A stretch of DNA of 50,115 nt from Phycisphaerales bacterium. GTDB lineage: Bacteria; Planctomycetota; Phycisphaerae; Sedimentisphaerales; Anaerobacaceae. The notes beneath the pieces are model-generated. The model made no database searches. It had not been told where the DNA came from and saw nothing but the letters and a program-made list of their open reading frames with translations. The DNA is taken from the NCBI GenBank assembly GCA_011057845.1, contig DSDB01000614.1, positions 1 through 50,115 of the forward strand, written 5' to 3'. Position numbers and translations under genes: made by a program. Shown here one piece after another: positions 1 through 50,115 of the stretch (positions within the stretch are counted from its first letter, which is position 1; each line of letters begins with the position of its first letter).

Positions 1-1
1 C

Positions 2-2533
2 GAGCAGGACTTGACGGCCGTCCTTGATAAGGAGCCGGACAACGCCCAGGCCTACTCCAGCCGGGGCGCCATGCGCGTCGAGCTGGGCAGATTCGATGCC
101 GCCATAGCGGACCTGGACCGGGCCATAGGACTCGATTCGGCCAATACGACAAATTTCATCAACCGCGCCAAGGCGTATCGTGCCACCCAGCGATGCCCCG
201 AGGCCATCGCCGACTGCAACGTCGTGCTCGCGGTTCGACCGGGGGCGGTGGAGGCCCTGCGGCAGCGTGGTCTGTGCTACGCGGAAGCCGGGCAATCCGA
301 GAACGCCATCGTGGACCTCTCGTCGGTGCTTGCGGCCGCTTCCACGGATGTCGAGTGTCTGCTGGCCAGAGCCACAGCCTACCAACAGCAGGAACAGTAC
401 GCTCCGGCCATCGAGGACTACACCCGGACCATCGAAACATCGCCCTCACCCGAGGCGTATCTGGGACGGGCCGTTTGTTTTGGGGCCACGGCTCAGTATG
501 CCCGGACCATTGAGGACTGTAATGCGGTCCTGGCCCAGCACGGCGATTCCATGGAAGCCTACCTCAATCGAGGACGCGCCCGTATGGCCCTGAAGCAGTA
601 TACCCCGGCATTGGCCGACTACACATGGATCATCGAGAAGCACCCCGATCATATCGAGTCCCGCGTCGCACGAGCTCATGCACTGGCGGCACTGGATAGA
701 ATCCAGGAGGCCACGGCCGATTGTAACGCGATTCTCGCCGGGGACCCCAACAACATCGAGGCCCTGGCCATGCGCGCCGACGCCTATGACATCGCCGGGG
801 ACTACGACAGCGCGATTGCCGATTACACCCGGATTCTTGAAATAGCCCCCGGCGATGCCCAGGCGTATGGCAAGCGGGCCATGTTGTATGTCAAGACCGA
901 GCGGCCCGAAGAAGCGATGAAGGATCTTGACAAGGCCATCGCCGTCAACGACCGCTATGCCTTGGCCTATGCCAACCGCGGCAACCTGCTGCTGATGCAG
1001 GGCAAGTACGATGAGGCGATCACCGACTACAATCGCGCGCTCCGCATAGACCGCAGCAGCACGCAGGCATACGTCAATCGGGGCATCGCCAATGCGAGAC
1101 TGGGGCGCTATGATCAGGCCGTCGAGGACTTCACCCAGGCCCTGCAACTGGAGCCGGAGGCCGTGGACCTCTACGTAAACCGCGCCGCGGCGCACAAGGC
1201 CCGAGGCGACTATAACGCCGCCGTTGCGGACTACAGCGAGGTCCTCAAGATCGCGCCGGACGATACGGAAGTCTATTACGCCCGCGGCAACATATACGCC
1301 CTTCAGGAGGCCTATGACAAGGCCATTGCCGATTTCGGCAAGACGCTGGAGTACGAGCCCAACAACATCGACGCCCTTATGAGCCGAGCCCTGGCGCACA
1401 GTTTGACGCAACACTATGGTGCCGCGGTGGCCGATTACTCCGCCGTGCTGTCGCAACAACCCTTGGCCGAGGCGTACTGGGGCCGGGCCGATGTGTATAA
1501 AGCCACGAACGATACGGCCAAGGCCATTGCGGATGTCGGGGAGGTGATTAGACTCCACCCGAATGAGCCGGTTGCGTATATGCGGCGGGCCCACATGCTC
1601 CGGGATACCGGTCAGTACGAGGCGCTGATTGCGGACTGCACAAAGGCCATTGAGTTGGATTCCGCTTTGCTTGAGGCCTACGAGATGCGGGCGGCTGCGT
1701 TGAGCCATGAGAAACGGTACAACGAGGCCATACTGGATTATGCCAAGATTCTCGAAGCCAGACCCGACGACCCCGTGACGCTGATCGAACGCGCTGCCGT
1801 TTACTCGGCCAAGGGCGAACACAACCGGGCCATTGCCGACTGCGACAATGTGCTGGGCAGGAACGCCGGCTCCACCCAGGCCTACCTGGTGCGCGGCGGA
1901 TCGTACCTGGCCCTGGAGCGGTACGCGGAGGCCCTGGCGGATTTCAACCGGGTCATCGAAGCCGGAACGGCCACGGCGGAGGTCTATAAACAGCGGGCCC
2001 TGGCGTCCGTCAAGACGGGCAACTTTGATCTGGCCGTCCGCGATTACAACCAGGCACTGCAGTTGGCGCCCAATGACGGCAGCATCTTTTTGAATCGGGG
2101 TCTGGCGCGGGCCGCGGCCGGCGAGTATGACGCGGCTATCGCCGATTTCAACAAGGCCGGCGAGTATGCTCCCGGGGACGCCAGAGTCTACTATAATCGG
2201 GGTACGGCCTATCTGTTTAAGTCCCGCAACGATCTGGCCATCCGGGATTTCGACAAGGCCATCGAGTTGAATCCCAAGGACGCCGAGTCGTACAGCAACC
2301 GCGGCTTGACCTACGCCCGGCTCGATCGCCACGACCTGGCCATCAAAGACTACACGCGAGTTATCGAACTGAGCCCCCAGGACCCCATCGCCTACAACAA
2401 CCGCGCGATCTCCTACTATAGTCTCCAGCAGTACGATCAGGCCTGGGCCGATGTCAAGAAGGCCGAGAGCCTCGGCCGCGTGCATCCCGGCCTGCTCAAG
2501 GCGCTTCAGAAAGCCACCGGCCGGACGCAGTAG
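2..2533 (+). CDS. TPR-repeat protein (about 24 tandem TPR units); 5' end probably lies outside the window
   Basis: ORF track 11..2533 (840 aa). The frame stays open back to nt 2. The translation is an almost uninterrupted array of 34-residue units (A-I-x-D-Y-x-x-A-L-x-L-x-P-x-x-A-x-A-Y-x-N-R-G type). Confidence 0.85.
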   Translation, partial: EQDLTAVLDKEPDNAQAYSSRGAMRVELGRFDAAIADLDRAIGLDSANTTNFINRAKAYRATQRCPEAIADCNVVLAVRPGAVEALRQRGLCYAEAGQSENAIVDLSSVLAAASTDVECLLARATAYQQQEQYAPAIEDYTRTIETSPSPEAYLGRAVCFGATAQYARTIEDCNAVLAQHGDSMEAYLNRGRARMALKQYTPALADYTWIIEKHPDHIESRVARAHALAALDRIQEATADCNAILAGDPNNIEALAMRADAYDIAGDYDSAIADYTRILEIAPGDAQAYGKRAMLYVKTERPEEAMKDLDKAIAVNDRYALAYANRGNLLLMQGKYDEAITDYNRALRIDRSSTQAYVNRGIANARLGRYDQAVEDFTQALQLEPEAVDLYVNRAAAHKARGDYNAAVADYSEVLKIAPDDTEVYYARGNIYALQEAYDKAIADFGKTLEYEPNNIDALMSRALAHSLTQHYGAAVADYSAVLSQQPLAEAYWGRADVYKATNDTAKAIADVGEVIRLHPNEPVAYMRRAHMLRDTGQYEALIADCTKAIELDSALLEAYEMRAAALSHEKRYNEAILDYAKILEARPDDPVTLIERAAVYSAKGEHNRAIADCDNVLGRNAGSTQAYLVRGGSYLALERYAEALADFNRVIEAGTATAEVYKQRALASVKTGNFDLAVRDYNQALQLAPNDGSIFLNRGLARAAAGEYDAAIADFNKAGEYAPGDARVYYNRGTAYLFKSRNDLAIRDFDKAIELNPKDAESYSNRGLTYARLDRHDLAIKDYTRVIELSPQDPIAYNNRAISYYSLQQYDQAWADVKKAESLGRVHPGLLKALQKATGRTQ

Positions 2534-2823
2534 GCCGTTCTGCTGTCTCTCCGAGGTCCCCATCGAGCAAGACGCCGGCACGAGGCAACCTAACGCCCGC
2601 CGTCTGTGGCGAGAATGTCGCGCGACCATTCGAACCCCTGCGAGTGGCCCGCCGTTCCTGAACAAATGCGCTGAGGGAGTTTTCCTGCGACAACGTGCTC
2701 GCAACGCAGGCATTATGGGCTCGTCCCATAAAAATTAAAGCTCACCACGGTTTCAAGCCGATGCATGGGTAATTCTGTCACGGCGTCAAGCCGGAGGACG
2801 ATTACCGGACTGGAAAAGATCGT

Positions 2824-4287
2824 ATGGTGGCAAAGCGAATCGTTGCCGTAAGCACGGACCCCGATACCCAGCGGTGTATCGGCCGCGCGTGCAATGAGTT
2901 GCTCGTCGCCGATGATCTCTCCGAAGGCCTCGATATTATCGGAACCGCATGTCCCGACTTGGTCGTCCTGGGTGGGAAGCACACGCCGACAGATGTGCGT
3001 GCATTGGTCGAGGGCATTGCACAGCGGGGCCTGAACATCCCCGTGGCCGTCGCGCACCATGAGAACCCCAATGCGGCGTCCGACACTTATATCGCGGCTG
3101 GAGCCTGGAATTGCCTCCCGGGAGCCGTCCTGGCCGAGTATCTACAGTCGGCGCGCAAAGACCCGCCCGCACCGATGCTGTCGCAGCCCATCCTGGATGG
3201 CATATCGCCTCATATCCATGACTCTGACAAACAATACTACGTCGATGCCTGTGCCGCCGTCGTAAACATGGTGGGAGTCAGCGAATCCATGATAGACACG
3301 GTGCGGCTGATCACACTGGTCGCGGAGAGCCGGTGCGACCCGATCCTGATCGTAGGCGAGACAGGCACGGGCAAGGAACTGGCCGCCAGGGCGGTGCATC
3401 ACCTGCGGCATCCTGCGGCTCCGTTCGTAGCCATCAACTGCGCCGCATTGACGGCAAGTTTGCTGGAAAGCGAACTGTTTGGACATGTCAAAGGGTCCTT
3501 CACCGGCGCCGACCGCGACAAGACCGGCCTGCTCGAACTGGCCGGTGACGGCAGCGTGTTCCTCGACGAGATCAGTGAAATGCCGCTCGATCTCCAGGCC
3601 AAACTCCTGCGCGTGCTGCAGGAGCGCGTGTTCCGAAAGGTCGGCGGGGTGGAAGGTATCGCGTGTCGCGCCACGATCATGGCGTCCAGCAACCGCAACC
3701 TGCTACAGGAATCGCTTGAAAACCGTTTTCGCCGAGATCTGTACTACCGCCTGAGCGTATGCCCGATAACCATGCCGTCCCTCAGCGATCCGACACGCCG
3801 CCGGGATATCGGGCTGCTGGCGGAGTATTTCCTGCGGACATCAACGATCCACCCGGGCAAGAGCAGCCGTATAAAATGCCTTACGAGACTGGCGGTCGAG
3901 GCCCTGGAGCGTCACTCATGGCCCGGAAACGTGAGGGAGCTGCGCAATGTCATCGAGCGCGCCATCCTCCACGAAACCACCGACAAGATCGGCCTCAGCA
4001 GCATTGAGGGCCATCTGGCCGAGTATGCCGCACTGTCCGCGGATGGGCCGGGCCTGCCAATTAGGGACTTCTCACTGGCCAAGGCCGAACGGGAGCTTAT
4101 CGGACGCGCGCTTCAGCAAACCGAAGGCCAGAAAAGCCGTGCCGCGGCCCTGCTGGGAATCAGCCGGGCCACGCTATATGACAAACTGCGGCTCTACGGT
4201 CTCGGACAATACAAAGGTGGCGGCCCAGCAGGCCAGAGCAACGCAGACCCATTGGATGCCGCCGAACGCATCGGCGCTTCCGCCTGA
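2824..4287 (+). CDS. sigma54-dependent transcriptional activator (bEBP, FleQ/FlrA-like architecture: degenerate REC + AAA+ + Fis-type HTH)
   Basis: Walker A GETGTGKE; GAFTGA-type loop [15 protein letters not shown]; LRVLQE motif; NVRELRN; C-terminal [19 protein letters not shown]. The N-terminal receiver-like fold has PDLVVLGG where the phospho-acceptor Asp is expected. Confidence 0.9.
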
Positions 4288-4384
4288 CCCCGCCTTTCGG
4301 CCCCTTTTACCCACACAACACCCACAGACAGGACCCTGCCCGGCATCAGACTTTAGCGAAAATCACAAAATTTCGAGAAAAGTG

Positions 4385-4411
4385 TAAAGTTCCCGATGGT
4401 TCGAGCGAAAA
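4385..4411 (+). promoter_or_regulatory. sigma28 (FliA)-type promoter candidate for the FlgM-like gene
   Basis: TAAAG (4385-4389), 16 nt, CGAAAA (4406-4411). This is the geometry of the enteric consensus TAAAGTTT-N11-GCCGATAA. The same spacing recurs upstream of fliC and fliD. Confidence 0.5.
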
Positions 4412-4447
4412 CAGGGATAGTTGGACAGCACACTGAAGACGCAAGCC

Positions 4448-4717
4448 ATGACCGATAAAATCGATACCAATCAAATACGCGGCATCGTCGAGCAGGCGAC
4501 CTATGAACACCCCGGTTGCCCGAAGGTGCCCGCAGTCGAACGAACGGATGCGTCATTGGACGTGGCGTATGCCGGTTTGATTGAGAAGGCAAGGGAAGCG
4601 GCCGAGACGGATGCCGCGGCCGTCCTCCGTGCCCGCCAATTACTCGCTACCGGCGGACTGGTCAGCCCCGAAAACGCCCTCGAAGCCGCCCGCAACATGA
4701 TAAGACTGGGAATCTAA
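4448..4717 (+). CDS. FlgM-like anti-sigma28 factor candidate (89 aa from ATG 4448; the track ORF starts at TTG 4421)
   Basis: Small size and a sigma28-type promoter. The C-terminal helix pattern ...DAAAVLRARQLLATGGLVSPENALEAARNMI resembles the FlgM C-terminal sigma28-binding region (V..lk.aI..G.y.vd.ekiA..mi). Confidence 0.5.
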   Translation: MTDKIDTNQIRGIVEQATYEHPGCPKVPAVERTDASLDVAYAGLIEKAREAAETDAAAVLRARQLLATGGLVSPENALEAARNMIRLGI

Positions 4718-4790
4718 GAGCGACAGGAAAACAAACGACCCAGGCCGGCCAGGGAAGGTCGAGACCAAGCCTCAATGGACTGCGAAAATC

Positions 4791-4836
4791 GGCGAGCAGT
4801 TGCGGCGTGACCCGCCGCGATGCGTCGCCGTTTTTC
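4791..4836. terminator. Hairpin terminator candidate between convergent genes (possibly bidirectional)
   Basis: Inner stem GCGGCG (4802-4807) / CGCCGC (4813-4818). Outer stem GGCGA (4791-4795) / TCGCC (4825-4829). TTTTT follows at 4831-4835 on the plus strand, and GATTTTCG follows the structure on the minus strand. Confidence 0.45.
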
Positions 4837-4856
4837 TATGCGGCCGGCCAAAGCCG

Positions 4857-5087
4857 TCATGCCCGTATGTCCACCTGGGGCAGGCCGCCGGATTGCCCGA
4901 GTCGCTCGCGGACTCGCGCACAGGCTGTATAGATCACGGGTCCGGACTCGTCGGAAACGGCAAAGCGCCCGGCATTGAGATCGCAGCGCGGGTCATCGTA
5001 CTCAAACCTGCGACCGATACGCGGAGGATCGGCGAGCCTGTTGATGGGAACCGAATGGACGACCGTGCATGGGATTCTCTTGACCAT
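4857..5087 (-). CDS. Small hypothetical protein (76 aa from ATG 5087)
   Basis: ORF track 4857..5108. The internal ATG at 5087 is preceded by GGGGGTG (RBS-like). G/C-rich third codon positions match the neighbouring genes. Contains R-I-G-R-R ... S-D-E-S-G, weakly PilZ-like. Confidence 0.35.
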   Translation of the reverse strand: MVKRIPCTVVHSVPINRLADPPRIGRRFEYDDPRCDLNAGRFAVSDESGPVIYTACARVRERLGQSGGLPQVDIRA

Positions 5088-5308
5088 GATATCACCCCCA
5101 ATCGCCATTATAATAGCAGATTGGGGCGGTCACGAGAAGTGGAATCCCGCTCTCCCGACGAGTCTGGAGGTCCTTTCCCCCATGAACAGCATGTCCGTCG
5201 CGGCAAAGCGAGGATTATGGGAACCTCGGGACGACACCTGCTTGCGCAGTCGAAAGAAAAAACGCCTCACCCCGCCGAGTATGGGCAGTGATTCGCAGCA
5301 GTTGACTC

Positions 5309-5710
5309 TTATCTCTGTACGGGTTTTGGCGCCGCCGCTTGGACTGGGGTGTTGGGATCAACGGGCGCGGGTTTCTCCGGGGGAATACCCAGGACCTGCT
5401 CGATGCGGGCAAAGCGTCTGGCCAGATCGACAAGAGCCCCGTCGATGGAATCCAGACGCTGCGCGATGGCCCGGATGTCCGTGTTAACCGTCAGGAGCGT
5501 CTTCTCGTTGAGATCCATGTAACGCTGCATCAGGTTCTCATAGGCGTCAATGGCCCGTGCCGCGTCCGTCCGATAAGCGGGCACCGTCACCTCCGGCCGT
5601 ACCTCGTAAACCGTCCGGTTTCGCCCCTCGCCGGTTCGCGGCAGCAACACGAGCACAAGACACAACAGAATCAGGGCAATACACACAACCTGGTATCTGC
5701 GGCTATTCAT
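5309..5710 (-). CDS. Membrane-anchored hypothetical protein (N-terminal TM helix, helical middle, Pro-rich tail)
   Basis: 133-aa ORF. Hydrophobic segment VVCIALILLCLVLVLL near the N-terminus. GGAG RBS 8 nt upstream of the ATG. Co-oriented downstream of fliC-fliS-GT41. Confidence 0.6.
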   Translation of the reverse strand: MNSRRYQVVCIALILLCLVLVLLPRTGEGRNRTVYEVRPEVTVPAYRTDAARAIDAYENLMQRYMDLNEKTLLTVNTDIRAIAQRLDSIDGALVDLARRFARIEQVLGIPPEKPAPVDPNTPVQAAAPKPVQR

Positions 5711-5840
5711 GAATTCATCTCCTAACCGACAACGGTGTTACCACATGTATATCGGCAAATTCCAGGTGGCGCTACGGAGTTTGCTCCATCAGGACAGGTC
5801 CTTACGTGCAGGCGTCTGCCGGGCGCCGCACCGTATTCGC

Positions 5841-7664
5841 TCAGAGCCGCATGTGTCGGTGCCCCGCACACCACTGCCGCCAGATATGCCGATAGGCCCC
5901 TTCCACCTGCCTGGCGAAGGCCCGCGCATGGCAGAGGCCGGACACCGCGATGCGCGCCCGCATGGATGACCTGATGCGGGCCAGGGCATCGATGTTCTGT
6001 GCAAGCGAGACAGCCTTGGCAATGTACTCCCGTGGCGTGGCGGCGGCGAAGAACTCCAGTTTCAGTCGCGTCAGGATACTCAGGCCCACCCGCGACAGAT
6101 GATGATCGACGCCGCTAAGTGTAATGACCGGCACGCCCATCCAGAGCGCCTCGCAGGTCGTCGTCGTTCCATTATAGGGGTATGTGTCCAGGGCAATGTC
6201 CACCTGATTGTAGGACGCAAGATGGTCCACCGGCGACCTCCAGCCGACGATACGAATCCGGTCCGCCGACAGTCCCTGTTGGATAAACGGTTCGGCGAAA
6301 TACTCGCGAACGGAAGGTTCATCCCCACCCTTGATCTTCAGCAGCAGGGATGACCCCGGCACATTGGCCAGAATCGCGGACCAGAGTTCGACCGTTCGCC
6401 GATTGATCTTGGCGCTGTTGTTAAACGACCCGAACGTGATTCGGCCGGTCGCCGCCGCCGACAGCGGCCCGACATCGGGGGCAAAGTCAGGCGGTCGGTA
6501 GCACAGAAAGCCGTCCGGGAGCATCAACAGCTGTTCGGTATAGTGGCACTGGAACCGCAGCAGGTCCGCCACCGGATCCGTCAGACGGTAGTCGATGGCC
6601 CTCATGCCGGTCGTGTCCGGATAGCCAAGGTAGGTCACCTGGATAGGGGCGGACCTGCGGGCCATGACAAGGAGCCGGTTGTCGCCGACATGACCGGCGA
6701 GGTCGACAAGGATATCGATCTGGTCGTCCTCAATGAGCCTTGCCGCGGCCGAGTCGTCGAGCCCGTAGATACTGCGATACCGGCAGAACTTGTCTTTGAG
6801 CCGATCGGTCACTTCATCCGGGCACTCGACGTTGGCGTAGCCGAATGTCTCAACCGCCTGCAAGTCGTGCCCATCCAGCAGCGACTCGAAGAAATAGGCC
6901 ACGGAGTTTCGGCGAAAATCGGGCGATAGGTAGCCCACGCGGAGCCTGCGGTCCGGATCCGGATCGTTGGGGTGGTCGGTCCTGACGGGTATTGTGGATG
7001 TGTGCCGCCTCGCCCATTCCAAGTGCTCGGTAAACAGCGGTTCCGGGGTGATGTCCGCCTGCTGGTGGAGTCGAAACAGCAGATTCGAGTGTGCGGCGGG
7101 GTGATTCGGCATCCTCTGGACGGCCGTGCGTAGCAGCAAGATTCCTTCATCGGTGCGTCCGGCCTCAAGCAGGGCCCGGGCCAGATTGGCCTGCAGCTCC
7201 GGGCTGTCCGGGCACAGATCGAGGGCCCGTCGCTGATATTCAATGCCTTCGAGAATCCGTCCGGTGTACTGACATATGGAACCGAGTGTGTTGTAGACGG
7301 CGGCGTCCGAGTGGTGCTCCAGAACCTGCCGACAACACCATTCGGCCTGTTCGAACGAACCTATGGACCGTAATGCCGTGATGACGCGGTGGATCAGCGG
7401 GCTCTGCCCTGGATCAGCGGCGAGGATCGGTCCCACCATAGCCAGGCAGGACCCGGACAGAAGCGCCGCCGCGGTCCCCATATCCCGGCGTTCGGCGGCT
7501 TCGCAGCCGCGGGCCAAGTCCAGACATGCAGCCGGGATGTCCAGCACCGTCGAACTCATAGGGGAGGAATACGCGACAGACAATCCGTCGGAAATGGAGG
7601 TGAGCCACTGCAAATAGGCTTGCCTGGAACAATTCGAATATCCATCTTCGAGTATATCGGCCAC
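5841..7664 (-). CDS. TPR + GT41 (SPINDLY/OGT-like) glycosyltransferase
   Basis: N-terminal TPRs. C-terminal half carries GT41 catalytic-domain hallmarks: RLRVGYLSPDFRRNSVAYFF, IDILVDLAGHVGDNRL, APIQVTYLGYPDTTGM, ITFGSFNNSAKI, LDTYPYNGTTTTCEALWMGVPVITL. Confidence 0.85.
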   Translation of the reverse strand: MADILEDGYSNCSRQAYLQWLTSISDGLSVAYSSPMSSTVLDIPAACLDLARGCEAAERRDMGTAAALLSGSCLAMVGPILAADPGQSPLIHRVITALRSIGSFEQAEWCCRQVLEHHSDAAVYNTLGSICQYTGRILEGIEYQRRALDLCPDSPELQANLARALLEAGRTDEGILLLRTAVQRMPNHPAAHSNLLFRLHQQADITPEPLFTEHLEWARRHTSTIPVRTDHPNDPDPDRRLRVGYLSPDFRRNSVAYFFESLLDGHDLQAVETFGYANVECPDEVTDRLKDKFCRYRSIYGLDDSAAARLIEDDQIDILVDLAGHVGDNRLLVMARRSAPIQVTYLGYPDTTGMRAIDYRLTDPVADLLRFQCHYTEQLLMLPDGFLCYRPPDFAPDVGPLSAAATGRITFGSFNNSAKINRRTVELWSAILANVPGSSLLLKIKGGDEPSVREYFAEPFIQQGLSADRIRIVGWRSPVDHLASYNQVDIALDTYPYNGTTTTCEALWMGVPVITLSGVDHHLSRVGLSILTRLKLEFFAAATPREYIAKAVSLAQNIDALARIRSSMRARIAVSGLCHARAFARQVEGAYRHIWRQWCAGHRHMRL

Positions 7665-7743
7665 ACAAAGCTCGGGCCGTTAATGCGGTTCCAACCCGCC
7701 CGGGAGCATCTTCATCGGGCCGGTTGTCCTGCACACGAGGCTC

Positions 7744-8103
7744 TCAGTCCGCGATGGCCCGCCAACCCTGGTTCAACTCCTCCAAAAGCGCTATGACTTC
7801 GCGAACCATCTTCGCATCCGCTTTCGTGTTCGCCTGTCCAAGGTGTGTACCCATAAAGACATAGAGCTTGCGGAGGTTCTCCGATATCTCCCCGCCGGCC
7901 TCCATGTCGAGACTCATGTTGAGTTCGTCGACGATATCCAAAGCCTTGTTGATGTAGTGGCCCTTGCCGGCGTAGTCATTTTCCTCGATGGCCTTTGCGG
8001 CCAGTTTCAGGAACTTGATGGCGCCGTCGTAGAGCATCACAATGATCCGTCCTCTGCTCTGTGTCGTAACGGCGGCCTGTCGGTATGCTGCGACTGCGTC
8101 CAT
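7744..8103 (-). CDS. fliS: Flagellin-specific export chaperone FliS
   Basis: 119 aa. AYRQAAVTTQSRGRIIVMLYDGAIKFL..A......D.......INKALDIV.EL..SLD and C-terminal V.ALLEEL..GW are typical FliS. It lies directly downstream of the flagellin gene. Confidence 0.9.
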   Translation of the reverse strand: MDAVAAYRQAAVTTQSRGRIIVMLYDGAIKFLKLAAKAIEENDYAGKGHYINKALDIVDELNMSLDMEAGGEISENLRKLYVFMGTHLGQANTKADAKMVREVIALLEELNQGWRAIAD

Positions 8104-8196
8104 ACAGATACTCCACGAAAGACCCGCAGGCCCGCCCCGATGGTTCGATGATACAGCGAACCGCAGGATCGTCCCCGCGGGGGAAAACCAACAGAA

Positions 8197-8234
8197 GGGG
8201 AGATGACGGCCGCATCTTCGGGCGTCATCTCCCC
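8197..8234 (-). terminator. Rho-independent terminator candidate after fliC
   Basis: 12-bp perfect stem GGGGAGATGACG (8197-8208) / CGTCATCTCCCC (8223-8234). On the minus strand it is followed by TTCTGTTGGTTTTCCCC. It begins about 48 nt after the fliC stop. Confidence 0.6.
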
Positions 8235-8281
8235 TTTGATAGCATCAGGAACTCGCTGAGCGAGTCATCGCCCGTTGCTTC

Positions 8282-9097
8282 TTAGAGCAGATTCAGCGCC
8301 ATCTGCGGCATCGTGTTGGCCTGCGACAACATCGCGATGCCGGCCTGGGCGAGCACCTGGCTCCTCGTGACCTGGGCCATTTCGCTGGCGACGTCCACAT
8401 CCGAGACACGCGACTCGGCGGACATCAGGTTCTCGGCCTGGATGTTGAGAACGTTGATCGTGCCTTCGAGCCGGTTCATCTTGTAGCCGAACTTGGCCCG
8501 TGCCGTGTCCTTGTTGGAGATGGCCGTGTCGAGGTTTGTCAGAGCCACCTTGGCGCTGGCCTCCGTCGAGATCGCCAGACCGGTGATCGCCAGACCTCCC
8601 GAGGCACTGGTCAAATTGCTGCCGGTGATGTCAATCTTGTCCGAGGTCAACTCGCCGAAATGGATGGACCGGGTGGTGCTGTTGTCCAACATGCTGATGC
8701 CGTTGAACTTGGTGGCCGAAGCGATGCGGTCGATCTCCAGCCTCATTTCGTCGAACTCCTGGTGCATGATCCACCGCTGCCCCGAGGAGTACGAACCCGT
8801 CGCGGCCTGTTCGGCCAATGACTGCATACGAATCAGGGCGTCGTCGATGGTCGCCATCGCCCCTTCCATCGTCTGCAACATGCTGATTCCGTCGCGGGCG
8901 TTCCGCGCGCCCTGCTTGATGACGGCAATGTCGGCCCGCATCAACTCGCGAACGGCCAAACCAGCGGCGTCATCGCGGGCACTATTGATGCGGAGGCCCG
9001 AAGACAGCTTCTCAACTGACTTGCTCAATGCCTCGTACGCGTCGCCGACGTGGCGAGCCGCGTTGACCGACATCAAGTTGCTCTTGATTGCTAACAT
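8282..9097 (-). CDS. fliC: Flagellin (short, 271 aa, D0/D1 only)
   Basis: N-terminal KLSSGLRINSARDDAAGLAV and ARNARDGISMLQTMEGA. C-terminal DVASEMAQVTRSQVLAQAGIAMLSQANTMPQMALNLL. AAGGAG RBS 7 nt upstream of the ATG. Confidence 0.95.
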   Translation of the reverse strand: MLAIKSNLMSVNAARHVGDAYEALSKSVEKLSSGLRINSARDDAAGLAVRELMRADIAVIKQGARNARDGISMLQTMEGAMATIDDALIRMQSLAEQAATGSYSSGQRWIMHQEFDEMRLEIDRIASATKFNGISMLDNSTTRSIHFGELTSDKIDITGSNLTSASGGLAITGLAISTEASAKVALTNLDTAISNKDTARAKFGYKMNRLEGTINVLNIQAENLMSAESRVSDVDVASEMAQVTRSQVLAQAGIAMLSQANTMPQMALNLL

Positions 9098-9210
9098 GTC
9101 AAGACTCCTTAAGAAAACAAACGTTCACTTTCTTGCGGCCTGTCAAGTCCGAAGATTTCCACTGTATGCACACAACTGCCGATCTCCGCGCAGCGTGCGT
9201 TCAATGCTCA

Positions 9211-9237
9211 TTTTCGATGGCAAAAACTAAAACTTGA
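9211..9237 (-). promoter_or_regulatory. sigma28-type promoter candidate for fliC
   Basis: Minus strand reads TCAAG, 16 nt, CGAAAA (plus-strand CTTGA 9233-9237, TTTTCG 9211-9216). Same spacing as the flgM-like and fliD promoters. Implies a 5' UTR of about 105 nt. Confidence 0.55.
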
Positions 9238-9409
9238 GGCACCAACACGGCCTCGCGCCTCCCCTTGTCGCGCCGGCCCTGTAAAACGCGGAGTGGAAAT
9301 ACTGGTATCGCTGATTCCCATGAAGCAAGACGCCAAAGATTTTTTCTATTTTACCTGAATTACCCATATCCCCAATCTTTGCCCGAAACTGCTCAGCCAA
9401 TAGCCGGCA

Positions 9410-9425
9410 GGGAATCATCTTTGCG
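9410..9425 (+). promoter_or_regulatory. Weak sigma54-like box upstream of the GT4 gene
   Basis: GGGAATCATCTTTGCG has GG and GC at exact -24/-12 spacing and a good TTTGC -12 element. The -24 element is GGAAT, as in the fliK candidate. Confidence 0.3.
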
Positions 9426-9489
9426 GAATTGCCGATAATACCCCAGCTTGAGTAAGGCCCAAGAGGGATCCGAGCCGATAGCTTAGGGT

Positions 9490-10506
9490 ATGGACAGACG
9501 AACGTCCGAGAAAACACTGCTCGTTTTCAACTGCCACGAGGCATGGGTCTACCAGCTCGGCACACTCGGCCTGCCATTGGACATCGTGGTCGGTCTGGAC
9601 GGTCGGCATACCGAAGGGTGGGACCTCCAGATGCGGCCGCTCCCAACCAACGCCAGACTCATCCGCCTTGACGACGCCCTTGCTCACCCCAACCCCTACT
9701 ACTATTGTATTATCACACACAACGTCGCGGACCTGATGCAGATCAAGCACCGGTCGGAGCCGCGCCTTCTGGTTATTCACTCCACGATTGAGGGCCGGCG
9801 TCTGGAAGAACGGTCCCAGGTCGAACCGGAACGGATGCGGCAGACCCTTCGGACCTATCTGACCCTCGTGGGTGGCCATGCCGTGGCGGTTTCGGCACTG
9901 AAGGGGCGGAGCTGGGGTTTCACGGAGGATATCGCACCGTTCTGTGCCGATCTTCGGGACTACCGGTCATATACAGGCGACTGGCCTTGCGGCCTGCGGA
10001 TATGCAATTTTATCTCAAGCCGTCGTAATATTTTGATGTGGGACTTCCACGAACAGGCATTCGCGGGACTGCCCGTCAAGCTGGTGGGCCACAATCCGGA
10101 CTTGCCGGGCGTCCGGGCCACCGAGGACTGGGAGCAGTTGAAGGCGTACCTGCAATCCCACAGGTTTTACATTCATACCGCCGATCCCAGCCTGGAGGAC
10201 GGCTATAATATGGCGACCATGGAGGCCATGGCCGCTGGCATGCCCATCCTTGGTAACAAGCATCCCAGTTCCCCCGTCGAGCACGGGGTCAGCGGCTTCT
10301 TGAGCGACGATCCCCAAGAGCTGAACGCTTACGCACGGACCCTCCTTGAAGATCGAGACCTTGCCGTGCGGATGGGACAGGCGGCGCAGTCCTGTGCCCG
10401 GCGTCAATTCAGCGTCGAGGGCTTTCGACAGAAGTTCCTGCGATCCATCGAGGTGGCACGGGCTAAGTCCTCCACCTGCACAGCCCCCGCGACCATGCCT
10501 CTATGA
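9490..10506 (+). CDS. GT-B fold glycosyltransferase (GT4-like)
   Basis: 338 aa. C-terminal Glycos_transf_1-type motif EDGYNMATMEAMAAGMPILGNKHPSSPVEHGVSGFL. Divergent from fliC. Confidence 0.8.
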   Translation: MDRRTSEKTLLVFNCHEAWVYQLGTLGLPLDIVVGLDGRHTEGWDLQMRPLPTNARLIRLDDALAHPNPYYYCIITHNVADLMQIKHRSEPRLLVIHSTIEGRRLEERSQVEPERMRQTLRTYLTLVGGHAVAVSALKGRSWGFTEDIAPFCADLRDYRSYTGDWPCGLRICNFISSRRNILMWDFHEQAFAGLPVKLVGHNPDLPGVRATEDWEQLKAYLQSHRFYIHTADPSLEDGYNMATMEAMAAGMPILGNKHPSSPVEHGVSGFLSDDPQELNAYARTLLEDRDLAVRMGQAAQSCARRQFSVEGFRQKFLRSIEVARAKSSTCTAPATMPL

Positions 10507-10597
10507 GAGTATCGGAACGGACCCTCGCCGATCCCAAGCGAACGCCGCCGCGTAGTGAGCCAACTCGACGGCCACATGTTCAAACACGTTCGCCCAG

Positions 10598-11023
10598 TCA
10601 CCCAGCCGCTGTTGTCCGGGGCTGGCCGCCAGCCATCTGCACAAGTGCCTCGCCAACCTGCTCGAACACATCCGACCAGTCGTAAGGCTGCCTCTGGCAA
10701 AAGAGCCGGACGGTGGGATACCACGGGCTGTCCGGGCGATCCAGCATCCATTGCCAGGCCGGTTCGGCGCAGGTGAGCCCCCAGGCCGGCCGGCCCATCG
10801 CCCCGGCCAAGTGCAACACGCATGTGTCCACACCGATCAGCAGGTCCAGATTGGCGATCAGCGCCAGTCCGTGAAGAGCCGATACCTCTTGTGGGTGTAC
10901 CGACAGGATATGCCTATACAGGTGTTCAGCATCATCCAGACGGCCTCTGCGGTGGTATCGAAACGCCACATTCAGAGTCGACACGCAGCGAACATCGATA
11001 TTTGTCTTTGGAGCGGACTGCAA
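10598..11023 (-). pseudogene. In-frame collapsed remnant of a TPR + GT9 (heptosyltransferase-family) protein
   Basis: 141-aa ORF. The first ~57 aa look like the first TPR of TPR-GT proteins (RRGRLDDAEHLYRHILSVHPQEVSALHGLALIA). They join directly to the extreme C-terminus of a GT9 domain (NLDLLIGVDTCVLHLAGAMGRPAW....DSPWYPTVRLFCQ). The several hundred residues normally in between are missing. Confidence 0.55.
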
Positions 11024-11048
11024 TGGGGCAAGCTCCCGGCTCTACCTT

Positions 11049-12698
11049 TCAGATGAGCATGTTGATGGAGTTCTCTCCGTCGCTGGAGATTCGCTGCACA
11101 TCGCTACGACCCTGTGCATGATAGGCACGCATTCGCGGAGGCACTGGATTATCCCGTCCCGCATACGCCGAACCCTCTTGCTGGGTCTGCTGACGGTGTG
11201 AGAAGTCCTGCTGGGCCTGGGTCTGTGCGGACTGTGGGTCGCGTGGATTCTGGTGCTGATCCGGCGGGGCGGCCAAGTCGATCCGGCGGATCTGCACGCC
11301 GGCCTCTTGCAGGTTGCGCAGGATTTCCGGTAATGCCTGCTGGATTTCCGCTCGTGTCTGGGCCTTGGCAACCTCAACGAGTGCGGTTATCTGGCCCGCG
11401 TTCTCTTCGAATCTCACGGTCACGCGGCCCAGTTCCGGTGGATTCAGGCGAATTGTGACCTGGCTGCGCCCCTCGTCAACGGAACTCTGAATAGACTGGC
11501 GAATCTGCCCGGCCGGGTCGTTCGCCGCATCGCTGGAGGGCGTATCCGACGGGCGTTGAGACGAGACGCTTGCTCGGCTGACGCCCTCGGGGGTGTTTGG
11601 GACGGACTCAGACCCTGGAATCGCGAACGCATCGGATTGCTGAGCTAGTCTGCCCCCGCCGTCGCCACGCCCACCGGCATCGGGTTCGTTTTGCGCAGCG
11701 GCTTGTGTGGCCTGCATCATCGCCGGCTTCTGGGCTCCTGCAGGTGCGTCCTGTTGCTGCGCAGGCGTCTGTTTCTGTGCTGTCGCGGGCTTGTCCGCAT
11801 CCGAGGCCGTTTCAGGGCGTTTCTCAGGATCAACCGTCGGCGTATGCCTATCGGGGCTCATTTGGGGCGTTTGGGCAACGGGACTGTTCTGGGGCTTTGC
11901 CGGGCTGTCCGACAGCGGCGTTTGTGAAGCGATGGAAGGTTTTGCTTGTGTGTGTTCGTCGGCCGCGTTGGGAGCGGGTTTGCCCTTGAGAGACTTGGCC
12001 GCTGCCGGCATCTGGCCGGCTTGGGCGTCGGTCGCGAGCATGGCCCGACCGGCTCGCTCTGGGCGTAGTGCCTGTTCGGGCATGTTCGGCGGGGCGGGCC
12101 CCGCAGACGCAGCCGGTGTAACGACAGCCCTTGTACCGGGTTCGGTTCCGTGGATGGCTTTGGCGGCCTTCTCAGGCACGCCCGCCGGGGTGGCGTCTCC
12201 CGTGTCGTTCGCGGGCAACGACTTCGCTTCCCCAGCCAACCCAAGTGTTTGCCCCTTGGGTAAAACGCCAGCCTTTGGGGCAATCGCGCCTGGGCCAAGG
12301 CTTCTGTCTGCAATACCTGTGGGCCGTAGAGCCGCCACGAACGAGTCGATGGTTTGGCCCAAGGCGGCGGTAGTCTTATCCGGCCTTCTGACGCTGGTTT
12401 CGGACCAAGCCACCGGCTTGCCGGTCGTGGACCCAGCCTCGGACCCTGCTTTGTCGGATCGCTTGGCCAGAGGCTCGCCGGCCGCCACGGCCACACGAGG
12501 GCCTACGCCGCCCGAATTTGGCTGAGGCACCTCGAATCCTGGACACCGGCCGTCGGGTGGTCGCGGTTTGGAGCCACGGCTAGGCACCGCACCGGGATAG
12601 TCGGCCTCAGGCCGTGCAGTCTGGGGCCTCCGCTGGACCACCATCTCGGCCACGCCGGCTATCCGAGGCATACCGATAGCGGACAGAGTATCACTCAT
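11049..12698 (-). CDS. fliK: Flagellar hook-length control protein FliK
   Basis: 549 aa. Long Pro/Ala/Gln-rich ruler region plus a C-terminal Flg_hook domain (VTIRLNPPELGRVTVRFEENAGQITALVEVAKAQTRAEIQQALPEILRNLQEAGVQI). Confidence 0.85.
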   Translation of the reverse strand: MSDTLSAIGMPRIAGVAEMVVQRRPQTARPEADYPGAVPSRGSKPRPPDGRCPGFEVPQPNSGGVGPRVAVAAGEPLAKRSDKAGSEAGSTTGKPVAWSETSVRRPDKTTAALGQTIDSFVAALRPTGIADRSLGPGAIAPKAGVLPKGQTLGLAGEAKSLPANDTGDATPAGVPEKAAKAIHGTEPGTRAVVTPAASAGPAPPNMPEQALRPERAGRAMLATDAQAGQMPAAAKSLKGKPAPNAADEHTQAKPSIASQTPLSDSPAKPQNSPVAQTPQMSPDRHTPTVDPEKRPETASDADKPATAQKQTPAQQQDAPAGAQKPAMMQATQAAAQNEPDAGGRGDGGGRLAQQSDAFAIPGSESVPNTPEGVSRASVSSQRPSDTPSSDAANDPAGQIRQSIQSSVDEGRSQVTIRLNPPELGRVTVRFEENAGQITALVEVAKAQTRAEIQQALPEILRNLQEAGVQIRRIDLAAPPDQHQNPRDPQSAQTQAQQDFSHRQQTQQEGSAYAGRDNPVPPRMRAYHAQGRSDVQRISSDGENSINMLI

Positions 12699-12712
12699 AT
12701 ACTCGAATCCTG

Positions 12713-12728
12713 TGCAACCGCCATTCCA
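12713..12728 (-). promoter_or_regulatory. sigma54-type promoter candidate facing fliK
   Basis: Minus strand reads TGGAATGGCGGTTGCA, with GG and GC at the canonical -24/-12 spacing. Caveat: it lies only ~14 nt from the annotated ATG, so either the mRNA is nearly leaderless or the true fliK start is downstream. Confidence 0.35.
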
Positions 12729-13036
12729 AGGTATCCCCGCCCACGAAACATTACGTAAAATGCTTTCATGTAAGGACTTACATCTTTACAGTCAACTCAT
12801 ATTCGTCCGGCGCATCCGGCGGCCGTTACGAGACGGCGAGATGTTCCGCCAGCAGAGGCAGGAATTTCCGGCTACGTGTCTTGAGGGCCCTCCGACGGTG
12901 GCCTGTAGGAATACCGTCGGGCTGTATAGAATCCCGACGCCGCAGGCCAGGGCAGGTCCGGCCGTCCGGGTGCGGAAACGGCCATTGCACGCCACAGGAC
13001 AGGTTTCTAATCCGCCGACAGGGCGAGATGGTTGGT

Positions 13037-13052
13037 TGGCACGGTTCTTGCA
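13037..13052 (+). promoter_or_regulatory. sigma54 promoter of the flgB operon
   Basis: TGGCACGGTTCTTGCA is a full match to TGGCACG-N4-TTGCW. It lies 49 nt upstream of the flgB ATG. Confidence 0.8.
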
Positions 13053-13100
13053 GCCACCGGACGGGTGGTGAAGGTTTGTTGAACTGGCACGGACAGCTAT

Positions 13101-13460
13101 ATGAGCAAGACAGACGTCGTATTTGATCTGATCACGGCCGGGTTGCGGGCGGAGGGACTCCGCCAGAAGGCCATCGCCAACAACATCGCAAACCTTGAGA
13201 CGCCCGGGTACCGCCGGATTGACGTCCGGTTCGAGGAACTGGTGGCCAAGGCGATACAGGCGGGCGATGAGGCGGAGATCGACGAACTGGAGCCGCAGGT
13301 CTACCAGCCGATGGTCACCCGGGTCGCGTCGAACGGCAACGACGTGAGTCTGGAACATGAGGTAGGCCAGATGGTGCAGAACACCCTGCGTCACAGCGCC
13401 TTGGTGAAGTTGCTGAACAAGAGACTCCAACAGATAGCCCTGGCTATGCAGGTGCAATAG
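13101..13460 (+). CDS. flgB: Flagellar proximal rod protein FlgB
   Basis: 119 aa. RQKAIANNIANLETPGYRR motif. First gene of the rod/MS-ring operon. Confidence 0.9.
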   Translation: MSKTDVVFDLITAGLRAEGLRQKAIANNIANLETPGYRRIDVRFEELVAKAIQAGDEAEIDELEPQVYQPMVTRVASNGNDVSLEHEVGQMVQNTLRHSALVKLLNKRLQQIALAMQVQ

Positions 13461-13482
13461 CCATTCAAGGCCCGGACACGTC

Positions 13483-13884
13483 ATGGGAACGCATTCGATA
13501 GGACCAATTGACATCGCGGTATCGGGCCTCAAGGCCCAGGGCCAGAACATACGGCTGATCACCTCGAACGTGGCCAACTCGCAGACGACACAGACGGGTT
13601 CCGGCGAGCCTTACCGGAGGGTCGAGGCGGTTCTGAAGGCGGCCGCTGACCCGTTCGGAGGCGTCATGGTCGATGAAGTCGTGGCCGATATGAGCCAGTT
13701 CCCGCTGGTCTACAAACCGGGCCACCCCAATGCCGACGCACAGGGTTACATTCAGATGCCGAATGTGAGTCTGCCGATGGAGATGATCAACTTGAACGTC
13801 GCCACACGGGCATACCAGGCCAACGCGGCGGTGCTTAAGCGTTACCAGCGGATGGTTGAGACGTCGCTGGAGCTACTGAGGTAA
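13483..13884 (+). CDS. flgC: Flagellar proximal rod protein FlgC
   Basis: 133 aa. SGLKAQGQNIRLITSNVANSQTT, then C-terminal MPNVSLPMEMINLNVATRAYQANAAVLK. Confidence 0.9.
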   Translation: MGTHSIGPIDIAVSGLKAQGQNIRLITSNVANSQTTQTGSGEPYRRVEAVLKAAADPFGGVMVDEVVADMSQFPLVYKPGHPNADAQGYIQMPNVSLPMEMINLNVATRAYQANAAVLKRYQRMVETSLELLR

Positions 13885-13896
13885 GGACGCCATTCT

Positions 13897-14220
13897 ATGA
13901 TTAATCCAATGACGAATATCAATCCCCTGGCGGGCCCCGCCGGAGTGCCGGGTTCATTGGCGGGCAAGACAGGCGCTCCCGAGGCCGGCGACAGCCAATT
14001 CTCCAAGGCCGTCGGCGCGGTGGGCAAGTACCTTTCGCACGTCGACAGTCTCCAGACGGGCTCCGATGTTTCGATCAAGGAGCTTCTGGCGGGCAAGAAT
14101 GAGGACATCAACACCGTTGTCGCCGCTGTGGCGAAGGCGGATATGAGCTTCAAGCTGCTGGTCGGCGTCCGAAACAAACTGATCGAGGCGTACCAGAAAA
14201 CCATGAATATGCCCATCTAG
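13897..14220 (+). CDS. fliE: Flagellar hook-basal body protein FliE
   Basis: 107 aa. C-terminal VAAVAKADMSFKLLVGVRNKLIEAYQKTMNMPI is the FliE signature. Position after flgC. Confidence 0.85.
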   Translation: MINPMTNINPLAGPAGVPGSLAGKTGAPEAGDSQFSKAVGAVGKYLSHVDSLQTGSDVSIKELLAGKNEDINTVVAAVAKADMSFKLLVGVRNKLIEAYQKTMNMPI

Positions 14221-14249
14221 CCGGCGGTTCGATTCGGAGTTGACAGGCA

Positions 14250-15791
14250 TTGGCCGAGTTCCTGCACAAAATACGAGCGATCTGGGAGGGCGTCAGCATC
14301 GTCCAGAGAGCGCTGCTGATCGCACTGGTGCTGGCGATGGCGGGAATATCCGCGGTGCTTGTCTACTGGGCGAAACGTCCGGATATGCGTCTGCTCTACT
14401 CCGAGCTATCCCCGGAGGACGCAGCCAAAATCACGGACAAGATCGTCGAACGGGGCCTGCGATACGAATTGCGTAGCAGCGGCACGTCAGTCTATGTGCC
14501 GCAGGAACACGTTCACCAGCTTCGCCTGGACATGGCTAAGGACGGGCTTCCCGTGGGCGAACAGAGCGGCTATCGCATCTTCGAGAAGGAAAAGATCGGC
14601 GTCAGCCCGTTTGTTCAGAACGTTAATCTCAAGCGGGCGTTGCAGGAGGAGCTGGCCAAGAGCATTCAGATGATTGACGGCATCGTCCACGCCCGATTGC
14701 ACATCGTCACGGGCGAGCAGACGGCGTTCGCGGTCGGCAGCGCCCGGACCAGCGCCGCCGTCGTCCTGAAACTCAAGCCCGGTTACAAGATCAGCGCGAC
14801 GAACGTAGCGGCCATCACCCATCTTGTCAGCGGCGCCGTCGAAGGGCTCCGCCCCGACGCCGTGACGATCGTGGACAGCCAGGGGCAACTGCTAAGCCGC
14901 AAGACCGACGCCGGGATAAACGCCGGGGGCGCTGAGACAGTGCATGACTTCCGCGAGCGGGTGGAGACCAGTCTCTCGTCGAAGGTCGAGGACATGCTCA
15001 CCCTGGTCCTGGGTCCGAATCGCGCCTCGGTTCGTGTCAGCGCCGTCATTGACATGAACAGTGTCAGTACGGTTAAGGAGACCTATGATCCGACGGGCAA
15101 GGTAATCACAAGCGAGGAGATCACAAGCGGCCAGGAGCCGGTGGCAGGAGGCCAGACAGCCGGTGCATCGAGCCTGAAGAAAGACGAGACCATCAAGACC
15201 GAGTATGAGGTCGGCAAGACGGTCACACAGGAGACGATTCTGCCCGGTTCGATCAAATCGCTTTCGGTGGCGGCGTTTGTGGACTTGTCGCTGGATGATC
15301 CGGACCCGGCCCAATCCGGCCAGACGGCCGGCAAGTTGATGCAGGTCGAAGACGTGCAGGAGATTATCAAGAACGCCCTGGGTCTGTCGGATACCTCGGC
15401 CATCAAGGTCATCGATGTGAAGTTCAGTCGATCCACGGGTCTGCCGGCGGAAGAGCAAGGCGGGGGACTAACGAACTACCTGGAGATCGCCCGGCAGGCG
15501 TCCATGGGCACAATGGCGATTTGTGCGCTGGTGGCGTTCCGGCTGCTTGCGGGTCCGAGGAAGAAGGTGGCACAGGTCAAGGCCGGCCGCAAAGCCATGG
15601 GCAAGGGGACTGGTGATGAAATGGCCGCGGCGGCCATCGGAGCCGGTTCGGTGGCAATGGCCGCCTTGCCCGGAAGTCCGGACGGACAGGGCGAACAGAT
15701 CGCAGTTCGCCGCCAGATTGCCCTGGCCCTCAAGGAAGACCCCGAACGTGTCAGGCAGTTGTTCGCAAGCTGGCTGGAGGAAAGGAGTTAG
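14250..15791 (+). CDS. fliF: MS-ring protein FliF
   Basis: 513 aa. N-terminal TM segment, YELRSSGTSVYVPQEHVHQLRLDMAKDGLP, C-terminal TM segment and a FliG-binding tail. TTG start with GGAG upstream. Confidence 0.9.
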   Translation: MAEFLHKIRAIWEGVSIVQRALLIALVLAMAGISAVLVYWAKRPDMRLLYSELSPEDAAKITDKIVERGLRYELRSSGTSVYVPQEHVHQLRLDMAKDGLPVGEQSGYRIFEKEKIGVSPFVQNVNLKRALQEELAKSIQMIDGIVHARLHIVTGEQTAFAVGSARTSAAVVLKLKPGYKISATNVAAITHLVSGAVEGLRPDAVTIVDSQGQLLSRKTDAGINAGGAETVHDFRERVETSLSSKVEDMLTLVLGPNRASVRVSAVIDMNSVSTVKETYDPTGKVITSEEITSGQEPVAGGQTAGASSLKKDETIKTEYEVGKTVTQETILPGSIKSLSVAAFVDLSLDDPDPAQSGQTAGKLMQVEDVQEIIKNALGLSDTSAIKVIDVKFSRSTGLPAEEQGGGLTNYLEIARQASMGTMAICALVAFRLLAGPRKKVAQVKAGRKAMGKGTGDEMAAAAIGAGSVAMAALPGSPDGQGEQIAVRRQIALALKEDPERVRQLFASWLEERS

Positions 15792-15793
15792 AG

Positions 15794-16789
15794 GTGGCGC
15801 TCACAGGTAGGCAAAAGGCCGCGATGTTGCTGATGAGCCTCGATATGTCGACGGCAACCGAGTTGATCAAAGGTCTCGGTGCCGATACGGTACAGGCCAT
15901 TGCCGTGGAAATGGCGTATCTGGATGCGTCGGGCCTGCGAAACAGCCGCCAGAGCGAAGAAGTGGCGCGGCAGTTCTGCGAGTCGCTCGACAGCCGTCCG
16001 GCATTCCACTTGAAGAATTTCTTACGCCACGCGTTGACGAACACCGTAGGCCAGGAACAGGCCGAACATATTCAGAGGCAACTCCAGACCCTGGTGTATC
16101 AACGTGATCCGTTCCTGCCGATCCGGACGGCCCCGGCGGCGGCTATCAGCAAGGCGCTGGAGGGGGAGCATCCGCAGGTCGCGGCGGTCGTGCTGTCGGA
16201 ACTTGACCCGAAGGTCAGTTCTCAGGTGCTTGGGACGCTGGGCGAAGGGGTCCGCCTGAGCGTGATTGCGCGGATGACACGCACGGAACAGATGACACCG
16301 GAGGCCAGAGGCCGCATTGCGGAGACCGTGTGTAACCGGCTCAAGTCTCTGGGCGGCGGCAGCAACGGAGACGTCGATCAGCGCGACGCGGCGCTGCGCC
16401 GGGTGGCCGTGATTCTGCGAAACCTCGGCAAGGACCTGCGGGACGGTCTGCTCGAAGCCATCGGTGAGAAGGATGCGCAGACCCGACGGTCGGTATCGCA
16501 ACTGATGGTCGTCTGGGAAGACATCCCCACCATCACGGATCGTTCGCTCCAGGAGGCCCTGCGGGGCATTGACTCGCAAAAGCTGGCGTTGGCGCTGCAT
16601 AAGGCCGAAGAGCCTATTGCCAGGAAGATTCGTGTAAACATCTCGGAGCGAGCGGCCCAAATGCTGGACGAGGAGGCCTCGCTGATGTCGAGTCCGACCC
16701 GAGAGGATGTGGGTCAGGCGAGGGAGCATGTGGTGCAGACCCTTCGTGACGCCAATGAAAAGGGCGCTCTGGCATTCATGGAAGATTAG
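15794..16789 (+). CDS. fliG: Rotor/switch protein FliG
   Basis: 331 aa. LTGRQKAAMLLMSLD N-terminus. C-terminal torque-helix region with RVNISERAAQMLDEE. AAGGAG RBS. Confidence 0.9.
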   Translation: MALTGRQKAAMLLMSLDMSTATELIKGLGADTVQAIAVEMAYLDASGLRNSRQSEEVARQFCESLDSRPAFHLKNFLRHALTNTVGQEQAEHIQRQLQTLVYQRDPFLPIRTAPAAAISKALEGEHPQVAAVVLSELDPKVSSQVLGTLGEGVRLSVIARMTRTEQMTPEARGRIAETVCNRLKSLGGGSNGDVDQRDAALRRVAVILRNLGKDLRDGLLEAIGEKDAQTRRSVSQLMVVWEDIPTITDRSLQEALRGIDSQKLALALHKAEEPIARKIRVNISERAAQMLDEEASLMSSPTREDVGQAREHVVQTLRDANEKGALAFMED

Positions 16790-16793
16790 AGCA

Positions 16794-17357
16794 ATGGAAA
16801 CGACGGCTGCAGTGACGGTTGACGGGGAAGTTGGGCCGGTTTGCCTGCTCGATGACTATTGCCTGGAGTTCCGAAGCAGCAGGCGGGCCGCGGACGAGAC
16901 GGCCAGGATGAGGGGAGAGCTCGAACATCGGGCGGCCGCATTCGAAGAGGCCGTCCGCGGGCTCGATGCCGTCACGGCTGAATTGCGCCGTTATCAGGAA
17001 GGCGTCTTTGCGGCGCACCGCAGGGAGATTGCGAGACTCTCGGTGGAGATCGCCCGGCGTGTGTTGTCGCAGCAGGTCGGCGAGGGCGACTACAAGATTG
17101 AGGCGATCATCGCCGAGGCGGTCGGCCATTTGTCCGGGGCCCGCGATATGGTCGTCTACGTCAACCCGGAGGACCTGGCCGCATGCAGAAAGGCGTTTGC
17201 CGAGGGTGAATCGGACTTGCCGCCGGGACTGCGGTTCGTAGCCGATGGTCAATTGGGCCGGGCCGAGTGCCGGGTCGAAAGTGAGAAAGGCAGGGTCGAG
17301 TCGCTGATTGAGTCGCATCTGGAGCAGATTGCCAAGGCCTTGACGCAGGCTGAATAA
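16794..17357 (+). CDS. fliH: Flagellar export ATPase regulator FliH (start moved to ATG 16794; track ORF begins at 16707 inside fliG)
   Basis: Position between fliG and fliI. Coiled-coil N-terminus and C-terminal FliH-type domain (VVYVNPEDLA...GRAECRVESEKGRVESLIESHLEQI). Confidence 0.75.
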   Translation: METTAAVTVDGEVGPVCLLDDYCLEFRSSRRAADETARMRGELEHRAAAFEEAVRGLDAVTAELRRYQEGVFAAHRREIARLSVEIARRVLSQQVGEGDYKIEAIIAEAVGHLSGARDMVVYVNPEDLAACRKAFAEGESDLPPGLRFVADGQLGRAECRVESEKGRVESLIESHLEQIAKALTQAE

Positions 17358-17359
17358 CC

Positions 17360-18796
17360 ATGGGAACCACGGGCACAACAAACACGGTAAGGGCCAATAG
17401 CGCGACAAAGGCCGTCGACGGCGCCGACCTGGTCGGCGCGAACGGCCAGACCGTGATTGACTTCGATAAGTTCCATTCAGCGCTTCGATCCGTCAATCTG
17501 ATGAACTTCCGCGGGGCCGTTGTCCGCGTGGCCGGACTGACGGTCGAGTCCACCGGGCCCAGGGTGGGGCTGGGTGAACTATGCGGCATTGAGATGAGCG
17601 ATGGGCGCCGCGTACTGGCGGAGGTGGTGGGTTTCAACGAGGACAGGTTGATTCTGCTGCCCCTCGAGCACGTCGAGGGAATCGGACCCGGCGACATGGT
17701 GAGCGCCCGCACGACACCCCGATTCATCAGGCTTGGGCGGAGCATTCTGGGCAGGGCGATCAACGGGCTGGGCGAACCCATCGACAACAAAGGGCCGCTC
17801 GACGGCGATGAGAACCGTGCCCTCGACGGTGCCAGCCCCCCGCCTTTGAGCCGCGAGCGGATATCGCGTCCGCTGCCGCTGGGTATTCGGTCCATTGACG
17901 GGCTGCTTACGCTGGGCAAGGGCCAGCGGGTTGGGATATTCGCCGGCAGCGGCGTCGGCAAGAGCGTGCTGCTGGGTGATATCGCCAACTCGAGCGAGGC
18001 GTCGGTGAATGTCGTGGCGCTGATCGGCGAGCGGGGGCGCGAGGTCCGCGAGTTCCTGGAGAATGACCTCGGATCCAAAGGACTCAGGCGAAGCGTTGTG
18101 GTCGTGGCGGCGTCCGATGCGCCGCCGATCCAGCGCGTCAAGGCGGCCTTTGTCGCGGTGACCATCGCGGAATATTTCCGTGATAAGGGGGAGGATGTAC
18201 TGTTCATGATGGACTCTCTAACACGGCTCGCACAGGCGCAGCGGGAGATCGGGCTGGCCGCGGGTGAGCCGCCGGCCGCCAAGGGGTATTGCCCGAGCGT
18301 GTTCGCGTTGCTGCCGAGGCTCGTCGAGCGTCTGGGTTGTGCCCGTCAGGGCAGCATCACCGGAATACTGACGGTCCTGGTGGAAAGCGACGACCTGAAC
18401 GACCCGGTCGCGGACAGCGCCCGGAGTCTTCTGGACGGCCATATCGTGCTGTCGCGGGAACTGGCCCATCGCGGGCACTACCCGGCGGTGGACGTTCTCG
18501 GCAGCATCAGCCGTCTGATGACGGCTGTGGTCTCGCCGGAGCATCGCACGGCCGCACAGAAACTCAGAGATATCTACGCTACCTACATCAACGCCGAGGA
18601 CCTTATCAATATCGGCGCTTTTGCCCCCGGCAGCAATCGCCGCATCGACGGCGCCATCGCCTTGATCGACCGAGTCACAGGATTCCTGGCGCAACCCATT
18701 CGGCAACGGACGCCCTTCCATGAGACGGTTCGAATGCTGACCGGCATCACCACATCCTGGGATGAACTGCTGGGCACAGGGGTAAAGGGCCGTTGA
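17360..18796 (+). CDS. fliI: Flagellar type III export ATPase FliI
   Basis: 478 aa. Walker A GSGVGKSVLLG, Walker B VLFMMDSLTR, and the F1-beta-like motif GSITGILTVLVESDD. Confidence 0.95.
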   Translation: MGTTGTTNTVRANSATKAVDGADLVGANGQTVIDFDKFHSALRSVNLMNFRGAVVRVAGLTVESTGPRVGLGELCGIEMSDGRRVLAEVVGFNEDRLILLPLEHVEGIGPGDMVSARTTPRFIRLGRSILGRAINGLGEPIDNKGPLDGDENRALDGASPPPLSRERISRPLPLGIRSIDGLLTLGKGQRVGIFAGSGVGKSVLLGDIANSSEASVNVVALIGERGREVREFLENDLGSKGLRRSVVVVAASDAPPIQRVKAAFVAVTIAEYFRDKGEDVLFMMDSLTRLAQAQREIGLAAGEPPAAKGYCPSVFALLPRLVERLGCARQGSITGILTVLVESDDLNDPVADSARSLLDGHIVLSRELAHRGHYPAVDVLGSISRLMTAVVSPEHRTAAQKLRDIYATYINAEDLINIGAFAPGSNRRIDGAIALIDRVTGFLAQPIRQRTPFHETVRMLTGITTSWDELLGTGVKGR

Positions 18797-18812
18797 CCGG
18801 CCGTAACAAAAT

Positions 18813-19274
18813 ATGAAGAAGTTTGCGTGGCGACTGCAGCGGGTTCTGGATGTCAGAATCCGGCAGGAACAGGCCAAGAAGGCCGAATTACTGGCCGTTA
18901 CAGAGAAGTTGACACAGCGGCGCAGCGAACTGCTGACGCAGCGGCGGATTCTCGCCGAGCTAATAGAAGAACTCCATGCCGAAGACGCCGCGCGGCGATT
19001 GAGTCGGCAGGCGCTCTTCCTGCGGGCCTCGCAGACGAACAATGCGTTGATACGGCGTCTCGAGACCGAAATTGAGCAGTTGGCCGTCGAAAAACAACTG
19101 AAGATTGCGGAAGTCGTCAAACTCAGGCGATTCCGCGAGGGTCTCGAGAAATTGCGCGAAGAGGCCCGTATCGAGTTTGTCGGAGAACAAGAACGACTGG
19201 AACAAAAGGAAATGGATGAACGCACAACGATGCGTTTCGCGCGTGAGATTCTCGGCGGCCGGGCCTCCCCGTGA
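18813..19274 (+). CDS. fliJ: Flagellar export protein FliJ
   Basis: 153-aa coiled-coil protein directly after fliI. FAWRLQRVLDVR N-terminus is typical of FliJ. Confidence 0.75.
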   Translation: MKKFAWRLQRVLDVRIRQEQAKKAELLAVTEKLTQRRSELLTQRRILAELIEELHAEDAARRLSRQALFLRASQTNNALIRRLETEIEQLAVEKQLKIAEVVKLRRFREGLEKLREEARIEFVGEQERLEQKEMDERTTMRFAREILGGRASP

Positions 19275-19357
19275 CGGTCATACCCCGCGGCGGAGAATCG
19301 ACGCCGGACGCCTCCGGTGTCCGTTACGACGACGGGCTGGTCTATGGAGATAGAACC

Positions 19358-20044
19358 GTGAATAAGAAGATGATAGTGATGACGGCCGCAGCGGCCCTGT
19401 TGAGCTTCGCCGGGACTTTTGTGGCCGGTTGGCTGACGGGCGGACCCGGGCCGGCGGCGGCGAGAGCCTCCGTTGACGCCAATACGCCGGACGAGGGAAT
19501 CATCACGCCCAATGAACCCCTGGCCAACGATCTGCTGGCCACGGTGGCGGGCGTCGACGGCAACGGCCTGCTGGAGAAGAAACTCAAGAACCTCGTCTTC
19601 GAGGTCCGGGAACGAATTCAGGACCTTGAGGCAAGGAAGCAGGAGCTGGACCTTCGCGAACAGCGAATCCAATCGGCGCAGGAGACTCTGGATGCCGACG
19701 CCTCCGAACTGGCCAAGCTCCGCGTGGAGGTCGCCGCGACGGTCGCTACGCTCCGGAGCGAGCGAGAGAAGCTCGCCCAGAGCCGCGTGGCCGTCTCCAA
19801 GCAGGAGAAGGCCAACCTGATGACGATAGCGGCGACATACGACAAGATGGATCCGGCCGGGGCCGCCGCCATCTTCTCGAGCATGACCAAGAACCAGGCC
19901 GGCTCTCCCACCGATGCGGTGAAGATTCTCTACTATATGACGGAACGAACCAAAGGCAAGGTGCTGGGCGAACTGGCCGGCACCGAGCCACAACTGGCGG
20001 CCTATTTCAGCCAGAGGCTCAAACAGGTCAGTGAGACGCAATAG
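19358..20044 (+). CDS. YlxF/MotE-like flagellar operon protein (TM anchor + coiled coil + MgtE-N-like C-terminal domain)
   Basis: Track ORF 19271..20044. GTG at 19358 has GGAGA 9 nt upstream. TM segment IVMTAAAALLSFAGTFVAGWL, a coiled coil, then AATYDKMDPAGAAAIFSSM...AVKILYYMTERTKGKVLGEL. Same position (after fliJ) as B. subtilis ylxF. Confidence 0.6.
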   Translation: MNKKMIVMTAAAALLSFAGTFVAGWLTGGPGPAAARASVDANTPDEGIITPNEPLANDLLATVAGVDGNGLLEKKLKNLVFEVRERIQDLEARKQELDLREQRIQSAQETLDADASELAKLRVEVAATVATLRSEREKLAQSRVAVSKQEKANLMTIAATYDKMDPAGAAAIFSSMTKNQAGSPTDAVKILYYMTERTKGKVLGELAGTEPQLAAYFSQRLKQVSETQ

Positions 20045-20046
20045 CC

Positions 20047-20820
20047 ATGGACATTGCAACGATTATCGGGACACTCCTGGGCTTTTGTCTGATTGTCGGC
20101 TCGATTCTGGCCGGCGGGACAGGCATAGGCATATTCGTCAACATACCATCGCTGGCCGTCACCATTGGAGGCATGGTGTGCTCCACGCTGATCCATTTCT
20201 CTCTGCCGCAGTTCCTCAGCGTCTTCTCGATCATAAAGAAGACCATCGTGACAAAGGTTCCTTCATCGAACGAGTTGATTCAGAAGATGGTGAATTTCGC
20301 CGCGATCAACCGCCGCGACGGGGCCTTGGCGCTGGAGCAGGAGATCCGCAATATCCAGGACCCATTCTTTGTGAGGGGCCTTCAGATGCTGGTGGACGGC
20401 CAGGATGTCGATAACATCCGGGATTTGATGGAGCTGGAGATTCAGTACCTGCAGGAGCGGCACGGAACGGGCAAGAAGATCCTGGATTTCATGGGCGCCG
20501 CGGCCCCGGCGTTCGGCATGATCGGGACGCTGATCGGCCTGGTGCAGATGCTCTCGAACATGAGCGACCCCAGCGGCATTGGCCAGGGCATGGCCGTAGC
20601 CCTGCTGACGACCTTCTATGGGGCGTTCGCAGCCAACCTGCTGTTTATCCCCATGGCGGGCAAGTTGAGCATCTACTCGGCCGCCGAACGGACATGTATG
20701 GAGATGATCACCGAGGGCATTTGTGCCATCGCCCAGGGCGATAACCCGACCACCGTGCGGGAGCGTTTGCAGACATTCGTATCCAAGGGCCGCAGAGAAG
20801 AAGTCAAGGCGACCATCTGA
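20047..20820 (+). CDS. motA: Stator protein MotA/PomA family
   Basis: 257 aa with four TM segments. AAPAFGMIGTLIGLVQML and ALLTTFYGAFAANLLFIPMAGKL are MotA/ExbB/TolQ hallmarks. Confidence 0.9.
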   Translation: MDIATIIGTLLGFCLIVGSILAGGTGIGIFVNIPSLAVTIGGMVCSTLIHFSLPQFLSVFSIIKKTIVTKVPSSNELIQKMVNFAAINRRDGALALEQEIRNIQDPFFVRGLQMLVDGQDVDNIRDLMELEIQYLQERHGTGKKILDFMGAAAPAFGMIGTLIGLVQMLSNMSDPSGIGQGMAVALLTTFYGAFAANLLFIPMAGKLSIYSAAERTCMEMITEGICAIAQGDNPTTVRERLQTFVSKGRREEVKATI

Positions 20821-21497
20821 TGCCTAGAAGACAGCCTCGACGGGAAGAACCGCCCACTGGAGCCCCTGAATGGATGGTCACGTTCAGTGACTGCATGACG
20901 CTCCTGTTGACGTTCTTCGTCCTGCTGCTGAGCTTCTCGGCATTCGATGAGTCGATCTTCGCGAAATTGCGGGTCATCTACTCTAGGGGTCTCAACAGCA
21001 TCACGCCGTTGCGGCTGAGCGAGAGCGAGACGTTTCTCTACATGCTCGACCTGACCCGCAGCAACGATCTGGAGAAGGGCAGTGAGAAGCCCACGCTCGA
21101 CCGTGGAACGGAAAACCAGTCGAAGCGGGAAACCGAACCGCCCGACTTTCACACTCGCAAGGTCTTCCTGATCTCCTCCGAGCGGATATTCATCGGCCAG
21201 GGAACTGTCCTGACATTGAACGGGCGGCGTCTGCTCTCGGAAATGGGCGACTTCATCGCCGAGATTCAGCCGCGGGTCGTCATCAGCGAGAACGGCCCGA
21301 AAGGCGGCGGGGACCTGGGCTTGCGCCGTGCGTGGACGATCCTGGACTACTTTGCGAATAAGAAGAATCTGGACAGCAAGCATTTCAGTATCGCCGCGGA
21401 GAGCACCGCGCCGCACATTACGATGCAGGGCCGGAGGAATCAACAGGATCATCGCAAACTGGAAATCATTTTTCTTGAGAGAAATCTCTACCGTTGA
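20820..21497 (+). CDS. motB: MotB-like stator protein, paralog 1
   Basis: APEWMVTFSDCMTLLLTFFVLLL (channel Asp + TM). Divergent OmpA-like C-terminal domain (DLGLRRAWTILDYF). The start codon overlaps the motA stop (TGATG). Confidence 0.75.
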   Translation: MPRRQPRREEPPTGAPEWMVTFSDCMTLLLTFFVLLLSFSAFDESIFAKLRVIYSRGLNSITPLRLSESETFLYMLDLTRSNDLEKGSEKPTLDRGTENQSKRETEPPDFHTRKVFLISSERIFIGQGTVLTLNGRRLLSEMGDFIAEIQPRVVISENGPKGGGDLGLRRAWTILDYFANKKNLDSKHFSIAAESTAPHITMQGRRNQQDHRKLEIIFLERNLYR

Positions 21498-22237
21498 TCA
21501 GGTTCAAGGCCAACTCGAGCGACGCCAAACCGCCGGTCCCGGCGTATATCGTCACGTTCTCGGACATGGTGACGCTGCTGCTGACGTTCTTTGTCATGCT
21601 GCTGAGCCTGGCCCAGGAACAGCGGGCGGAGTTGTTCAACCAGGGGCGGCAGGCTTTCGTGGAGTATATCCGATACTGGGGCATTGGGACGCTGTTCGGC
21701 CGCAAAAACTCACCGGACTTTGGCAATGTGCAGGTGCGGTATTTCATCAAGGATCCGGACAAGAGTTTTGACGCCCGCAGTGTCGACGCCAGAGAGGAAG
21801 ACATCCGCCGACTATTTAAGCGTGTGGCGGCGGAAATGGAGGCGATTCCATCGCAAATCACTGGCGCCAAGACGGACTTCTCGGTGGCCGCCGTGCGATT
21901 CCAGGGCGACGGCGCCGAGTTGAACGATGAGGGAAAGACCTTTCTGCGGCAATATGTGCAGGACCTGCGCGCCGGCGGCGACTACGGCGACGTGAAGCTC
22001 TATGTACTGGGGCTGGCATCCGAGCAGCGAGGGGGCGCCGCGCAATGGATCACCAGTGCCCGACGTGCGCAGGCAGTGGCTGAGTATCTGCGGACCCTCA
22101 TACCCCAAGCCAACAACTGGCCGGTCTATTCCTGGGGAGCCGGGCCGGGCGGGGCATGGGTCGATGAGGACAGCCCCGCCTCCCAGCAGTCGCAGGTCGT
22201 CATCGGTGTTGTGCGAGGAGCCAACGACGACCGCTGA
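21494..22237 (+). CDS. motB: MotB-like stator protein, paralog 2
   Basis: VPAYIVTFSDMVTLLLTFFVMLL (channel Asp + TM). OmpA-like C-terminal domain (LYVLGLASEQ...WITSARRAQAVAEYL). The TTG start overlaps the stop of paralog 1 (TTGA). Confidence 0.75.
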   Translation: MIRFKANSSDAKPPVPAYIVTFSDMVTLLLTFFVMLLSLAQEQRAELFNQGRQAFVEYIRYWGIGTLFGRKNSPDFGNVQVRYFIKDPDKSFDARSVDAREEDIRRLFKRVAAEMEAIPSQITGAKTDFSVAAVRFQGDGAELNDEGKTFLRQYVQDLRAGGDYGDVKLYVLGLASEQRGGAAQWITSARRAQAVAEYLRTLIPQANNWPVYSWGAGPGGAWVDEDSPASQQSQVVIGVVRGANDDR

Positions 22238-22401
22238 CACGGGCCCGGCCGCAACGAACTGTCTTCGTGCATGGCCACGGCGTGTCCGGCCGCAGCGGCC
22301 CGGTCTGGAGTGGTGTCGGAGTTTCTTACAGACTGTCGGATTAAGCGATCACGCTCTTCTTGCCAGCAGGATTTGCGGGGCCCCAGGCCCGGTCCCGCGG
22401 C

Positions 22402-22417
22402 TGGCACGCCAATTGCA
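22402..22417 (+). promoter_or_regulatory. sigma54 promoter of the fliOPQR-flhB operon
   Basis: TGGCACGCCAATTGCA is a full match to TGGCACG-N4-TTGCA, 41 nt upstream of the fliO ATG. It is followed by the hairpin CAGCCCC-N10-GGGGCTG (22417-22440). Confidence 0.8.
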
Positions 22418-22457
22418 GCCCCATTAGCCCAAGGGGCTGCGTGCGCCCGTATAGCCT

Positions 22458-23000
22458 ATGAAAGCCTTGATGAACATGCTGTTAGTCGTCGTGGTGTTTG
22501 CCGTCGGACCCGGCCGCTTATGCCGCGGGGCGTCCGCAAGCGATGCGAACATACCCAATCCGTTTGCCGCGCAGCCGAATGACCTGCAGAGTGAGGGAGC
22601 TCCCTCGACAGCCGACGCAAATGGACTTCAAGGGGCCCTGGGCGGCGGCGACGGGTTCTTTGTCGCGGACCCCAATCTGACAATCGGCGGCAGCCAGGGC
22701 ATGGGAACCAGCGAGTTGTTCTATCGGGCCATGTTCGCCGTAATGCTGGTTATTGTCCTAGGCGGCGTGGCGATGTATGTATCCAAGCGGTGTCTGCCGA
22801 GGCTGGCGAGACTCTCAGGCAAGCAGATTCAGGTCGTCGAGACTATCTACCTGGGGCAGCACAAGTCGCTGCACCTGGTCAACGTGGAGGGCCACAAGTT
22901 CCTGCTCGGCGGCACCGCCGAGCGAATCACCAAACTGGCGGATCTCGACGGCTTCAACGGGCCGTTTGATCTGACAGGCGAGGATTGTGAAGTCCAATGA
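22458..23000 (+). CDS. fliO: Flagellar export apparatus protein FliO
   Basis: 180 aa. One TM segment (FAVMLVIVLGGVAMYV), followed by IQVVETIYLGQHKSLHLVNVEGHKFLLGGTAERITKLADL (FliO family pattern). ATGA overlap with fliP. Confidence 0.7.
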   Translation: MKALMNMLLVVVVFAVGPGRLCRGASASDANIPNPFAAQPNDLQSEGAPSTADANGLQGALGGGDGFFVADPNLTIGGSQGMGTSELFYRAMFAVMLVIVLGGVAMYVSKRCLPRLARLSGKQIQVVETIYLGQHKSLHLVNVEGHKFLLGGTAERITKLADLDGFNGPFDLTGEDCEVQ

Positions 23001-23875
23001 GAAAGGCGATATGGAATTGGCTGCCGGCATGGGTGCTCGGGCTCGCGGCATTATCGACGGTCGCGACCGCGGCCAACGGCCGAAATGCGAGTGTCGCCGA
23101 TGAAGCCTTTCGCCGCGCCGTCGCCTCGATGGGCGTCGACGCCCCACAAATGCCGACGGCCAACAAACCGAACGCCAACGCCGTTCCCAGCATCGGCGAA
23201 TTCATGACGGTCGTCGATAAGGCCGCCAACGATGCGAGCCAGGGGCAGGATTGGTCCACGCCCATCAAGCTCGTCGTCATCTTCACCGGGTTGGCGATCC
23301 TGCCGAGCCTGCTGGTGATGACGACCTCTTTTACGCGGATCGTGATTGTGTTGTCGTTTGTCCGGCGGGCCTTGAGTACGCAATCCATCCCCCCCACGAT
23401 CGCCATCATGGGACTGGCACTGTTCCTTACCATCTATACGATGTCGCCCACGCTCTCGAAGATCAACACCACCACGATCCAGCCCTATCTCGCTGAGACT
23501 ATCACCTTCGACGTGGCGGTCAATCAAACGGCCGCCTGCATGAAGGAATTCATGCTCAAACAGTGCCGCAAAACGGACCTCGGCGTCTTTCTCCAGATTG
23601 CCAAAGTCGACCCGCCCGCAAACCCCATGGAGGCTGGGATGCACATCGTCATTCCGGCCTTCATCATCAGCGAGTTCCGCACGGCGTTCGAGATCGGATG
23701 CTTGTTGTTTATCCCGTTTCTTCTTGTGGACATGGTCATCGCCAGCGTGCTGCTCAGCGCCGGGATGATGATGCTTCCACCGGTGATGATCTCGCTGCCG
23801 TTCAAACTCATTCTATTCATCCTGGTGGATGGCTGGGGTCTTCTGGCGAAGAGTCTGAGCATGGGGTTCAACTGA
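22997..23875 (+). CDS. fliP: Flagellar export gate protein FliP
   Basis: 292 aa. LPSLLVMTTSFTRIVIVLSFVRRALSTQSIPP and PAFIISEFRTAFEIGCLLFIPFLLVDMVIASVL. Long signal/N-terminal extension. Confidence 0.95.
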   Translation: MRKAIWNWLPAWVLGLAALSTVATAANGRNASVADEAFRRAVASMGVDAPQMPTANKPNANAVPSIGEFMTVVDKAANDASQGQDWSTPIKLVVIFTGLAILPSLLVMTTSFTRIVIVLSFVRRALSTQSIPPTIAIMGLALFLTIYTMSPTLSKINTTTIQPYLAETITFDVAVNQTAACMKEFMLKQCRKTDLGVFLQIAKVDPPANPMEAGMHIVIPAFIISEFRTAFEIGCLLFIPFLLVDMVIASVLLSAGMMMLPPVMISLPFKLILFILVDGWGLLAKSLSMGFN

Positions 23876-23944
23876 CAAGTCAACGCAGCGCCGCGCGCCG
23901 CGCCATGCGGCGGGGACCCGGCCGATGGGTTTGGAGTGCTTCTG

Positions 23945-24214
23945 ATGGACGGCAGCTTCATCATGTTTCTGGGACGCCATACGCTCGAGACTACATTGCT
24001 TGTGTCGGCCCCGATACTTCTGACGTGCATGATCGTCGGCGTGGCGATCACCCTGTTGCAGGCGGTTACCTCGATCCGCGACATGACGCTCACCATCGTG
24101 CCCAAATTGCTCGCGGTCGGTGCTGTGACCTTGCTGTTCGGCGGATGGATGCTTCAGGTGGTGCTGCGGTTCTTCCATGAGATATTCGGCTATATTCAGA
24201 ACATCGGACACTAA
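23945..24214 (+). CDS. fliQ: Flagellar export gate protein FliQ (89 aa from ATG 23945; track ORF starts at 23936)
   Basis: LLVSAPILLTCMIVGVAITLLQAVTSIRDMTLTIVPKLLAV matches the FliQ pattern. Confidence 0.9.
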   Translation: MDGSFIMFLGRHTLETTLLVSAPILLTCMIVGVAITLLQAVTSIRDMTLTIVPKLLAVGAVTLLFGGWMLQVVLRFFHEIFGYIQNIGH

Positions 24215-24265
24215 TGCCGCGGGCCGTACACCGTCCGGCGAGGTCCCGCGTCGCATGGTGCGGTC

Positions 24266-25021
24266 GTGATGGATATGCTGTCGTCCAAACTGTTGGTCTT
24301 CGCCATGGTGCTGACGCGCGTCTCGGCGTTCTTCCTGGTAACCCCGGTGTTCAGTTGGACCAGTATCCCGGTCCGCATCAAGGTGGCGATGACGGTTGTG
24401 CTGAGTTTCTTCTTCGCCATGGTTCTGCCGCACCGGGTGGTGATCCGGTCGGTTGACCCGCTGTCGGTCGTGGTCCTGCTGAGCTACGAATCGGTCTACG
24501 GCCTTGGGCTGGGACTGATTACGGTGCTGGTGTTCACGGCGGTGCGGTTCTTTGGACAGATCGTCGAACAGCAGATGGGCCTGACAATGTCGGAGGTGCT
24601 CGACCCGCTGATGGGCGAAGGGGCCCAGGCCCTCGGACTGATGATCGAGATGGTCTTCATCATGCTGTTTCTGGCCGCCAACGGACATCATCTGTTCCTG
24701 CTCGTGGTGTCCCGCAGCTACGAGGCCTTCCCCGCCGGTTCGGTTCCGACGGTGGGAGTGCTCCTAGAGGGGATCATCGCGGGTGGATCAGTCCTGCTGA
24801 CGGCGGGGCTGCGGCTGGCGGCGCCGATTCTGACGGCGTTCATGGTCCTGATGGTGACGCTGGCCGTGCTGGCGAGGATCGCCCCGGAAATGAACATCCT
24901 GTTCATCAGTATGCCGATGCGCATCGGACTGGGGCTGCTGATGGTGGGGGCGTTCATCCCCTTTGTCGAAGGTTATGTCGGCGAGTTCGCTGAATGGATG
25001 GGCAAGCTGTTGCCCTTGTGA
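24266..25021 (+). CDS. fliR: Flagellar export gate protein FliR
   Basis: 251 aa polytopic membrane protein following fliQ. VLTRVSAFFLVTPVFS N-terminus is typical of FliR. Confidence 0.9.
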   Translation: MMDMLSSKLLVFAMVLTRVSAFFLVTPVFSWTSIPVRIKVAMTVVLSFFFAMVLPHRVVIRSVDPLSVVVLLSYESVYGLGLGLITVLVFTAVRFFGQIVEQQMGLTMSEVLDPLMGEGAQALGLMIEMVFIMLFLAANGHHLFLLVVSRSYEAFPAGSVPTVGVLLEGIIAGGSVLLTAGLRLAAPILTAFMVLMVTLAVLARIAPEMNILFISMPMRIGLGLLMVGAFIPFVEGYVGEFAEWMGKLLPL

Positions 25022-25063
25022 TACGCGCGGAAAACAGGAAGCGTATAGCAGCCTGGGCATACT

Positions 25064-26143
25064 ATGGCGGAAAAGGACTCAGCCGAGCGGACGGAACAAC
25101 CGACTCCGCGACGGTTAGGCAAGGCGAAAGAGAAGGGCCAGGTCCCTCAAAGTGAGGAGTTGACGTCCTTTGTGGCGATCTCGATCCTGGCGGCGATGAC
25201 GGCGTTCTCCTGGCCGAGTCTGATGCGATGGTTCCGCGAGACCATGCGGCAGGGACTGACGCGCGGCACAGGTGTATTCTCGACGACGGATACATTCGTA
25301 ACCTTTGTCAACGAAAGCCTCACCGACATGCTGGTCGTGATGCTGCCTACGCTGGCGGCGCTCTGTATCGGCGGGGTGGCCGCGTCCATTATTGTCGGCG
25401 GCGGCTTCAACTTCGCGCCGGGGGCCGTGCGTTTCGATCTGGAGATGCTCAACCCCGCCAGCGGTATCGGCAGGCTCTTCAATGGCCGTAACCTTGTCAA
25501 GCTGGGCCTGAGCATTGTGAAGCTGCTCTTTGTCGGCCTGATCGTCTGGGTCTACCTGTCGAAGAAGCTGGAGTACCTTGCGTCTCTGCGCTGGGTGTGG
25601 ACCTCTCAGCTTCTGGGCGCCATGGGCCACGTTCTGCTGGGGCTGGTCGTCCGGATGTGCCTGGCGCTGCTGGTGGTGGGGATCGTCGACACGGCGTACC
25701 AAAAGTGGAAGTGGATGAAAGACCTGAAGATGACCAAGCAGGAGGTCAAGGAGGAACGCAAACAGACCGAAGGCGCACCTGAGACGCGAAGCCGCATCCG
25801 CAAGATACAGATCGAGGGCGCGCTTCGGCGTATGCGGCAGGAAGTGCCCAAGGCCAGCGTCGTCCTGGTCAACCCCACCCACTATGCGGTGGCCCTGAAA
25901 TATGATGCCAAGCGGATGGAGGCGCCGATGGTCGTGGCCAAGGGCGCCGATGAAGTTGCTTTCAAGATCATGGAGATCGCACGGGCCTATGGTGTGCCCA
26001 TCGTGCGGCGGCCGGAACTGGCGCGAACGCTGTTCGCCGCCGTCAAGTGCGGCCAATTTATTCCGGACAGTCTGTTTGTCGCCGTAGCCGAGGTGCTCGC
26101 CCTGATCTACCGACTGCGGCAGAGGCGTCTGCGCCGCCGTTGA
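25064..26143 (+). CDS. flhB: Flagellar export switch protein FlhB
   Basis: 359 aa. N-terminal EQPTPRRLGKAKEKGQVPQSEEL. NPTH autocleavage site (VLVNPTHYAVALKY). C-terminal VPIVRRPELARTLF. Confidence 0.95.
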   Translation: MAEKDSAERTEQPTPRRLGKAKEKGQVPQSEELTSFVAISILAAMTAFSWPSLMRWFRETMRQGLTRGTGVFSTTDTFVTFVNESLTDMLVVMLPTLAALCIGGVAASIIVGGGFNFAPGAVRFDLEMLNPASGIGRLFNGRNLVKLGLSIVKLLFVGLIVWVYLSKKLEYLASLRWVWTSQLLGAMGHVLLGLVVRMCLALLVVGIVDTAYQKWKWMKDLKMTKQEVKEERKQTEGAPETRSRIRKIQIEGALRRMRQEVPKASVVLVNPTHYAVALKYDAKRMEAPMVVAKGADEVAFKIMEIARAYGVPIVRRPELARTLFAAVKCGQFIPDSLFVAVAEVLALIYRLRQRRLRRR

Positions 26144-26181
26144 GAGTCGTTCCCTACGCACCGAGGTCTGTCACAAGCACC

Positions 26182-26209
26182 TCAAGAGCCCCATTGCCGC
26201 GTCCGATAA
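26182..26209 (+). promoter_or_regulatory. Orphan sigma28-like box pointing antisense into the 3' end of fliD
   Basis: TCAAG (26182-26186), 17 nt, CGATAA (26204-26209). It shares the 10-mer CCGATAATAT with the fliD sense promoter. No annotated plus-strand gene lies downstream. Confidence 0.3.
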
Positions 26210-26278
26210 TATCTGTGAGCAGGCAGACCATGGCCCCTGAGGGAGTTGGCAATCGGGAAAACATGTGCGGGGTCGTCG

Positions 26279-28648
26279 TCAGGCCGTCTTGGAGGGGATG
26301 ATGCCCGCCGCGGCCATCTGGTTCTGCAGCATCGCCAACGTCTTCTCCAGCCGGGCGTACTGCAGTATCAGGCGCTGTTCCCGCACTGAGACGCGCCGTT
26401 GCTCTTCCTCAATCTTCTTGTCGAGCAGCTCAATCTGATCCTTGACGTGCCTGCTGTCCACAACGACGCTGCCGACGGTGGGTTTGAGTATCCGGTCAAG
26501 CACGTCCTCAAGTCTGCCCGCAAAACCCTGCCGGATGCGCACGGTGGAGGTGAAGACGCCATCGGTCGATAGGGCAACGCTTAATTGCAGCCCGTTTTCG
26601 GGATACAGGGGATTTCCATTGGAGTCGAACTGCCCGTTGCCTGTGACGATGTTGCTGCTGAATTCGGCGTCGCGCCACGTGGACTCCGACGACAGCTTGA
26701 TACGGGCGCCTGTAATGGCGCCGCCGGCGACGGTCACTTCGACGTCGTATTGACCGGCGGTCGTGTAGGCGCTGCTGGCCCCATAGAAGCGAATGGCGCT
26801 ACTCGTGCTGGTCCCGCTCTTGTCGGCGCCGATCAGATTCAGAACGCCGCGGGAGTCTTTGGCAATGGCCTTGTCGAAGTCGGCGGCGTCCAGACTCAGA
26901 TGCCCGTCCTTATCCAGTCTCAGGCCGATGGCCGCCGGGGCCAGAAAACTGTCGATGTCGGCGATGAACCCGGCGGCCTGCTGAATGAGCGGCAGGCGAA
27001 TCTCATTATGAATGGAGGACACCGTGTAATCGGACATGAGGATACCGGCGGTCTTCGTGGCCTCGTCATAACGTGTGTTCTCCTTGATGAAATCCACGGC
27101 GTAGTTGTACGCCGTCACGAGCCGGTCGAGCCGGTCTTTGACGGACTGGACATCTCGGGTCAGCGTAATATCCTTGCCGGCGGCGTCCGTCGTATCATGC
27201 AGGTGCAGGGTAACACCGGCAATGACGTCATCGACAGTGTTGGTGCTTCGGTTGATGTAACCGTCGGATCCCTTGGCCTGCTCGGCCCAGACATAGTTGG
27301 GCGCCGGCCGGTCCAGATTCGAGGCGTCTATCGCGATCATGTCGACATCGCCCAGTCCCGAAGCAAAGGTGAACGTCAGGGTGCCGTTGGTGGTGCTCAG
27401 GCGGTCGCCGCTGACGGTGATGTCGCCGGCCGAGACATTGTCCAGGGCCTCAAGGGCGGCCTGGATCGAGGCCGCGTCGGCGTCGTAGGCCAGGGCGGCC
27501 GTCGTGCGGCCGTCGTAGGTGAGCGTGAAGGCGCCGCCGTTGGCGCCGCTGGAGAAACCAAGTGTCTGGACCTCGGCCACGGGCGTGATCGCCGGAAAGC
27601 CATCGACCTTAATTCGAGAATCCTGCGCGCTCTGAGTCTCCGTAAAATCGGCGGCCGCAAAACCCGCAAGACTGGCGCCGACGGCGCCGCCTTCGGTATC
27701 GACCGCCATGGCGGGCAGGGTCAGGGTCGCCGCTGACCCGTTGGCGTTGTAGGTCAGGCTGATGGACAGGTCGCTGGCGCCCTGGACGTTGTCGGCCAGT
27801 ATGATCAGGCCGTTTTCAAATCTGGCCTTGGCGATGCCGTCGAATGCACTGTTGATTTCCCCAATCAGGTGCTCGATGCGGGTGTTGTCGGTGATGCCGA
27901 GGTTGATCTGGGCGATCGCCACGCCGTTGCGGTCGGTCCCGGTGATTTCGATCACCTCGCCGCCTTCGAGTGCGCCGCTGAACTGATCGAGGTCAATGAG
28001 CCGGGTGTTCGTGGCCGCGTTGTCTGTGCCGCGGGTCAGCTCCGAGCCGGCCTTCCACGTCTCGGTCGAGCCGGCATTGATACGGATCCTGTAATCGGAG
28101 CCGGCGTCGTTGCCGTTGAGGACCAGATGGTACTTGTTGTTGTAATGCAGCAGGCTGGCTGTGACGCCGGGGTTATCGGCGTCGTTGTTGATCAGACCGA
28201 CGAGGTCCTGGAGGGTCGTGGTGGCCGTGGTGGCGACGGAAGTCTCTTTGTGATTGTAGGAGTAAATAAACGTACCGGCGCCCACGTAGTCCTCGGCATA
28301 CTTGAGCCCCGTGGTGTGGACCATTCTCGCGGACCGCGCCAGGCGGTTGATCACAACATTGTGGCTGCCCTCAAAGGCCTGGTTGCCGGCTTCGGCCGTC
28401 AGTTTGTCCTTGTCGCTGGTCGACACATTAAACGCCCGCAGCGTGTCGGCGCTCGATAGGTTACGGGCGGCGGTGCGGAAATTGCGGAGTTTCGACTCCA
28501 GGTCGCGCAGGGCGGTCTGCCGCTGGGTCCATGTATCGCGGCGGTCCTCGTAGACATTGAGCTGGCGTCGCTCGACCGCCATCAACTGCCTGATGAGCGA
28601 TGCGGTGTCAATACCTGTCTGGAGGCCTGGAAGCGTTATAGTGGCCAT
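26279..28648 (-). CDS. fliD: Filament cap protein FliD (789 aa, enlarged)
   Basis: N-terminal GLQTGIDTASLIRQLMAVERRQL. Central IKVDG...NTVDDVIAGVTLHL. C-terminal coiled coil ...REQRLILQYARLEKTLAMLQNQ. Confidence 0.9.
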   Translation of the reverse strand: MATITLPGLQTGIDTASLIRQLMAVERRQLNVYEDRRDTWTQRQTALRDLESKLRNFRTAARNLSSADTLRAFNVSTSDKDKLTAEAGNQAFEGSHNVVINRLARSARMVHTTGLKYAEDYVGAGTFIYSYNHKETSVATTATTTLQDLVGLINNDADNPGVTASLLHYNNKYHLVLNGNDAGSDYRIRINAGSTETWKAGSELTRGTDNAATNTRLIDLDQFSGALEGGEVIEITGTDRNGVAIAQINLGITDNTRIEHLIGEINSAFDGIAKARFENGLIILADNVQGASDLSISLTYNANGSAATLTLPAMAVDTEGGAVGASLAGFAAADFTETQSAQDSRIKVDGFPAITPVAEVQTLGFSSGANGGAFTLTYDGRTTAALAYDADAASIQAALEALDNVSAGDITVSGDRLSTTNGTLTFTFASGLGDVDMIAIDASNLDRPAPNYVWAEQAKGSDGYINRSTNTVDDVIAGVTLHLHDTTDAAGKDITLTRDVQSVKDRLDRLVTAYNYAVDFIKENTRYDEATKTAGILMSDYTVSSIHNEIRLPLIQQAAGFIADIDSFLAPAAIGLRLDKDGHLSLDAADFDKAIAKDSRGVLNLIGADKSGTSTSSAIRFYGASSAYTTAGQYDVEVTVAGGAITGARIKLSSESTWRDAEFSSNIVTGNGQFDSNGNPLYPENGLQLSVALSTDGVFTSTVRIRQGFAGRLEDVLDRILKPTVGSVVVDSRHVKDQIELLDKKIEEEQRRVSVREQRLILQYARLEKTLAMLQNQMAAAGIIPSKTA

Positions 28649-28706
28649 CGTTGACTCGTTTCATTCATAGTGCGATTGAGCCGACCCTGCGGAATCGGCA
28701 GTAATA

Positions 28707-28733
28707 TTATCGGCAGCCGGACGACACACTTGA
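28707..28733 (-). promoter_or_regulatory. sigma28-type promoter of fliD
   Basis: Minus strand reads TCAAG, 16 nt, CGATAA, with a full GCCGATAA -10 box (plus-strand TTATCGGC 28707-28714, CTTGA 28729-28733). About 55 nt upstream of the fliD ATG. Confidence 0.65.
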
Positions 28734-28779
28734 GCAAGTGTATGAACGCGCCGTCATGCCCGGTTTACGGGGACCGGAC

Positions 28780-31700
28780 CTATAACAGAGGAACCGAGAC
28801 GGCTGCCAGGCGGGATTCACGGACACAAATACATCTCGCCCGGTACTTGTCGGCCAGTCTCTGGTAGAACTGTGGAAAACGGACCATCGGGCCGCGGGCA
28901 TATCGGCCGAAAACTTCCGCCAGGTACTCATGGAAGCAATGTGCACGGTCGTCGGGATCCTCGATGGCGGCCAGGTGGGGGCAGAGCCTCTCGGCGGGGT
29001 ATCGCTCAACCATGGCGCCCAACGCCTCCGCCATGATCCGGTTTCGCTGCTCGTACCTGTGGCTGTTGCCGCCAGGCAGACGGCGATAGAAGTACCGGCC
29101 TTGAAAATCACAGCGACAAAAACGGATATCCGGCGCATGGCGGCAGAGAAAGACGAAGTCCTCAACGGTATCGACTTCATCATAGAGCCCCGTTCGGTCG
29201 TAGAGGCTGCGGCGTTTGAGACTGCCCGGATTGGGTACGGGCCCGAAGCCGTGTTCAAGCAGAAAGGCCGGCAGGATGCGACTATCCGGAAAGTCCTCAT
29301 ATCGCCACAACTCGCCTGTCGGACAACCGGCCGAGTCAACAAGGGTCAGGGCCGCTGGGTAGACATAGTCGGCCTCCGGGTGCTGTTCAGCGAAGCGCAC
29401 AAGCCCGTCAATGTAGTCGGGAGATATAAAATCGTCGGCGTCCACGTTCAGGATGTACCGGCTGGCGGCCTCGCGGATGGCCCGGTTCAGACCCGATGCG
29501 AAGTTCTTATGCTCTTTGTGGATGCAGCGGATGCGTCGGTCGCCGTAGGCGGTCATGATGTCCGCCGTTCGATCCGTGGAGCCGTCGTTGACTATGAGCA
29601 GCTCGAGTTCCTCGAAGCTCTGCCCCAGGACTGATGCGATCGCCTGCGCTATGTAGGGCTCGGCATTGTAGGCCACCATACACACCGAGACCAAGGGCTC
29701 CCGGCGGCTCGATGCCGCAGACACAGGCGGTGCCGTGATGCTTGGCGACCCGCTCACGTCAGACCGATCCGCCGTCTTGCGGCGGGCCAGAAGCATGTGA
29801 AACGGTACGTCGATGTGGCCGACGATCCAGAGTATCGCCCGGTCATCGGACATCGCATGGACCGCATCGGGAAGATTCTCAATTAGCCCCCGCGCATACA
29901 ACCGGCGAACGAGGGCGAAATACTGCCGAACATCCTCGCGCCGAGCCAGGGCCTCGTTCACGGCGTCGGCGAACAGGGCCTCGGGATCGGCGTCGCTCGA
30001 CCGGGCGCGCGTTTCGGTGCGGCGTTTAAGTGCATTGAGGCGGGCCCTGACACGGGAGAGAATAGCGATATTGACCTTGTCCTTGGAGTGGGCGATGGAG
30101 GTCGGCAACTCGCGGTAGAGGTACAGAGGCTCGTCCACAAAAAACAGGCCGCCAATCTCCTCCATCTTGTAGACGATGTCCACATCCTCGGCGTATACAA
30201 TAGCCTCATCATAGCCGCCGGTTCGATGATAGTACGCGGTCTTGAACGTCTTGAAATGGCTGACGTGGTTTTCGTCGAGAGCCGATGCGCCCGGGCCGAT
30301 GGGTCCGCAGAAGCCCGTCTTGCGAGGCGTCAGATCGGCGCCACAGTAGATGAACTGCGAGTAGATGAGCCCGGCGTCGGGGCGTTCCAGATGGGCCTGG
30401 TGCATCGTCTCGATGGCTCGCGGCGTCAGGGCGTCATCGCTGTCAAGGATACCGAAGACATCGGCCGAGACAGCGGCGATGGCGGTCTTCAGCGCAGCCG
30501 TGTAGCCCTTGTTGACATCGTGATGGAGCACCCGGACGCGGGGATCGGACGCGATGCGGGCGATTTCGGCGAGTGAATCGTCGGTCGAGCCATCGTCGAC
30601 GATGATGAGTTCCCAGTCCGTGAACGTCTGCGACAGCACGGACCTGATCGCCTCGGCGATATAGGGGCCGTTGTTGTAGTTGGCCATGATAACGGAGAAT
30701 CGCGGCTTGGGGCGCGGGCCGCCCGCCGCCTCAACGAGGCGGATTTCCACGGGGTGATGGCACGCCTCGGGCGTGAAGCCTGCGTACCCTCCCACATCGA
30801 TCCGGCGGCCCGCGTCGAATTCGCCAGCCAAGGCCTCGGCGGTATAATCGGGATTGGCTTCACACCGGTTGGGACGCACCGACTGGACCACATTGACGGG
30901 ATTGCAGAATGCCACGGAAGTGGCTGGACACAGCAGCAGCGGCCGAGTCTCGGCAAACAGGCGGGCCTGGGCCGCGAAAGCCTCCTCAAGAGTATTCGGA
31001 TTGGCGAATTCAATGTGTTCCAACACCACCAACAGGTCGGCGGCCCGGTAGAGGGAACTGGACACCTCAAAGGGATAGGCGAAATCGTGCTCGGCCGTTG
31101 TCCAGTTGAACTCCAGTACACCGTCCCGCAGCGGCCGAAACTCCGGCAGCGTCTGTGGCACGCTTCGGGGGTAGCAATACCGCGTGTTACGGCCCAGGCG
31201 AAGCGAGAAACCCAGTGCGGCCGGCTGCGCGGACAGAGCGGCAATACAGCCGCCGGCGGAGAACTCCCGCACGAAGATGTTGTCGTCGACCAGCAATAGG
31301 ACGTGGTCGCAGGACCCCACGAGGCCGAGCAACTGCCCCCGGAAATCGGACTCGGCCAGGAATGCAACGGTCGGGAACTCCTCCGCCAGCTTCTCATATT
31401 GCCGCCGATGCCGTTCGGTGGAGACCTTGTAGAGAATGGTTGGATGGAGGAGATCCGCATCGGTGCAGTGCATCAACAACGATTCCAGCGTCGCCCGTAG
31501 TTGCATCGCGCGGTCCTTGCTGAAGATGATCGTTCGCAAGGGTACACGGCCCGTCCCAAGGATTCTTGACGCTCCCGGCCGGGTGTGTTTCTCCAGGAGA
31601 TGCCGTACCTGCGGGGCGTCGAGACCCTGGTCACGAGCCAGGATAAGCTGTTCGAGGGATGCATCGGTGCGACCGTCCTGGAGAAGGGCTAGGGCCCGCC

Positions 31701-34700
31701 AGTAGGCGCTGGTGGCGTCGCTTATGAATCCGGGACGACGGACGATATCGAACATGGCTGCCATATCCGGCCGCCAGAACAAGCGTCGCGGGTCAGGCAG
31801 GTCCGCCGAGACTTTGTGGCGCCATCGCGCCAGGAGCCGCCTGATGTCGTCGTCCGCCTGAGCCAGATTGGACTGCTTCTGAGCATCGAGGATGTTATGG
31901 TGGGTCACCAGGCCGCAGGGCAGTGGAATCAGGTGCAGACCGGCGTCGTACAGCCGGTAGCAGAAGTCCGTGTCGGCACAATAGAAGCGGTAGGACTCGT
32001 CCAGCCCGCCGATGTGGCGGAAGGCGTCCAGGCGGAATAGGCCGTAGTTCATAAGCAGGCGGGCGCCGTAAGTGAAGTCGATCCCAAACTCGGCCCAGAA
32101 GGGCTGCGCAGGATGAACATTGCGGTAAAAGAACATGCCACCGGCCACGCCGTCACTATGTGTGTCGAGGAGATGGACGGCTTCGGCCAGGGCCCCGGTG
32201 TTGAATGACATGTCATCACTGGCGTACATGGCGTATCGCCCCGTGGCCTTGCTGAAACCGAAGTTATACAGCGCCGGCCACGAATGATGCCCCTGACCCA
32301 GGTGTTCGGACTCGCGATAGACGCGGTTGATGCCGTGTCTACCGAGCACCTCGCGCGTGCCGTCGGTTGAATCCCCATCGATGATGATGAATTCGTACTT
32401 GAGACCATCCGCAGCCGCCTTGATGCTTCCTAGTGCGGCGTCGAGCAATCCGGCCCGGTTCTTCGTGGACAAGACGACACTGAGGTCCGGCCGGTCACCG
32501 GTGCTTGGCGTCGCCTCAACCGGTACGACGGCGTCCGATTCCAAGGAACGAACTGTGGTGACACCCAGGGGCCGGCGGCTGTGGTAGGCTACGCGGACCG
32601 ACTCGGACGCCAGGAACTCGAGTATGCACGGGACGATGGTCCACAGTGAGAGTTGACTACTGTCGTGCAGGTCGTTTTCCTTGAGGTAGCGACGGTGGTG
32701 TTCGGCGAATCGTCGGCCCAGGCGGGTCCAGGGGTTCGTCTTCTCATCACCATTGAAATGGAGGTCGATGCCGCCGCGCAACGACTGGAAGAACTCGCTC
32801 GCAAGGCGGCCCCAGTGGTCGCCCGACCACTCAAACGTGTGGCGAATGTGACGGGCGACAGGCGTGGTAAGGCGGCGGAGTTCCGCCCCGTTGAGCAAGG
32901 CCGCCACCGGCAGGTGGTAGTCCCACCAAGGCATGCCCAGGCAGAGGTTCGACGCCGGGATTCGCGCGATGAGCGATTTGTCAAAAAAGAAAAAGTCAAA
33001 GCCGCAGTTGTAAATGGTTCCATCTTCATCGCCGAGCGCATCGACATCGAGACGCGAACCGTAAAACAGCGATTGTGAGGCTTGGTGTTCAATGAAATCC
33101 AAAAGACCCCGGTCACCGGACAGGTGAATGTCGGCATTGACGATGCCGCAGAGGTCCCCGGCATTCACGGCCAGGACGCCGAGTACGTCGTCTAAGTAGA
33201 CAAGCGGTTTGCCGTAGAGATCGCGCGCGTCGCGCGGCGCCGCCATGAACTCCACTCGCGGGAATGCCGGCGCCAGGCGGTCCACTTCCTCCCGACAATT
33301 GACACTGATGACGCGAAACCCCAGGTCGAGCCAGCTTCGGACGGCGTTTTCCTGGGCGCCGATCCGTGACGGGGCAATGCTGGTCACAATGGTGACGGCC
33401 GGCCGGGCCGCAACTGAAACCGGCCGCGTCTCGGTCGCCCTCACAACGCCTGTCCGAGATCTGGGCGCCGCGGCACAAGCCGAATTCCTGAAACCGTCTA
33501 GTCGCATGGAATCGAGATGCAGCGGTTGCGGCGCCGCCAATTCCCGAGGGCAGTCATTGTGGTCGATCTCGTCCTGCAGGACCCGGCGAGCCTCCTCGGT
33601 GTAGTCCTGCCAGGCGCATTTGGTCTTCTGGCCCGGGTGATGGCGGAATCCGGCCAGCCAGGCGTCAAGAGTGTGAAGACGGGTATGTTTGAAGAAGCGC
33701 AGCCAGAGTTCGCAATCGCCAGCGAATCGCAGGTCCGTTCGGATGCGCCCGCCGGCCCGCTGCCATAGAGTACGAGTCCAGAAGGTGCTCTCTTGCTGGA
33801 TAAAGAACCGGGGACTGGTCTGTAGGTAGTCGACACGCGACCATAACGGGACCCAGCCGACGTTGATGAGCCGCCCGGCAGCATCCCACGCGGTGGGTCG
33901 GCCGGTAAGCCACTGGATGTCGGGATAGCGACTGAATACGTAAGCCACCTTCCAGAAGGCGTCGCGGTGGTACTTATCGTCGGAGTTCAACCAGGCCATG
34001 ATCGAGCCGGTGCTCTTGTCGAACCCCGCTTGGATGGCGGCGTATTGGCCGCCGTCCGGGGTGCTCTGCCAATAAGAAAGGTGCTTCTCGTATTTCCGGA
34101 TGATATCGACCGAACCATCCGTGCTGCCGCCGTCCATGATGATGTATTCGAGATTGGGATAGCCCTGGCTCAGTACCGAATCGATGCACTCTTCGAGAAA
34201 CGCCCCCTGGTTGAAGGACGGTGTTACGATGGATATCTTCGGCAGGCCCGCTGCGACGGGAGGGTGGGCGGTTCCCACCGGGACGGCACGGCGCCCCATG
34301 GCCCCCGCCTCGCGTTTCGTCGACAGAGCCAGCAGACGCGGCTTGGCCTTCTCGGCCTGGCGAAAGACATCGTTGTCCACGACCCGTGGAACAGCCCCGG
34401 GCACGAATAGCATCGGGCTGCCGGCTCGGCGGCGGCACTCGGCGATACAGCGGTGATACAGGTCCAGGTACTGGCCCGCGATGCGTTTGTGGTCGAATGT
34501 CGTTACCGCTCGGCGGCGGGCGGCGGCGGCGAGGCGTCCGCGAAGCCCGGCATCGCGCACCAAATCGATCAGAGACCGCGTGATGGCGGGAATATCGCCG
34601 GCGGGGGTGATGAGGCCCTCTTGTCCATCGCGAACCAGTTCGGGGACCCCACCCGTATCAAAAGCGGCAATCGGCAGACCGCAGGCCAGGGCCTCCAGAA

Positions 34701-35658
34701 CAACCAGCGGGCAGTTGTCGGCGTTCGGCGTATACAAGAAGATGTCGATAGCCGAGTAGGCAAAGGCCAGTGCGGTTTCGTCGGCGATGTGTGGGATATT
34801 GATGATACGAGGGTCTTGCGACGGTCTGTTGTCGCCGATATTGACAAAGACAAACTGACCGGCACCATTGAGCGCATTGAGAACCGCCTGGGTGTGGCGG
34901 CCGCCCTTCCACGGATTGGCCAGCGTGCCGCCGTGCGCGATGGCGCCCACGGCCAGATGATCCGGCGGAATACCGAAGCGATGGCGTGCCTCCTGCTTGT
35001 CGTGCGGACGGAAGACGTCCGTGTCCACGCCGTTGTAGATCAGATCCATGGGGTGGTCTCTGAGGACGGACTGCGCCACCTTATCATGGAGCCATCGCGA
35101 CGGCACGACGATGTGCAGAAAGCTGTGGTCATAGATGCGTTTCTTATCGGCTAGCAAATTGGATGCGTTGTCGACGAACAGAGCCGGGTCAACAGACAGA
35201 TTGGGGCAATCCCGGCAGTCCCGCCGCCAGCGATCGCAATCAAAGGCGTGCGCGCAGTGGCCGGTCAGCGCCTGCATGTCGTGCAGGGTCCAGACGACGG
35301 GCCGCCCATGCGACAACGGCGAGAGGCTGAAAGGATTGAAGTAACCTCCGTGAAGGTTGTGCAAGTGCAGGATGTCCGCAGCTCGGACGTGGGGGTTGAA
35401 GACCAGACGGTGGCTGCCCTGGAACTCGTAGTAGAGCTGCCCGGATTGCAGGCACACGGGGTGAAGGTGTCGGTTCTTCTCGATGGGAAAACTGAATGCA
35501 TTGGGATCGTTCGACAGTTTCTCCCCCACCAACATCGCGGCACGGCAGCCCACGGCACGCTGGGCGCAGGCTAGCCGTGAAGCCACCTTAGCGGCGCCAC
35601 CAGCCACGTCGTGCGTGTTGATATGCAGAATGGACAGGGCTGTGTCAGGCCGGTTCAT
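28780..35658 (-). CDS. Multi-module glycosyltransferase megaprotein (2,292 aa from ATG 35658): GT4-like + GT2 + unassigned + GT2 + unassigned GT-A-like + GT2 + GT2
   Basis: Track ORF 28780..35790. The first 44 codons are Arg/Pro-rich and overlap the upstream gene. ATG 35658 forms an ATGA overlap with the upstream stop. Module motifs (track aa numbering): 52-455 GT-B (PLVVLEALACGLPIAAFDTGGVPELV); 517-740 GT2 (ISIVTPSFNQ..YIIMDGGSTDGS..NSDD); 797-1000 (VTIVTSIAPSRIGAQENAVRSW..IVNADIHL); 1100-1300 GT2 (LSVVLSTKNR..FIIIDGDSTDGT..ASDD); 1417-1640 (TIIFSKDRAMQL..LLLVDDNIF); 1696-1900 GT2 (FSVIMANYNN..LIIVDDGSTDDS..LDSDD); 2031-2250 GT2 (VSVCMVAYNA..LLIVNDGSTDRT..VDADD). Confidence 0.85.
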   Translation of the reverse strand: MNRPDTALSILHINTHDVAGGAAKVASRLACAQRAVGCRAAMLVGEKLSNDPNAFSFPIEKNRHLHPVCLQSGQLYYEFQGSHRLVFNPHVRAADILHLHNLHGGYFNPFSLSPLSHGRPVVWTLHDMQALTGHCAHAFDCDRWRRDCRDCPNLSVDPALFVDNASNLLADKKRIYDHSFLHIVVPSRWLHDKVAQSVLRDHPMDLIYNGVDTDVFRPHDKQEARHRFGIPPDHLAVGAIAHGGTLANPWKGGRHTQAVLNALNGAGQFVFVNIGDNRPSQDPRIINIPHIADETALAFAYSAIDIFLYTPNADNCPLVVLEALACGLPIAAFDTGGVPELVRDGQEGLITPAGDIPAITRSLIDLVRDAGLRGRLAAAARRRAVTTFDHKRIAGQYLDLYHRCIAECRRRAGSPMLFVPGAVPRVVDNDVFRQAEKAKPRLLALSTKREAGAMGRRAVPVGTAHPPVAAGLPKISIVTPSFNQGAFLEECIDSVLSQGYPNLEYIIMDGGSTDGSVDIIRKYEKHLSYWQSTPDGGQYAAIQAGFDKSTGSIMAWLNSDDKYHRDAFWKVAYVFSRYPDIQWLTGRPTAWDAAGRLINVGWVPLWSRVDYLQTSPRFFIQQESTFWTRTLWQRAGGRIRTDLRFAGDCELWLRFFKHTRLHTLDAWLAGFRHHPGQKTKCAWQDYTEEARRVLQDEIDHNDCPRELAAPQPLHLDSMRLDGFRNSACAAAPRSRTGVVRATETRPVSVAARPAVTIVTSIAPSRIGAQENAVRSWLDLGFRVISVNCREEVDRLAPAFPRVEFMAAPRDARDLYGKPLVYLDDVLGVLAVNAGDLCGIVNADIHLSGDRGLLDFIEHQASQSLFYGSRLDVDALGDEDGTIYNCGFDFFFFDKSLIARIPASNLCLGMPWWDYHLPVAALLNGAELRRLTTPVARHIRHTFEWSGDHWGRLASEFFQSLRGGIDLHFNGDEKTNPWTRLGRRFAEHHRRYLKENDLHDSSQLSLWTIVPCILEFLASESVRVAYHSRRPLGVTTVRSLESDAVVPVEATPSTGDRPDLSVVLSTKNRAGLLDAALGSIKAAADGLKYEFIIIDGDSTDGTREVLGRHGINRVYRESEHLGQGHHSWPALYNFGFSKATGRYAMYASDDMSFNTGALAEAVHLLDTHSDGVAGGMFFYRNVHPAQPFWAEFGIDFTYGARLLMNYGLFRLDAFRHIGGLDESYRFYCADTDFCYRLYDAGLHLIPLPCGLVTHHNILDAQKQSNLAQADDDIRRLLARWRHKVSADLPDPRRLFWRPDMAAMFDIVRRPGFISDATSAYWRALALLQDGRTDASLEQLILARDQGLDAPQVRHLLEKHTRPGASRILGTGRVPLRTIIFSKDRAMQLRATLESLLMHCTDADLLHPTILYKVSTERHRRQYEKLAEEFPTVAFLAESDFRGQLLGLVGSCDHVLLLVDDNIFVREFSAGGCIAALSAQPAALGFSLRLGRNTRYCYPRSVPQTLPEFRPLRDGVLEFNWTTAEHDFAYPFEVSSSLYRAADLLVVLEHIEFANPNTLEEAFAAQARLFAETRPLLLCPATSVAFCNPVNVVQSVRPNRCEANPDYTAEALAGEFDAGRRIDVGGYAGFTPEACHHPVEIRLVEAAGGPRPKPRFSVIMANYNNGPYIAEAIRSVLSQTFTDWELIIVDDGSTDDSLAEIARIASDPRVRVLHHDVNKGYTAALKTAIAAVSADVFGILDSDDALTPRAIETMHQAHLERPDAGLIYSQFIYCGADLTPRKTGFCGPIGPGASALDENHVSHFKTFKTAYYHRTGGYDEAIVYAEDVDIVYKMEEIGGLFFVDEPLYLYRELPTSIAHSKDKVNIAILSRVRARLNALKRRTETRARSSDADPEALFADAVNEALARREDVRQYFALVRRLYARGLIENLPDAVHAMSDDRAILWIVGHIDVPFHMLLARRKTADRSDVSGSPSITAPPVSAASSRREPLVSVCMVAYNAEPYIAQAIASVLGQSFEELELLIVNDGSTDRTADIMTAYGDRRIRCIHKEHKNFASGLNRAIREAASRYILNVDADDFISPDYIDGLVRFAEQHPEADYVYPAALTLVDSAGCPTGELWRYEDFPDSRILPAFLLEHGFGPVPNPGSLKRRSLYDRTGLYDEVDTVEDFVFLCRHAPDIRFCRCDFQGRYFYRRLPGGNSHRYEQRNRIMAEALGAMVERYPAERLCPHLAAIEDPDDRAHCFHEYLAEVFGRYARGPMVRFPQFYQRLADKYRARCICVRESRLAAVSVPLL

Positions 35659-38600
35659 GTAAGACTCTCGACGACGTCCTCCAGTACGTTTTCGGCAGGT
35701 CTCTGGCAGGTCATTGCGGCGATGATGCGCCGGGGCCGCTGGGCAAGTGTGCGGCCTTCCAATTGTGACTTGTCGGGGTCGCGTAACCACCGGGCGAAGA
35801 CATCGCCCGTCCAGTTGCGGACGAGAAGACGGGAAACGGCATACAGGTCCACCGGAGGGCTGACATGGCCCTGCGTGTTGGCTAATGCGGCGGTGAAGCC
35901 TTCCGATGCGACCAGTTGGCGGGTCTCGTCGGTAAAGTCGCCGGCCGAACCGAAGGGATAGGACAGCAGGTTCACCGGTTGTCCAGTGAGGGCCTCCAAC
36001 TGCCTCTTGCAGCCGACTACCTCCGCGAACTGATCGCGGACCGACAGGATCCGCAGCCTTGTGTGTGTTTGAGTATGGGCGCCGATCTCAATCAGCGGCG
36101 AGTCGGCCAGGCAACGCAGTTGCGAAAGTGTCAGCGGCCGCTTCGACATCCGTCCGATCAACGGCACGGCGGCCCAGGCAAGGATCATATCAACGACCGG
36201 GTCGATCTGATCGGCGGGCCTGTCGCGCAGAATCGAGCAGATATCGTCATAACACTTCAGACGCTGTGCCGGATCGGCCAAGGACCAGAAAAGCCTCTGG
36301 GAGCCACAAGTCAGAGCCAACGACGGCGGCAGCACGGAGTTCACAAGCAGGGCCTGTTCGAGGGCGTCCCACCAGAATTCGCGGTCGCTGCCAACCATCC
36401 GTGAGGTCACAAAAACGGTGGCCGGGATATTGTGCGCCTTGAGAATCGGCAAGGCCTTCGTGAGGTTGTCGGCATAGCCATCGTCAAACGTGACGGCTAC
36501 GGTGTCCGGCATATACTGGCCGTGGCGGATCTCCTCTACAAGGGTCGGCAGCGGCACGACACGCAAATACGCCGCCAGTTCTGCCATGTGAGCATCGAAA
36601 TTCTCCGGGCTGACCGCCAGGAGCTGGGCGTCAACGGGGTCATCGGCGACGCGGTGGTACAGAAGGATCAGTGGGTGCTCGATGACAACCCTCGGACGCC
36701 CGCCCCCCGAACTCGGCGCAGGCGTGGCCGCCACGGAGTCCCTCGGCTCCCCAGACACCACAGCGGGTTTTGCGGCATGATTCCCGACAGGCACGGCGGC
36801 CTTGCTGGCTCGGGCGGCCAGCAGAACCTGATAGTCCGGATCATTGTGGGCAAGAACCTCGTTGGACAACTGTTCGGCAGGCACGCCATCAAGAAAGGCC
36901 TTGGCCGCCGCCACGTTGCCGTACGCCTGAACACTCACACTGCCTTCAGGAAAGACCTCCTCCACGAGCATGCGCAGGCTCTTGTCCGTGAAGCGCCAGT
37001 ATTCGCCCCAGCGGTCCATATCATAGCGTGATATCTGGCTGATGCCGGAGGCCGTCAGCAGCAATGTCCCGCCGGGTTTGAGGGCCTCGGCGGCGGTCCG
37101 CAGGGCCGCCTTGACATCGTAGATCATCTGAAGGGTCTGCGTCAGGACGATGCAGTCGTAGGCATCCCGCGGGATGTTCCGTCCGGTCGCCAGGTCGCCC
37201 ACGAGCGTGGCCGTCTCCGAAGCCGCAGCACTCAGGACGTCCACACGAGTGGTCCGGGAGCCGTACTTGCGACTGTATTGGTCGTCGCCGACTTCCAGTA
37301 CAACGCCTCGGATGGCGGAGGCATTCTCCGCAAGAAACCGTTCGATGTAGACGCGGTCGATGGGCGTTCCGCGGTCGTAGCCGAATGTCCGGCTGACGGG
37401 CTCGCATCCGGCGTTGTACGTGGCCTCCACGCACCGGGTCGAAGGCCGACCATCCTCCATGGTCCCAGGTTCGTCCCCGGCCCGCTCCGGCGAGAGAATC
37501 CTCTTGGCGTAGATCAGCAGAAAGAAACGCGTCTGAGCGGTCATCTTGAACGGTGGCTTGGTGGCGGGGTTGGTCAGACTGTCAAAGTCATGGATCATGT
37601 AGCGAAACCCCGCGGCCGCCAAGACCGCCAGTATCCTGTGAAGGCTCTGACCCGTTTCGGGAAAGCCGTGATACTCGATGACCAGCTCTTTCACCAGGTG
37701 CAACCGGTCGGCGATCTCCGTGATGACCTCGCTCTCGGCCCCTTCGATGTTGAGTTTCAGAAAGTTGATTTCGCCCTCGATATACCGGCTCAGCGGGACG
37801 ACCCGCACCTTCGTATCGCCGGCCCCGCCGTAGAGGCTACCGCCGTCCGAGTGGTCGGCCGTAAAATCGAGCGTCGCGTCGGATTTGTGCAGACCCGCAT
37901 CCACCACGGTGGCCATGATATTGTTGGCTCGGAGGTTCTTGTGCAGTAACTCGAGCGACTTGCCGTCCGGCTCGAAGATGGTGATTCGGGCGTCGGGGTA
38001 TCGCTGCGCGACGTACAGGCTGAACAGGCCGATGTGTCCGCCCCCATCGATAATGACCGGTCGCGGATTGTCCGTCTCGAAGTCATAGATGCGCTGCAGG
38101 AAGATGTCCTTGGCCGCCATGTAGAACGACAGCAGGTCGTAGCAGTAGATCGTCAGGCCATTGAACTTGACGCAGTAGTCGCCGAACCGCTCCCGCCCCG
38201 CGAGGTTCCGTAATCGCTCGAAGTCCTGCCGTGTGCTCTCCGCGCGAATCTCGATCACGTGATGCGGCGCGACCGATTCCCGCAACGGCGGCGAGGCCGC
38301 CTTGTCGGCGGTTGCGGTGTATTCCTGAACCATCTGCGCCAATTCGGCCATCCGGTGTCGGTAGGTATGCTCTCGCAGTGTCCGCTCCTGGCCGGCGGCG
38401 GCGATATGGGCCCGTTCGGATTCGCTATCCAGGAAGTGCCGCAGCAACTCAGCGCAATGTTCCGCGGATTCGTAGGCCACAACCTCCCGGCCGGGGGCAA
38501 ACAGTTCATGGAGATTGTCCTTGCGGTCGGTCAGCAACAAGGCCCCCATGCCCGTGGCCTCGTAGAGCCGCATGTTGTTGGCGTGCGAACCGGCAATGTC

Positions 38601-39413
38601 AATGTGGCGGTTCAGGACGACTCGGGCACGGCTGTAGAGTCTGTACATCTCCAGCCCGAAGAGCGGACCCTTGAAAAACTCGCGGGCCCGATCCGAAAGA
38701 CCATCGTATCCGAAGCCATGCAGATTCATGGCAAAGCCGCGGTCGGCGAGGGCGTTGAATAGCTCGGTTCCGCCCTTGTGGCCGCCCGTGAACTGGCCTA
38801 CGAAGGCAACGTCAACCGGCCGGTCCGATGGGATGTCCACGCGGTCCAGGAGGGTCGACTCGAAGCCCAGACGAAAGTACTCGGCGGGCTTGCCCAGACG
38901 GCGGAAACCGTCAACATAACCCGGTATGGAGGACAACAGTAGATCATAGGCCGACAGGTCCCGCATGGCCATCGTCAAGGGCGCGGCATGTTGGCCCACC
39001 ATCAGACGGACAAAGGGTTTGACGGGATTCAGGACGTCGCTGGTGACTTGCTCCATCGCCAGGTTGATGATGATATCCGGCTTGAACAGGCGGACTCTGG
39101 CTTGAAGTATGGCGGCCAGATGCTCCGCCGTCATGGTGGCGATCTGCCGCGGGTCGGCTTGCGTCCGGGCGATCAGGCCGTTCTCGCGGGCCCAGGCGTA
39201 TTGCATGAATGGGGCGTTGTAGATGATGTCGGCGGCTTCGTGGCCTAGGGCCCTCAGGTTCCTCGAGTAGAAGTCCGCCACGCCGAAACAGGTGGCCATA
39301 CGGGCCTCATACTGCTGCTCGAAGGGCCGCATCTCGAGACCGGGGTTTTCGGCGTACAGGCGGGCGAGAAACGGCTCATAATCCGTGTTGACAATCAAGA
39401 ATCGCAGCGACAT
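35655..39413 (-). CDS. Four-domain fusion enzyme (1,252 aa from ATG ~39413): CgeB-like glycosyltransferase + FkbM-family methyltransferase + class I SAM methyltransferase + CE4 polysaccharide deacetylase
   Basis: Track ORF 35655..39716. The first 101 codons are Arg/Pro-rich and non-coding-looking. The Met at codon 102 has GGAG 8 nt upstream. Motifs: VAFVGQFTGGH...RLYEATGMGALLLTD (Glyco_trans_1_2/CgeB type); VIIDGGGHIGLFSLY..FEPDG..NFLKLNIEGAE (FkbM); VVLEVGDD...YDCIVLTQTLQMIYD...LKPGGTLLLT (class I MTase); AVTFDDGYADN...IGAHTQTHTRL...LSYPFGS (NodB/CE4). Confidence 0.85.
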   Translation of the reverse strand: MSLRFLIVNTDYEPFLARLYAENPGLEMRPFEQQYEARMATCFGVADFYSRNLRALGHEAADIIYNAPFMQYAWARENGLIARTQADPRQIATMTAEHLAAILQARVRLFKPDIIINLAMEQVTSDVLNPVKPFVRLMVGQHAAPLTMAMRDLSAYDLLLSSIPGYVDGFRRLGKPAEYFRLGFESTLLDRVDIPSDRPVDVAFVGQFTGGHKGGTELFNALADRGFAMNLHGFGYDGLSDRAREFFKGPLFGLEMYRLYSRARVVLNRHIDIAGSHANNMRLYEATGMGALLLTDRKDNLHELFAPGREVVAYESAEHCAELLRHFLDSESERAHIAAAGQERTLREHTYRHRMAELAQMVQEYTATADKAASPPLRESVAPHHVIEIRAESTRQDFERLRNLAGRERFGDYCVKFNGLTIYCYDLLSFYMAAKDIFLQRIYDFETDNPRPVIIDGGGHIGLFSLYVAQRYPDARITIFEPDGKSLELLHKNLRANNIMATVVDAGLHKSDATLDFTADHSDGGSLYGGAGDTKVRVVPLSRYIEGEINFLKLNIEGAESEVITEIADRLHLVKELVIEYHGFPETGQSLHRILAVLAAAGFRYMIHDFDSLTNPATKPPFKMTAQTRFFLLIYAKRILSPERAGDEPGTMEDGRPSTRCVEATYNAGCEPVSRTFGYDRGTPIDRVYIERFLAENASAIRGVVLEVGDDQYSRKYGSRTTRVDVLSAAASETATLVGDLATGRNIPRDAYDCIVLTQTLQMIYDVKAALRTAAEALKPGGTLLLTASGISQISRYDMDRWGEYWRFTDKSLRMLVEEVFPEGSVSVQAYGNVAAAKAFLDGVPAEQLSNEVLAHNDPDYQVLLAARASKAAVPVGNHAAKPAVVSGEPRDSVAATPAPSSGGGRPRVVIEHPLILLYHRVADDPVDAQLLAVSPENFDAHMAELAAYLRVVPLPTLVEEIRHGQYMPDTVAVTFDDGYADNLTKALPILKAHNIPATVFVTSRMVGSDREFWWDALEQALLVNSVLPPSLALTCGSQRLFWSLADPAQRLKCYDDICSILRDRPADQIDPVVDMILAWAAVPLIGRMSKRPLTLSQLRCLADSPLIEIGAHTQTHTRLRILSVRDQFAEVVGCKRQLEALTGQPVNLLSYPFGSAGDFTDETRQLVASEGFTAALANTQGHVSPPVDLYAVSRLLVRNWTGDVFARWLRDPDKSQLEGRTLAQRPRRIIAAMTCQRPAENVLEDVVESLT

Positions 39414-39759
39414 ATCAGGTCTCCGTGAGGAACGGGTTATCGGGTTGGACGGGTATGGGGCCGGATCGGCAACCGCGGCGCAGTCGGCCTCGACAACATG
39501 CTTGAGAGTATCGATCGGTGCGCCGTGAACATTGCCGCATCGACGCAACGGGAGATGGCCCCCGCGGTGTTCCTGAAGAAACAGACCCGTGAAACCAGCG
39601 GATATGGCGGGGCAGATTCCATCATCAGAACCGGGTGGAGACCGACGCCGGCTCGGCGGCGAAATATTCCCGCGCGGACTCCGTCCCCGTCGGTGGCCTC
39701 GACTGTCCAAAGTCAACCCACGAGGTCGACCCCGACGCGCACAAACCGCCCTCGCCGTT

Positions 39760-40083
39760 TCATGCGCGGCTCTTGTAAGCCCGCAGCGTCTTTCTGACTA
39801 TTCGTGCTTCTTCCAGCCTGCCGGCCGCCTGCGAAAGCTCGCAATGCACCGCCAGCGTCAATTCACCGTACAACCGCCCCAGCCGCTCGCCTCGTCGCCG
39901 GAACAACTCGCCGTCCGTAACCCCCCATTGAACGAACCGCCGGATGATCTCGCCGCTGTCCCGACACAGGGCCTCCAGTCGGGCCGTCTCGCCCCCTCGG
40001 GCCAGACGTATCTGCTCGCCCAGACAGGCCTCCAACCGATCCAGGTCCTGCTCGATCCGATTGTCGTCAAGGTACGAGTCCAT
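39760..40083 (-). CDS. Small all-helical hypothetical protein (107 aa), possible chaperone/adaptor
   Basis: The ATG abuts the stop of the upstream TPR gene (40084/40083). Heptad-like Leu/Arg/Glu-rich sequence with no enzymatic motif. Confidence 0.5.
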   Translation of the reverse strand: MDSYLDDNRIEQDLDRLEACLGEQIRLARGGETARLEALCRDSGEIIRRFVQWGVTDGELFRRRGERLGRLYGELTLAVHCELSQAAGRLEEARIVRKTLRAYKSRA

Positions 40084-40710
40084 CTATGTCGTCGCCGCCC
40101 GACCGTTTAAACTGCGCTCCACCTCCTCCAACAGGTTCGCCGCATCCTGGTTCTCAGGGTCTACGGCGGCAATATCACCCAACATCTTCCTGGCCTCGCT
40201 CAACCGCGAGTCCCTGGCGTACAACGTCGCCAGACAGAACATCACGGACGTGTCGCCCGGGTGCATCCCAAGGTAGGATTCCAGGTGCCGGATTACCTCG
40301 GCGAACGACCCCATCATGCACGAAACCTGGAACAGCCCCAGCAGCGCCGTCAGATTGTCCGCGTCCCGCTCCAGGGACTTCAGATAGAGATCGAACGCCC
40401 GCGGCCCATCGTTGCGTTGCTGAGCGATCATGGCAAGCCCCGCGTAGGCCTTCGCACAGCCGCCGTCCAGACGGCAGGCGACACGGAAGGACAACTCCGC
40501 ATTCTCCAAGTCGTTCTCCTGCAGCGCCACGACTCCCAGCCCTACATAGGGTCCGGGCTCATCCGGCCCGACCGTCGCGGCCTGCTCATAACACCTCTTC
40601 GCATCCGGGTATCGTCCGACCGTCGCATAGCAGTCGCCAAGTTCACACAGCAGCTCGCATCGCTGGGTCGTATTCTCGAATTCCGCCGTGTTGTTCGTCG
40701 TCACATCCAT
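40084..40710 (-). CDS. TPR-only protein (208 aa from ATG 40710)
   Basis: Track ORF 40084..40830. ATG 40710 overlaps the upstream gene's end by 10 nt (TCTCTATGGATGTGA). About five TPR units (YPDAKRCYEQAATVGPDEPGPYVGLG..., AKAYAGLAMIAQQRNDGPRAFDLYLKSLERDADN...). Confidence 0.75.
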   Translation of the reverse strand: MDVTTNNTAEFENTTQRCELLCELGDCYATVGRYPDAKRCYEQAATVGPDEPGPYVGLGVVALQENDLENAELSFRVACRLDGGCAKAYAGLAMIAQQRNDGPRAFDLYLKSLERDADNLTALLGLFQVSCMMGSFAEVIRHLESYLGMHPGDTSVMFCLATLYARDSRLSEARKMLGDIAAVDPENQDAANLLEEVERSLNGRAATT

Positions 40711-42299
40711 AGAGACTCTCTTCCATTGACCAGGTCCACGGCCCTTTCGAGCAGTGCGATTGCTGATGCGGGGTCCTTGGCGCGTCTGCGCAGTCGTCCT
40801 TCGAGAAGCAGTGTCTCGACCGTTGGACACGGGTCATTGACCTGCCGGCACAGCTCCCCAGCCCGTTGATAGTTGCCGCTGCGATAGTGAGCATCCGCCG
40901 CCAGTGACCGGACATACCATTCGTTGCCGTACCGCTCGGCAAGGTACTCGAACAGGCCGGCCGCCCGGGCCCACTGGCCCGCCGCGGCGTGTGCCCTGGC
41001 CTGTTCGAGCAACTGGTCGTACTGAAAAGGTATCTCGTCCGGCTCCACGCGACGGACCACCACACCGACACCCGGCAGGGCCTGCCGTAGCGGCGTATCG
41101 GGATGGTGTCGCCGGGCCTGCGCAATGGCTTCTCTCGTCCCGACCACCGCCCATTGCGCCGCATTGGAATCCTCCAGCTCGAACGCTGTGTCGGGATGGG
41201 CCAATAAGGGGGAGATCGAGTCCTCGACCCAGAAGTTGCGAATGGGAAACCCCTGCGGCACTACCGCCACAAGGTCTCCGTCGCAAGCCTCCAACGCGGC
41301 ATCGATCCTCCGGCAGGCCGCTGTCTGGGGGTCCACCGCAACCGGCACAACATTGGGTATCGTACGACCGCCGATAGCAACCGTACCGCAGCCATGATCA
41401 GCCCCGAGCGCCTCCACATCCTGCGCCGGCAGCGGCAGATAAACACAATAAGGGTAGAACGTGTGGCGACGGACTGCTTCAAGCATCCTTGCGAGACTGT
41501 CGTTAAGCCGCTCCGCCACGATGATGATCGACAGGTCCTTGACGGCGCTCCAAGGCTTGGCCGGCCGCGTCGTGCGAACTGTCAGAAAGGTCTCGACAAA
41601 CGCCTCCCGGTCCTGTCGGCCCTGATGTGATAGTCGCTCCGAGCCCCCGACCGGGCTGTAGAATTCCCCTGTAATCCTCCGGATATGGTAGAAATCCGTG
41701 AAGAAGACGGCCTTGCGCGTAAGGTCCCAGTCGATCAGGAGCTTCAGCTCCTCATTGAAAGGCCCCGTCTGATCCAACAGCTCCCTGTCGTGCATCAGGC
41801 TGACGTGTAACGTGTGATTGAAGCACAGCATCAGAAAACGATCGAAGTCCCGGCTGATCTCAAGGACCTTGCTCAAGACCGTTCTCATCCCATCGGGCTC
41901 AACCCGGCAGTACACCCGATACAGGTCCGTATAGGCCAGCCGGCAATCCGTCCGGCTCTCAAGTGCATCGACCAGGGTCTCGACGTGGTACGGATACAGC
42001 AGGTCATCGTCGTCAAGATAGGCAATGTACTTGCCCTCGGCATGCGCCAGCGCCTCATTGAGCGACGCCGCCTTGCCCAGATTCTCATCCCGGTTGATGA
42101 ACAAAACCCGCTGGTCCCGTAGACGCTCCACAATGTCGTCCACACGCTCGCCTCCGTCGCGGACCAGGATGATCTGTACGTTCCGATAGCTCTGCCGCAA
42201 CGCGCTCGACAGCGCCACCGGTAGAGACCCCCTGCGATTGTGCGTTGGAATCACAATCGTAACCTGTGGACCACGTTTTTCGGCGCCGTTGCAGACCAT
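40701..42299 (-). CDS. GT2 glycosyltransferase with C-terminal TPR region
   Basis: 532 aa. VTIVIPTHNRRGSLPVALSSALRQSYRNVQIILVRDGG...YLDDDD (GT-A/GT2). C-terminal TPR-like helices (ARAAGLFEYLAERYGNEWYVRSLAADAHYRSGNYQRA). Confidence 0.8.
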   Translation of the reverse strand: MVCNGAEKRGPQVTIVIPTHNRRGSLPVALSSALRQSYRNVQIILVRDGGERVDDIVERLRDQRVLFINRDENLGKAASLNEALAHAEGKYIAYLDDDDLLYPYHVETLVDALESRTDCRLAYTDLYRVYCRVEPDGMRTVLSKVLEISRDFDRFLMLCFNHTLHVSLMHDRELLDQTGPFNEELKLLIDWDLTRKAVFFTDFYHIRRITGEFYSPVGGSERLSHQGRQDREAFVETFLTVRTTRPAKPWSAVKDLSIIIVAERLNDSLARMLEAVRRHTFYPYCVYLPLPAQDVEALGADHGCGTVAIGGRTIPNVVPVAVDPQTAACRRIDAALEACDGDLVAVVPQGFPIRNFWVEDSISPLLAHPDTAFELEDSNAAQWAVVGTREAIAQARRHHPDTPLRQALPGVGVVVRRVEPDEIPFQYDQLLEQARAHAAAGQWARAAGLFEYLAERYGNEWYVRSLAADAHYRSGNYQRAGELCRQVNDPCPTVETLLLEGRLRRRAKDPASAIALLERAVDLVNGRESLWM

Positions 42300-42327
42300 T
42301 CACAAAAACCCATCGACCAACTCAACT

Positions 42328-43815
42328 TCACCACTGCGTCGCAAAAGCCGGGTCTGTCTGTTGCGACAAGGTCGTCCCGGACATCCGCAACGGCGTATCG
42401 ACGATACTCGGCTTTCTCTCGGCGTCGATCTCCATCTCGAACCGCGTAAACAGGTCGTTCACCACCGTCAGTTGGGCCTTGAGCGAGGCGTTCTCCTCAA
42501 CATAACGGCGATACCGCGCGGGCTCGTAAGGTCCGTGCACGATCATCTCGCAGAACTGCTCGCTGATGTTGAAGAGAAACTCTCGCGGCAACACACTTTC
42601 AGCCCCCAGGAAGTTATGGACGACCGGCTTGAGACCACAGGCCATCGCCTCGAGGACCGCCACCGGGTGACCCTCGCAGATGCTTGTACAGAGGATATAG
42701 TGCTTGTCCGCCAGCCAGGCCGCGACATCGTGCTGGTAGCCCTCGAAGACCACCACGCCCTCCAAATCCAGTGCCCGCACCATCTGCCGCAAGTACCGTT
42801 CAAGAGCTGCGTCCTGAATAGTCCCGGCAACGAACAGCCTGTATTCGGGGTCGATGTAGTGCAGCTTCTGCATGCACTGCAATGCAAGAGCTGGATTCTT
42901 GACCATCCGCAGATTGGCAATCATGGCCAGATTCTTGCCCTTGTCGCGCGCCGTAAAACGGAACTTATCCAGATTCACGCCGTTGGGAACTGTCTGGACG
43001 GATGTTCTGGCCTGTATATCCGGCACGGCCGCGGTCAGGGCCTCCAGCGTGGCACTATTGCCGACGGCAATGAGCGTATCCACGTTGGACCAGTCGACCT
43101 GCCTGGGCCATGGCGCGTAAGCCTCGTAGCGGTGGAGCCTTACGATGTTCCGCGAGACCTTGGGCATCTGCGATGCCCTGGCCGCGAGGTTCGTGCACCA
43201 CTCGAACCAGCAGATATCCGCCCACTGCATGGTCTGCCGCAGTTCTTCCTCGGTTCGGCCGTCAAAAACCCGAGTCTGAAACCGTTTACGCGTGAATTCC
43301 ACAATCTCGTTGAGGAAGCTTGACCCATCGGCGCCACAGAAGAACGCTATCCTGGGCCTCTTGTTGAGGATCAGGTCCACCATCGGCTGAATCACGCGCT
43401 GCTCCGGGCTGAGCTTCAACGAGCACAATAGTGCCTCGACGGCCGCGGCCTTGTCGTTTTGGTCCAGCAGCACCGCCGCAGCTCGGTTGAGCACGTCGGC
43501 GCTGAGAATCTCCAGCCGCTGCATATCGCCGAACAAGGCCATAGCCTCCCGAGCGCGTCCGGCCGCAATGTATGTCTCAGAGAGATTCCACAGTATCTCG
43601 CCGCTGTCCGGCCGCAGTAAACGAGCCCGCCGCAGGTGGTCGATGGCCTCATCCGACCGCCCCAGACAGTGCAGAATCGCCCCGGCGTCGTTGAGGGCTT
43701 CCGCGTCATCGGGCGAATGCGCAAGGTGTCTTCGGATGTGTTCGAGTGCCGCCGAGTGCCGCCCCGATTGGGCCAACTCGAGCCCTGTCCGGTAGTCGTC
43801 TGTGTGGCCGTCCAT
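42328..43815 (-). CDS. TPR + GT4-like glycosyltransferase (495 aa from ATG 43815)
   Basis: Track ORF 42328..43923. ATG 43815 has GAAGAGG upstream and lies downstream of the sigma54 box. N-terminal TPRs (AEALNDAGAILHCLGRSDEAIDHLRRARLLRPDSGEILWNLSETY). C-terminal GT-B motif TSICEGHPVAVLEAMACGLKPVVHNF. Confidence 0.8.
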   Translation of the reverse strand: MDGHTDDYRTGLELAQSGRHSAALEHIRRHLAHSPDDAEALNDAGAILHCLGRSDEAIDHLRRARLLRPDSGEILWNLSETYIAAGRAREAMALFGDMQRLEILSADVLNRAAAVLLDQNDKAAAVEALLCSLKLSPEQRVIQPMVDLILNKRPRIAFFCGADGSSFLNEIVEFTRKRFQTRVFDGRTEEELRQTMQWADICWFEWCTNLAARASQMPKVSRNIVRLHRYEAYAPWPRQVDWSNVDTLIAVGNSATLEALTAAVPDIQARTSVQTVPNGVNLDKFRFTARDKGKNLAMIANLRMVKNPALALQCMQKLHYIDPEYRLFVAGTIQDAALERYLRQMVRALDLEGVVVFEGYQHDVAAWLADKHYILCTSICEGHPVAVLEAMACGLKPVVHNFLGAESVLPREFLFNISEQFCEMIVHGPYEPARYRRYVEENASLKAQLTVVNDLFTRFEMEIDAERKPSIVDTPLRMSGTTLSQQTDPAFATQW

Positions 43816-43911
43816 GTGTACCTCTTCGAGTATTGTGGTTTTTAGCGTCTTGGCCCCGCCAGGCAGGGCAAGGCTGCGAAGCGACCGCAGAGGACCGCCC
43901 TGCGAACAACG

Positions 43912-43927
43912 TGCAAAACCCATGCCG
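43912..43927 (-). promoter_or_regulatory. sigma54-type promoter candidate for the glycosylation operon
   Basis: Minus strand reads CGGCATGGGTTTTGCA. GG and GC sit at exact -24/-12 spacing, with 2 mismatches to TGGCACG-N4-TTGCA. About 95 nt upstream of ATG 43815. Confidence 0.55.
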
Positions 43928-44060
43928 AGCCGCCTGCGGGCACGACAAGGGCACTCCGACCTTTCTCACCGAGGAATCTGTACGGATGTCGAACACCCGT
44001 GTAGGCCAAACGGTCAGGAACCAAAGGCTGCATCGTGGGAATATGGGAAATCTAGGAAGA

Positions 44061-45245
44061 CTAGATAAAGTCCAGGAGCGAGATCGAGATGAGCTTGCCT
44101 GCAACCGCCAGCGACATCTCATAGAGAACTTGCCGCCTGGACAGGTCGATAGCCACTTGGGTGATGTCCGCATCCCGCAAACCCGAGGCCTCGTCCTCAG
44201 TGTTGTACTGGATGTCCTCCAGCATCTCGCGAAGGCGGTCGAGAAACCCTACCTTTGAGCCCACCGAGGTGGTCTTTTCAACCAGGAGGTTTCGGACTTC
44301 ATCCAGTGCCCCCATGGATACGTTCCGCAACTCGTCAATGCGCCCATCCGACAGGTTGCGGTCATTGAATAGCAGGTCGCGAATATTGATCAGGGTCTCG
44401 AAGACGTCGTGAGTGCCCTCAAAAGACACCATATCGACCCCTGTCTGTGTGATGCCCGTCGTATCGACGAACAGGACCTTGCCCGTTCGGGAGTCCACCA
44501 CCGCCTGGTTGGCGGTGCCGTCGGCATTGACCCAGGTCCGGCCGTCGTCGATGGACAGCTCAAATGTGCCGTCCGCGTTGGCGTCCGCAACGGTCAACCA
44601 GACCGTCCCGGTAACACTGCTGGTCCCGCTGCCGACGGTCGCGCCCGTCTCCCCATAAACGCAACTCTGACCGCGATTCTGGACACGAAACAGGTCGTCT
44701 CCGACATAGAACGCGCCGGCATCCACCCCCGGCGCCACTTCAATCATGCGCCCATCGACCGCCCCCTGATAGGTCACGCCGATAATCCGCCCGTTCTCAC
44801 GCTGCACGGCGAACGGTGCCGAAGACGTGCCCCCTCCGCCGAACAGATACTGGTCCATGTGGCGGGCATTGGCGAAAGAGACAATCTGTTCAAGGGCGTC
44901 GTTGACCGCCTCGGCGACCCGTTCGCGCCCCGTCTGGTCGTAGGTTCCGCTGATGATCTGACTGAGGCGCACCCTCTCATCCGCCAGCACCTGGCTCATG
45001 TTCTGCATCACGTTCAGGCCGATCTCCAGCGTGTCTGTTGTCTCTGCTATCTTGGCCGTGTACTTCGCCAGGGCCCGCTGCTGGGATTCAAGCCCCAGAA
45101 TGCGGTACGCCGCCGATGGATCGTCCGAAGGCCGATTAATCCTCGCCCCGGTCGAAGCCTGCTCCTGCAGCCGCATCATCGATTTCGTGTGTAACTGCAA
45201 CGCGAAGCTGACATTGCTATAGATGCTGTTGAGGGTTCCGCCCAT
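44061..45245 (-). CDS. flgL: Hook-filament junction protein FlgL (HAP3)
   Basis: 394 aa. Flagellin-like N-terminus (LQEQASTGARINRPSDDPSAA) and C-terminus (DADITQVAIDLSRRQVLYEMSLAVAGKLISISLLDFI). Follows flgK. Confidence 0.9.
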   Translation of the reverse strand: MGGTLNSIYSNVSFALQLHTKSMMRLQEQASTGARINRPSDDPSAAYRILGLESQQRALAKYTAKIAETTDTLEIGLNVMQNMSQVLADERVRLSQIISGTYDQTGRERVAEAVNDALEQIVSFANARHMDQYLFGGGGTSSAPFAVQRENGRIIGVTYQGAVDGRMIEVAPGVDAGAFYVGDDLFRVQNRGQSCVYGETGATVGSGTSSVTGTVWLTVADANADGTFELSIDDGRTWVNADGTANQAVVDSRTGKVLFVDTTGITQTGVDMVSFEGTHDVFETLINIRDLLFNDRNLSDGRIDELRNVSMGALDEVRNLLVEKTTSVGSKVGFLDRLREMLEDIQYNTEDEASGLRDADITQVAIDLSRRQVLYEMSLAVAGKLISISLLDFI

Positions 45246-45269
45246 TGCAATCCTTCACATTCGAGGCCG

Positions 45270-47240
45270 TTACAACATGTTCATCAGAGTCATCATCGAA
45301 TTGTTGTACGTGCTCATGTACTTGGCCACCGCCTGAAACATCTGCTCGAATATCAGCAATTGAGCCGCCTGGTCGTTGATATCGACGCCGCTGATTTCGC
45401 TCTGCTGGTTCATCAGACTCTGCACCATCATCTCGATGTTGTTCTGCCGCGACAGGTTCAGCGACAGCTTATGCCCGAAATCCGTCACCATCCGGCGGTA
45501 GTACTCGCTGCAACTGACATGGCCCAGAGCACCGACCGCGGTGTCCTTCAGCGCGGCCATCGCCAGGGCGTTGGCGTTGTCGGACATCTCCGGTCCCAAC
45601 GCCGCCGCCGCGCGGGCGGGTGTGTCAATCAGATGTCGGTCGACGCTCATGTCGATGGCCCCGTTGCCGGTGAAAAACGTATTCAAACCGGCGGCGGCAA
45701 GAAAACCGGACGTGTCCGACGTCGCATAGGCGTCCACTTCAAAGTAGTCGCCCGCCGCGGTGTCGAGATCCCCGATGGACAGGGCCACCTTCAGGCCGTT
45801 GCCCACGTCAAGCCTGTCACCCGGAGCATAACCCGCCCCGATATTGAGCGTATTGACGGGGTTGCCCGAACCGTCGGTGACAACCAGTTGCAGACTCCCG
45901 CTGCCCACGGACCCCGTCCCCGAAACAGTGAACGTAAACGTGTCGTTGACGGAGCCTGTATAGACACCGGAGACGCTGATAGTCGGTGGCGATGCGCCGT
46001 GCAGGCTCGTAAGCGACGGTTCGGCCGTGACCGCCGGAAGAAAGTCAAATCGATAGTCCGTATCCGCGATGATCGTCAGCCGTGAACCGGCGTCCGACGC
46101 CGTCAGGCCGGTAATCGCCGATATCGCCGCCGCAATGTCCGCCAGCGTGTCGTTGGCCGAATCAACAGTGATGGCGTGGCGAGTCACTTGGCCTGTCGAC
46201 GTGTCCGTCAAACGGATACAGAAGCTGCCGTCCGAAACCGGCCCCTGAAAATCCGCAAGGCGGTCGCTGGGCATGATCCACCCGTCCAGCCTGGCAAAGG
46301 ACCCCGCCGAACCGACTCCCTGTACGTGCAGCGCATTCACCTGCGTCACCAGCGATTGGGCCAGCAAGTCCAGATTCGTCCGCAGGTTCGTTAGTTCGCC
46401 GTTGACCAGCGAGACCAGGGCCCCCAGCCTGCCCCCTTCGACATTCGTGCGATACTGAATAGACCCCTCCATCGCCACGCCCATCGCGTTGTCCAGTGTA
46501 AGCCCCGACACGAGCTTCTCTGTGCTGGAGCCCATCACCAGAGGCATCCCCGCGATGGTTACGTCCACGACGCCGTACTTACGCTCGTATGTCTGTACGC
46601 CAGCCAGCCTGGCAAGGTCCGCAATCGCCTGGTCCCTCTGGTCGCAGAGGTTCCCGGTCGACCCGCCGGTCGCCTGCAACCGCTCGATGTTCTCGTTAAG
46701 AGCGGCGATGCGCGAGGCGATGGAGTTGATCGACTCGATTACATTGTCGATTTCAAAGCGAATCTGCGTATCAAGAGCGCGGAGGAAGGTGCCCAGGGTG
46801 CGGAACTGGGCGGTCAGGGACTGGGCGTCGCTGACCAGTTGATTCTGCCAGACCGGCTGCGCCGGGTGAGCCGCCAGGTCCGCCATGGAACTGAAGAACC
46901 GGTCCATGGCGGCGTTGAGTCCACCGGCATTGTCGGTCAACTCACCCAGGGCCGTCTCTATCGAGGCGAACGTGATATTCTCCTGGGTCGTGAACTCCAG
47001 GGCCGACTTCTGCCGGAGAATCTCCTGTTCGAGCAGCGTGTCGATCACACGGCTGACGCCCGTCACGTTGACGCCTCCGCCCAAAAGGACCCCGTTGCGA
47101 AAAGACGAATACGCCGGCGTCAGGTCGACACGCTGCCGGTGGTAGCCTTCCGTGGCCGCGTTGGCGATATTATTGCCAATCACATCAAACGCCCGCTGGG
47201 CCGCCTTGATCCCCGTCAGACCTATCGAAATATCCGCCAT
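45270..47240 (-). CDS. flgK: Hook-filament junction protein FlgK (HAP1)
   Basis: 656 aa. N-terminal GLTGIKAAQRAFDVIGNNIANAATEGYHRQ. C-terminal GVDINDQAAQLLIFEQMFQAVAKYMSTYNNSMMTLMNM. Confidence 0.9.
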   Translation of the reverse strand: MADISIGLTGIKAAQRAFDVIGNNIANAATEGYHRQRVDLTPAYSSFRNGVLLGGGVNVTGVSRVIDTLLEQEILRQKSALEFTTQENITFASIETALGELTDNAGGLNAAMDRFFSSMADLAAHPAQPVWQNQLVSDAQSLTAQFRTLGTFLRALDTQIRFEIDNVIESINSIASRIAALNENIERLQATGGSTGNLCDQRDQAIADLARLAGVQTYERKYGVVDVTIAGMPLVMGSSTEKLVSGLTLDNAMGVAMEGSIQYRTNVEGGRLGALVSLVNGELTNLRTNLDLLAQSLVTQVNALHVQGVGSAGSFARLDGWIMPSDRLADFQGPVSDGSFCIRLTDTSTGQVTRHAITVDSANDTLADIAAAISAITGLTASDAGSRLTIIADTDYRFDFLPAVTAEPSLTSLHGASPPTISVSGVYTGSVNDTFTFTVSGTGSVGSGSLQLVVTDGSGNPVNTLNIGAGYAPGDRLDVGNGLKVALSIGDLDTAAGDYFEVDAYATSDTSGFLAAAGLNTFFTGNGAIDMSVDRHLIDTPARAAAALGPEMSDNANALAMAALKDTAVGALGHVSCSEYYRRMVTDFGHKLSLNLSRQNNIEMMVQSLMNQQSEISGVDINDQAAQLLIFEQMFQAVAKYMSTYNNSMMTLMNML

Positions 47241-47295
47241 GGTTTGATCGTTCCGCTCTGCGCCGGCCTTTTCAGTACCGGCAAACGACTTACTC

Positions 47296-47847
47296 TTAGA
47301 AACTGATGTCCATCAGGGCCCCGGCCCCGCTTCGGCCTGTCGATCCGTCGCTGCGATACGTCAACGGGCTCGATGCCGAGAGACCCGCGATCCCATTCAA
47401 CAGCAGCCCGTTGATGCGGGCGCAATCCGCCAGTAGCCCGGCCGTGGCCAGATGCCGGCTCCGCAAATGTTCGGCCAGTGTTTGCAGCCGGGCTTTTCTT
47501 TCGGCCGCCGCCGTCTTCCGCGGGCCCGTCAGGCCGTGTTCTATCCTCGTTAGTGTAATCGTCCCAGGATCGCAACCCATGCCCTGGGCGATGACCCCGC
47601 AAAGCAACCTGCGCTGCTCCTCGACCTGTGCATAATCCGCGGCATCAGCCCGAATCCGCTCAAGCAGACCGCTCATGGCGTCCGCATCGCGTTTGACAAC
47701 CCCGACGCGCAGCTCGTCGAGCCACCGCAGGCTCGTCTCCAGGTGTTTGATATCGGTGTCCAACGACTCCAACAGGGCGTCCACCGCGTCAAGACACTCA
47801 TCCGGCACGGCGGTAGCGGCGTCGAATTGTAGCTTGGCGATCACCAT
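47296..47847 (-). CDS. FlgN-like export chaperone candidate (183 aa from ATG 47847)
   Basis: Immediately upstream of flgK. Helical, with a FlgN-like pattern (LLESLDTDIKHLETSLRWLDELRVGVVKRDADAMSGLLERI). GAGG lies 5 nt upstream of ATG 47847. Track ORF extends to 47877. Confidence 0.6.
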   Translation of the reverse strand: MVIAKLQFDAATAVPDECLDAVDALLESLDTDIKHLETSLRWLDELRVGVVKRDADAMSGLLERIRADAADYAQVEEQRRLLCGVIAQGMGCDPGTITLTRIEHGLTGPRKTAAAERKARLQTLAEHLRSRHLATAGLLADCARINGLLLNGIAGLSASSPLTYRSDGSTGRSGAGALMDISF

Positions 47848-47854
47848 CGTGGCC

Positions 47855-48202
47855 TCACACGCCCTGTCCCTGATCAAGCGGTTTACCCGGTGCGGCTACC
47901 CCATCCGCTTGCAGCGACTGATAGATCTGCTTCCAAAGACCCAAGCCCCCCTGCCTGCCCAATTCGTCGGCCAGGTGGAACCAGAACAAGTCGTACGTCT
48001 GAGCGGCCGCTCCATCGACTTCAAAACCCCACTGCCCGACCGATTCCTTCATCTGCTCCAGAACACGGTGCATCAGAACCGACTCGAACTGCTTGGCGAA
48101 CTCCATCTTCTTGGCGTCTATGATCGGAGCGGTGGTATCCAACTTGCCAACAAGGTTCGCGACGCTCACGGGCGAGTTTGCGGTCAAATGGTCGACACTC
48201 AT
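47855..48202 (-). CDS. flgJ: Rod-binding protein (FlgJ N-terminal domain only, no muramidase domain)
   Basis: 115 aa. FAKQFESVLMHRVLEQMKES...DLFWFHLADELGRQGGLGLWKQI matches the Rod_binding domain pattern. The gene ends there. Confidence 0.75.
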   Translation of the reverse strand: MSVDHLTANSPVSVANLVGKLDTTAPIIDAKKMEFAKQFESVLMHRVLEQMKESVGQWGFEVDGAAAQTYDLFWFHLADELGRQGGLGLWKQIYQSLQADGVAAPGKPLDQGQGV

Positions 48203-48214
48203 GGACAGTCCCTC

Positions 48215-49381
48215 CTACATCGGTTCAATTCTGGCCTGCAGCGCACCGGCCGCCTTGAGGGCGTTGAAGATTGCCACAAGATCGCGCGGCGTCGCGCCGA
48301 TGGCGTTCAGCGCCTTGGCCAATTCCGATACGGTAACAACGTGCTCAACGGGAATCAGATAGGTCTCGGTTTCTTCGACGCCGACGAACGTATCCGGCAC
48401 CCGCTCGGTCGTGCCGGCGTTCGAGAACGGGGCCGTCGGCTGCGAAACAATCTCCGTCTCCTTGACCTTGACCACGAGACTGCCCTGTGAAATGGCCACC
48501 GGCGAAATGCCCACGTTCTCTCCCACAACGATGGTGCCCGTACGTTCGTTGATCACGACCACGGCGGGATAGTCCACCTTCACATCCGGCAGGCAGATCT
48601 GATCGATGAACCCGGCAATGCCCGATGTGGGAACCGCCTCCGGGATGCGGACGCGAACGGCCCCCGCATCCGCCACCTGCGCAGCATCCGGGTATAATTG
48701 GTTGATCGCCTTGCCGATACGTTCTATCGTCGCAAAGTCGTTGTTTCGAAGCAGCAGCGTAATAAAGCGGCCCTGCGGCGTGGTCTGCCAGAACTGCGAC
48801 AGCTCTGCACGCTCCACGGTGGCCCCGCTGGCAATCCGGCCGACCGTCAGGTGATTCTTGGAAACCGACGCCTGACTGCCTGAGGCCCCCCACCCGCCCA
48901 GACTCACCGGACCTGAGGCCACGGCGTACACGTTTCCGTCAAGACCCTTGAGTTCCGTCGGCAGAAGCATCCCCCCCTGAAGGCTCTTGGCGTTGCCCAC
49001 GGACGACACATCCACATCCAGCCGCATCCCCTCACGATCGAACGGTCCCAGCTTCGCGCTGACCAGCACCAGCGCCAGATTGCCCGTAGTCAGGTCCGAG
49101 GGCGAAACGGTGATGCTGTCGTTGCGCAGCAGGCTTGCAAGCACCTGTCTGGACGGCACACTCGAATCGCCCGTGTCGGCCAGCCCCACCACCAGGCCGA
49201 AACCCGTCAACGGGTTATCCCGGACACCCTGAATATCGACAATGTCCTTGATGCGCTCAGCGCGGGCGGCCGAAGCCATACACAGAACCGCCGCCACAAG
49301 CAGCCAGCCCCGCGCGAAACCCGCCGATCCGGCATATCTTTGCCGGAGCCTCATGAGTCGGCTTTCACAGCGTTCCATCAT
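48215..49381 (-). CDS. flgI: P-ring protein FlgI
   Basis: 388 aa. Signal peptide, then ERIKDIVDIQGVRDNPLTGFGLVVGLADTGD. C-terminal VSELAKALNAIGATPRDLVAIFNALKAAGALQARIE. Confidence 0.95.
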   Translation of the reverse strand: MMERCESRLMRLRQRYAGSAGFARGWLLVAAVLCMASAARAERIKDIVDIQGVRDNPLTGFGLVVGLADTGDSSVPSRQVLASLLRNDSITVSPSDLTTGNLALVLVSAKLGPFDREGMRLDVDVSSVGNAKSLQGGMLLPTELKGLDGNVYAVASGPVSLGGWGASGSQASVSKNHLTVGRIASGATVERAELSQFWQTTPQGRFITLLLRNNDFATIERIGKAINQLYPDAAQVADAGAVRVRIPEAVPTSGIAGFIDQICLPDVKVDYPAVVVINERTGTIVVGENVGISPVAISQGSLVVKVKETEIVSQPTAPFSNAGTTERVPDTFVGVEETETYLIPVEHVVTVSELAKALNAIGATPRDLVAIFNALKAAGALQARIEPM

Positions 49382-49391
49382 TTCATCTACC

Positions 49392-50006
49392 TCAGAAGGG
49401 CCAGACCTTGTCGAATATGGAGCCCAGCCAGCCGGGCTTGTTGTACGGAGCGGCCACGCCGGAGTGTCGCGTCACGATCCGGAAGTTGGCCACCTGTTCG
49501 CTCTTGACGACATTTCCAAAGCTGATATCACTTGGCTTGACGATGCCGCTGACCTCGATAACCTGGAGGTCGTCGGCGATGTTGCGGCTTCGCGTCCCCA
49601 TCACCACGAGGTTGCCGTTGGGCATGACATCCATCACGACCACCGTGATCATGTCCGTAAAGCTGCGTTCATCCTTATAGTCCGCCTTGCCCTTGAGTTC
49701 ATTGGCGGATTTCGCCGACATGGTGAACCCCGGAATGCTCGGCAGAATATGGTCGATGCCCAGCTCTCCGTCAAACGTCGTGGACCGGCTGACTTCTTTC
49801 TTGAGGTCGCGCTTCGCCTTGTTGTCGATCTTGCTGTCCTCAGTGACGGCAATGGTCAGCACGTCTCCGATCTCGCGGGCGGTATCGTCCGCGTAGAACG
49901 AGCGCGAACCCGCCAGCCGCTTCGCGTAGATGGAATCGGCGAAAACCGGCTTCACCTCCGCGGCGACAAGGCATACCATGATCACATAGAGCATCCGTAT
50001 CTTCAT
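49392..50006 (-). CDS. flgH: L-ring protein FlgH (204 aa from ATG 50006)
   Basis: FYADDTAREIGDVLTIAVTEDSKIDNKAKRDLKKE and LVVMGTRSRNIADDLQVIEVSGIVKPSDI are FlgH hallmarks. AAGGAG lies 6 nt upstream of ATG 50006. Confidence 0.9.
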   Translation of the reverse strand: MKIRMLYVIMVCLVAAEVKPVFADSIYAKRLAGSRSFYADDTAREIGDVLTIAVTEDSKIDNKAKRDLKKEVSRSTTFDGELGIDHILPSIPGFTMSAKSANELKGKADYKDERSFTDMITVVVMDVMPNGNLVVMGTRSRNIADDLQVIEVSGIVKPSDISFGNVVKSEQVANFRIVTRHSGVAAPYNKPGWLGSIFDKVWPF

Positions 50007-50019
50007 TATCACTCCTTGC

Positions 50020-50115
50020 TTAGAATACCGGCTCCACCGTGCCTTCATCACGGACCTTGCAGATGATGACCCGCTGCGAGTCGATATTCTGAACCTTGAT
50101 GAACTGTCCGGTGCC
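50020..50115 (-). CDS. flgA: FlgA C-terminal fragment (gene continues beyond the window)
   Basis: My own translation of the minus strand gives GTGQFIKVQNIDSQRVIICKVRDEGTVEPVF-stop. This is the typical C-terminal SAF/beta-clip pattern of FlgA (G..I.V.N..S.r.v.g.V...G.V.V), upstream of flgH. Confidence 0.6.
   Translation of the reverse strand, partial: GTGQFIKVQNIDSQRVIICKVRDEGTVEPVF

Follow-up and report, generated by a model that had tools for sequence, protein, structure and literature searches.

What purpose could six genes of glycan assembly serve inside a flagellar gene cluster, and on which molecule would their enzymes act? The question is raised by six co-oriented minus-strand ORFs, A to F (28780-43815), of an uncultured planctomycete, a Phycisphaerales bacterium of the class Phycisphaerae. 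They separate flgL from fliD in a flagellar supercluster that spans 50 kb; the window analysed is the whole stretch of 50,115 nucleotides. Probably the ORFs form an island for cytoplasmic O-glycosylation of flagellin, independent of a lipid carrier, in which a conserved core primes the glycan and a variable part extends it. If so, the protein of the flagellar filament would be coated with a large, species-specific sugar chain. The genes, junctions and flanks are as follows.

44061..45245, minus strand: flgL, upstream flank; the conserved core always comes after it
42328..43815, minus strand: F, 495 aa; N-terminal TPR (residues ~1-165) and GT4 (GT-B), by Pfam
42300-42327: 28-nt gap between E and F
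40701..42299, minus strand: E, 532 aa; GT2 at residues 1-260 (DDDD motif), TPR at 425-532
40701-40710: 10-nt overlap of D and E
40084..40710, minus strand: D, 208 aa; TPR only, by Pfam; conserved core gene
40084/40083: stop/ATG abutment of D and C
39760..40083, minus strand: C, 107 aa, helical; last gene of the conserved core
39414..39759, no strand: non-coding spacer, 346 nt; boundary of conserved core and variable slot
35655..39413, minus strand: B, 1252 aa; four-module modifying enzyme, by Pfam and NCBIfam
35655-35658: ATGA overlap of A and B
28780..35658, minus strand: A, 2292 aa; seven-module glycosyltransferase
26279..28648, minus strand: fliD (filament cap), downstream flank; the variable slot always stops here

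The layout, co-orientation, four junctions and flanks described in an earlier note on this DNA are all exact, and its start for F at 43923 gives way to the ATG at 43815, which gene callers and homologues favour. In the spacer region, gene callers leave out the Arg/Pro-rich stretch by which the B ORF could be extended at its 5' end. GC content is uniform across the island (~0.61), so it is not a compositional island. A and B recur as the same proteins on three independent assemblies, and the A ortholog of Phycisphaerales bacterium UBA2266 is also 2292 aa long (88% identity), which rules out an assembly artefact.

The catalytic content is concentrated in the two large genes. Gene A comprises the following modules.

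Residues 1-430 (nt 34369-35658): GT4, by Pfam
Residues 466-725 (nt 33484-34263): GT2, by Pfam
Residues 746-1015 (nt 32614-33423): GT-A 'u1', by model and Foldseek
Residues 1056-1305 (nt 31744-32493): GT2, by Pfam
Residues 1371-1645 (nt 30724-31548): GT-A 'u2', by model and Foldseek
Residues 1649-1905 (nt 29944-30714): GT2, by Pfam
Residues 1981-2292 (nt 28783-29718): GT2, by Pfam

Modules u1 and u2 have no Pfam match; their models (pLDDT ~92) find GT-A glycosyltransferases for all best PDB fold matches in Foldseek, and the predicted structures place both in the GT-A fold. With these two, A has seven glycosyltransferase modules and the island 13 catalytic modules (10 glycosyltransferases, two methyltransferases and one deacetylase), so that Pfam and fold matches bear out the approximate count made earlier by eye. 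DXD-type motifs are visible in each GT-A module of A. Values of dN/dS against the UBA2266 ortholog lie between 0.12 and 0.30 in all seven modules, indicating that every one is under purifying selection; dS forms a mosaic along A, suggestive of recombination. Gene B carries four modules.

Residues ~1-375 (nt 38289-39413): GT-B half (Glyco_trans_1_2)
Residues 440-625 (nt 37539-38096): FkbM methyltransferase
Residues 690-835 (nt 36909-37346): class-I SAM methyltransferase
Residues 900-1252 (nt 35658-36716): CE4 deacetylase with TFDDG, HTQTH and SYPFG motifs

Pfam, NCBIfam and PDB matches, the last including deacetylases for the deacetylase module, confirm the fusion of a glycosyltransferase, two methyltransferases and a deacetylase. 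The DXD, EX7E and CE4 motifs of the island enzymes are intact in the sequence. Four-module B-type proteins also occur in Ignavibacteriales (L082) and Nitrospiraceae (L031).

The earlier note had treated the six genes as one unit; comparison with relatives instead sets a core of four conserved genes apart from a hypervariable slot, occupied here by B and A. In a survey of 80 metagenome loci, with denominators counting the loci whose contig reaches far enough, flgL is followed by F-E-D-C in 49/49; F lies directly after flgL in 62/62, D is present in 63/63 and C in 53 of 56. The same order from flgL to C recurs in those GTDB loci that extend far enough (L006, L008, L009, L010, L045, L046, L058), and an A-homologue stands directly before fliD (fliD-flhB-fliP) in about 27 GTDB species or loci. 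The suggested survey of neighbourhoods of the large genes is accordingly consistently flagellar for close relatives. One locus (L007) combines E-D-C and glycosyltransferases without flagellar flanks, on a scaffold that may be chimeric. Between C and fliD the content of the slot varies extremely, from one 960-aa three-module glycosyltransferase (L009) to a single 4064-aa ORF (L045) or genes for a sugar-nucleotide dehydratase, an epimerase, an aminotransferase and radical-SAM proteins (L090, L134). Multi-module glycosyltransferases of the slot reach ~4,000 aa in relatives, and giant fused glycosyltransferases are common in the lineage. In two loci (L088, L100) the slot is empty and the TPR-GT core is retained, with C abutting fliD.

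The core proteins combine glycosyltransferase and protein-binding domains. The TPRs of F resemble those of OGT, making F a candidate protein-directed priming transferase. In E, residues 260-425 form a conserved domain between GT2 and the C-terminal TPR; the family of E counts 790 members at E<=1e-20, the named ones only from Sedimentisphaerales/Planctomycetota MAGs. D resembles SycD/LcrH TPR chaperones weakly, at a score of 40 bits that falls short of the cutoff, and is a candidate substrate adaptor or chaperone. The window copy of C has no Pfam match; among 14 aligned family members, eight match FliT (best 1.3e-5) and six FlgN, from which C is probably a FliT/FlgN-like flagellar export chaperone rather than the glycan gene it had been counted as.

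Transcription of the core can be linked to the flagellar regulon through two elements upstream of F.

43913..43927, minus strand: sigma-54-type promoter cGGCAtGGGTTTTGC, -24 GG and -12 GC intact; ~100 nt upstream of the F start
43975..43995, minus strand: upstream box TGTTCGAcATccgTACAgATT (relatives TGTtcGATATTTATACAnATTTT), ~69 nt upstream of the -24 element

The promoter falls within the longer F ORF. With two mismatches in the window, such matches are not above chance (45 found vs 55.7 expected), and its support therefore rests on conservation: GGCAyGnnaTTTGc stands at the same place in six relatives (L006, L008, L009, L010, L046, L058). The upstream box, conserved in a seven-species alignment of the flgL-F intergenic region and degenerate in the window, is a candidate site for an enhancer-binding protein. 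Both elements ahead of F are kept in seven species, in line with the flagellar-type promoter proposed earlier, and elsewhere in the cluster there are two sites that match the sigma-54 consensus exactly, together with a gene for a sigma-54 activator.

The island encodes soluble proteins. No TM helix is found in A-F, the maximum Kyte-Doolittle mean over 19-residue windows being 1.71, where FlhB, FliP and FliF reach 2.6-2.8 on the same scale. In the 50-kb window, scanning revealed neither an ABC ATPase nor a sugar-nucleotide gene, no polytopic protein outside the flagellar set, and none of Wzm/Wzt, a flippase, a priming transferase and a ligase; with hydropathy, this upholds the absences claimed earlier (exporter, priming transferase, TM helix, sugar-nucleotide synthesis). 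These absences bear on an unlikely alternative, a lipid-linked O-antigen- or capsule-like polysaccharide assembled at the inner membrane face on undecaprenyl phosphate, with Wzm/Wzt encoded elsewhere. A would then be a multi-module polymerase, B a modifying or terminating enzyme, and the flagellar location would reflect co-regulation, for example of a sheath or surface coat made during motility. Multi-module glycosyltransferases with methyltransferase modules as terminators are indeed a defining hallmark of ABC-transporter-dependent O-polysaccharide assembly (PMC11231755), whose enzymes are likewise soluble or peripheral, so the missing TM helices do not discriminate. Module homologues, including a methyltransferase-deacetylase-GT4 unit, lie in Wzm/Wzt loci of Thermincola, a Clostridiales MAG and Desulfovibrio, and in L049, L051 and L055 distant GT4, GT2 and MT-deacetylase homologues adjoin ABC2_membrane and ABC_tran genes and a GDP-mannose dehydratase. 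Giant relatives also occur in a non-flagellate cyanobacterium; together with the Wzm/Wzt-linked homologues, this means that the giant family is not exclusively flagellar. Linkage to polysaccharide exporters, which the earlier note had named as adverse to a flagellar role, is thus seen in distant relatives and not in close ones.

Against a polysaccharide stand, besides the missing genes of the window, a motif and hydropathy scan of the Phycisphaerae-type GTDB loci with flagellar flanks, which turned up neither an ABC transporter pair nor a polytopic protein foreign to the flagellum, the retention of the TPR-GT core where the slot is empty, and the TPR protein-binding domains of three proteins. 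Linkage to flgL, fliD and flagellin is moreover repeated in four phyla, giant relatives adjoining short flagellin genes in three others than that of the window. In Geotalea sp. SG265 a distance of 3 kb separates a giant glycosyltransferase (3835-aa protein P0028; ~4030-aa ORF) from a 271-aa flagellin. Ignavibacteriales show the order B-like, A-like, TPR-GT4, TPR-only, GT2-TPR, flagellin, with flagellin then fliD in Ignavibacteria L032 and L054, and in Nitrospirae L038 flagellin is close by. The ignavibacterial TPR-GT genes share the architecture of E at an identity of only 14-17%.

If the product is protein-bound, the acceptor has to be considered, for which three further genes of the window are relevant.

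8282..9097, minus strand: flagellin, 271 aa, D0/D1 only (Pfam Flagellin_N, Flagellin_C), with Ser/Thr-rich loop TGSNLTSASGGLAITGLAISTEASAK
5841-7664: FlmG-like TPR-GT41, immediately after fliS
9490-10506: GT4 gene beside fliC

The short flagellin with its Ser/Thr-rich loop exists as described earlier. Its distance of ~20 kb from the island and its own neighbouring glycosyltransferase genes speak against the island acting on it, but we infer it to be the acceptor. It is improbable that the island instead modifies another export substrate (FliD, FlgK/FlgL or hook), flagellin being served by the TPR-GT41 and GT4 genes flanking fliC and fliS, which lie outside the island and are rival candidates for the priming step. 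Such a division would agree with the joining of the core to flgKL and fliD, not fliC, in all Phycisphaerae loci, and with the resemblance of C to FliT, the FliD chaperone. It sits poorly with giant glycosyltransferases adjoining flagellin in Geotalea, Ignavibacteria and Nitrospirae. Most cases of glycosylation among flagellar proteins, by a wide margin, concern flagellin, which is moreover abundant and exposed at the surface, where a hypervariable glycan would have an effect.

That B and A are selfish, decaying or unrelated cargo in a recombination hot spot, only the core mattering, is very improbable: the variable and at times empty slot, its separation from the core by the spacer and the mosaic dS would suit it, but all seven A modules are under purifying selection at equal length in a relative 12% diverged, catalytic motifs are intact, the ATGA overlap indicates translational coupling of A and B, and the co-oriented genes belong to an operon ending at fliD with no transposase or integrase gene and no compositional anomaly.

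Flagellin glycosylation would then proceed in two tiers. The core F, E, D and C would be transcribed from the sigma-54-type promoter just after flgKL, and the TPRs of F, E and D may dock the enzymes on an export substrate that is still unfolded, most probably the 271-aa flagellin, ahead of its passage into the flagellar type III export gate. Either the GT4 of F or the GT2 of E, or both, would place the first sugar or sugars on Ser/Thr of the exposed loop, and C would serve the export side. In the second tier, the soluble enzymes of the slot would lengthen this primer by as many as eight more glycosyl transfers, seven from the modules of A and one from B, if each module adds one sugar, and B would also modify the glycan by de-N-acetylating it and methylating it twice. 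Since the window lacks genes of sugar synthesis, the donors are presumably nucleotide sugars of the housekeeping pool. Recombination in the slot, with fusion and fission of modules, could give each species its own filament glycan. Of the flagellin-glycan machinery first proposed, the soluble, exporter-less character and the wiring into the flagellar regulon stand, favoured by each computational check that the earlier note suggested, flagellin as acceptor is likely, and the single unit is replaced by these two tiers.

This arrangement has parallels in known systems. The architecture of F, TPR then GT-B, is that of FlmG, whose N-terminal TPR domain binds flagellins for glycosylation by the C-terminal GT-B domain (PMC7591256). 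The a-type flagellin glycan of P. aeruginosa contains up to 11 sugars and is built in two stages, a common primer and a variable extension (PMC3958885), a precedent which makes a flagellin glycan of ~10 sugars compatible with export. The hypervariable slot between C and fliD likewise resembles known flagellin glycosylation islands, and the island represents a known type of system in which fusion has gone unusually far.

ORF mapping of the window resolved 28780-43927 into six minus-strand ORFs sharing one orientation, with glycosyltransferases (GTs) prominent among their Pfam domains. Genes F, E, D and C are referred to as the core, and the stretch between C and fliD, occupied by B and A in this genome, as the slot.

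Genes of the island and its flanks, with their Pfam domains
26279-28648, fliD, flank of the island
28780-35658, minus strand, gene A, GT4 and four GT2 stretches, plus modules u1 and u2 assigned by predicted fold
35655-39413, minus strand, gene B, GT-B half, FkbM methyltransferase, class-I methyltransferase and CE4 deacetylase
39760-40083, minus strand, gene C, no Pfam family
40084-40710, minus strand, gene D, TPR only
40701-42299, minus strand, gene E, GT2 and TPR
42328-43815, minus strand, gene F, TPR (residues 1-165) and GT4 (residues 165-495)
44061-45245, flgL, flank of the island

The tight packing described in the earlier note is exact: the ATGA at 35655-35658 serves both the B stop and the A start, 10 nt (40701-40710) belong to both E and D, the D stop at 40084 abuts the C ATG at 40083, and 28 nt separate F from E. 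The entire 50-kb window forms a single flagellar supercluster, comprising flgI, a flgJ-like gene, flgN, flgK, flgL, fliD, flhB, fliP, fliO, motAB, fliFG, fliK, fliC, fliS, and a sigma-54 activator gene. The same island proteins were recovered from three independent assemblies. Among genomes, the MAG Phycisphaerales bacterium UBA2266 comes nearest, with an A of equal length and 88% identity, which places the organism among uncultured planctomycetes of the class Phycisphaerae. GC content is flat at about 0.61, which, together with vertical conservation of the core, rules out a horizontally acquired compositional island.

Several other ORFs of the cluster deserve mention. The ORF at 47675-48490 (+) has the exact length of the flagellin, 271 aa, and a length-based search could confuse the two; it was rejected as a flagellin and is spurious, being antisense to flgN and the flgJ-like gene, devoid of flagellin features, and low-complexity and Arg/Ser-rich in translation. 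Sizeable ORFs without a Pfam match occur at 12792-13577, 17161-18282, 18218-20059, and 23813-24691 (all minus strand); some may encode lineage-specific flagellar proteins, and the last, antisense to fliQ/fliR, is probably spurious. The flagellin gene itself (8282-9097, minus strand) has GT genes around it, which are candidates for alternative or additional flagellin-priming enzymes. Directly downstream of fliS, 5841-7664 (-) encodes a 607-aa, OGT-like TPR and GT41 protein of FlmG-like architecture; 9490-10506 (+) encodes a 338-aa GT4 divergent from fliC; and 10598-11023 (-) is a 141-aa TPR/GT9-like fragment that may be a gene remnant.

In the flgL-F intergenic region, the sigma-54-type element cGGCAtGGGTTTTGC at 43913-43927 (-) retains its -24 GG and -12 GC and precedes the F start codon at 43815 by about 100 nt; transcription would be predicted to begin some 12 nt past the -12 element, near 43900. 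Across the window, sigma-54 matches with two mismatches are not above chance, with 45 found against 55.7 expected. The element before F is kept at the same position in six other species (seven species in all), and some 65-70 nt beyond it, on the upstream side, lies another conserved box, TGTtcGATATTTATACAnATTTT. This conserved placement therefore supports, by phylogenetic footprinting, the putative flagellar-type promoter proposed earlier, and the same footprinting places the start of F at 43815 instead of the 43923 first assigned. The sigma-54 consensus (TGGCAC-N5-TTGC) is matched exactly at 13037-13051 (+) and 22402-22416 (+), the latter about 40 nt before fliO, and the gene for the sigma-54 activator, an enhancer-binding protein, lies at 2824-4287 (+). 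Upstream of this gene, at the cluster edge, 11-2533 (+) encodes a protein of 840 aa that consists of little besides TPR repeats (at least 14). Sigma-70 and terminator scans returned counts at or below the shuffled expectation; matches to the sigma-28 pattern were above chance window-wide, but none before F was convincing.

The module content counted by eye in the earlier note, ten GT modules, two methyltransferases and one deacetylase, holds under Pfam, structure models and Foldseek. Catalytic motifs are present in the sequence, including DXD in the GT-A modules, the GT4 glutamate motif, and the TFDDG, HxxxH and RxPY-like motifs of CE4. Modules u1 (32614-33423; residues ~746-1015 of A) and u2 (30724-31548; residues 1371-1645), about 275 aa each, had no match in Pfam at E<=1, in PDB profile searches or in NCBIfam, and were assigned solely through structure prediction from alignments and Foldseek against the PDB. 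The models reached pLDDT 91.6 for u1 and 92.0 for u2, and Foldseek returned GT-A glycosyltransferases exclusively, at E ~1e-9 to 1e-7 and TM-scores of ~0.5-0.6. The top matches were CHSY3, WrtF, TarP, RmlT and SpsA for u1 (E 5e-9), and GnT-I, SpsA, POMGnT1 and TarP for u2 (E 2e-9 to 1e-7; TM about 0.5). Invariant acidic motifs are NxD in u1 and VDDN in u2, and both modules reappear, in a different order along the chain, in dozens of further giant proteins. The models thus present u1 and u2 as candidates for new glycosyltransferase families of ~270 aa with a GT-A fold, and from the Pfam GT modules and these predicted folds A is therefore read as a seven-module glycosyltransferase. The longer motif strings are TSIAP...NSDI...DFFFFD...PWWDYW...HxxH in u1 and IFSKDRAMQL...VDDN...GFSLRLG...EVSSSVY...NPN in u2. 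Gene E carries a conserved middle domain at residues 260-425 (for example HTFYPY.VYLPLP), with many invariant positions in alignment A7 and no family match. NCBIfam held no model above cutoff for any island protein, hence no named equivalog, and database relatives carry just the annotation 'glycosyltransferase'.

Comparison of A with its UBA2266 ortholog gave dN/dS values of 0.12-0.30 in each module, and this purifying selection contradicts the notion that the slot genes are non-functional cargo, which is highly improbable. Along A, dS is mosaic, at 0.13-0.22 in modules 3-6 and 0.44-0.82 in modules 1, 2 and 7, which suggests intragenic recombination that recently exchanged its central part.

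When related loci from GTDB genomes and metagenomes were mapped module by module, a constant part could be told from a variable one. An alignment of E served as seed for the metagenome scan, which confirmed 540 relatives, the best 80 of which were analysed. Gene order flgK-flgL-F-E-D-C is invariant across related loci; among the best 80 of 540, F was present in 62/62, D in 63/63, and C in 53/56 loci, and flgL in all 49 metagenome loci with sufficient upstream sequence. The placement inside the flagellar cluster, from flgL to fliD, recurs at 49/49 of the metagenome loci and at about 27 of those from GTDB. Slots measure between 0.3 kb and over 9 kb and contain differing GT architectures or, instead, sugar-nucleotide genes. 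From this mapping the island is therefore a fixed core with a plug-in region, B and A being the plug-in of this genome, and a 346-nt non-coding spacer (39414-39759) marks the boundary between the two parts. The slot is empty in L088 (289 bp) and L100 (451 bp), holds a single 960-aa u2-GT2-GT2 protein in L009, proteins of 478, 1999 and 915 aa in L010, a 2925-aa ORF in L058, and one 4064-aa ORF in L045; many loci run for more than 9 kb beyond C without reaching fliD. Across 30 informative slots, the median length of the largest ORF is 1541 aa, and it reaches at least 2000 aa in 9/30. Ordinary-sized genes of sugar-nucleotide chemistry fill the slot of L090 (an NDP-sugar 4,6-dehydratase, epimerases/reductases, split transketolase-like proteins, and a B12-radical-SAM enzyme), and a DegT aminotransferase occurs in that of L134.

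Gene C is conserved (alignment A8), and when the slot is empty it stands immediately before fliD. Among its homologues, 8/14 have a weak Pfam FliT match (best E 1.3e-5) and 6/14 match FlgN; the window copy itself has neither match, and the PDB offered no relevant sequence match. On sequence grounds, C is most simply a FliT/FlgN-type export chaperone and not a glycan enzyme. Gene D weakly resembles SycD/LcrH TPR chaperones, under the family cutoff. On one Sedimentisphaerales scaffold (L007, 4793-14981), E-D-C and two multi-module GTs occur without flgL, F or fliD, flanked by mlaE, a gene for an MlaF-like ATPase, 6-phosphogluconate dehydrogenase and uxaC; E is there read through from the MlaF-like ORF, and the locus, which taken at face value speaks against a purely flagellar role, is possibly a relocated cassette or a chimeric scaffold.

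The island is probably dedicated to cytoplasmic O-glycosylation of a flagellar protein, which we infer to be the 271-aa flagellin. Recognition and priming of the export substrate would fall to the TPR-bearing core enzymes F and E, with D, a proposal made because the TPR domain of FlmG binds flagellins (PMC7591256). The slot enzymes would then extend and tailor the glycan, as proposed because P. aeruginosa a-type flagellin is documented to be glycosylated in two stages, a common primer being followed by strain-specific extension to up to 11 sugars (PMC3958885). With one sugar per module, a glycan of ~10 residues would result, within the size known to traverse the export channel.

Alternatively, the products could build a lipid-linked polysaccharide exported through a transporter encoded elsewhere, an unlikely reading whose appeal lies in the multi-module GTs with methyltransferase partners that are typical of ABC-transporter-dependent O-polysaccharide assembly (PMC11231755). 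As claimed in the earlier note, the six products lack a transmembrane helix: the highest 19-residue mean hydropathy in A-F is 1.71, inside a buried GT4 helix, and 1.9 is never reached, against 2.6-2.8 for the membrane controls FlhB, FliP and FliF. The reported lack of exporter, priming and nucleotide-sugar genes extends to the whole window, where no ABC ATPase, flippase, polymerase, priming transferase, oligosaccharyltransferase or sugar-nucleotide gene was found, and where the membrane proteins are flagellar ones only. NeuB, PseB/C and CMP-sugar synthetase genes are likewise missing from the window and possibly located elsewhere in the genome. Neither Wzm/Wzt in the window nor, by motif and hydropathy scan of 83 loci, an ABC transporter pair in the flagellar-context Phycisphaerae loci was detected, which counts against a lipid-linked product.

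Relatives in other lineages bear on the same question of whether homologous islands are linked to exporters: three distant loci are, and in the scan just described none of the flagellar-context Phycisphaerae loci is. The former (L049, L051 and L055), which favour the lipid-linked alternative, place distant module homologues, among them a methyltransferase-deacetylase-GT4 unit, next to ABC-2 permease, ABC ATPase and GDP-mannose dehydratase genes in Thermincola, a Clostridiales MAG and Desulfovibrio. The module families thus also belong to polysaccharide pathways. Likewise pointing away from flagellin, giant relatives occur beside sulfotransferases and deoxysugar genes in the non-flagellate cyanobacterium Microcoleus, and with NeuB and CMP-sugar genes, with no flagellar gene visible, at a Verrucomicrobia locus. 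Elsewhere the setting is flagellar. In Geotalea sp. SG265, 3 kb separate a giant GT (the 3835-aa protein P0028; a ~4030-aa ORF in L024) from a flagellin of 271 aa; the locus, read from GTDB, also has two TPR-GT genes. An Ignavibacteriales MAG has, in order, a B-like gene (1210 aa, same four modules), an A-like gene (2119 aa), TPR-GT4, TPR-only and GT2-TPR genes, and flagellin; within 10 kb, Ignavibacteria L032 and L054 have flagellin then fliD, and L037 has flagellin. A flagellin gene is also close by in a Nitrospirae MAG (L038), and the flagellins measured at loci outside the lineage are all short, at 271-286 aa. The ignavibacterial genes of B-like and A-like type are genuine homologues; the GT2-TPR genes were rejected as orthologues of E, at 14-17% identity and with a likeness of architecture.

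Two further observations concern these relatives. The junction at the B end and A start, a methyltransferase-CE4 deacetylase followed by GT4, is kept across several phyla (L031, L039, L050, L051, L057 and L082), with deacetylase and GT4 in one polypeptide in Ignavibacteria L032 and L037 and likewise in L051, and suggests a coupled add/deacetylate/methylate unit. In Geomonas sp. Red32 (L080), a 2329-aa giant GT is followed by a Pfam-less 1598-aa protein and two TPR-GT41 proteins; DegT, NTP-transferase, hexapeptide-acetyltransferase and epimerase genes lie upstream, and no flagellar gene was seen within 10 kb.

A different acceptor, namely FliD, FlgK or FlgL in place of flagellin, would fit where the core lies, the FliT-like character of C, and the existence of separate TPR-GT41 and GT4 genes beside fliC/fliS, and is improbable. 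Returning to flagellin glycosylation, which is a well-supported genomic prediction, it is possible, if doubtful, that the giant proteins are glycan megasynthases, soluble lines in which each GT module adds one defined sugar directly onto a cytoplasmic flagellar protein. Module order and content would then specify the glycan, and recombination, fusion and fission of modules within the slot would produce, by combination, a filament coat particular to each species that functionally replaces the outer protein domains missing from minimal 270-aa flagellins; u1 and u2 would found new GT-A families.

The genomic pattern is solid and widespread and introduces no new principle. What is new is the conserved core of TPR-GT, TPR and FliT-like genes within the flgKL-fliD operon, the plug-in slot and its degree of fusion (7 + 4 modules here, up to ~4,000 aa in relatives), and two GT-A families, predicted from models, that have no Pfam model. 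Detailed knowledge of flagellin glycosylation comes from a few pathogens, where single-domain enzymes add one to about eleven sugars. Here, the flagellar late operon of a large, widespread, uncultured Sedimentisphaerales/Phycisphaerae lineage contains a fixed TPR-glycosyltransferase core, behind which the slot often carries multi-module glycosyltransferase fusions 1,500 to 4,000 aa long. Should the acceptor be confirmed, no enzyme fusion known to act in direct protein glycosylation would be more extensive, the system would offer a natural setting in which to ask whether glycan sequence follows from module order, and it would supply two uncharacterised GT-A families as well as soluble enzymes, independent of a carrier, that are useful in glyco-engineering. 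It may also explain how minimal flagellins might gain a variable surface.

Pseudomonas flagellin glycosylation islands sit between flgL and fliC, as exemplified by the 14-gene island of a-type PAK, the b-type PA1088-PA1091 with FgtA, and fgt1/fgt2 with the viosamine island of P. syringae. Methyltransferases are involved there and fusions occur, PA1091 joining GT2 to a phosphotransferase (PMC11833859). Both those islands and the present one are polymorphic blocks in a flagellar cluster, with soluble, sequential glycosylation proposed to proceed without an oligosaccharyltransferase. In contrast to the Pseudomonas block near the flagellin gene, this island lies between flgL and fliD, 20 kb from the flagellin; its conserved part consists of TPR-bearing GTs and a TPR-only protein; its extension enzymes are fused (7 + 4 modules, up to ~4,000 aa in relatives), whereas those of Pseudomonas are single- or two-domain proteins; and, in this genome, it has no sugar-nucleotide genes. 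Full-text literature searches yielded no account of flagellar loci with giant or multi-domain GTs, nor of flagellin glycosylation in Planctomycetes or Geobacter, and absence from the papers covered is not proof.

FlmG of Caulobacter crescentus is a cytoplasmic, 596-aa protein whose N-terminal TPR domain is followed by a C-terminal GT-B, acting on ~270-aa flagellins (PMC7591256). Its TPR and GT-B architecture is shared by F and by the 607-aa TPR-GT41 protein at 5841-7664, the likeness being one of domain layout. FlmG is a pseudaminyltransferase adding one sugar type, whereas the window has no pseudaminic/legionaminic acid synthesis genes and up to 10 GT modules are present here. GmaR of Listeria monocytogenes is a flagellin O-GlcNAc transferase that acts directly on flagellin and carries its TPR repeats behind a GT2 catalytic domain. 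PMC7591256 cites this enzyme. Its domain order recurs in E, again a likeness of layout, but E has in addition its conserved middle domain, and no anti-repressor role is implied for it.

Among O-polysaccharide and S-layer systems, multi-module enzymes include Klebsiella O7 ORF6, WbdA/WbdD and WbbB; such systems use undecaprenyl carriers, have wzm/wzt adjacent, and usually comprise 2-4 modules. WsaE of Geobacillus, in S-layer glycan assembly, is another multi-module enzyme (PMC2943079). As in A and B, GT and methyltransferase modules are fused there in soluble or peripheral proteins, which in those systems form an assembly complex (PMC11231755), and A (seven GT) with B (GT, two methyltransferases and deacetylase) matches the layout of a multi-module GT polymerase with a methyltransferase-containing partner. 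In contrast to these systems, the island has no transporter or primer, carries TPR adaptors, and lies among flagellar late genes.

Maf-type systems, known from Campylobacter, Aeromonas and Shewanella, include the adaptor GlfM. Such systems glycosylate flagellin while it is still cytoplasmic, ahead of chaperone binding and export (PMC4065374), and accessory adaptor proteins are needed (bioRxiv 10.1101/2023.12.03.569772); D could fill a similar adaptor role. Unlike them, the island has no Maf domain, there being no Pfam match to MAF_flag10/DUF115 in any window gene, and the window has no nonulosonic-acid genes. Rather than being of Maf type, the island appears, by analogy, to work in the manner of the Pseudomonas islands combined with TPR-glycosyltransferases of the FlmG/GmaR type.

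Follow-up and report, generated by a model that had tools for sequence, protein, structure and literature searches.

We report a protein of 2,292 amino acids that carries seven glycosyltransferase (GT)-fold modules, one of GT-B and six of GT-A type, in a single polypeptide chain. Its gene lies in a flagellar gene cluster, from a Phycisphaerales-type planctomycete, that fills the entire window (the whole stretch of DNA analyzed here, 50,115 nucleotides in length) and includes flgH/I/N/K/L, fliD, flhB, fliR/P/O, motA/B, fliI/H/G/F, fliK, a flagellin gene, and a sigma-54 activator. Because the gene sits inside this cluster, its product most likely assembles a long glycan on flagellin, the protein of the flagellar filament; we assign a probability of roughly 0.6 to the reading that it elongates a flagellin O-glycan in the cytoplasm.

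A single genuine reading frame encodes the seven modules

The longest frame starts from a GTG codon (28780-35790, 2,336 aa). Initiation at the ATG at position 35658 yields the 2,292-aa protein, with a calculated mass of 256 kDa, and corresponds to the uninterrupted frame recognized in a preliminary description of this DNA. The ATG overlaps the stop codon of the upstream gene (ATGA, 35655-35658), and an 88%-identical ortholog (P0002; 2,292 aa, 100% coverage) starts at the equivalent position. A scan for promoters and terminators around the gene returned a number of sites not above that found in shuffled sequence. No hydrophobic segment was found in the protein, the highest 19-residue Kyte-Doolittle mean being 1.71 at what corresponds to a buried core helix of the GT4 module, and it is thus plausibly soluble, as had been proposed.

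The fusion of the seven modules is genuine. The fused frame also occurs in two independent assemblies, GCA_002347125.1 (Phycisphaerales UBA2266) and ENA ERZ27315059, with the same length, 88% identity, and no frameshift, and the two coding sequences align without gaps (6,879 nt versus 6,879 nt). When calculated against an independent assembly, dN/dS values range from 0.12 to 0.31 in all seven modules, which indicates purifying selection along the whole length. A 49%-identical homolog of 2,629 aa contains seven modules in matching order, preceded by an extra N-terminal segment of 310 aa for which we found a sub-threshold GT2 match only (E 0.0012). The frame contains no internal DNA repeats longer than 30 nt that could cause mis-assembly. 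On the grounds of the independently assembled ortholog, the 49%-identical homolog, the dN/dS values, and the lack of repeats, we reject the idea that an assembly or sequencing artifact has joined ordinary single-domain genes, which we consider extremely improbable. A recent horizontal transfer was likewise rejected, as the GC content is flat (0.58-0.63) across the window.

Five modules belong to known glycosyltransferase families

The preliminary description had counted about seven glycosyltransferase-type modules, a number borne out by our analysis: five are recognized by Pfam (one GT-B/GT4 and four GT2 modules, all above cut-off) and two by AlphaFold and Foldseek. Module 1 matches PF13439 (31.0 bits; cut-off 28.5), PF00534 (59.5 bits; 26.4), and PF13692 (61.5 bits; 27) over residues 20-400. 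Among 106 orthologous modules, its conserved residues include Glu-322 and Glu-340 as well as a His/Cys cluster (His-134, Cys-135, Cys-141, Cys-148, and Cys-151). Modules 2, 4, 6, and 7, when scored as separate pieces, all match PF00535 (cut-off 23.3 bits; scores in Table 1); scored in one piece, the protein reaches 342.6 bits over four stretches. Their DXD-type pairs (Asp-560/Asp-561, Asp-1148/Asp-1149, Asp-1741/Asp-1742, and Asp-2075/Asp-2076) are conserved in at least 95% of the orthologous GT2 modules. Conserved residues of this kind suggest that each of the modules is catalytically active.

Within the protein, module 6 has its closest paralog in module 7 and vice versa, and their first 50 residues are half identical (25 of 50), as had been noted before. 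The internal duplication deduced from this similarity is supported by the paralogy of the two modules, but it is old rather than recent: the two share 27% identity along 311 aa (E 6e-23), and across the Planctomycetota either module is maintained as an orthologous module of its own. The 50% identity at the start of the two modules falls on a generally conserved N-terminal GT2 motif. Module 7 is the most diverged part of the protein when compared with the 88%-identical ortholog (76% amino acid identity).

Modules 3 and 5 represent unnamed GT-A families

Modules 3 (residues ~745-1030) and 5 (residues ~1365-1625) have no Pfam match even at an E value of 10, no NCBIfam match at E<=1, and no significant PDB sequence match in profile searches. 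AlphaFold2 produced models with pLDDT values of 91.1 and 89.2, respectively, and a pTM of 0.89 for both. In Foldseek searches, the module 3 model matches the GT-A enzymes CHSY3, WrtF, SpsA, and K4CP, and the module 5 model matches GnT-I, SpsA, CgT, and TarP, in each case with a probability of 1.0, at TM-scores of ~0.45-0.57 and ~12% sequence identity. Modules 3 and 5 are therefore predicted to adopt clear GT-A folds with conserved DXD-type motifs, and since these models match GT-A enzymes, the number of glycosyltransferase-fold modules in the protein is seven. In module 3, an N-x-D motif (Asn-841-x-Asp-843) replaces the canonical DXD, and Asp-823, Asp-888, Trp-911-Trp-912-Asp-913, His-937, and His-940 are conserved in addition. 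Module 5 is characterized by the motifs FSKDR, VDDN (1457-1460), SLRLG, Glu-1531-x-SSS, and FCxPxNxVQ.

Both modules belong to large families: that of module 3 comprises 2,173 cluster representatives (E<=1e-3), and that of module 5 is represented by at least 1,368 proteins and, in addition, 412 species-level loci. Both families include stand-alone proteins of 250-350 aa. In two Firmicutes loci, module 5 occurs as a stand-alone protein, and no flagellar genes were seen within 10 kb; the neighboring genes in these loci point to GDP-sugars as candidate donors for module 5.

It is conceivable that only some of the modules are catalytic and that the others are inactivated scaffold or carbohydrate-binding copies, in which case the product would be much shorter than seven added sugars. 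The N-x-D motif of module 3, together with the modest TM-scores and low sequence identities of modules 3 and 5, would fit such a scenario. We nevertheless regard it as very unlikely: the acidic motif and other key residues are kept in at least 95% of the orthologous copies of every module (14-106 copies per module), the dN/dS values are low in all modules, and the stand-alone members of the module 3 and 5 families argue for an activity of their own.

The gene is embedded among flagellar structural genes

We analyzed the genes surrounding the 2,292-aa frame (Table 1). The local order is flgK, flgL, TPR-GT, GT2-TPR, TPR, 107-aa ORF, methyltransferase/deacetylase multi-enzyme, 2,292-aa gene, fliD. 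Glycosyltransferase genes are thus embedded among flagellar structural genes (flgK-flgL-GTs-fliD), an arrangement that is conserved across species. The flagellar context, from which the most likely function derives, was absent from the preliminary description. The upstream multi-enzyme gene is translationally coupled to the 2,292-aa frame, and its deacetylase domain resembles PgaB/IcaB. The TPR/GT-B gene directly follows flgL also in the related loci L009, L018, and L059. None of the neighboring glycosyltransferases reaches a curated NCBIfam cut-off. A frameshift between the GT2-TPR gene and the overlapping TPR frame (40084-40830) was considered and rejected, as the latter has its own ATG and locus L003 contains a separate 208-aa TPR gene at the corresponding place.

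Table 1. Features of the 2,292-aa protein and of the surrounding flagellar island (positions in the window)
Feature	Position	Strand	Remarks
Whole ORF	28780-35658	minus	2,292 aa; ATG at 35658, stop 28780-28782; seven glycosyltransferase modules
Module 1 (aa 1-440)	34339-35658	minus	GT-B fold, GT4/WcaC-like; Pfam PF13439, PF00534, PF13692; NCBIfam WcaC aa 120-343
Module 2 (aa 441-730)	33469-34338	minus	GT2 (GT-A); PF00535 84 bits; conserved D509, D560, D561
Module 3 (aa 731-1030)	32569-33468	minus	GT-A fold (predicted), no Pfam/NCBIfam family
Module 4 (aa 1031-1350)	31609-32568	minus	GT2 (GT-A); PF00535 57 bits; conserved D1099, D1148, D1149, D1229, D1231
Module 5 (aa 1351-1625)	30784-31608	minus	GT-A fold (predicted), no Pfam/NCBIfam family
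Module 6 (aa 1626-1960)	29779-30783	minus	GT2 (GT-A); PF00535 110 bits; conserved D1689, D1741, D1742, E1824-D1825-x-D1827
Module 7 (aa 1961-2292 + stop codon)	28780-29778	minus	GT2 (GT-A); PF00535 107 bits; conserved D2025, D2075, D2076, D2167
fliD (filament cap, 789 aa)	26279-28648	minus	131 nt downstream of the 2,292-aa gene, same strand
Upstream multi-enzyme (1,252 aa from ATG at 39413)	35655-39413	minus	PF13524 GT-like, FkbM methyltransferase, class-I methyltransferase, polysaccharide deacetylase
107-aa ORF	39760-40083	minus	Occupies position of FliT gene in related locus L003; no NCBIfam match
TPR-only protein, ~208 aa	40084-40710	minus	Own ATG at ~40710
GT2 + C-terminal TPR repeats (532 aa)	40701-42299	minus	Conserved beside flgL in relatives
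N-terminal TPR + C-terminal GT-B (531 aa)	42328-43923	minus	FlmG layout; candidate priming enzyme
flgL-like	44061-45245	minus	Upstream edge of island
flgK	45270-47240	minus	Upstream edge of island
Flagellin (271 aa, D0/D1 only)	8282-9097	minus	Ser/Thr-rich center, aa ~138-190; likely acceptor

The position of the gene makes flagellin the likely acceptor. Alternatively, the enzyme may glycosylate one or several other flagellar proteins: FliD, the hook-associated proteins FlgK/FlgL, or a broader range of proteins brought in by the three glycosyltransferases with TPR domains, with flagellin being served by the two glycosyltransferases that flank its own gene (TPR+GT41 and GT-B). The flagellin gene is indeed located ~20 kb from the 2,292-aa gene, FliD is unusually long and rich in Ser/Thr (17%), and in 46 of the related loci that we fetched (n = 83), fliD is found within ~250 nt of the module 5-bearing gene and on the same strand. 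Flagellin, however, is the main target of the characterized islands, and the Pseudomonas island likewise begins right after flgL (PMC3958885); we thus consider other flagellar acceptors rather unlikely. The acceptors cannot be told apart by gene order alone.

Relatives keep the module order and vary the module set

Flagellar genes are present within 10 kb in 53 of the 83 related loci, and about one-third have no detected flagellar neighbor. Together with the Firmicutes stand-alone proteins, the latter loci indicate that the module 5 family is not restricted to flagella. In every locus whose gene order was listed, fliD is located downstream of the module 5-bearing gene, and at least 44 other loci, most of them from Planctomycetota, have a relative immediately upstream of fliD. 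At this position, the order of the modules is kept, and the modules are fewer or split over two adjacent genes, with internal modules 2, 3, or 6 being dropped and downstream modules retained. Nearly all relatives preserve a core that consists of modules 5 and 7 and, in most cases, module 4, with module 5 as the constant core of the fliD-adjacent gene. Module 1 is common and missing from the smallest islands, which have the order flgK-flgL-TPR/GT-B-GT2/TPR-(module 5-module 6-module 7)-fliD; modules 2, 3, and 6 are lineage-specific. Natural variants include the sets m5-m7, m5-m6-m7, m1-m4-m5-m7, and the full m1-m7 (m, module).

A single search retrieved more than 100 multi-GT-module proteins of 1,260-3,940 aa from Planctomycetota, Geotalea/Geomonas, Ignavibacteria, cyanobacteria, and Methanosarcina, and stop-free frames reach 5,568 aa. 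The giant homologs, such as those of Geotalea sp. SG265 (3,835 aa) and of the Phycisphaerales metagenome-assembled genome CP070678 (2,113 aa), share modules at 40-60% identity in mixed orders. Several carry TPR repeats in the same chain and many contain TPR, FkbM or class-I methyltransferase, radical SAM, or deacetylase domains. None of the giants retrieved has been characterized, and the names, where a source gives one, are generic, for example ("glycosyltransferase," "FkbM family methyltransferase," "hypothetical protein"). Because large multi-GT proteins are common in the databases, the 2,292-aa protein does not constitute a new category and is not exceptional among database sequences. It is one of the few such proteins with the full colinear set of modules 1-7.

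Comparison with other multi-module glycosyltransferases

Among the multi-domain enzymes of O-antigen and S-layer glycan synthesis, WbdA contains two or three GT4 modules, WbbB three glycosyltransferase modules, and WsaE two rhamnosyltransferase modules and a methyltransferase. Like these enzymes and the K4CP/heparosan synthases (two GT-A modules), our protein combines several independent glycosyltransferase catalytic modules in one soluble or peripheral polypeptide, and glycosyltransferase and methyltransferase activities occur in the same locus. In addition, the structures matched by modules 3 and 5 include K4CP and heparosan synthase 2. The known enzymes differ in that they have two or three glycosyltransferase modules, undecaprenyl-linked acceptors, and ABC transporters; here, seven modules are found in a flagellar context, and none of that machinery turned up among the Pfam-scanned ORFs. 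To our knowledge, which includes the literature searched, characterized enzymes carry at most three glycosyltransferase modules. We found no published description of a single chain with four or more glycosyltransferase domains or of this giant protein class, and no publication on planctomycete flagellin glycosylation.

Since characterized multi-GT fusions such as WbdA, WbbB, and WsaE act on lipid-linked glycans, the 2,292-aa enzyme could be envisioned to build a polysaccharide, either lipid-linked or secreted (O-antigen, capsule, or exopolysaccharide), much as the ABC-transporter-dependent polymerases WbdA and WbbB do, with its flagellar position reflecting co-regulation or chance. The individual modules do resemble exopolysaccharide and colanic acid GT2/GT4 enzymes, all below the family cut-offs, and the PgaB/IcaB-like deacetylase points in the same direction. 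Yet, no initiating phosphoglycosyltransferase, flippase, polymerase, or ABC transporter and no Wzx/Wzy, Wzm/Wzt, export, chain-length, or chain-terminator gene was found among the Pfam-scanned ORFs across the 50-kb window. The adjacency to fliD is conserved across many species, the partner enzymes bear TPR protein-binding domains, and the 2,292-aa protein has no segment for membrane association. A polysaccharide product is thus unlikely.

The flagellin reading is in better agreement with the characterized glycosylation islands. Aeromonas hydrophila and Pseudomonas aeruginosa PAK are known to decorate flagellin with glycans of 7 to 11 sugars, of which some are methylated: the PAK a-type island comprises 14 genes and specifies a glycan of up to 11 sugars, and the polar flagellin of A. 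hydrophila AH-3 carries a heptasaccharide (PMC3958885). As in our locus, glycosyltransferase and sugar-modifying genes are located among late flagellar genes right after flgL, and lipid-carrier machinery is absent, in our window from the Pfam-scanned ORFs; a long, partly methylated flagellin O-glycan is the product that would be expected here from the genes. In the PAK and AH-3 islands, however, each step is carried out by a separate small protein, whereas here seven steps would reside in one chain and four activities in the neighboring chain, and the planctomycete island ends at fliD, not at fliC. In Caulobacter crescentus FlmG (TPR + GT-B), the TPR domain binds flagellin, and glycosylation takes place in the cytoplasm (PMC7591256). 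The neighboring 531-aa protein resembles FlmG in its layout, with a TPR domain at the N terminus and a GT-B domain at the C terminus. Unlike FlmG, the 2,292-aa protein has no significant TPR domain (Pfam match at E 4.9), and FlmG adds a single pseudaminic acid, whereas no nonulosonic acid genes were seen in our window.

A model for flagellin glycan elongation

In our model, a TPR-bearing glycosyltransferase of the island would bind unfolded flagellin in the cytoplasm and place the first sugar on Ser/Thr residues of the short central region. The best candidate for this priming step is the FlmG-like TPR/GT-B protein adjoining flgL, the likeness being one of layout. The modules of the 2,292-aa enzyme would then add further sugars singly, from nucleotide sugars, and the translationally coupled multi-enzyme would methylate and de-N-acetylate the chain. 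The finished glycoprotein may exit via the flagellar type III export system. Being fused, the modules are probably made in equal amounts and held in close proximity; as relatives distribute the same modules over two genes, a single chain is dispensable. Side branches or extra residues are probably contributed by modules 2, 3, and 6.

The preliminary description had inferred a fixed-order, template-like assembly. The order of the modules is conserved, but relatives split them over two genes, so that one chain is not required, and a strictly linear scheme of one module for one step is hard to reconcile with their loss of internal modules. A more elaborate version holds that the protein is a colinear "glycan assembly line," in which the order of modules 1-7 mirrors the order or topology of the sugars in the flagellar O-glycan. 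By gaining, losing, splitting, and recombining entire modules, those of the two previously unnamed GT-A families among them, these bacteria would then vary the surface chemistry of a flagellin reduced to D0/D1, as a carbohydrate counterpart of module evolution in polyketide and nonribosomal peptide synthetases (PKS/NRPS). We regard this proposal as doubtful. No carrier domain was found.

A description of the module 3 and 5 families would improve the annotation of thousands of "hypothetical" proteins. The fused, split, and shortened versions found beside fliD represent a natural deletion series, from which the sugar that belongs to each module might be worked out. Glyco-engineering would profit from having one soluble polypeptide that assembles a defined oligosaccharide on a cytoplasmic protein. 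If its function is confirmed, the 2,292-aa protein would be the largest set of glycosyltransferase modules in a single chain linked to a defined biological target, and it would open up the study of flagellar glycosylation in the Planctomycetota.

Seven glycosyltransferase modules in a single chain

The preliminary description counted seven glycosyltransferase-type modules in the giant protein, and profile and structure searches bear this out, with one GT-B and six GT-A modules. Module 1 (aa 20-400) is matched by the GT-B/GT4 Pfam families PF13439, PF00534 and PF13692, and the GT2 family PF00535 matches four separate stretches starting near aa 475, 1059, 1655 and 1990. Scanned piecewise, these score 84 (module 2), 57 (module 4), 110 (module 6) and 107 bits (module 7), at a cut-off of 23.3 bits. 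Modules 3 and 5, previously unassigned, gave no Pfam match even at E 10, no NCBIfam match at E 1 and nothing significant in profile searches of PDB sequences. They recur as sharply delimited domains in many giant homologs, some with two tandem copies, and alignments of these recurring copies (18 sequences for module 3, 16 for module 5) were used for structure prediction. The top Foldseek matches of the two models (pLDDT 91.1 and 89.2, respectively; pTM 0.89 for each) in the PDB are exclusively GT-A enzymes, all at probability 1.0, with TM-scores of 0.45-0.57 and about 12% sequence identity: chondroitin synthase CHSY3, the WrtF fucosyltransferase, SpsA and K4CP for module 3, and GnT-I, SpsA, CgT and TarP for module 5. 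Seven GT-fold modules are thus confirmed, five by Pfam and modules 3 and 5 by their Foldseek matches. Each contains an acidic motif kept in at least 95% of orthologous copies. Module 1 also carries a cluster of H134, C135, C141, C148 and C151 (GHCAHAFDCDRWRRDCRDC; aa 134-151, window 35206-35259), conserved to at least 95% across 106 orthologous modules, which looks like a structural zinc site.

The longest possible frame opens with a GTG. The length of 2,292 aa first proposed corresponds to translation from the ATG at 35658, a start shared with the ortholog P0002 (2,292 aa, 88% identity, 100% coverage). This ATG overlaps the stop of the upstream gene as ATGA (35655-35658), and the upstream multi-enzyme gene is translationally coupled to the seven-module gene in this way. 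The calculated mass is 256 kDa. To call the protein soluble is reasonable, because the Kyte-Doolittle 19-residue mean peaks at only 1.71 over the whole chain, and this peak sits on a helix buried in the core of the GT4 module.

The single-chain fusion of seven modules is real. P0002 is found at the same length in two independent assemblies, one from Phycisphaerales bacterium UBA2266 (NCBI GCA_002347125.1) and the other a 200-kb contig in ENA. Its gene and that of the window, both 6,879 nt, form a gap-free alignment with a dN/dS of 0.20 overall and 0.12-0.31 across individual modules. An assembly artefact is, on these grounds, excluded for practical purposes. P0003 (JGI metagenome, 2,629 aa, 49% identity) and P0004, two further giant homologs, contain modules 1 to 7 in identical order. 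GC content is even across the window (0.58-0.63), and the gene contains no internal DNA repeats longer than 30 nt.

Nucleotide identity between the gene and the P0002 locus (L001:10001-16879) is mosaic and varies between 75% and 97% in 300-nt stretches. Synonymous divergence is lowest in modules 3-5 (0.13-0.16), higher in modules 1-2 (0.43) and highest in module 7 (0.81). Nucleotide identity in the neighbouring genes fliD and flhB is a uniform 88-89%, and this pattern suggests recombination between lineages within the seven-module gene.

A flagellar gene neighborhood

The entire 50-kb window is a flagellar cluster, with flhB, fliR, fliP, fliO, motA/B, fliJ-like, fliI, fliH, fliG, fliF, fliK and a sigma-54 activator gene in addition to the features tabulated here.

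Features of the window and of the seven-module protein
Feature	Position	Strand	Remarks
840-aa ORF	11-2533	+	nearly all TPR repeats; edge of cluster
TPR+GT41 (OGT/HMW1C-like)	5841-7664	-	flanks flagellin gene
Flagellin	8282-9097		271 aa, minimal D0/D1 protein
Small GT-B protein	9490-10506	+	flanks flagellin gene
Two successive MotB-plug genes	20820-22237	+	after motA; 225 and 247 aa; OmpA-like domain in second only
fliD	26279-28648	-	131 nt downstream of seven-module gene
Seven-module gene	28780-35658	-	between multi-enzyme and fliD
Seven-module gene, longest ORF	28780-35790	-	GTG start, 2,336 aa
Four-activity multi-enzyme	35655-39413	-	GT-like PF13524, FkbM methyltransferase, class-I methyltransferase, polysaccharide deacetylase; ATG confirmed
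107-aa ORF		-	between TPR protein and multi-enzyme; fliT at corresponding place in related locus L003
TPR protein	about 40084-40710	-	
GT2+TPR	40701-42299	-	
TPR+GT-B	42328-43923	-	after flgL-like
flgH, flgI, flgN, flgK, flgL-like		-	open the minus-strand series, upstream of glycosyltransferase block
Module 1	E322 and E340		acidic motif
Module 2	D560-D561		acidic motif
Module 3	aa about 731-1030		predicted GT-A fold; acidic motif N841-x-D843
Module 4	D1148-D1149		acidic motif
Module 5	aa about 1351-1625		predicted GT-A fold; acidic motif D1458-D1459-N1460
Module 6	D1741-D1742		acidic motif
Module 7	D2075-D2076		acidic motif

The cluster encodes about 12 GT-fold domains in total. Since GT41 and GT-B proteins flank the flagellin gene, a second glycosylation system may adjoin it in the same cluster. 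In the flagellin, only a short stretch rich in Ser/Thr (aa about 138-190) is exposed. With 789 aa, FliD is unusually long; it is 17% Ser/Thr, and its central insert weakly matches Cerato-platanin-like domains. A 755-aa ORF antisense to the 840-aa TPR ORF has no family match and is probably spurious.

At the P0002 locus, the upstream multi-enzyme (1,612 aa) has one GT2 module more, and directly upstream (L001:1-5169) lies a sugar-nucleotide cassette encoding a B12/radical-SAM enzyme, DegT aminotransferase, dTDP-sugar isomerase, GHMP kinase and nucleotidyltransferase. The window has fliT-like, TPR and GT2-TPR genes in its place; the glycosylation island is mosaic even among close relatives.

Many relatives share the position and vary in module content

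One search with the whole giant protein returned more than 100 multi-GT-module proteins of 1,260-3,940 aa, many of which also contain TPR, methyltransferase, radical-SAM or deacetylase domains. Their hosts are Planctomycetota, Geotalea/Geomonas, Ignavibacteria, cyanobacteria and Methanosarcina, and their database names, where given, are generic only. The module-5 alignment, scanned against GTDB species representatives, gave 412 confirmed loci; among the best 80, which were retained, the closest is from Phycisphaerales UBA2266 (91% identity), so that the window belongs to this lineage or close to it. With the flagellar proteins of the window as queries against 83 fetched loci, we found flagellar genes within 10 kb in 53, a lower bound because planctomycete queries miss distant flagellar genes of other phyla. 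In 46 of the 83, the gene that contains module 5 has fliD at a distance of no more than about 250 nt and on its own strand, downstream of it in all loci with listed gene order.

When homolog regions were each assigned to the best-scoring window module, module order proved conserved and module content variable. Fused arrangements include 1-2-3-4-5-6-7, 1-3-4-5-6-7, 1-4-5-6-7, 1-3-4-5-6, 1-2-4-5-7 and 1-4-5-7. In many Planctomycetota the series is spread over two adjoining genes, both upstream of fliD: 1..4 with 5-6-7 (locus L012), 3-4 with 5-6-7 (L015, L025, L053), 1-4 with 5-7 (L011) and 4 with 5-7 (L020). The smallest islands (L009, L018) read flgK-flgL-TPR/GT-B-GT2/TPR-(5-6-7)-fliD. By this comparison, modules 5 and 7, usually also 4, form the constant core. 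Module 1 is common, although the smallest islands lack it, whereas 2, 3 and 6 are optional, and the junction of modules 4 and 5 is a recurrent point of fusion or fission. The window protein is not the largest of its class, because longer stop-free frames exist in L017 (3,495 aa), L066 (3,529 aa) and L061 (5,568 aa), with six to nine module matches. P0003 and two other giant homologs (P0005, P0008) are extended at the N-terminus by about 310 aa, a stretch whose GT2 match stays below threshold (E 0.0012).

Modules 3 and 5 belong to large families. At least 1,368 proteins are homologous to module 5. Many of these stand alone, with a length of about 280-330 aa and no Pfam domain, among them some from cultured Firmicutes. 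The stand-alone gene (282-289 aa) of Desulforamulus reducens MI-1 (L084) and Collibacillus ludicampi (L085) adjoins GDP-mannose / GDP-6-deoxyhexose pathway genes and, in D. reducens, also three glycosyltransferases with weak TPR matches; these neighbors faintly hint that the donor is a GDP-sugar and the system protein-directed. Of 1.84 billion cluster representatives, 2,173 belong to the module 3 family at E<=1e-3 and 793 at the stricter E<=1e-30; this family, too, includes both stand-alone proteins and segments of giant ones.

A proposed role in flagellar glycosylation

Seven conserved, selected GT modules are present in one soluble chain, at a conserved location beside fliD and amid TPR-bearing glycosyltransferases and sugar-modifying enzymes. 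We propose that a TPR glycosyltransferase would prime flagellin Ser/Thr residues in the cytoplasm, that the modules of the giant protein would then lengthen the glycan one sugar after another, that the upstream multi-enzyme would methylate and de-N-acetylate it, and that the flagellar type III system would export the glycoprotein. FlmG, which uses its TPR domain to bind flagellin and suffices for flagellin modification, has the same TPR + GT-B layout as the TPR glycosyltransferase of the island, the likeness being one of layout (PMC7591256). Long flagellin glycans have precedents in P. aeruginosa PAK, where a 14-gene island produces a glycan of up to 11 sugars, and in A. hydrophila AH-3, with a partly methylated heptasaccharide (PMC3958885). 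One may speculate that a bulky glycan could replace the outer domains absent from the 271-aa flagellin.

That the acceptor is instead FliD, FlgK/L or several proteins is a serious alternative to flagellin, given that the seven-module gene adjoins fliD and that flagellin has glycosyltransferase neighbors of its own. A lipid-linked polysaccharide, as made by WbdA, is disfavored as the product by the conserved flagellar location and by the window ORFs scanned against Pfam, among which we found no export or initiation genes (phosphoglycosyltransferase, flippase, polymerase or ABC transporter). It is also improbable that some modules are inactive, as their motifs are conserved and stand-alone family members exist.

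The preliminary description envisaged a fixed-order, template-like assembly. The conserved colinearity fits an ordered pathway, but a strict assembly line is opposed by the relatives, in which, by our reading, the series also occurs, and works, split across two polypeptides. Internal modules 2, 3 and 6 have moreover been lost while downstream modules were retained, which argues against a strict line because the next module would be left without an acceptor. More likely, the optional modules contribute branches or non-obligatory residues; sequence does not reveal in which order the modules act.

Flagellar glycosylation islands and multi-domain glycosyltransferases are already known as kinds, and the giant protein is already public under a generic name. 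To our knowledge, characterized enzymes contain two or three GT modules, and a literature search returned no counter-example among them. New are the degree of fusion, with seven modules, a whole class of giant glycosyltransferase proteins tied to fliD in Planctomycetota, the occurrence of fused, split and shortened versions of one series at a single genomic position, and two large GT-A families, those of modules 3 and 5, that lack a profile model.

Follow-up and report, generated by a model that had tools for sequence, protein, structure and literature searches.

Results

The window, the 50,115-nucleotide stretch of DNA analysed here, carries between flgL and fliD a gene (35655..39413, minus strand, as are all features below) whose ORF, profile matches and gene calls define a soluble protein of 1,252 aa with four profile-supported domains, encoded by 35658-39413 and followed by the TGA stop codon at 35655-35657. 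No transmembrane segment and no signal segment were seen in this protein. At the upstream edge of the glycosylation island lies a flgL-like hook-associated gene (44061..45245; Pfam), followed by genes encoding a protein with N-terminal TPRs and a GT4 domain (42328..43923; Pfam), which resembles FlmG in its domain order, a GT2 protein with C-terminal TPRs (40701..42299; Pfam) and a TPR-only product of 208 aa as called (40084..40710; Pfam and gene calls). The architecture of FlmG, a flagellin glycosyltransferase, has been described (PMC7591256). On the other side, the four-domain gene is followed by that of a 2,292-aa multi-glycosyltransferase (28780..35658; Pfam and gene calls), composed of a GT4 module (aa 1-430; 34369..35658) and then several GT2 modules, and directly 3' of it by fliD, encoding 789 aa (26279..28648; Pfam). 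The larger window ORFs were scanned for domains of a flippase, Wzx/Wzy, an ABC exporter or an initiating phosphoglycosyltransferase, and none was found.

The flagellar setting proposed in the original prediction is well supported by these flanks and by fused homologues, since 5 of the 8 fully fused loci that were inspected, the window included, have flagellar structural genes next to the fusion. These genes comprise fliD and flhB in locus L004, flagellins and FlbT in L007, fliA, flhG, flhF and flhA in L089, and fliD, flhA, flhB, fliR, fliQ and fliP in L090, the synteny with fliD being kept in both L004 and L090. The sequence available for the other three (L005, L006 and L008) holds no flagellar structural gene, and in L006 Maf and NeuB genes are located near the fused gene. 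N-terminal TPR repeats are present in some fused relatives.

Within the stop-to-stop ORF (35655..39716) the ATG at 39413 is the first in frame, and a Shine-Dalgarno sequence, GGAG (39421..39424), is located 8-11 nt 5' of it. This start was picked by gene callers in three independent assemblies, which are identical in DNA sequence at the CDS, and several relatives start at exactly the same methionine. Both the Met and the GGAG are conserved, the latter lying inside a coding linker in five-domain relatives. At its other end the gene overlaps that of the multi-glycosyltransferase by an ATGA (35655..35658, in the context ...CTTACATGAACC...), the TGA sharing bases with the ATG of the larger gene. 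The sequence bears out this previously noted overlap, which recurs in L008, L090 and L043, with TTGA in L089; the fixed stoichiometry of the two proteins that had been deduced from it is more than a 4-nt overlap can show. Relative to a homologue of 90% identity, dN/dS is 0.12-0.20 in each domain and 0.78 in a linker; the four-domain protein is under purifying selection.

All four enzyme domains predicted to share this polypeptide were recovered by profile searches, with PF13524, PF05050, PF08241/PF13489 and PF01522 above the Pfam curated cut-offs, and their catalytic and cofactor motifs, which appear intact, are found where they had been placed. The first domain (aa 1-372; 38298..39413) is a GT-B fold glycosyltransferase according to both Pfam and an AlphaFold model. 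PF13524 (Glyco_trans_1_2) matches aa 218-359 with 117.9 bits (cut-off 25; E = 4.5e-34), the motif NNMRLYEATG is conserved at aa 279-288, and the closest PDB neighbours of the model (pLDDT 91.7) are the retaining GT4 enzymes ManT (7qsg), MshA (3c48) and BshA (3mbo). The second domain (aa ~400-640; 37494..38216) is an FkbM-family methyltransferase, matched by PF05050 at aa 456-605 (43.5 bits, cut-off 22.7; E = 4.9e-11) and by the FkbM-domain model TIGR01444 (65.4 bits, cut-off 37.7; E = 7.1e-18), and is modelled as a Rossmann fold. It has a conserved N-terminal extension, C..DLLSFYMAAKDIF..IYDF, and in the alignment of homologues the motifs DGGGHIG, FEP and K.N.EG.E are invariant; in the window protein VIIDGGGHIGLF occupies aa 453-464 and NFLKLNIEGAE aa 550-560.

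The third domain (aa ~669-875; 36789..37409) has a class I SAM-methyltransferase fold and is matched at aa 735-809 by PF13489 (36.5 bits, cut-off 27) and PF08241 (26.9 bits, cut-off 21.2), in alignments that begin at motif II and leave motif I outside. The latter, LEVGDDQYS, is atypical in lacking the canonical GxGxG loop. VVLEVGDD is found at aa 704-711 and LKPGGTLLLT at aa 778-787, and the family signature is EPVSR.FG.DRG.PIDR.YIE. The variant motif I and about 40 further residues are invariant across homologues, and the model is a complete Rossmann methyltransferase fold for which Foldseek returns tandem-methyltransferase matches. Since the GxGxG loop is absent and Pfam covers the C-terminal half only, SAM binding is predicted from the fold and the conservation.

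The fourth domain (aa ~913-1215; 35769..36677) was assigned by PF01522, a profile search against the PDB and Foldseek as a CE4 deacetylase of NodB2 (PgaB/IcaB/PplD) topology, following the motif scheme of PMC10967932. PF01522 matches in two stretches (79.4 bits, cut-off 23.1; E = 2.8e-22), TIGR03938 (PgaB) matches in part, the top PDB entry is 6dq3 (4.9e-18), and TM-scores over PgaB, IcaB and PplD range from 0.73 to 0.83 (PplD 0.83, IcaB 0.81). The motifs LLYH920, TFD977D978GY (aa 975-980), H1113TQTH1117 and SYPFG (aa 1151-1155) are present, and the catalytic and metal residues are invariant in 23-26 homologues and align to those of PplD and related deacetylases. The distance from D978 to H1113 is indeed the 135 aa originally described as an unusually long spacer, but the segment is a conserved folded insert (aa ~1005-1100; 36114..36401) between MT1 and MT2, as seen in the alignment and in the model. 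W1014, D1016, P1029 and L1099 are invariant in it, it is modelled as a beta-hairpin and helices (pLDDT 85-96 by 10-residue block, mostly about 90), and stand-alone CE4 genes (300-328 aa) contain it as well.

The joining of four normally separate activities is real, but it is not ad hoc, as elsewhere they form a cassette of adjacent genes. The conserved order is GT, FkbM, MT and CE4, usually followed by a GT4, and separate, often ATGA-overlapping genes are found in WOR-3, Geobacter, Bacteroidota and Opitutia MAGs. Adjacent separate genes with ATGA overlaps make up the cassette in L012, L043, L059 and L072, and Trichlorobacter lovleyi has a split form in which a GT gene and an FkbM-MT-CE4 gene share 4 nt. 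Immediately 3' of the CE4, a full-length GT4 homologue of the multi-glycosyltransferase N-terminus was detected by tblastn in about 20 loci. Since both this adjacency and the overlap are conserved, the coupling would tie the deacetylase to a cognate GT4 module. The MT-CE4 pair, in either order, was counted in at least 569 species genomes and its settings are mostly non-flagellar; the fully fused forms amount to about 20 clusters. A common architecture typical of non-flagellar polysaccharide loci had been named as evidence against the original prediction; the MT-CE4 pair and the cassette in its unfused form do answer to this description, being common and mostly located in non-flagellar loci for polysaccharides or of LPS type, which bears the objection out by half.

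Relatives at 90% and 57% identity possess an extra N-terminal GT2 domain and, upstream, a sugar-nucleotide operon, and by sequence comparison the window gene is a truncated descendant of such a five-domain gene. The window has lost the entire operon and about 860 bp of the sequence encoding the GT2 domain, and a search of it for homologues of the ten upstream genes of L008 found none. The first ~31 codons of the GT2 domain survive at 39534..39625 (tblastn, blastn and alignment to L008), and the deletion junction, at ~39534-39538, shows the microhomology ACGC(G/T)GC: by blastn, window 39621-39534 matches L008 10008-10095 at 83%, and the window from 39538 matches L008 from 10956 at 91.7%. A remnant ORF of 62 codons (39437..39625) retains the ancestral five-domain ATG, runs out of frame across the junction and ends in a TAA 23 nt before the ATG at 39413, so that re-initiation would be possible. 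The segment 39626..39720, aligned to L008 9900-10004, is a probable 3'-end remnant of an NTP-transferase gene, the last of the lost operon; the alignment and a weak tblastn match (E = 1.9) at the corresponding position are suggestive only. No promoter was predicted in the 670-nt gap upstream of the four-domain gene. The GT2 of L005 is encoded by its own gene, which lies between the sugar operon and that of the four-domain protein.

Discussion

We propose, at a probability of about 60%, that the protein is a soluble cytoplasmic multi-enzyme, the fused form of the cassette, which elongates and tailors an O-glycan of the flagellum, with flagellin as its most probable carrier. The TPR-glycosyltransferases encoded just upstream would recognise the flagellar protein and begin the glycan, to which the multi-glycosyltransferase encoded downstream would add an N-acetyl-hexosamine by its first, GT4 module. 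The CE4 domain would then take off the N-acetyl group, and one or both methyltransferase domains would methylate the freed amine and/or hydroxyls, in the manner of NodB and NodS on Nod factors. Finally, the GT-B domain would attach another sugar and the GT2 modules would lengthen the chain. The ATGA overlap would couple translation of the protein that bears the CE4 domain to that of its cognate GT4-led partner. No paper on any family member, whether dealing with glycan structure, enzyme assay or expression, was found in the literature.

To our knowledge, no functional pairing of a CE4 enzyme with a methyltransferase is well known other than NodB and NodS, a cytoplasmic CE4 de-N-acetylase and a SAM methyltransferase that acts on the freed amine. 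Nevertheless, the window CE4 is of the NodB2 type and NodB follows the classical NodB1 order of motifs, the NodB/NodS acceptor is a free chitooligosaccharide, and the NodB and NodS profiles gave no meaningful match to the window protein (NodB TIGR04243, 18.8 bits; cut-off 240). Fold and motif order (MT5 first, then TFDD, HTxxH and YPxG) are instead common to PgaB, IcaB and PplD, whose extracytoplasmic substrates are PNAG or a cell-wall linkage unit and from which the window CE4 differs in being fused to transferases and in bearing the ~85-aa conserved insert. The characterised NodB2-type enzymes have their site of action outside the cytoplasm, and the cytoplasmic location of the window CE4 counts against the flagellar-glycan reading. 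The closest named proteins are GT2-MT-CE4 fusions of ~820-1,160 aa with the NCBI product name 'trifunctional glycosyltransferase/class I SAM-dependent methyltransferase/polysaccharide deacetylase' (e.g. WP_013334356.1 of Gloeothece verrucosa), which account for more than 100 of the best 150 representatives and for which no experimental study was found in the literature. Their MT-CE4 didomain is homologous to that of the window (25-40% identity) and likewise fused to a glycosyltransferase, but this is of the GT-A (GT2) type and FkbM is absent, in contrast to the GT-B and FkbM domains of the window protein; moreover, the examples inspected lie outside flagellar loci.

As in the flagellin glycosylation islands of Geobacillus and the FlmG system of Caulobacter, the window genes are located between flagellar genes, and FkbM-type and other methyltransferases are known from such islands, the Geobacillus ones including fkbM genes (PMC5109656). 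These islands have stand-alone tailoring genes, unlike the single polypeptide coupled to a 2,292-aa multi-glycosyltransferase seen here; no report of a CE4 deacetylase in them was found in the literature, and the window copy differs from them in lacking a nonulosonic-acid pathway. Since the same cassette is found in an LPS-core-like (GT9-flanked) locus of a Geobacter MAG and in non-flagellated taxa, the assignment of flagellin as target is based on context. The island might thus make another glycoconjugate, such as an LPS-core, a surface polysaccharide or a FliD/hook glycan, and be merely housed in a flagellar cluster, in line with the unfused cassettes of general polysaccharide loci and with a fusion in which no determinant for a lipid carrier or a protein acceptor was identified. 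We regard this as unlikely, given that fused forms repeatedly adjoin fliD, flagellin or export-gate genes in several lineages, that the neighbouring TPR-GT proteins have the domain order of FlmG, that some fused relatives carry TPR repeats themselves, and that the export and initiation domains sought among the larger window ORFs were not found.

Methyl capping is an established terminator in ABC-transporter-dependent O-antigen and S-layer glycan synthesis, and the physical tie of two methyltransferase domains to a very large, multi-module, polymerase-like glycosyltransferase recalls WbdD and WsaE, where a multi-domain polymerising glycosyltransferase likewise has a methyltransferase as partner. 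A methyltransferase domain capping the non-reducing end and setting glycan length, as originally suggested, is nonetheless improbable and found no support: no kinase domain was matched in the four-domain protein, no ABC-transporter or carbohydrate-binding export component was found among the larger window ORFs scanned, and the tightest evolutionary link of the methyltransferase is to the CE4 deacetylase, a pairing that suggests modification of a deacetylated sugar and not end-capping. It is equally doubtful that the class I domain is a non-catalytic, substrate-binding or scaffolding module, leaving three activities and not four. Its motif I does depart from the hh(D/E)hGxGxG consensus and the Pfam models match from motif II on, but it exceeds their curated cut-offs, its fold is complete, the variant motif is invariant along with the other conserved residues, and stand-alone genes for it are kept beside CE4 in hundreds of genomes. 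That the frameshifting deletion inactivated the gene, leaving the 1,252-aa ORF untranslated in an island being lost, would fit the loss of the original N-terminal domain and of the sugar operon, the higher divergence of the surviving 88-bp stub and the gap with no predicted promoter, but is very unlikely, as the 3.7-kb ORF and the next 6.9-kb ORF are both uninterrupted, dN/dS argues against decay, the restart Met with its GGAG is the natural start in four-domain relatives and the same allele is present in three samples.

Our preferred reading remains a tailoring multi-enzyme of the flagellar glycan. The window gene is a fused variant of a cassette found widely in the form of separate genes, and not a new type of system. 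With the GT2 domain and the sugar-nucleotide operon lost, and a restart at the conserved internal Shine-Dalgarno sequence and ATG, the strain probably makes a simpler glycan.

Domain composition of the four-domain protein

The gene on the minus strand at 35655..39413 had originally been predicted to unite four activities in a single 1,252-aa product, and this is borne out by profile searches, which recover each of the four domains above its curated Pfam cut-off. The sequence motifs on which that prediction was built were also found in place, with a spacing of 135 aa between the DD and the H motifs of the CE4 deacetylase domain. At the N-terminus, PF13524 (Glyco_trans_1_2) matches aa 218-359 with 117.9 bits against a cut-off of 25, and the first 372 residues were modelled as a two-Rossmann GT-B fold (pLDDT 91.7, pTM 0.88) whose nearest solved structures are the retaining GT4 enzymes ManT, MshA, BshA and PimA. 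A conserved cluster formed by N280, R282, E285 and G288 (NNMRLYEATG) is found in this domain. Its likeness to CgeB corresponds to the shared Pfam domain; a distant match that carries the JGI label CgeB (P0052) displays 34% identity over 9% of the query.

The second domain, an FkbM-family methyltransferase (PF05050, 43.5 bits against 22.7, aa 456-605; TIGR01444, 65.4 against 37.7), possesses the SAM-binding motifs DGGxxxG and K.D/N.EG.E, with D456-G462 and K553-E560 invariant, and is preceded by an N-terminal extension that is conserved among homologues. The class I methyltransferase (MT) domain is recognized at aa 735-809 by PF13489 (Methyltransf_23, 36.5 bits against 27) and PF08241 (Methyltransf_11, 26.9 against 21.2), the Pfam alignment beginning only at motif II, and its motif I reads LEVGDDQYS (family consensus LEIGDNxYT), not the canonical glycine-rich E/DxGxGxG. 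Despite this unusual motif, about 40 residues of the domain are invariant across homologues; the model displays a Rossmann fold, with which the methyltransferase matches obtained in Foldseek agree, and neither single-sequence nor profile searches against the PDB returned a specific solved relative. Taken as one block, the C-terminal 858 residues were modelled (pLDDT 78.8) as two Rossmann methyltransferase domains and a CE4 barrel, with disordered linkers between them.

The CE4 domain is matched by PF01522 (Polysacc_deac_1) in two stretches, with 79.4 bits against a gathering score of 23.1, and by partial PgaB/IcaB-type models of NCBIfam. Deacetylases of the NodB2 type display their motifs in the order MT5 (VLMYH-like), MT1 TFDD, MT2 HTx2H and MT3 (A)YP(Y)G (PMC10967932), and the same order is followed here by LLYH920 (MT5), TFD977D978GY (MT1), H1113TQTH1117 (MT2) and SYPFG1155 (MT3). 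Across 23-26 homologues, the catalytic and metal residues in these motifs do not vary, and the motifs align with those of 6dq3, 6go1, 4hd5 and 4wcj in profile alignments against the PDB, a profile search being required as single sequences gave only weak matches. In the model, the domain is a distorted (beta/alpha) barrel (block pLDDT mostly 85-97) with Foldseek TM-scores (target) of 0.83 to PplD, 0.81 to IcaB and 0.73 to the N-terminal domain of PgaB. The long spacer is a conserved and confidently folded insert, modelled as a beta-hairpin and helices, with W1014, D1016, P1029 and L1099 as invariant residues; it is carried by stand-alone CE4 genes of 300-328 aa as well. Based on motif order and fold, the domain is a predicted de-N-acetylase of NodB2 (PgaB/IcaB/PplD-like) topology. 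In contrast to enzymes of the PgaB/IcaB/PplD type, which act extracytoplasmically on PNAG or cell-wall glycan, it is fused to cytoplasmic transferases in a protein that has no transmembrane or signal segment (maximum KD19 1.37).

Selection acts on all four domains, as dN/dS against the relative of 90% identity is 0.12 in the GT, 0.20 in the FkbM, 0.16 in the MT and 0.17 in the CE4 domain, and 0.78 in the FkbM-MT linker. Between window positions 35658-39413 and positions 11081-14770 of L008, the locus of a five-domain relative at 90% identity, dS is uneven (0.11 in the GT-B domain, 0.25-0.36 in FkbM, MT and CE4), a pattern that may point to recombination between the two lineages or to a mosaic history. 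The MT-CE4 linker (36678-36788, aa ~876-912) is rich in Pro, Ala, Ser and Gly, and about 20 of its residues are absent in the 90% relative, a length difference that would fit an unconstrained tether.

Start of the gene and history of the window allele

The stop-to-stop ORF spans 35655..39716 on the minus strand, and its first in-frame ATG, at 39413, is preceded by GGAG at 39424-39421 and was picked as the start by gene callers in three independent assemblies. A TTG start at 39716, which would yield 1,353 aa, was ruled out because the extension is made of frame-shifted debris of a GT2 domain plus a former linker. In fact, an extra N-terminal GT2 domain is found in the homologues P0002 (90% identity, 1,589 aa) and P0003 (57%, 1,587 aa). 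Of this domain, tblastn recovers no more than ~33 initial codons in the window (39628-39530), and these lie in another frame; the match then continues in the frame of the 1,252-aa ORF from residue 317 of P0002. In blastn, window positions 39621-39534 correspond to 10008-10095 of L008 (83%), and positions 39538-36788 to 10956-13706 (91.7%). These alignments indicate an out-of-frame deletion of ~860 bp in the window allele, with ACGC(G/T)GC microhomology at the junction. An assembly artefact was rejected, since the allele is identical over 7.7 kb in three assemblies from different samples.

The ancestral ATG at 39625 now opens a remnant ORF of 62 codons, which stops 23 nt before the ATG at 39413. 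Together with the stub of the deleted GT2 and a probable 3' remnant of an NTP-transferase gene, this ORF occupies the 670-nt gap at 39414-40083; gene callers differ in the small ORFs that they place in the gap, of 107 aa (minus strand) and 168 aa (plus strand), and these ORFs are probably spurious. Neither a promoter nor a terminator was found by scanning 39300-40300. The GGAG-N7-ATG at the domain boundary is kept in L008 and in L004, another locus with a fused form, and four homologues (P0004, P0005, P0006 and P0011) begin at exactly the Met of the window gene; therefore, the deletion restored the common four-domain form.

Upstream of the gene, L008 (1173-10004) and L004 (693-9950) have an operon for a methyltransferase, an epimerase, a split transketolase, a B12-radical SAM enzyme, a DegT aminotransferase, an RmlC-like sugar isomerase, a GHMP kinase and an NTP-transferase; a similar sugar-nucleotide operon, with the genes from the transketolase to the NTP-transferase conserved, is found in a third relative's locus, L005 (1-8853). 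Such a gene set points to an amino sugar of an unusual kind, branched or C-methylated, that is activated through a sugar-1-phosphate. Apart from the probable NTP-transferase 3'-end remnant, of ~100 nt, no homologues of the operon genes were found in the window. L005 carries the GT2 as a small gene of its own, with its sugar operon on one side and the four-domain gene on the other. The joint loss of the GT2 and the operon suggests that the lost domain transferred the sugar which the operon makes.

Fused and separate forms of the cassette

In accordance with the original prediction, the TGA stop of the four-domain gene overlaps the ATG of the next gene, the sequence at 35655-35658 being CTTACATGAACC. 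This downstream gene encodes a multi-GT of 2,292 aa, in which Pfam recognizes first a GT4 and then several GT2 modules. In about 20 loci, CE4 is directly followed by a full-length GT4 whose homology is to residues 5-430 of the multi-GT, and therefore the overlap in the window joins CE4 to a conserved GT4 partner. The CE4/GT4 boundary is also an ATGA overlap in L008, in L090 (fused form) and in L043 (separate genes), and a TTGA overlap in L089 (fused form).

In a large protein collection clustered at the 90% level, all four domains are present in about 20 clusters, with 41-90% identity to the query, from Nitrospirota, Planctomycetota/Phycisphaerae and deltaproteobacterial MAGs, and further clusters contain FkbM-MT-CE4 without the GT. 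An exhaustive search of 50% representatives returned 3,476 matches at E <= 1e-30, the whole FkbM-MT-CE4 core being fused in ~25 representatives. More than 100 of the top 150 representatives are proteins of ~820 aa with MT-CE4 at residues ~295-815; in sampled members of this group Pfam recovers MT-CE4, and an N-terminal GT2 match was found in one of three scanned. TPR modules are also joined to the core in some proteins (Pfam). Modular glycan-tailoring giants built around FkbM-MT-CE4 appear to form an unstudied family. In the metagenomic proteins P0173, P0174, P0178 and P0184 (1,600-1,900 aa), the core is accompanied by sulfotransferase, radical-SAM/SPASM or pyruvyl-transferase domains.

A scan of species-representative genomes yielded at least 569 loci that contain the MT part, the CE4 part or both, among them loci of non-flagellated Bacteroidota, Gordonia and cyanobacteria; in most of the 569 MT and CE4 are adjacent separate genes, in either order. 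The GT, FkbM, MT and CE4 units are conserved as separate consecutive genes in MAGs of WOR-3 (L012), Geobacter sp. (L043), Bacteroidetes (L059) and Opitutia (L072), many of them joined by ATGA overlaps, and in Trichlorobacter lovleyi an 823-aa PF13524 gene overlaps an 817-aa FkbM-MT-CE4 gene by 4 nt, with the flagellin genes alongside. As the units occur as an existing cassette, the four-domain protein is a Rosetta-stone fusion and not a chance assembly.

Flagellar surroundings

The minus strand carries, in this order, flgI, a small ORF, flgN, flgK, a flgL-like gene, TPR+GT4, GT2+TPR and TPR genes, the four-domain gene, the multi-GT gene and fliD, while fliF, fliG, motA, motB, fliO, fliP and flhB lie on the plus strand; further left are the genes for a 271-aa flagellin, fliS, a TPR+GT41 protein, a GT4, fliK and a sigma-54 activator. 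The upstream TPR gene was considered as a detached N-terminal TPR region of fused relatives and rejected, its similarity to that region being only the generic one of TPRs. The window order, flgK-flgL-island-fliD-flhB, has its counterpart, among fused forms whose flanks are long enough, in L004, L007, L089 and L090, where the glycosylation genes likewise lie within flagellar genes: multi-GT, fliD and flhB downstream in L004, fliD, flhA, flhB, fliR, fliQ and fliP in L090, fliA, flhG, flhF and flhA in L089, and two flagellin genes with flbT in L007. Another fused locus, L006, harbors genes for Maf and NeuB, which are characteristic of pathways resembling flagellin sialylation. Flagellar context was scored from precomputed Pfam gene tables because tblastn with the window flagellar proteins against all fetched loci was too insensitive, detecting only L004 and missing the Pfam-annotated flagellins of L007. 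No match to families of nucleotide-sugar synthesis, flippases, polymerases or ABC export was found among the larger window ORFs scanned. The best named relatives of FlhB, at about 57-60% identity, belong to MAGs of Phycisphaerales, Planctomycetota and Sedimentisphaerales, and the source is therefore probably an uncultured bacterium of the Planctomycetota; a close relative was not found among GTDB species representatives.

In contrast to these loci, GT9 heptosyltransferases and other GTs surround the split cassette in Geobacter sp. L043, a setting that resembles an LPS-core locus. An association with flagella is therefore seen for the fused form, whereas the cassette itself is a general glycan module. 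The caveat attached to the original prediction, that the architecture might prove common and typical of non-flagellar loci, is half borne out.

Other features of the region were observed. A TPR+GT41 (OGT-like) gene at 5841-7664 (minus strand) lies directly beside fliS (7744-8103) and the 271-aa flagellin gene (8282-9097), with the GT4 gene at 9490-10506 on the other side of this pair, a group that has the appearance of a further flagellin-glycosylation module, separate from the first. The sigma-54 pattern search found no site near the four-domain gene and two perfect -24/-12 matches (TGGCAC-N5-TTGC) elsewhere on the plus strand, one upstream of the fliF region (13037-13051) and one directly before fliO (22402-22416); the activator gene is at 2824-4287, and with one mismatch allowed the number of sites is not above chance. 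Between fliG and motA, two long minus-strand ORFs of 373 and 613 aa (17161-18282 and 18218-20059) have no Pfam match. FliD (26279-28648, minus strand) is unusually long, 789 aa, and has an extra central region between FliD_N and FliD_C that includes a weak Cerato-platanin-like match. The multi-GT is followed by a long FliD in L004 (758 aa) and in L090 (789 aa) as well.

Putative role in flagellar glycosylation

The best-supported reading is that of a cytoplasmic enzyme which builds and tailors a flagellar O-glycan. The identity of the domains, their intact motifs, selection, the conserved cassette and synteny are established by the analysis; the substrates, the reaction order and the target protein we infer. 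FlmG is a flagellin transferase whose N-terminal domain binds flagellin (PMC7591256). The TPR-GT neighbors of the four-domain gene, which display the same domain order as FlmG, would be the likely initiators of the glycan. The GT4 partner could plausibly add a HexNAc, which would be de-N-acetylated by the CE4 domain and methylated by the tightly co-evolving class I MT, perhaps also by the FkbM domain, while the GT-B domain and the GT2 modules would extend the chain. A precedent for N-methylation of a freed amine is offered by NodB/NodS; by analogy, such a reaction may be an attractive option here, O-methylation being equally possible. A methyltransferase acting as chain terminator, as had been suggested by analogy with WbdD or WsaE, is a less probable reading, for which no hallmark of either system was found: WbdD combines a kinase domain with a coiled-coil ruler, whereas Pfam and NCBIfam match no kinase domain in the 1,252-aa protein, and in the WsaE type the MT is fused to rhamnosyltransferase modules of an ABC-transporter pathway, whereas no ABC-transporter domain was found among the larger window ORFs scanned.

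Beyond this locus, we tentatively hypothesize, with a probability of roughly 0.3, that FkbM-MT-CE4(-GT4) represents a widespread and unstudied cytoplasmic pathway for a de-N-acetylated, methylated (possibly N-methylated) hexosamine, repeatedly fused into giant proteins in Planctomycetota, Nitrospirota and Desulfobacterota and recruited to flagella. All the domain families are already known, FkbM genes have been described in flagellin glycosylation islands (PMC5109656), and GT-MT-CE4 fusions are named in the database, the NCBI product name in use being 'trifunctional glycosyltransferase/class I SAM-dependent methyltransferase/polysaccharide deacetylase'. These trifunctional proteins, GT2-MT-CE4 of ~820-1,160 aa, share a homologous MT-CE4 part with the window protein, in which, however, a GT-B and an additional FkbM domain take the place of the N-terminal GT2. 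Literature searches on FkbM, deacetylases and flagellin glycosylation, on trifunctional glycosyltransferases and on flagellin glycosylation in Planctomycetes found no study of the family and no report of a CE4 deacetylase in a flagellin glycosylation island. What is new is the recognition of the GT/FkbM/MT/CE4/GT4 cassette, the finding that it was fused repeatedly in flagellar loci across several phyla, the presence of a CE4 deacetylase in a flagellar glycosylation island, and a natural pair of four- and five-domain alleles. Since the families are known and related fusions are already named, the gain is a testable pathway hypothesis and not a new principle.

Flagellin glycosylation is largely unexplored beyond a few pathogens and model species. 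The Rosetta-stone fusion ties together four gene families, or five with GT4, which co-occur separately in hundreds of polysaccharide/LPS loci; its prediction is that all of them work on a single glycan motif. The window allele, devoid of the sugar operon, and the five-domain relative of 90% identity which retains it constitute a natural pair for relating glycan structure to gene content. If the hypothesized pathway is correct, the window would represent a natural "reduced glycan" variant, in which the GT2 and its dedicated sugar-nucleotide operon were lost together, and the comparison of the four- and five-domain forms would be ready-made for assigning the donor sugar of the GT2.
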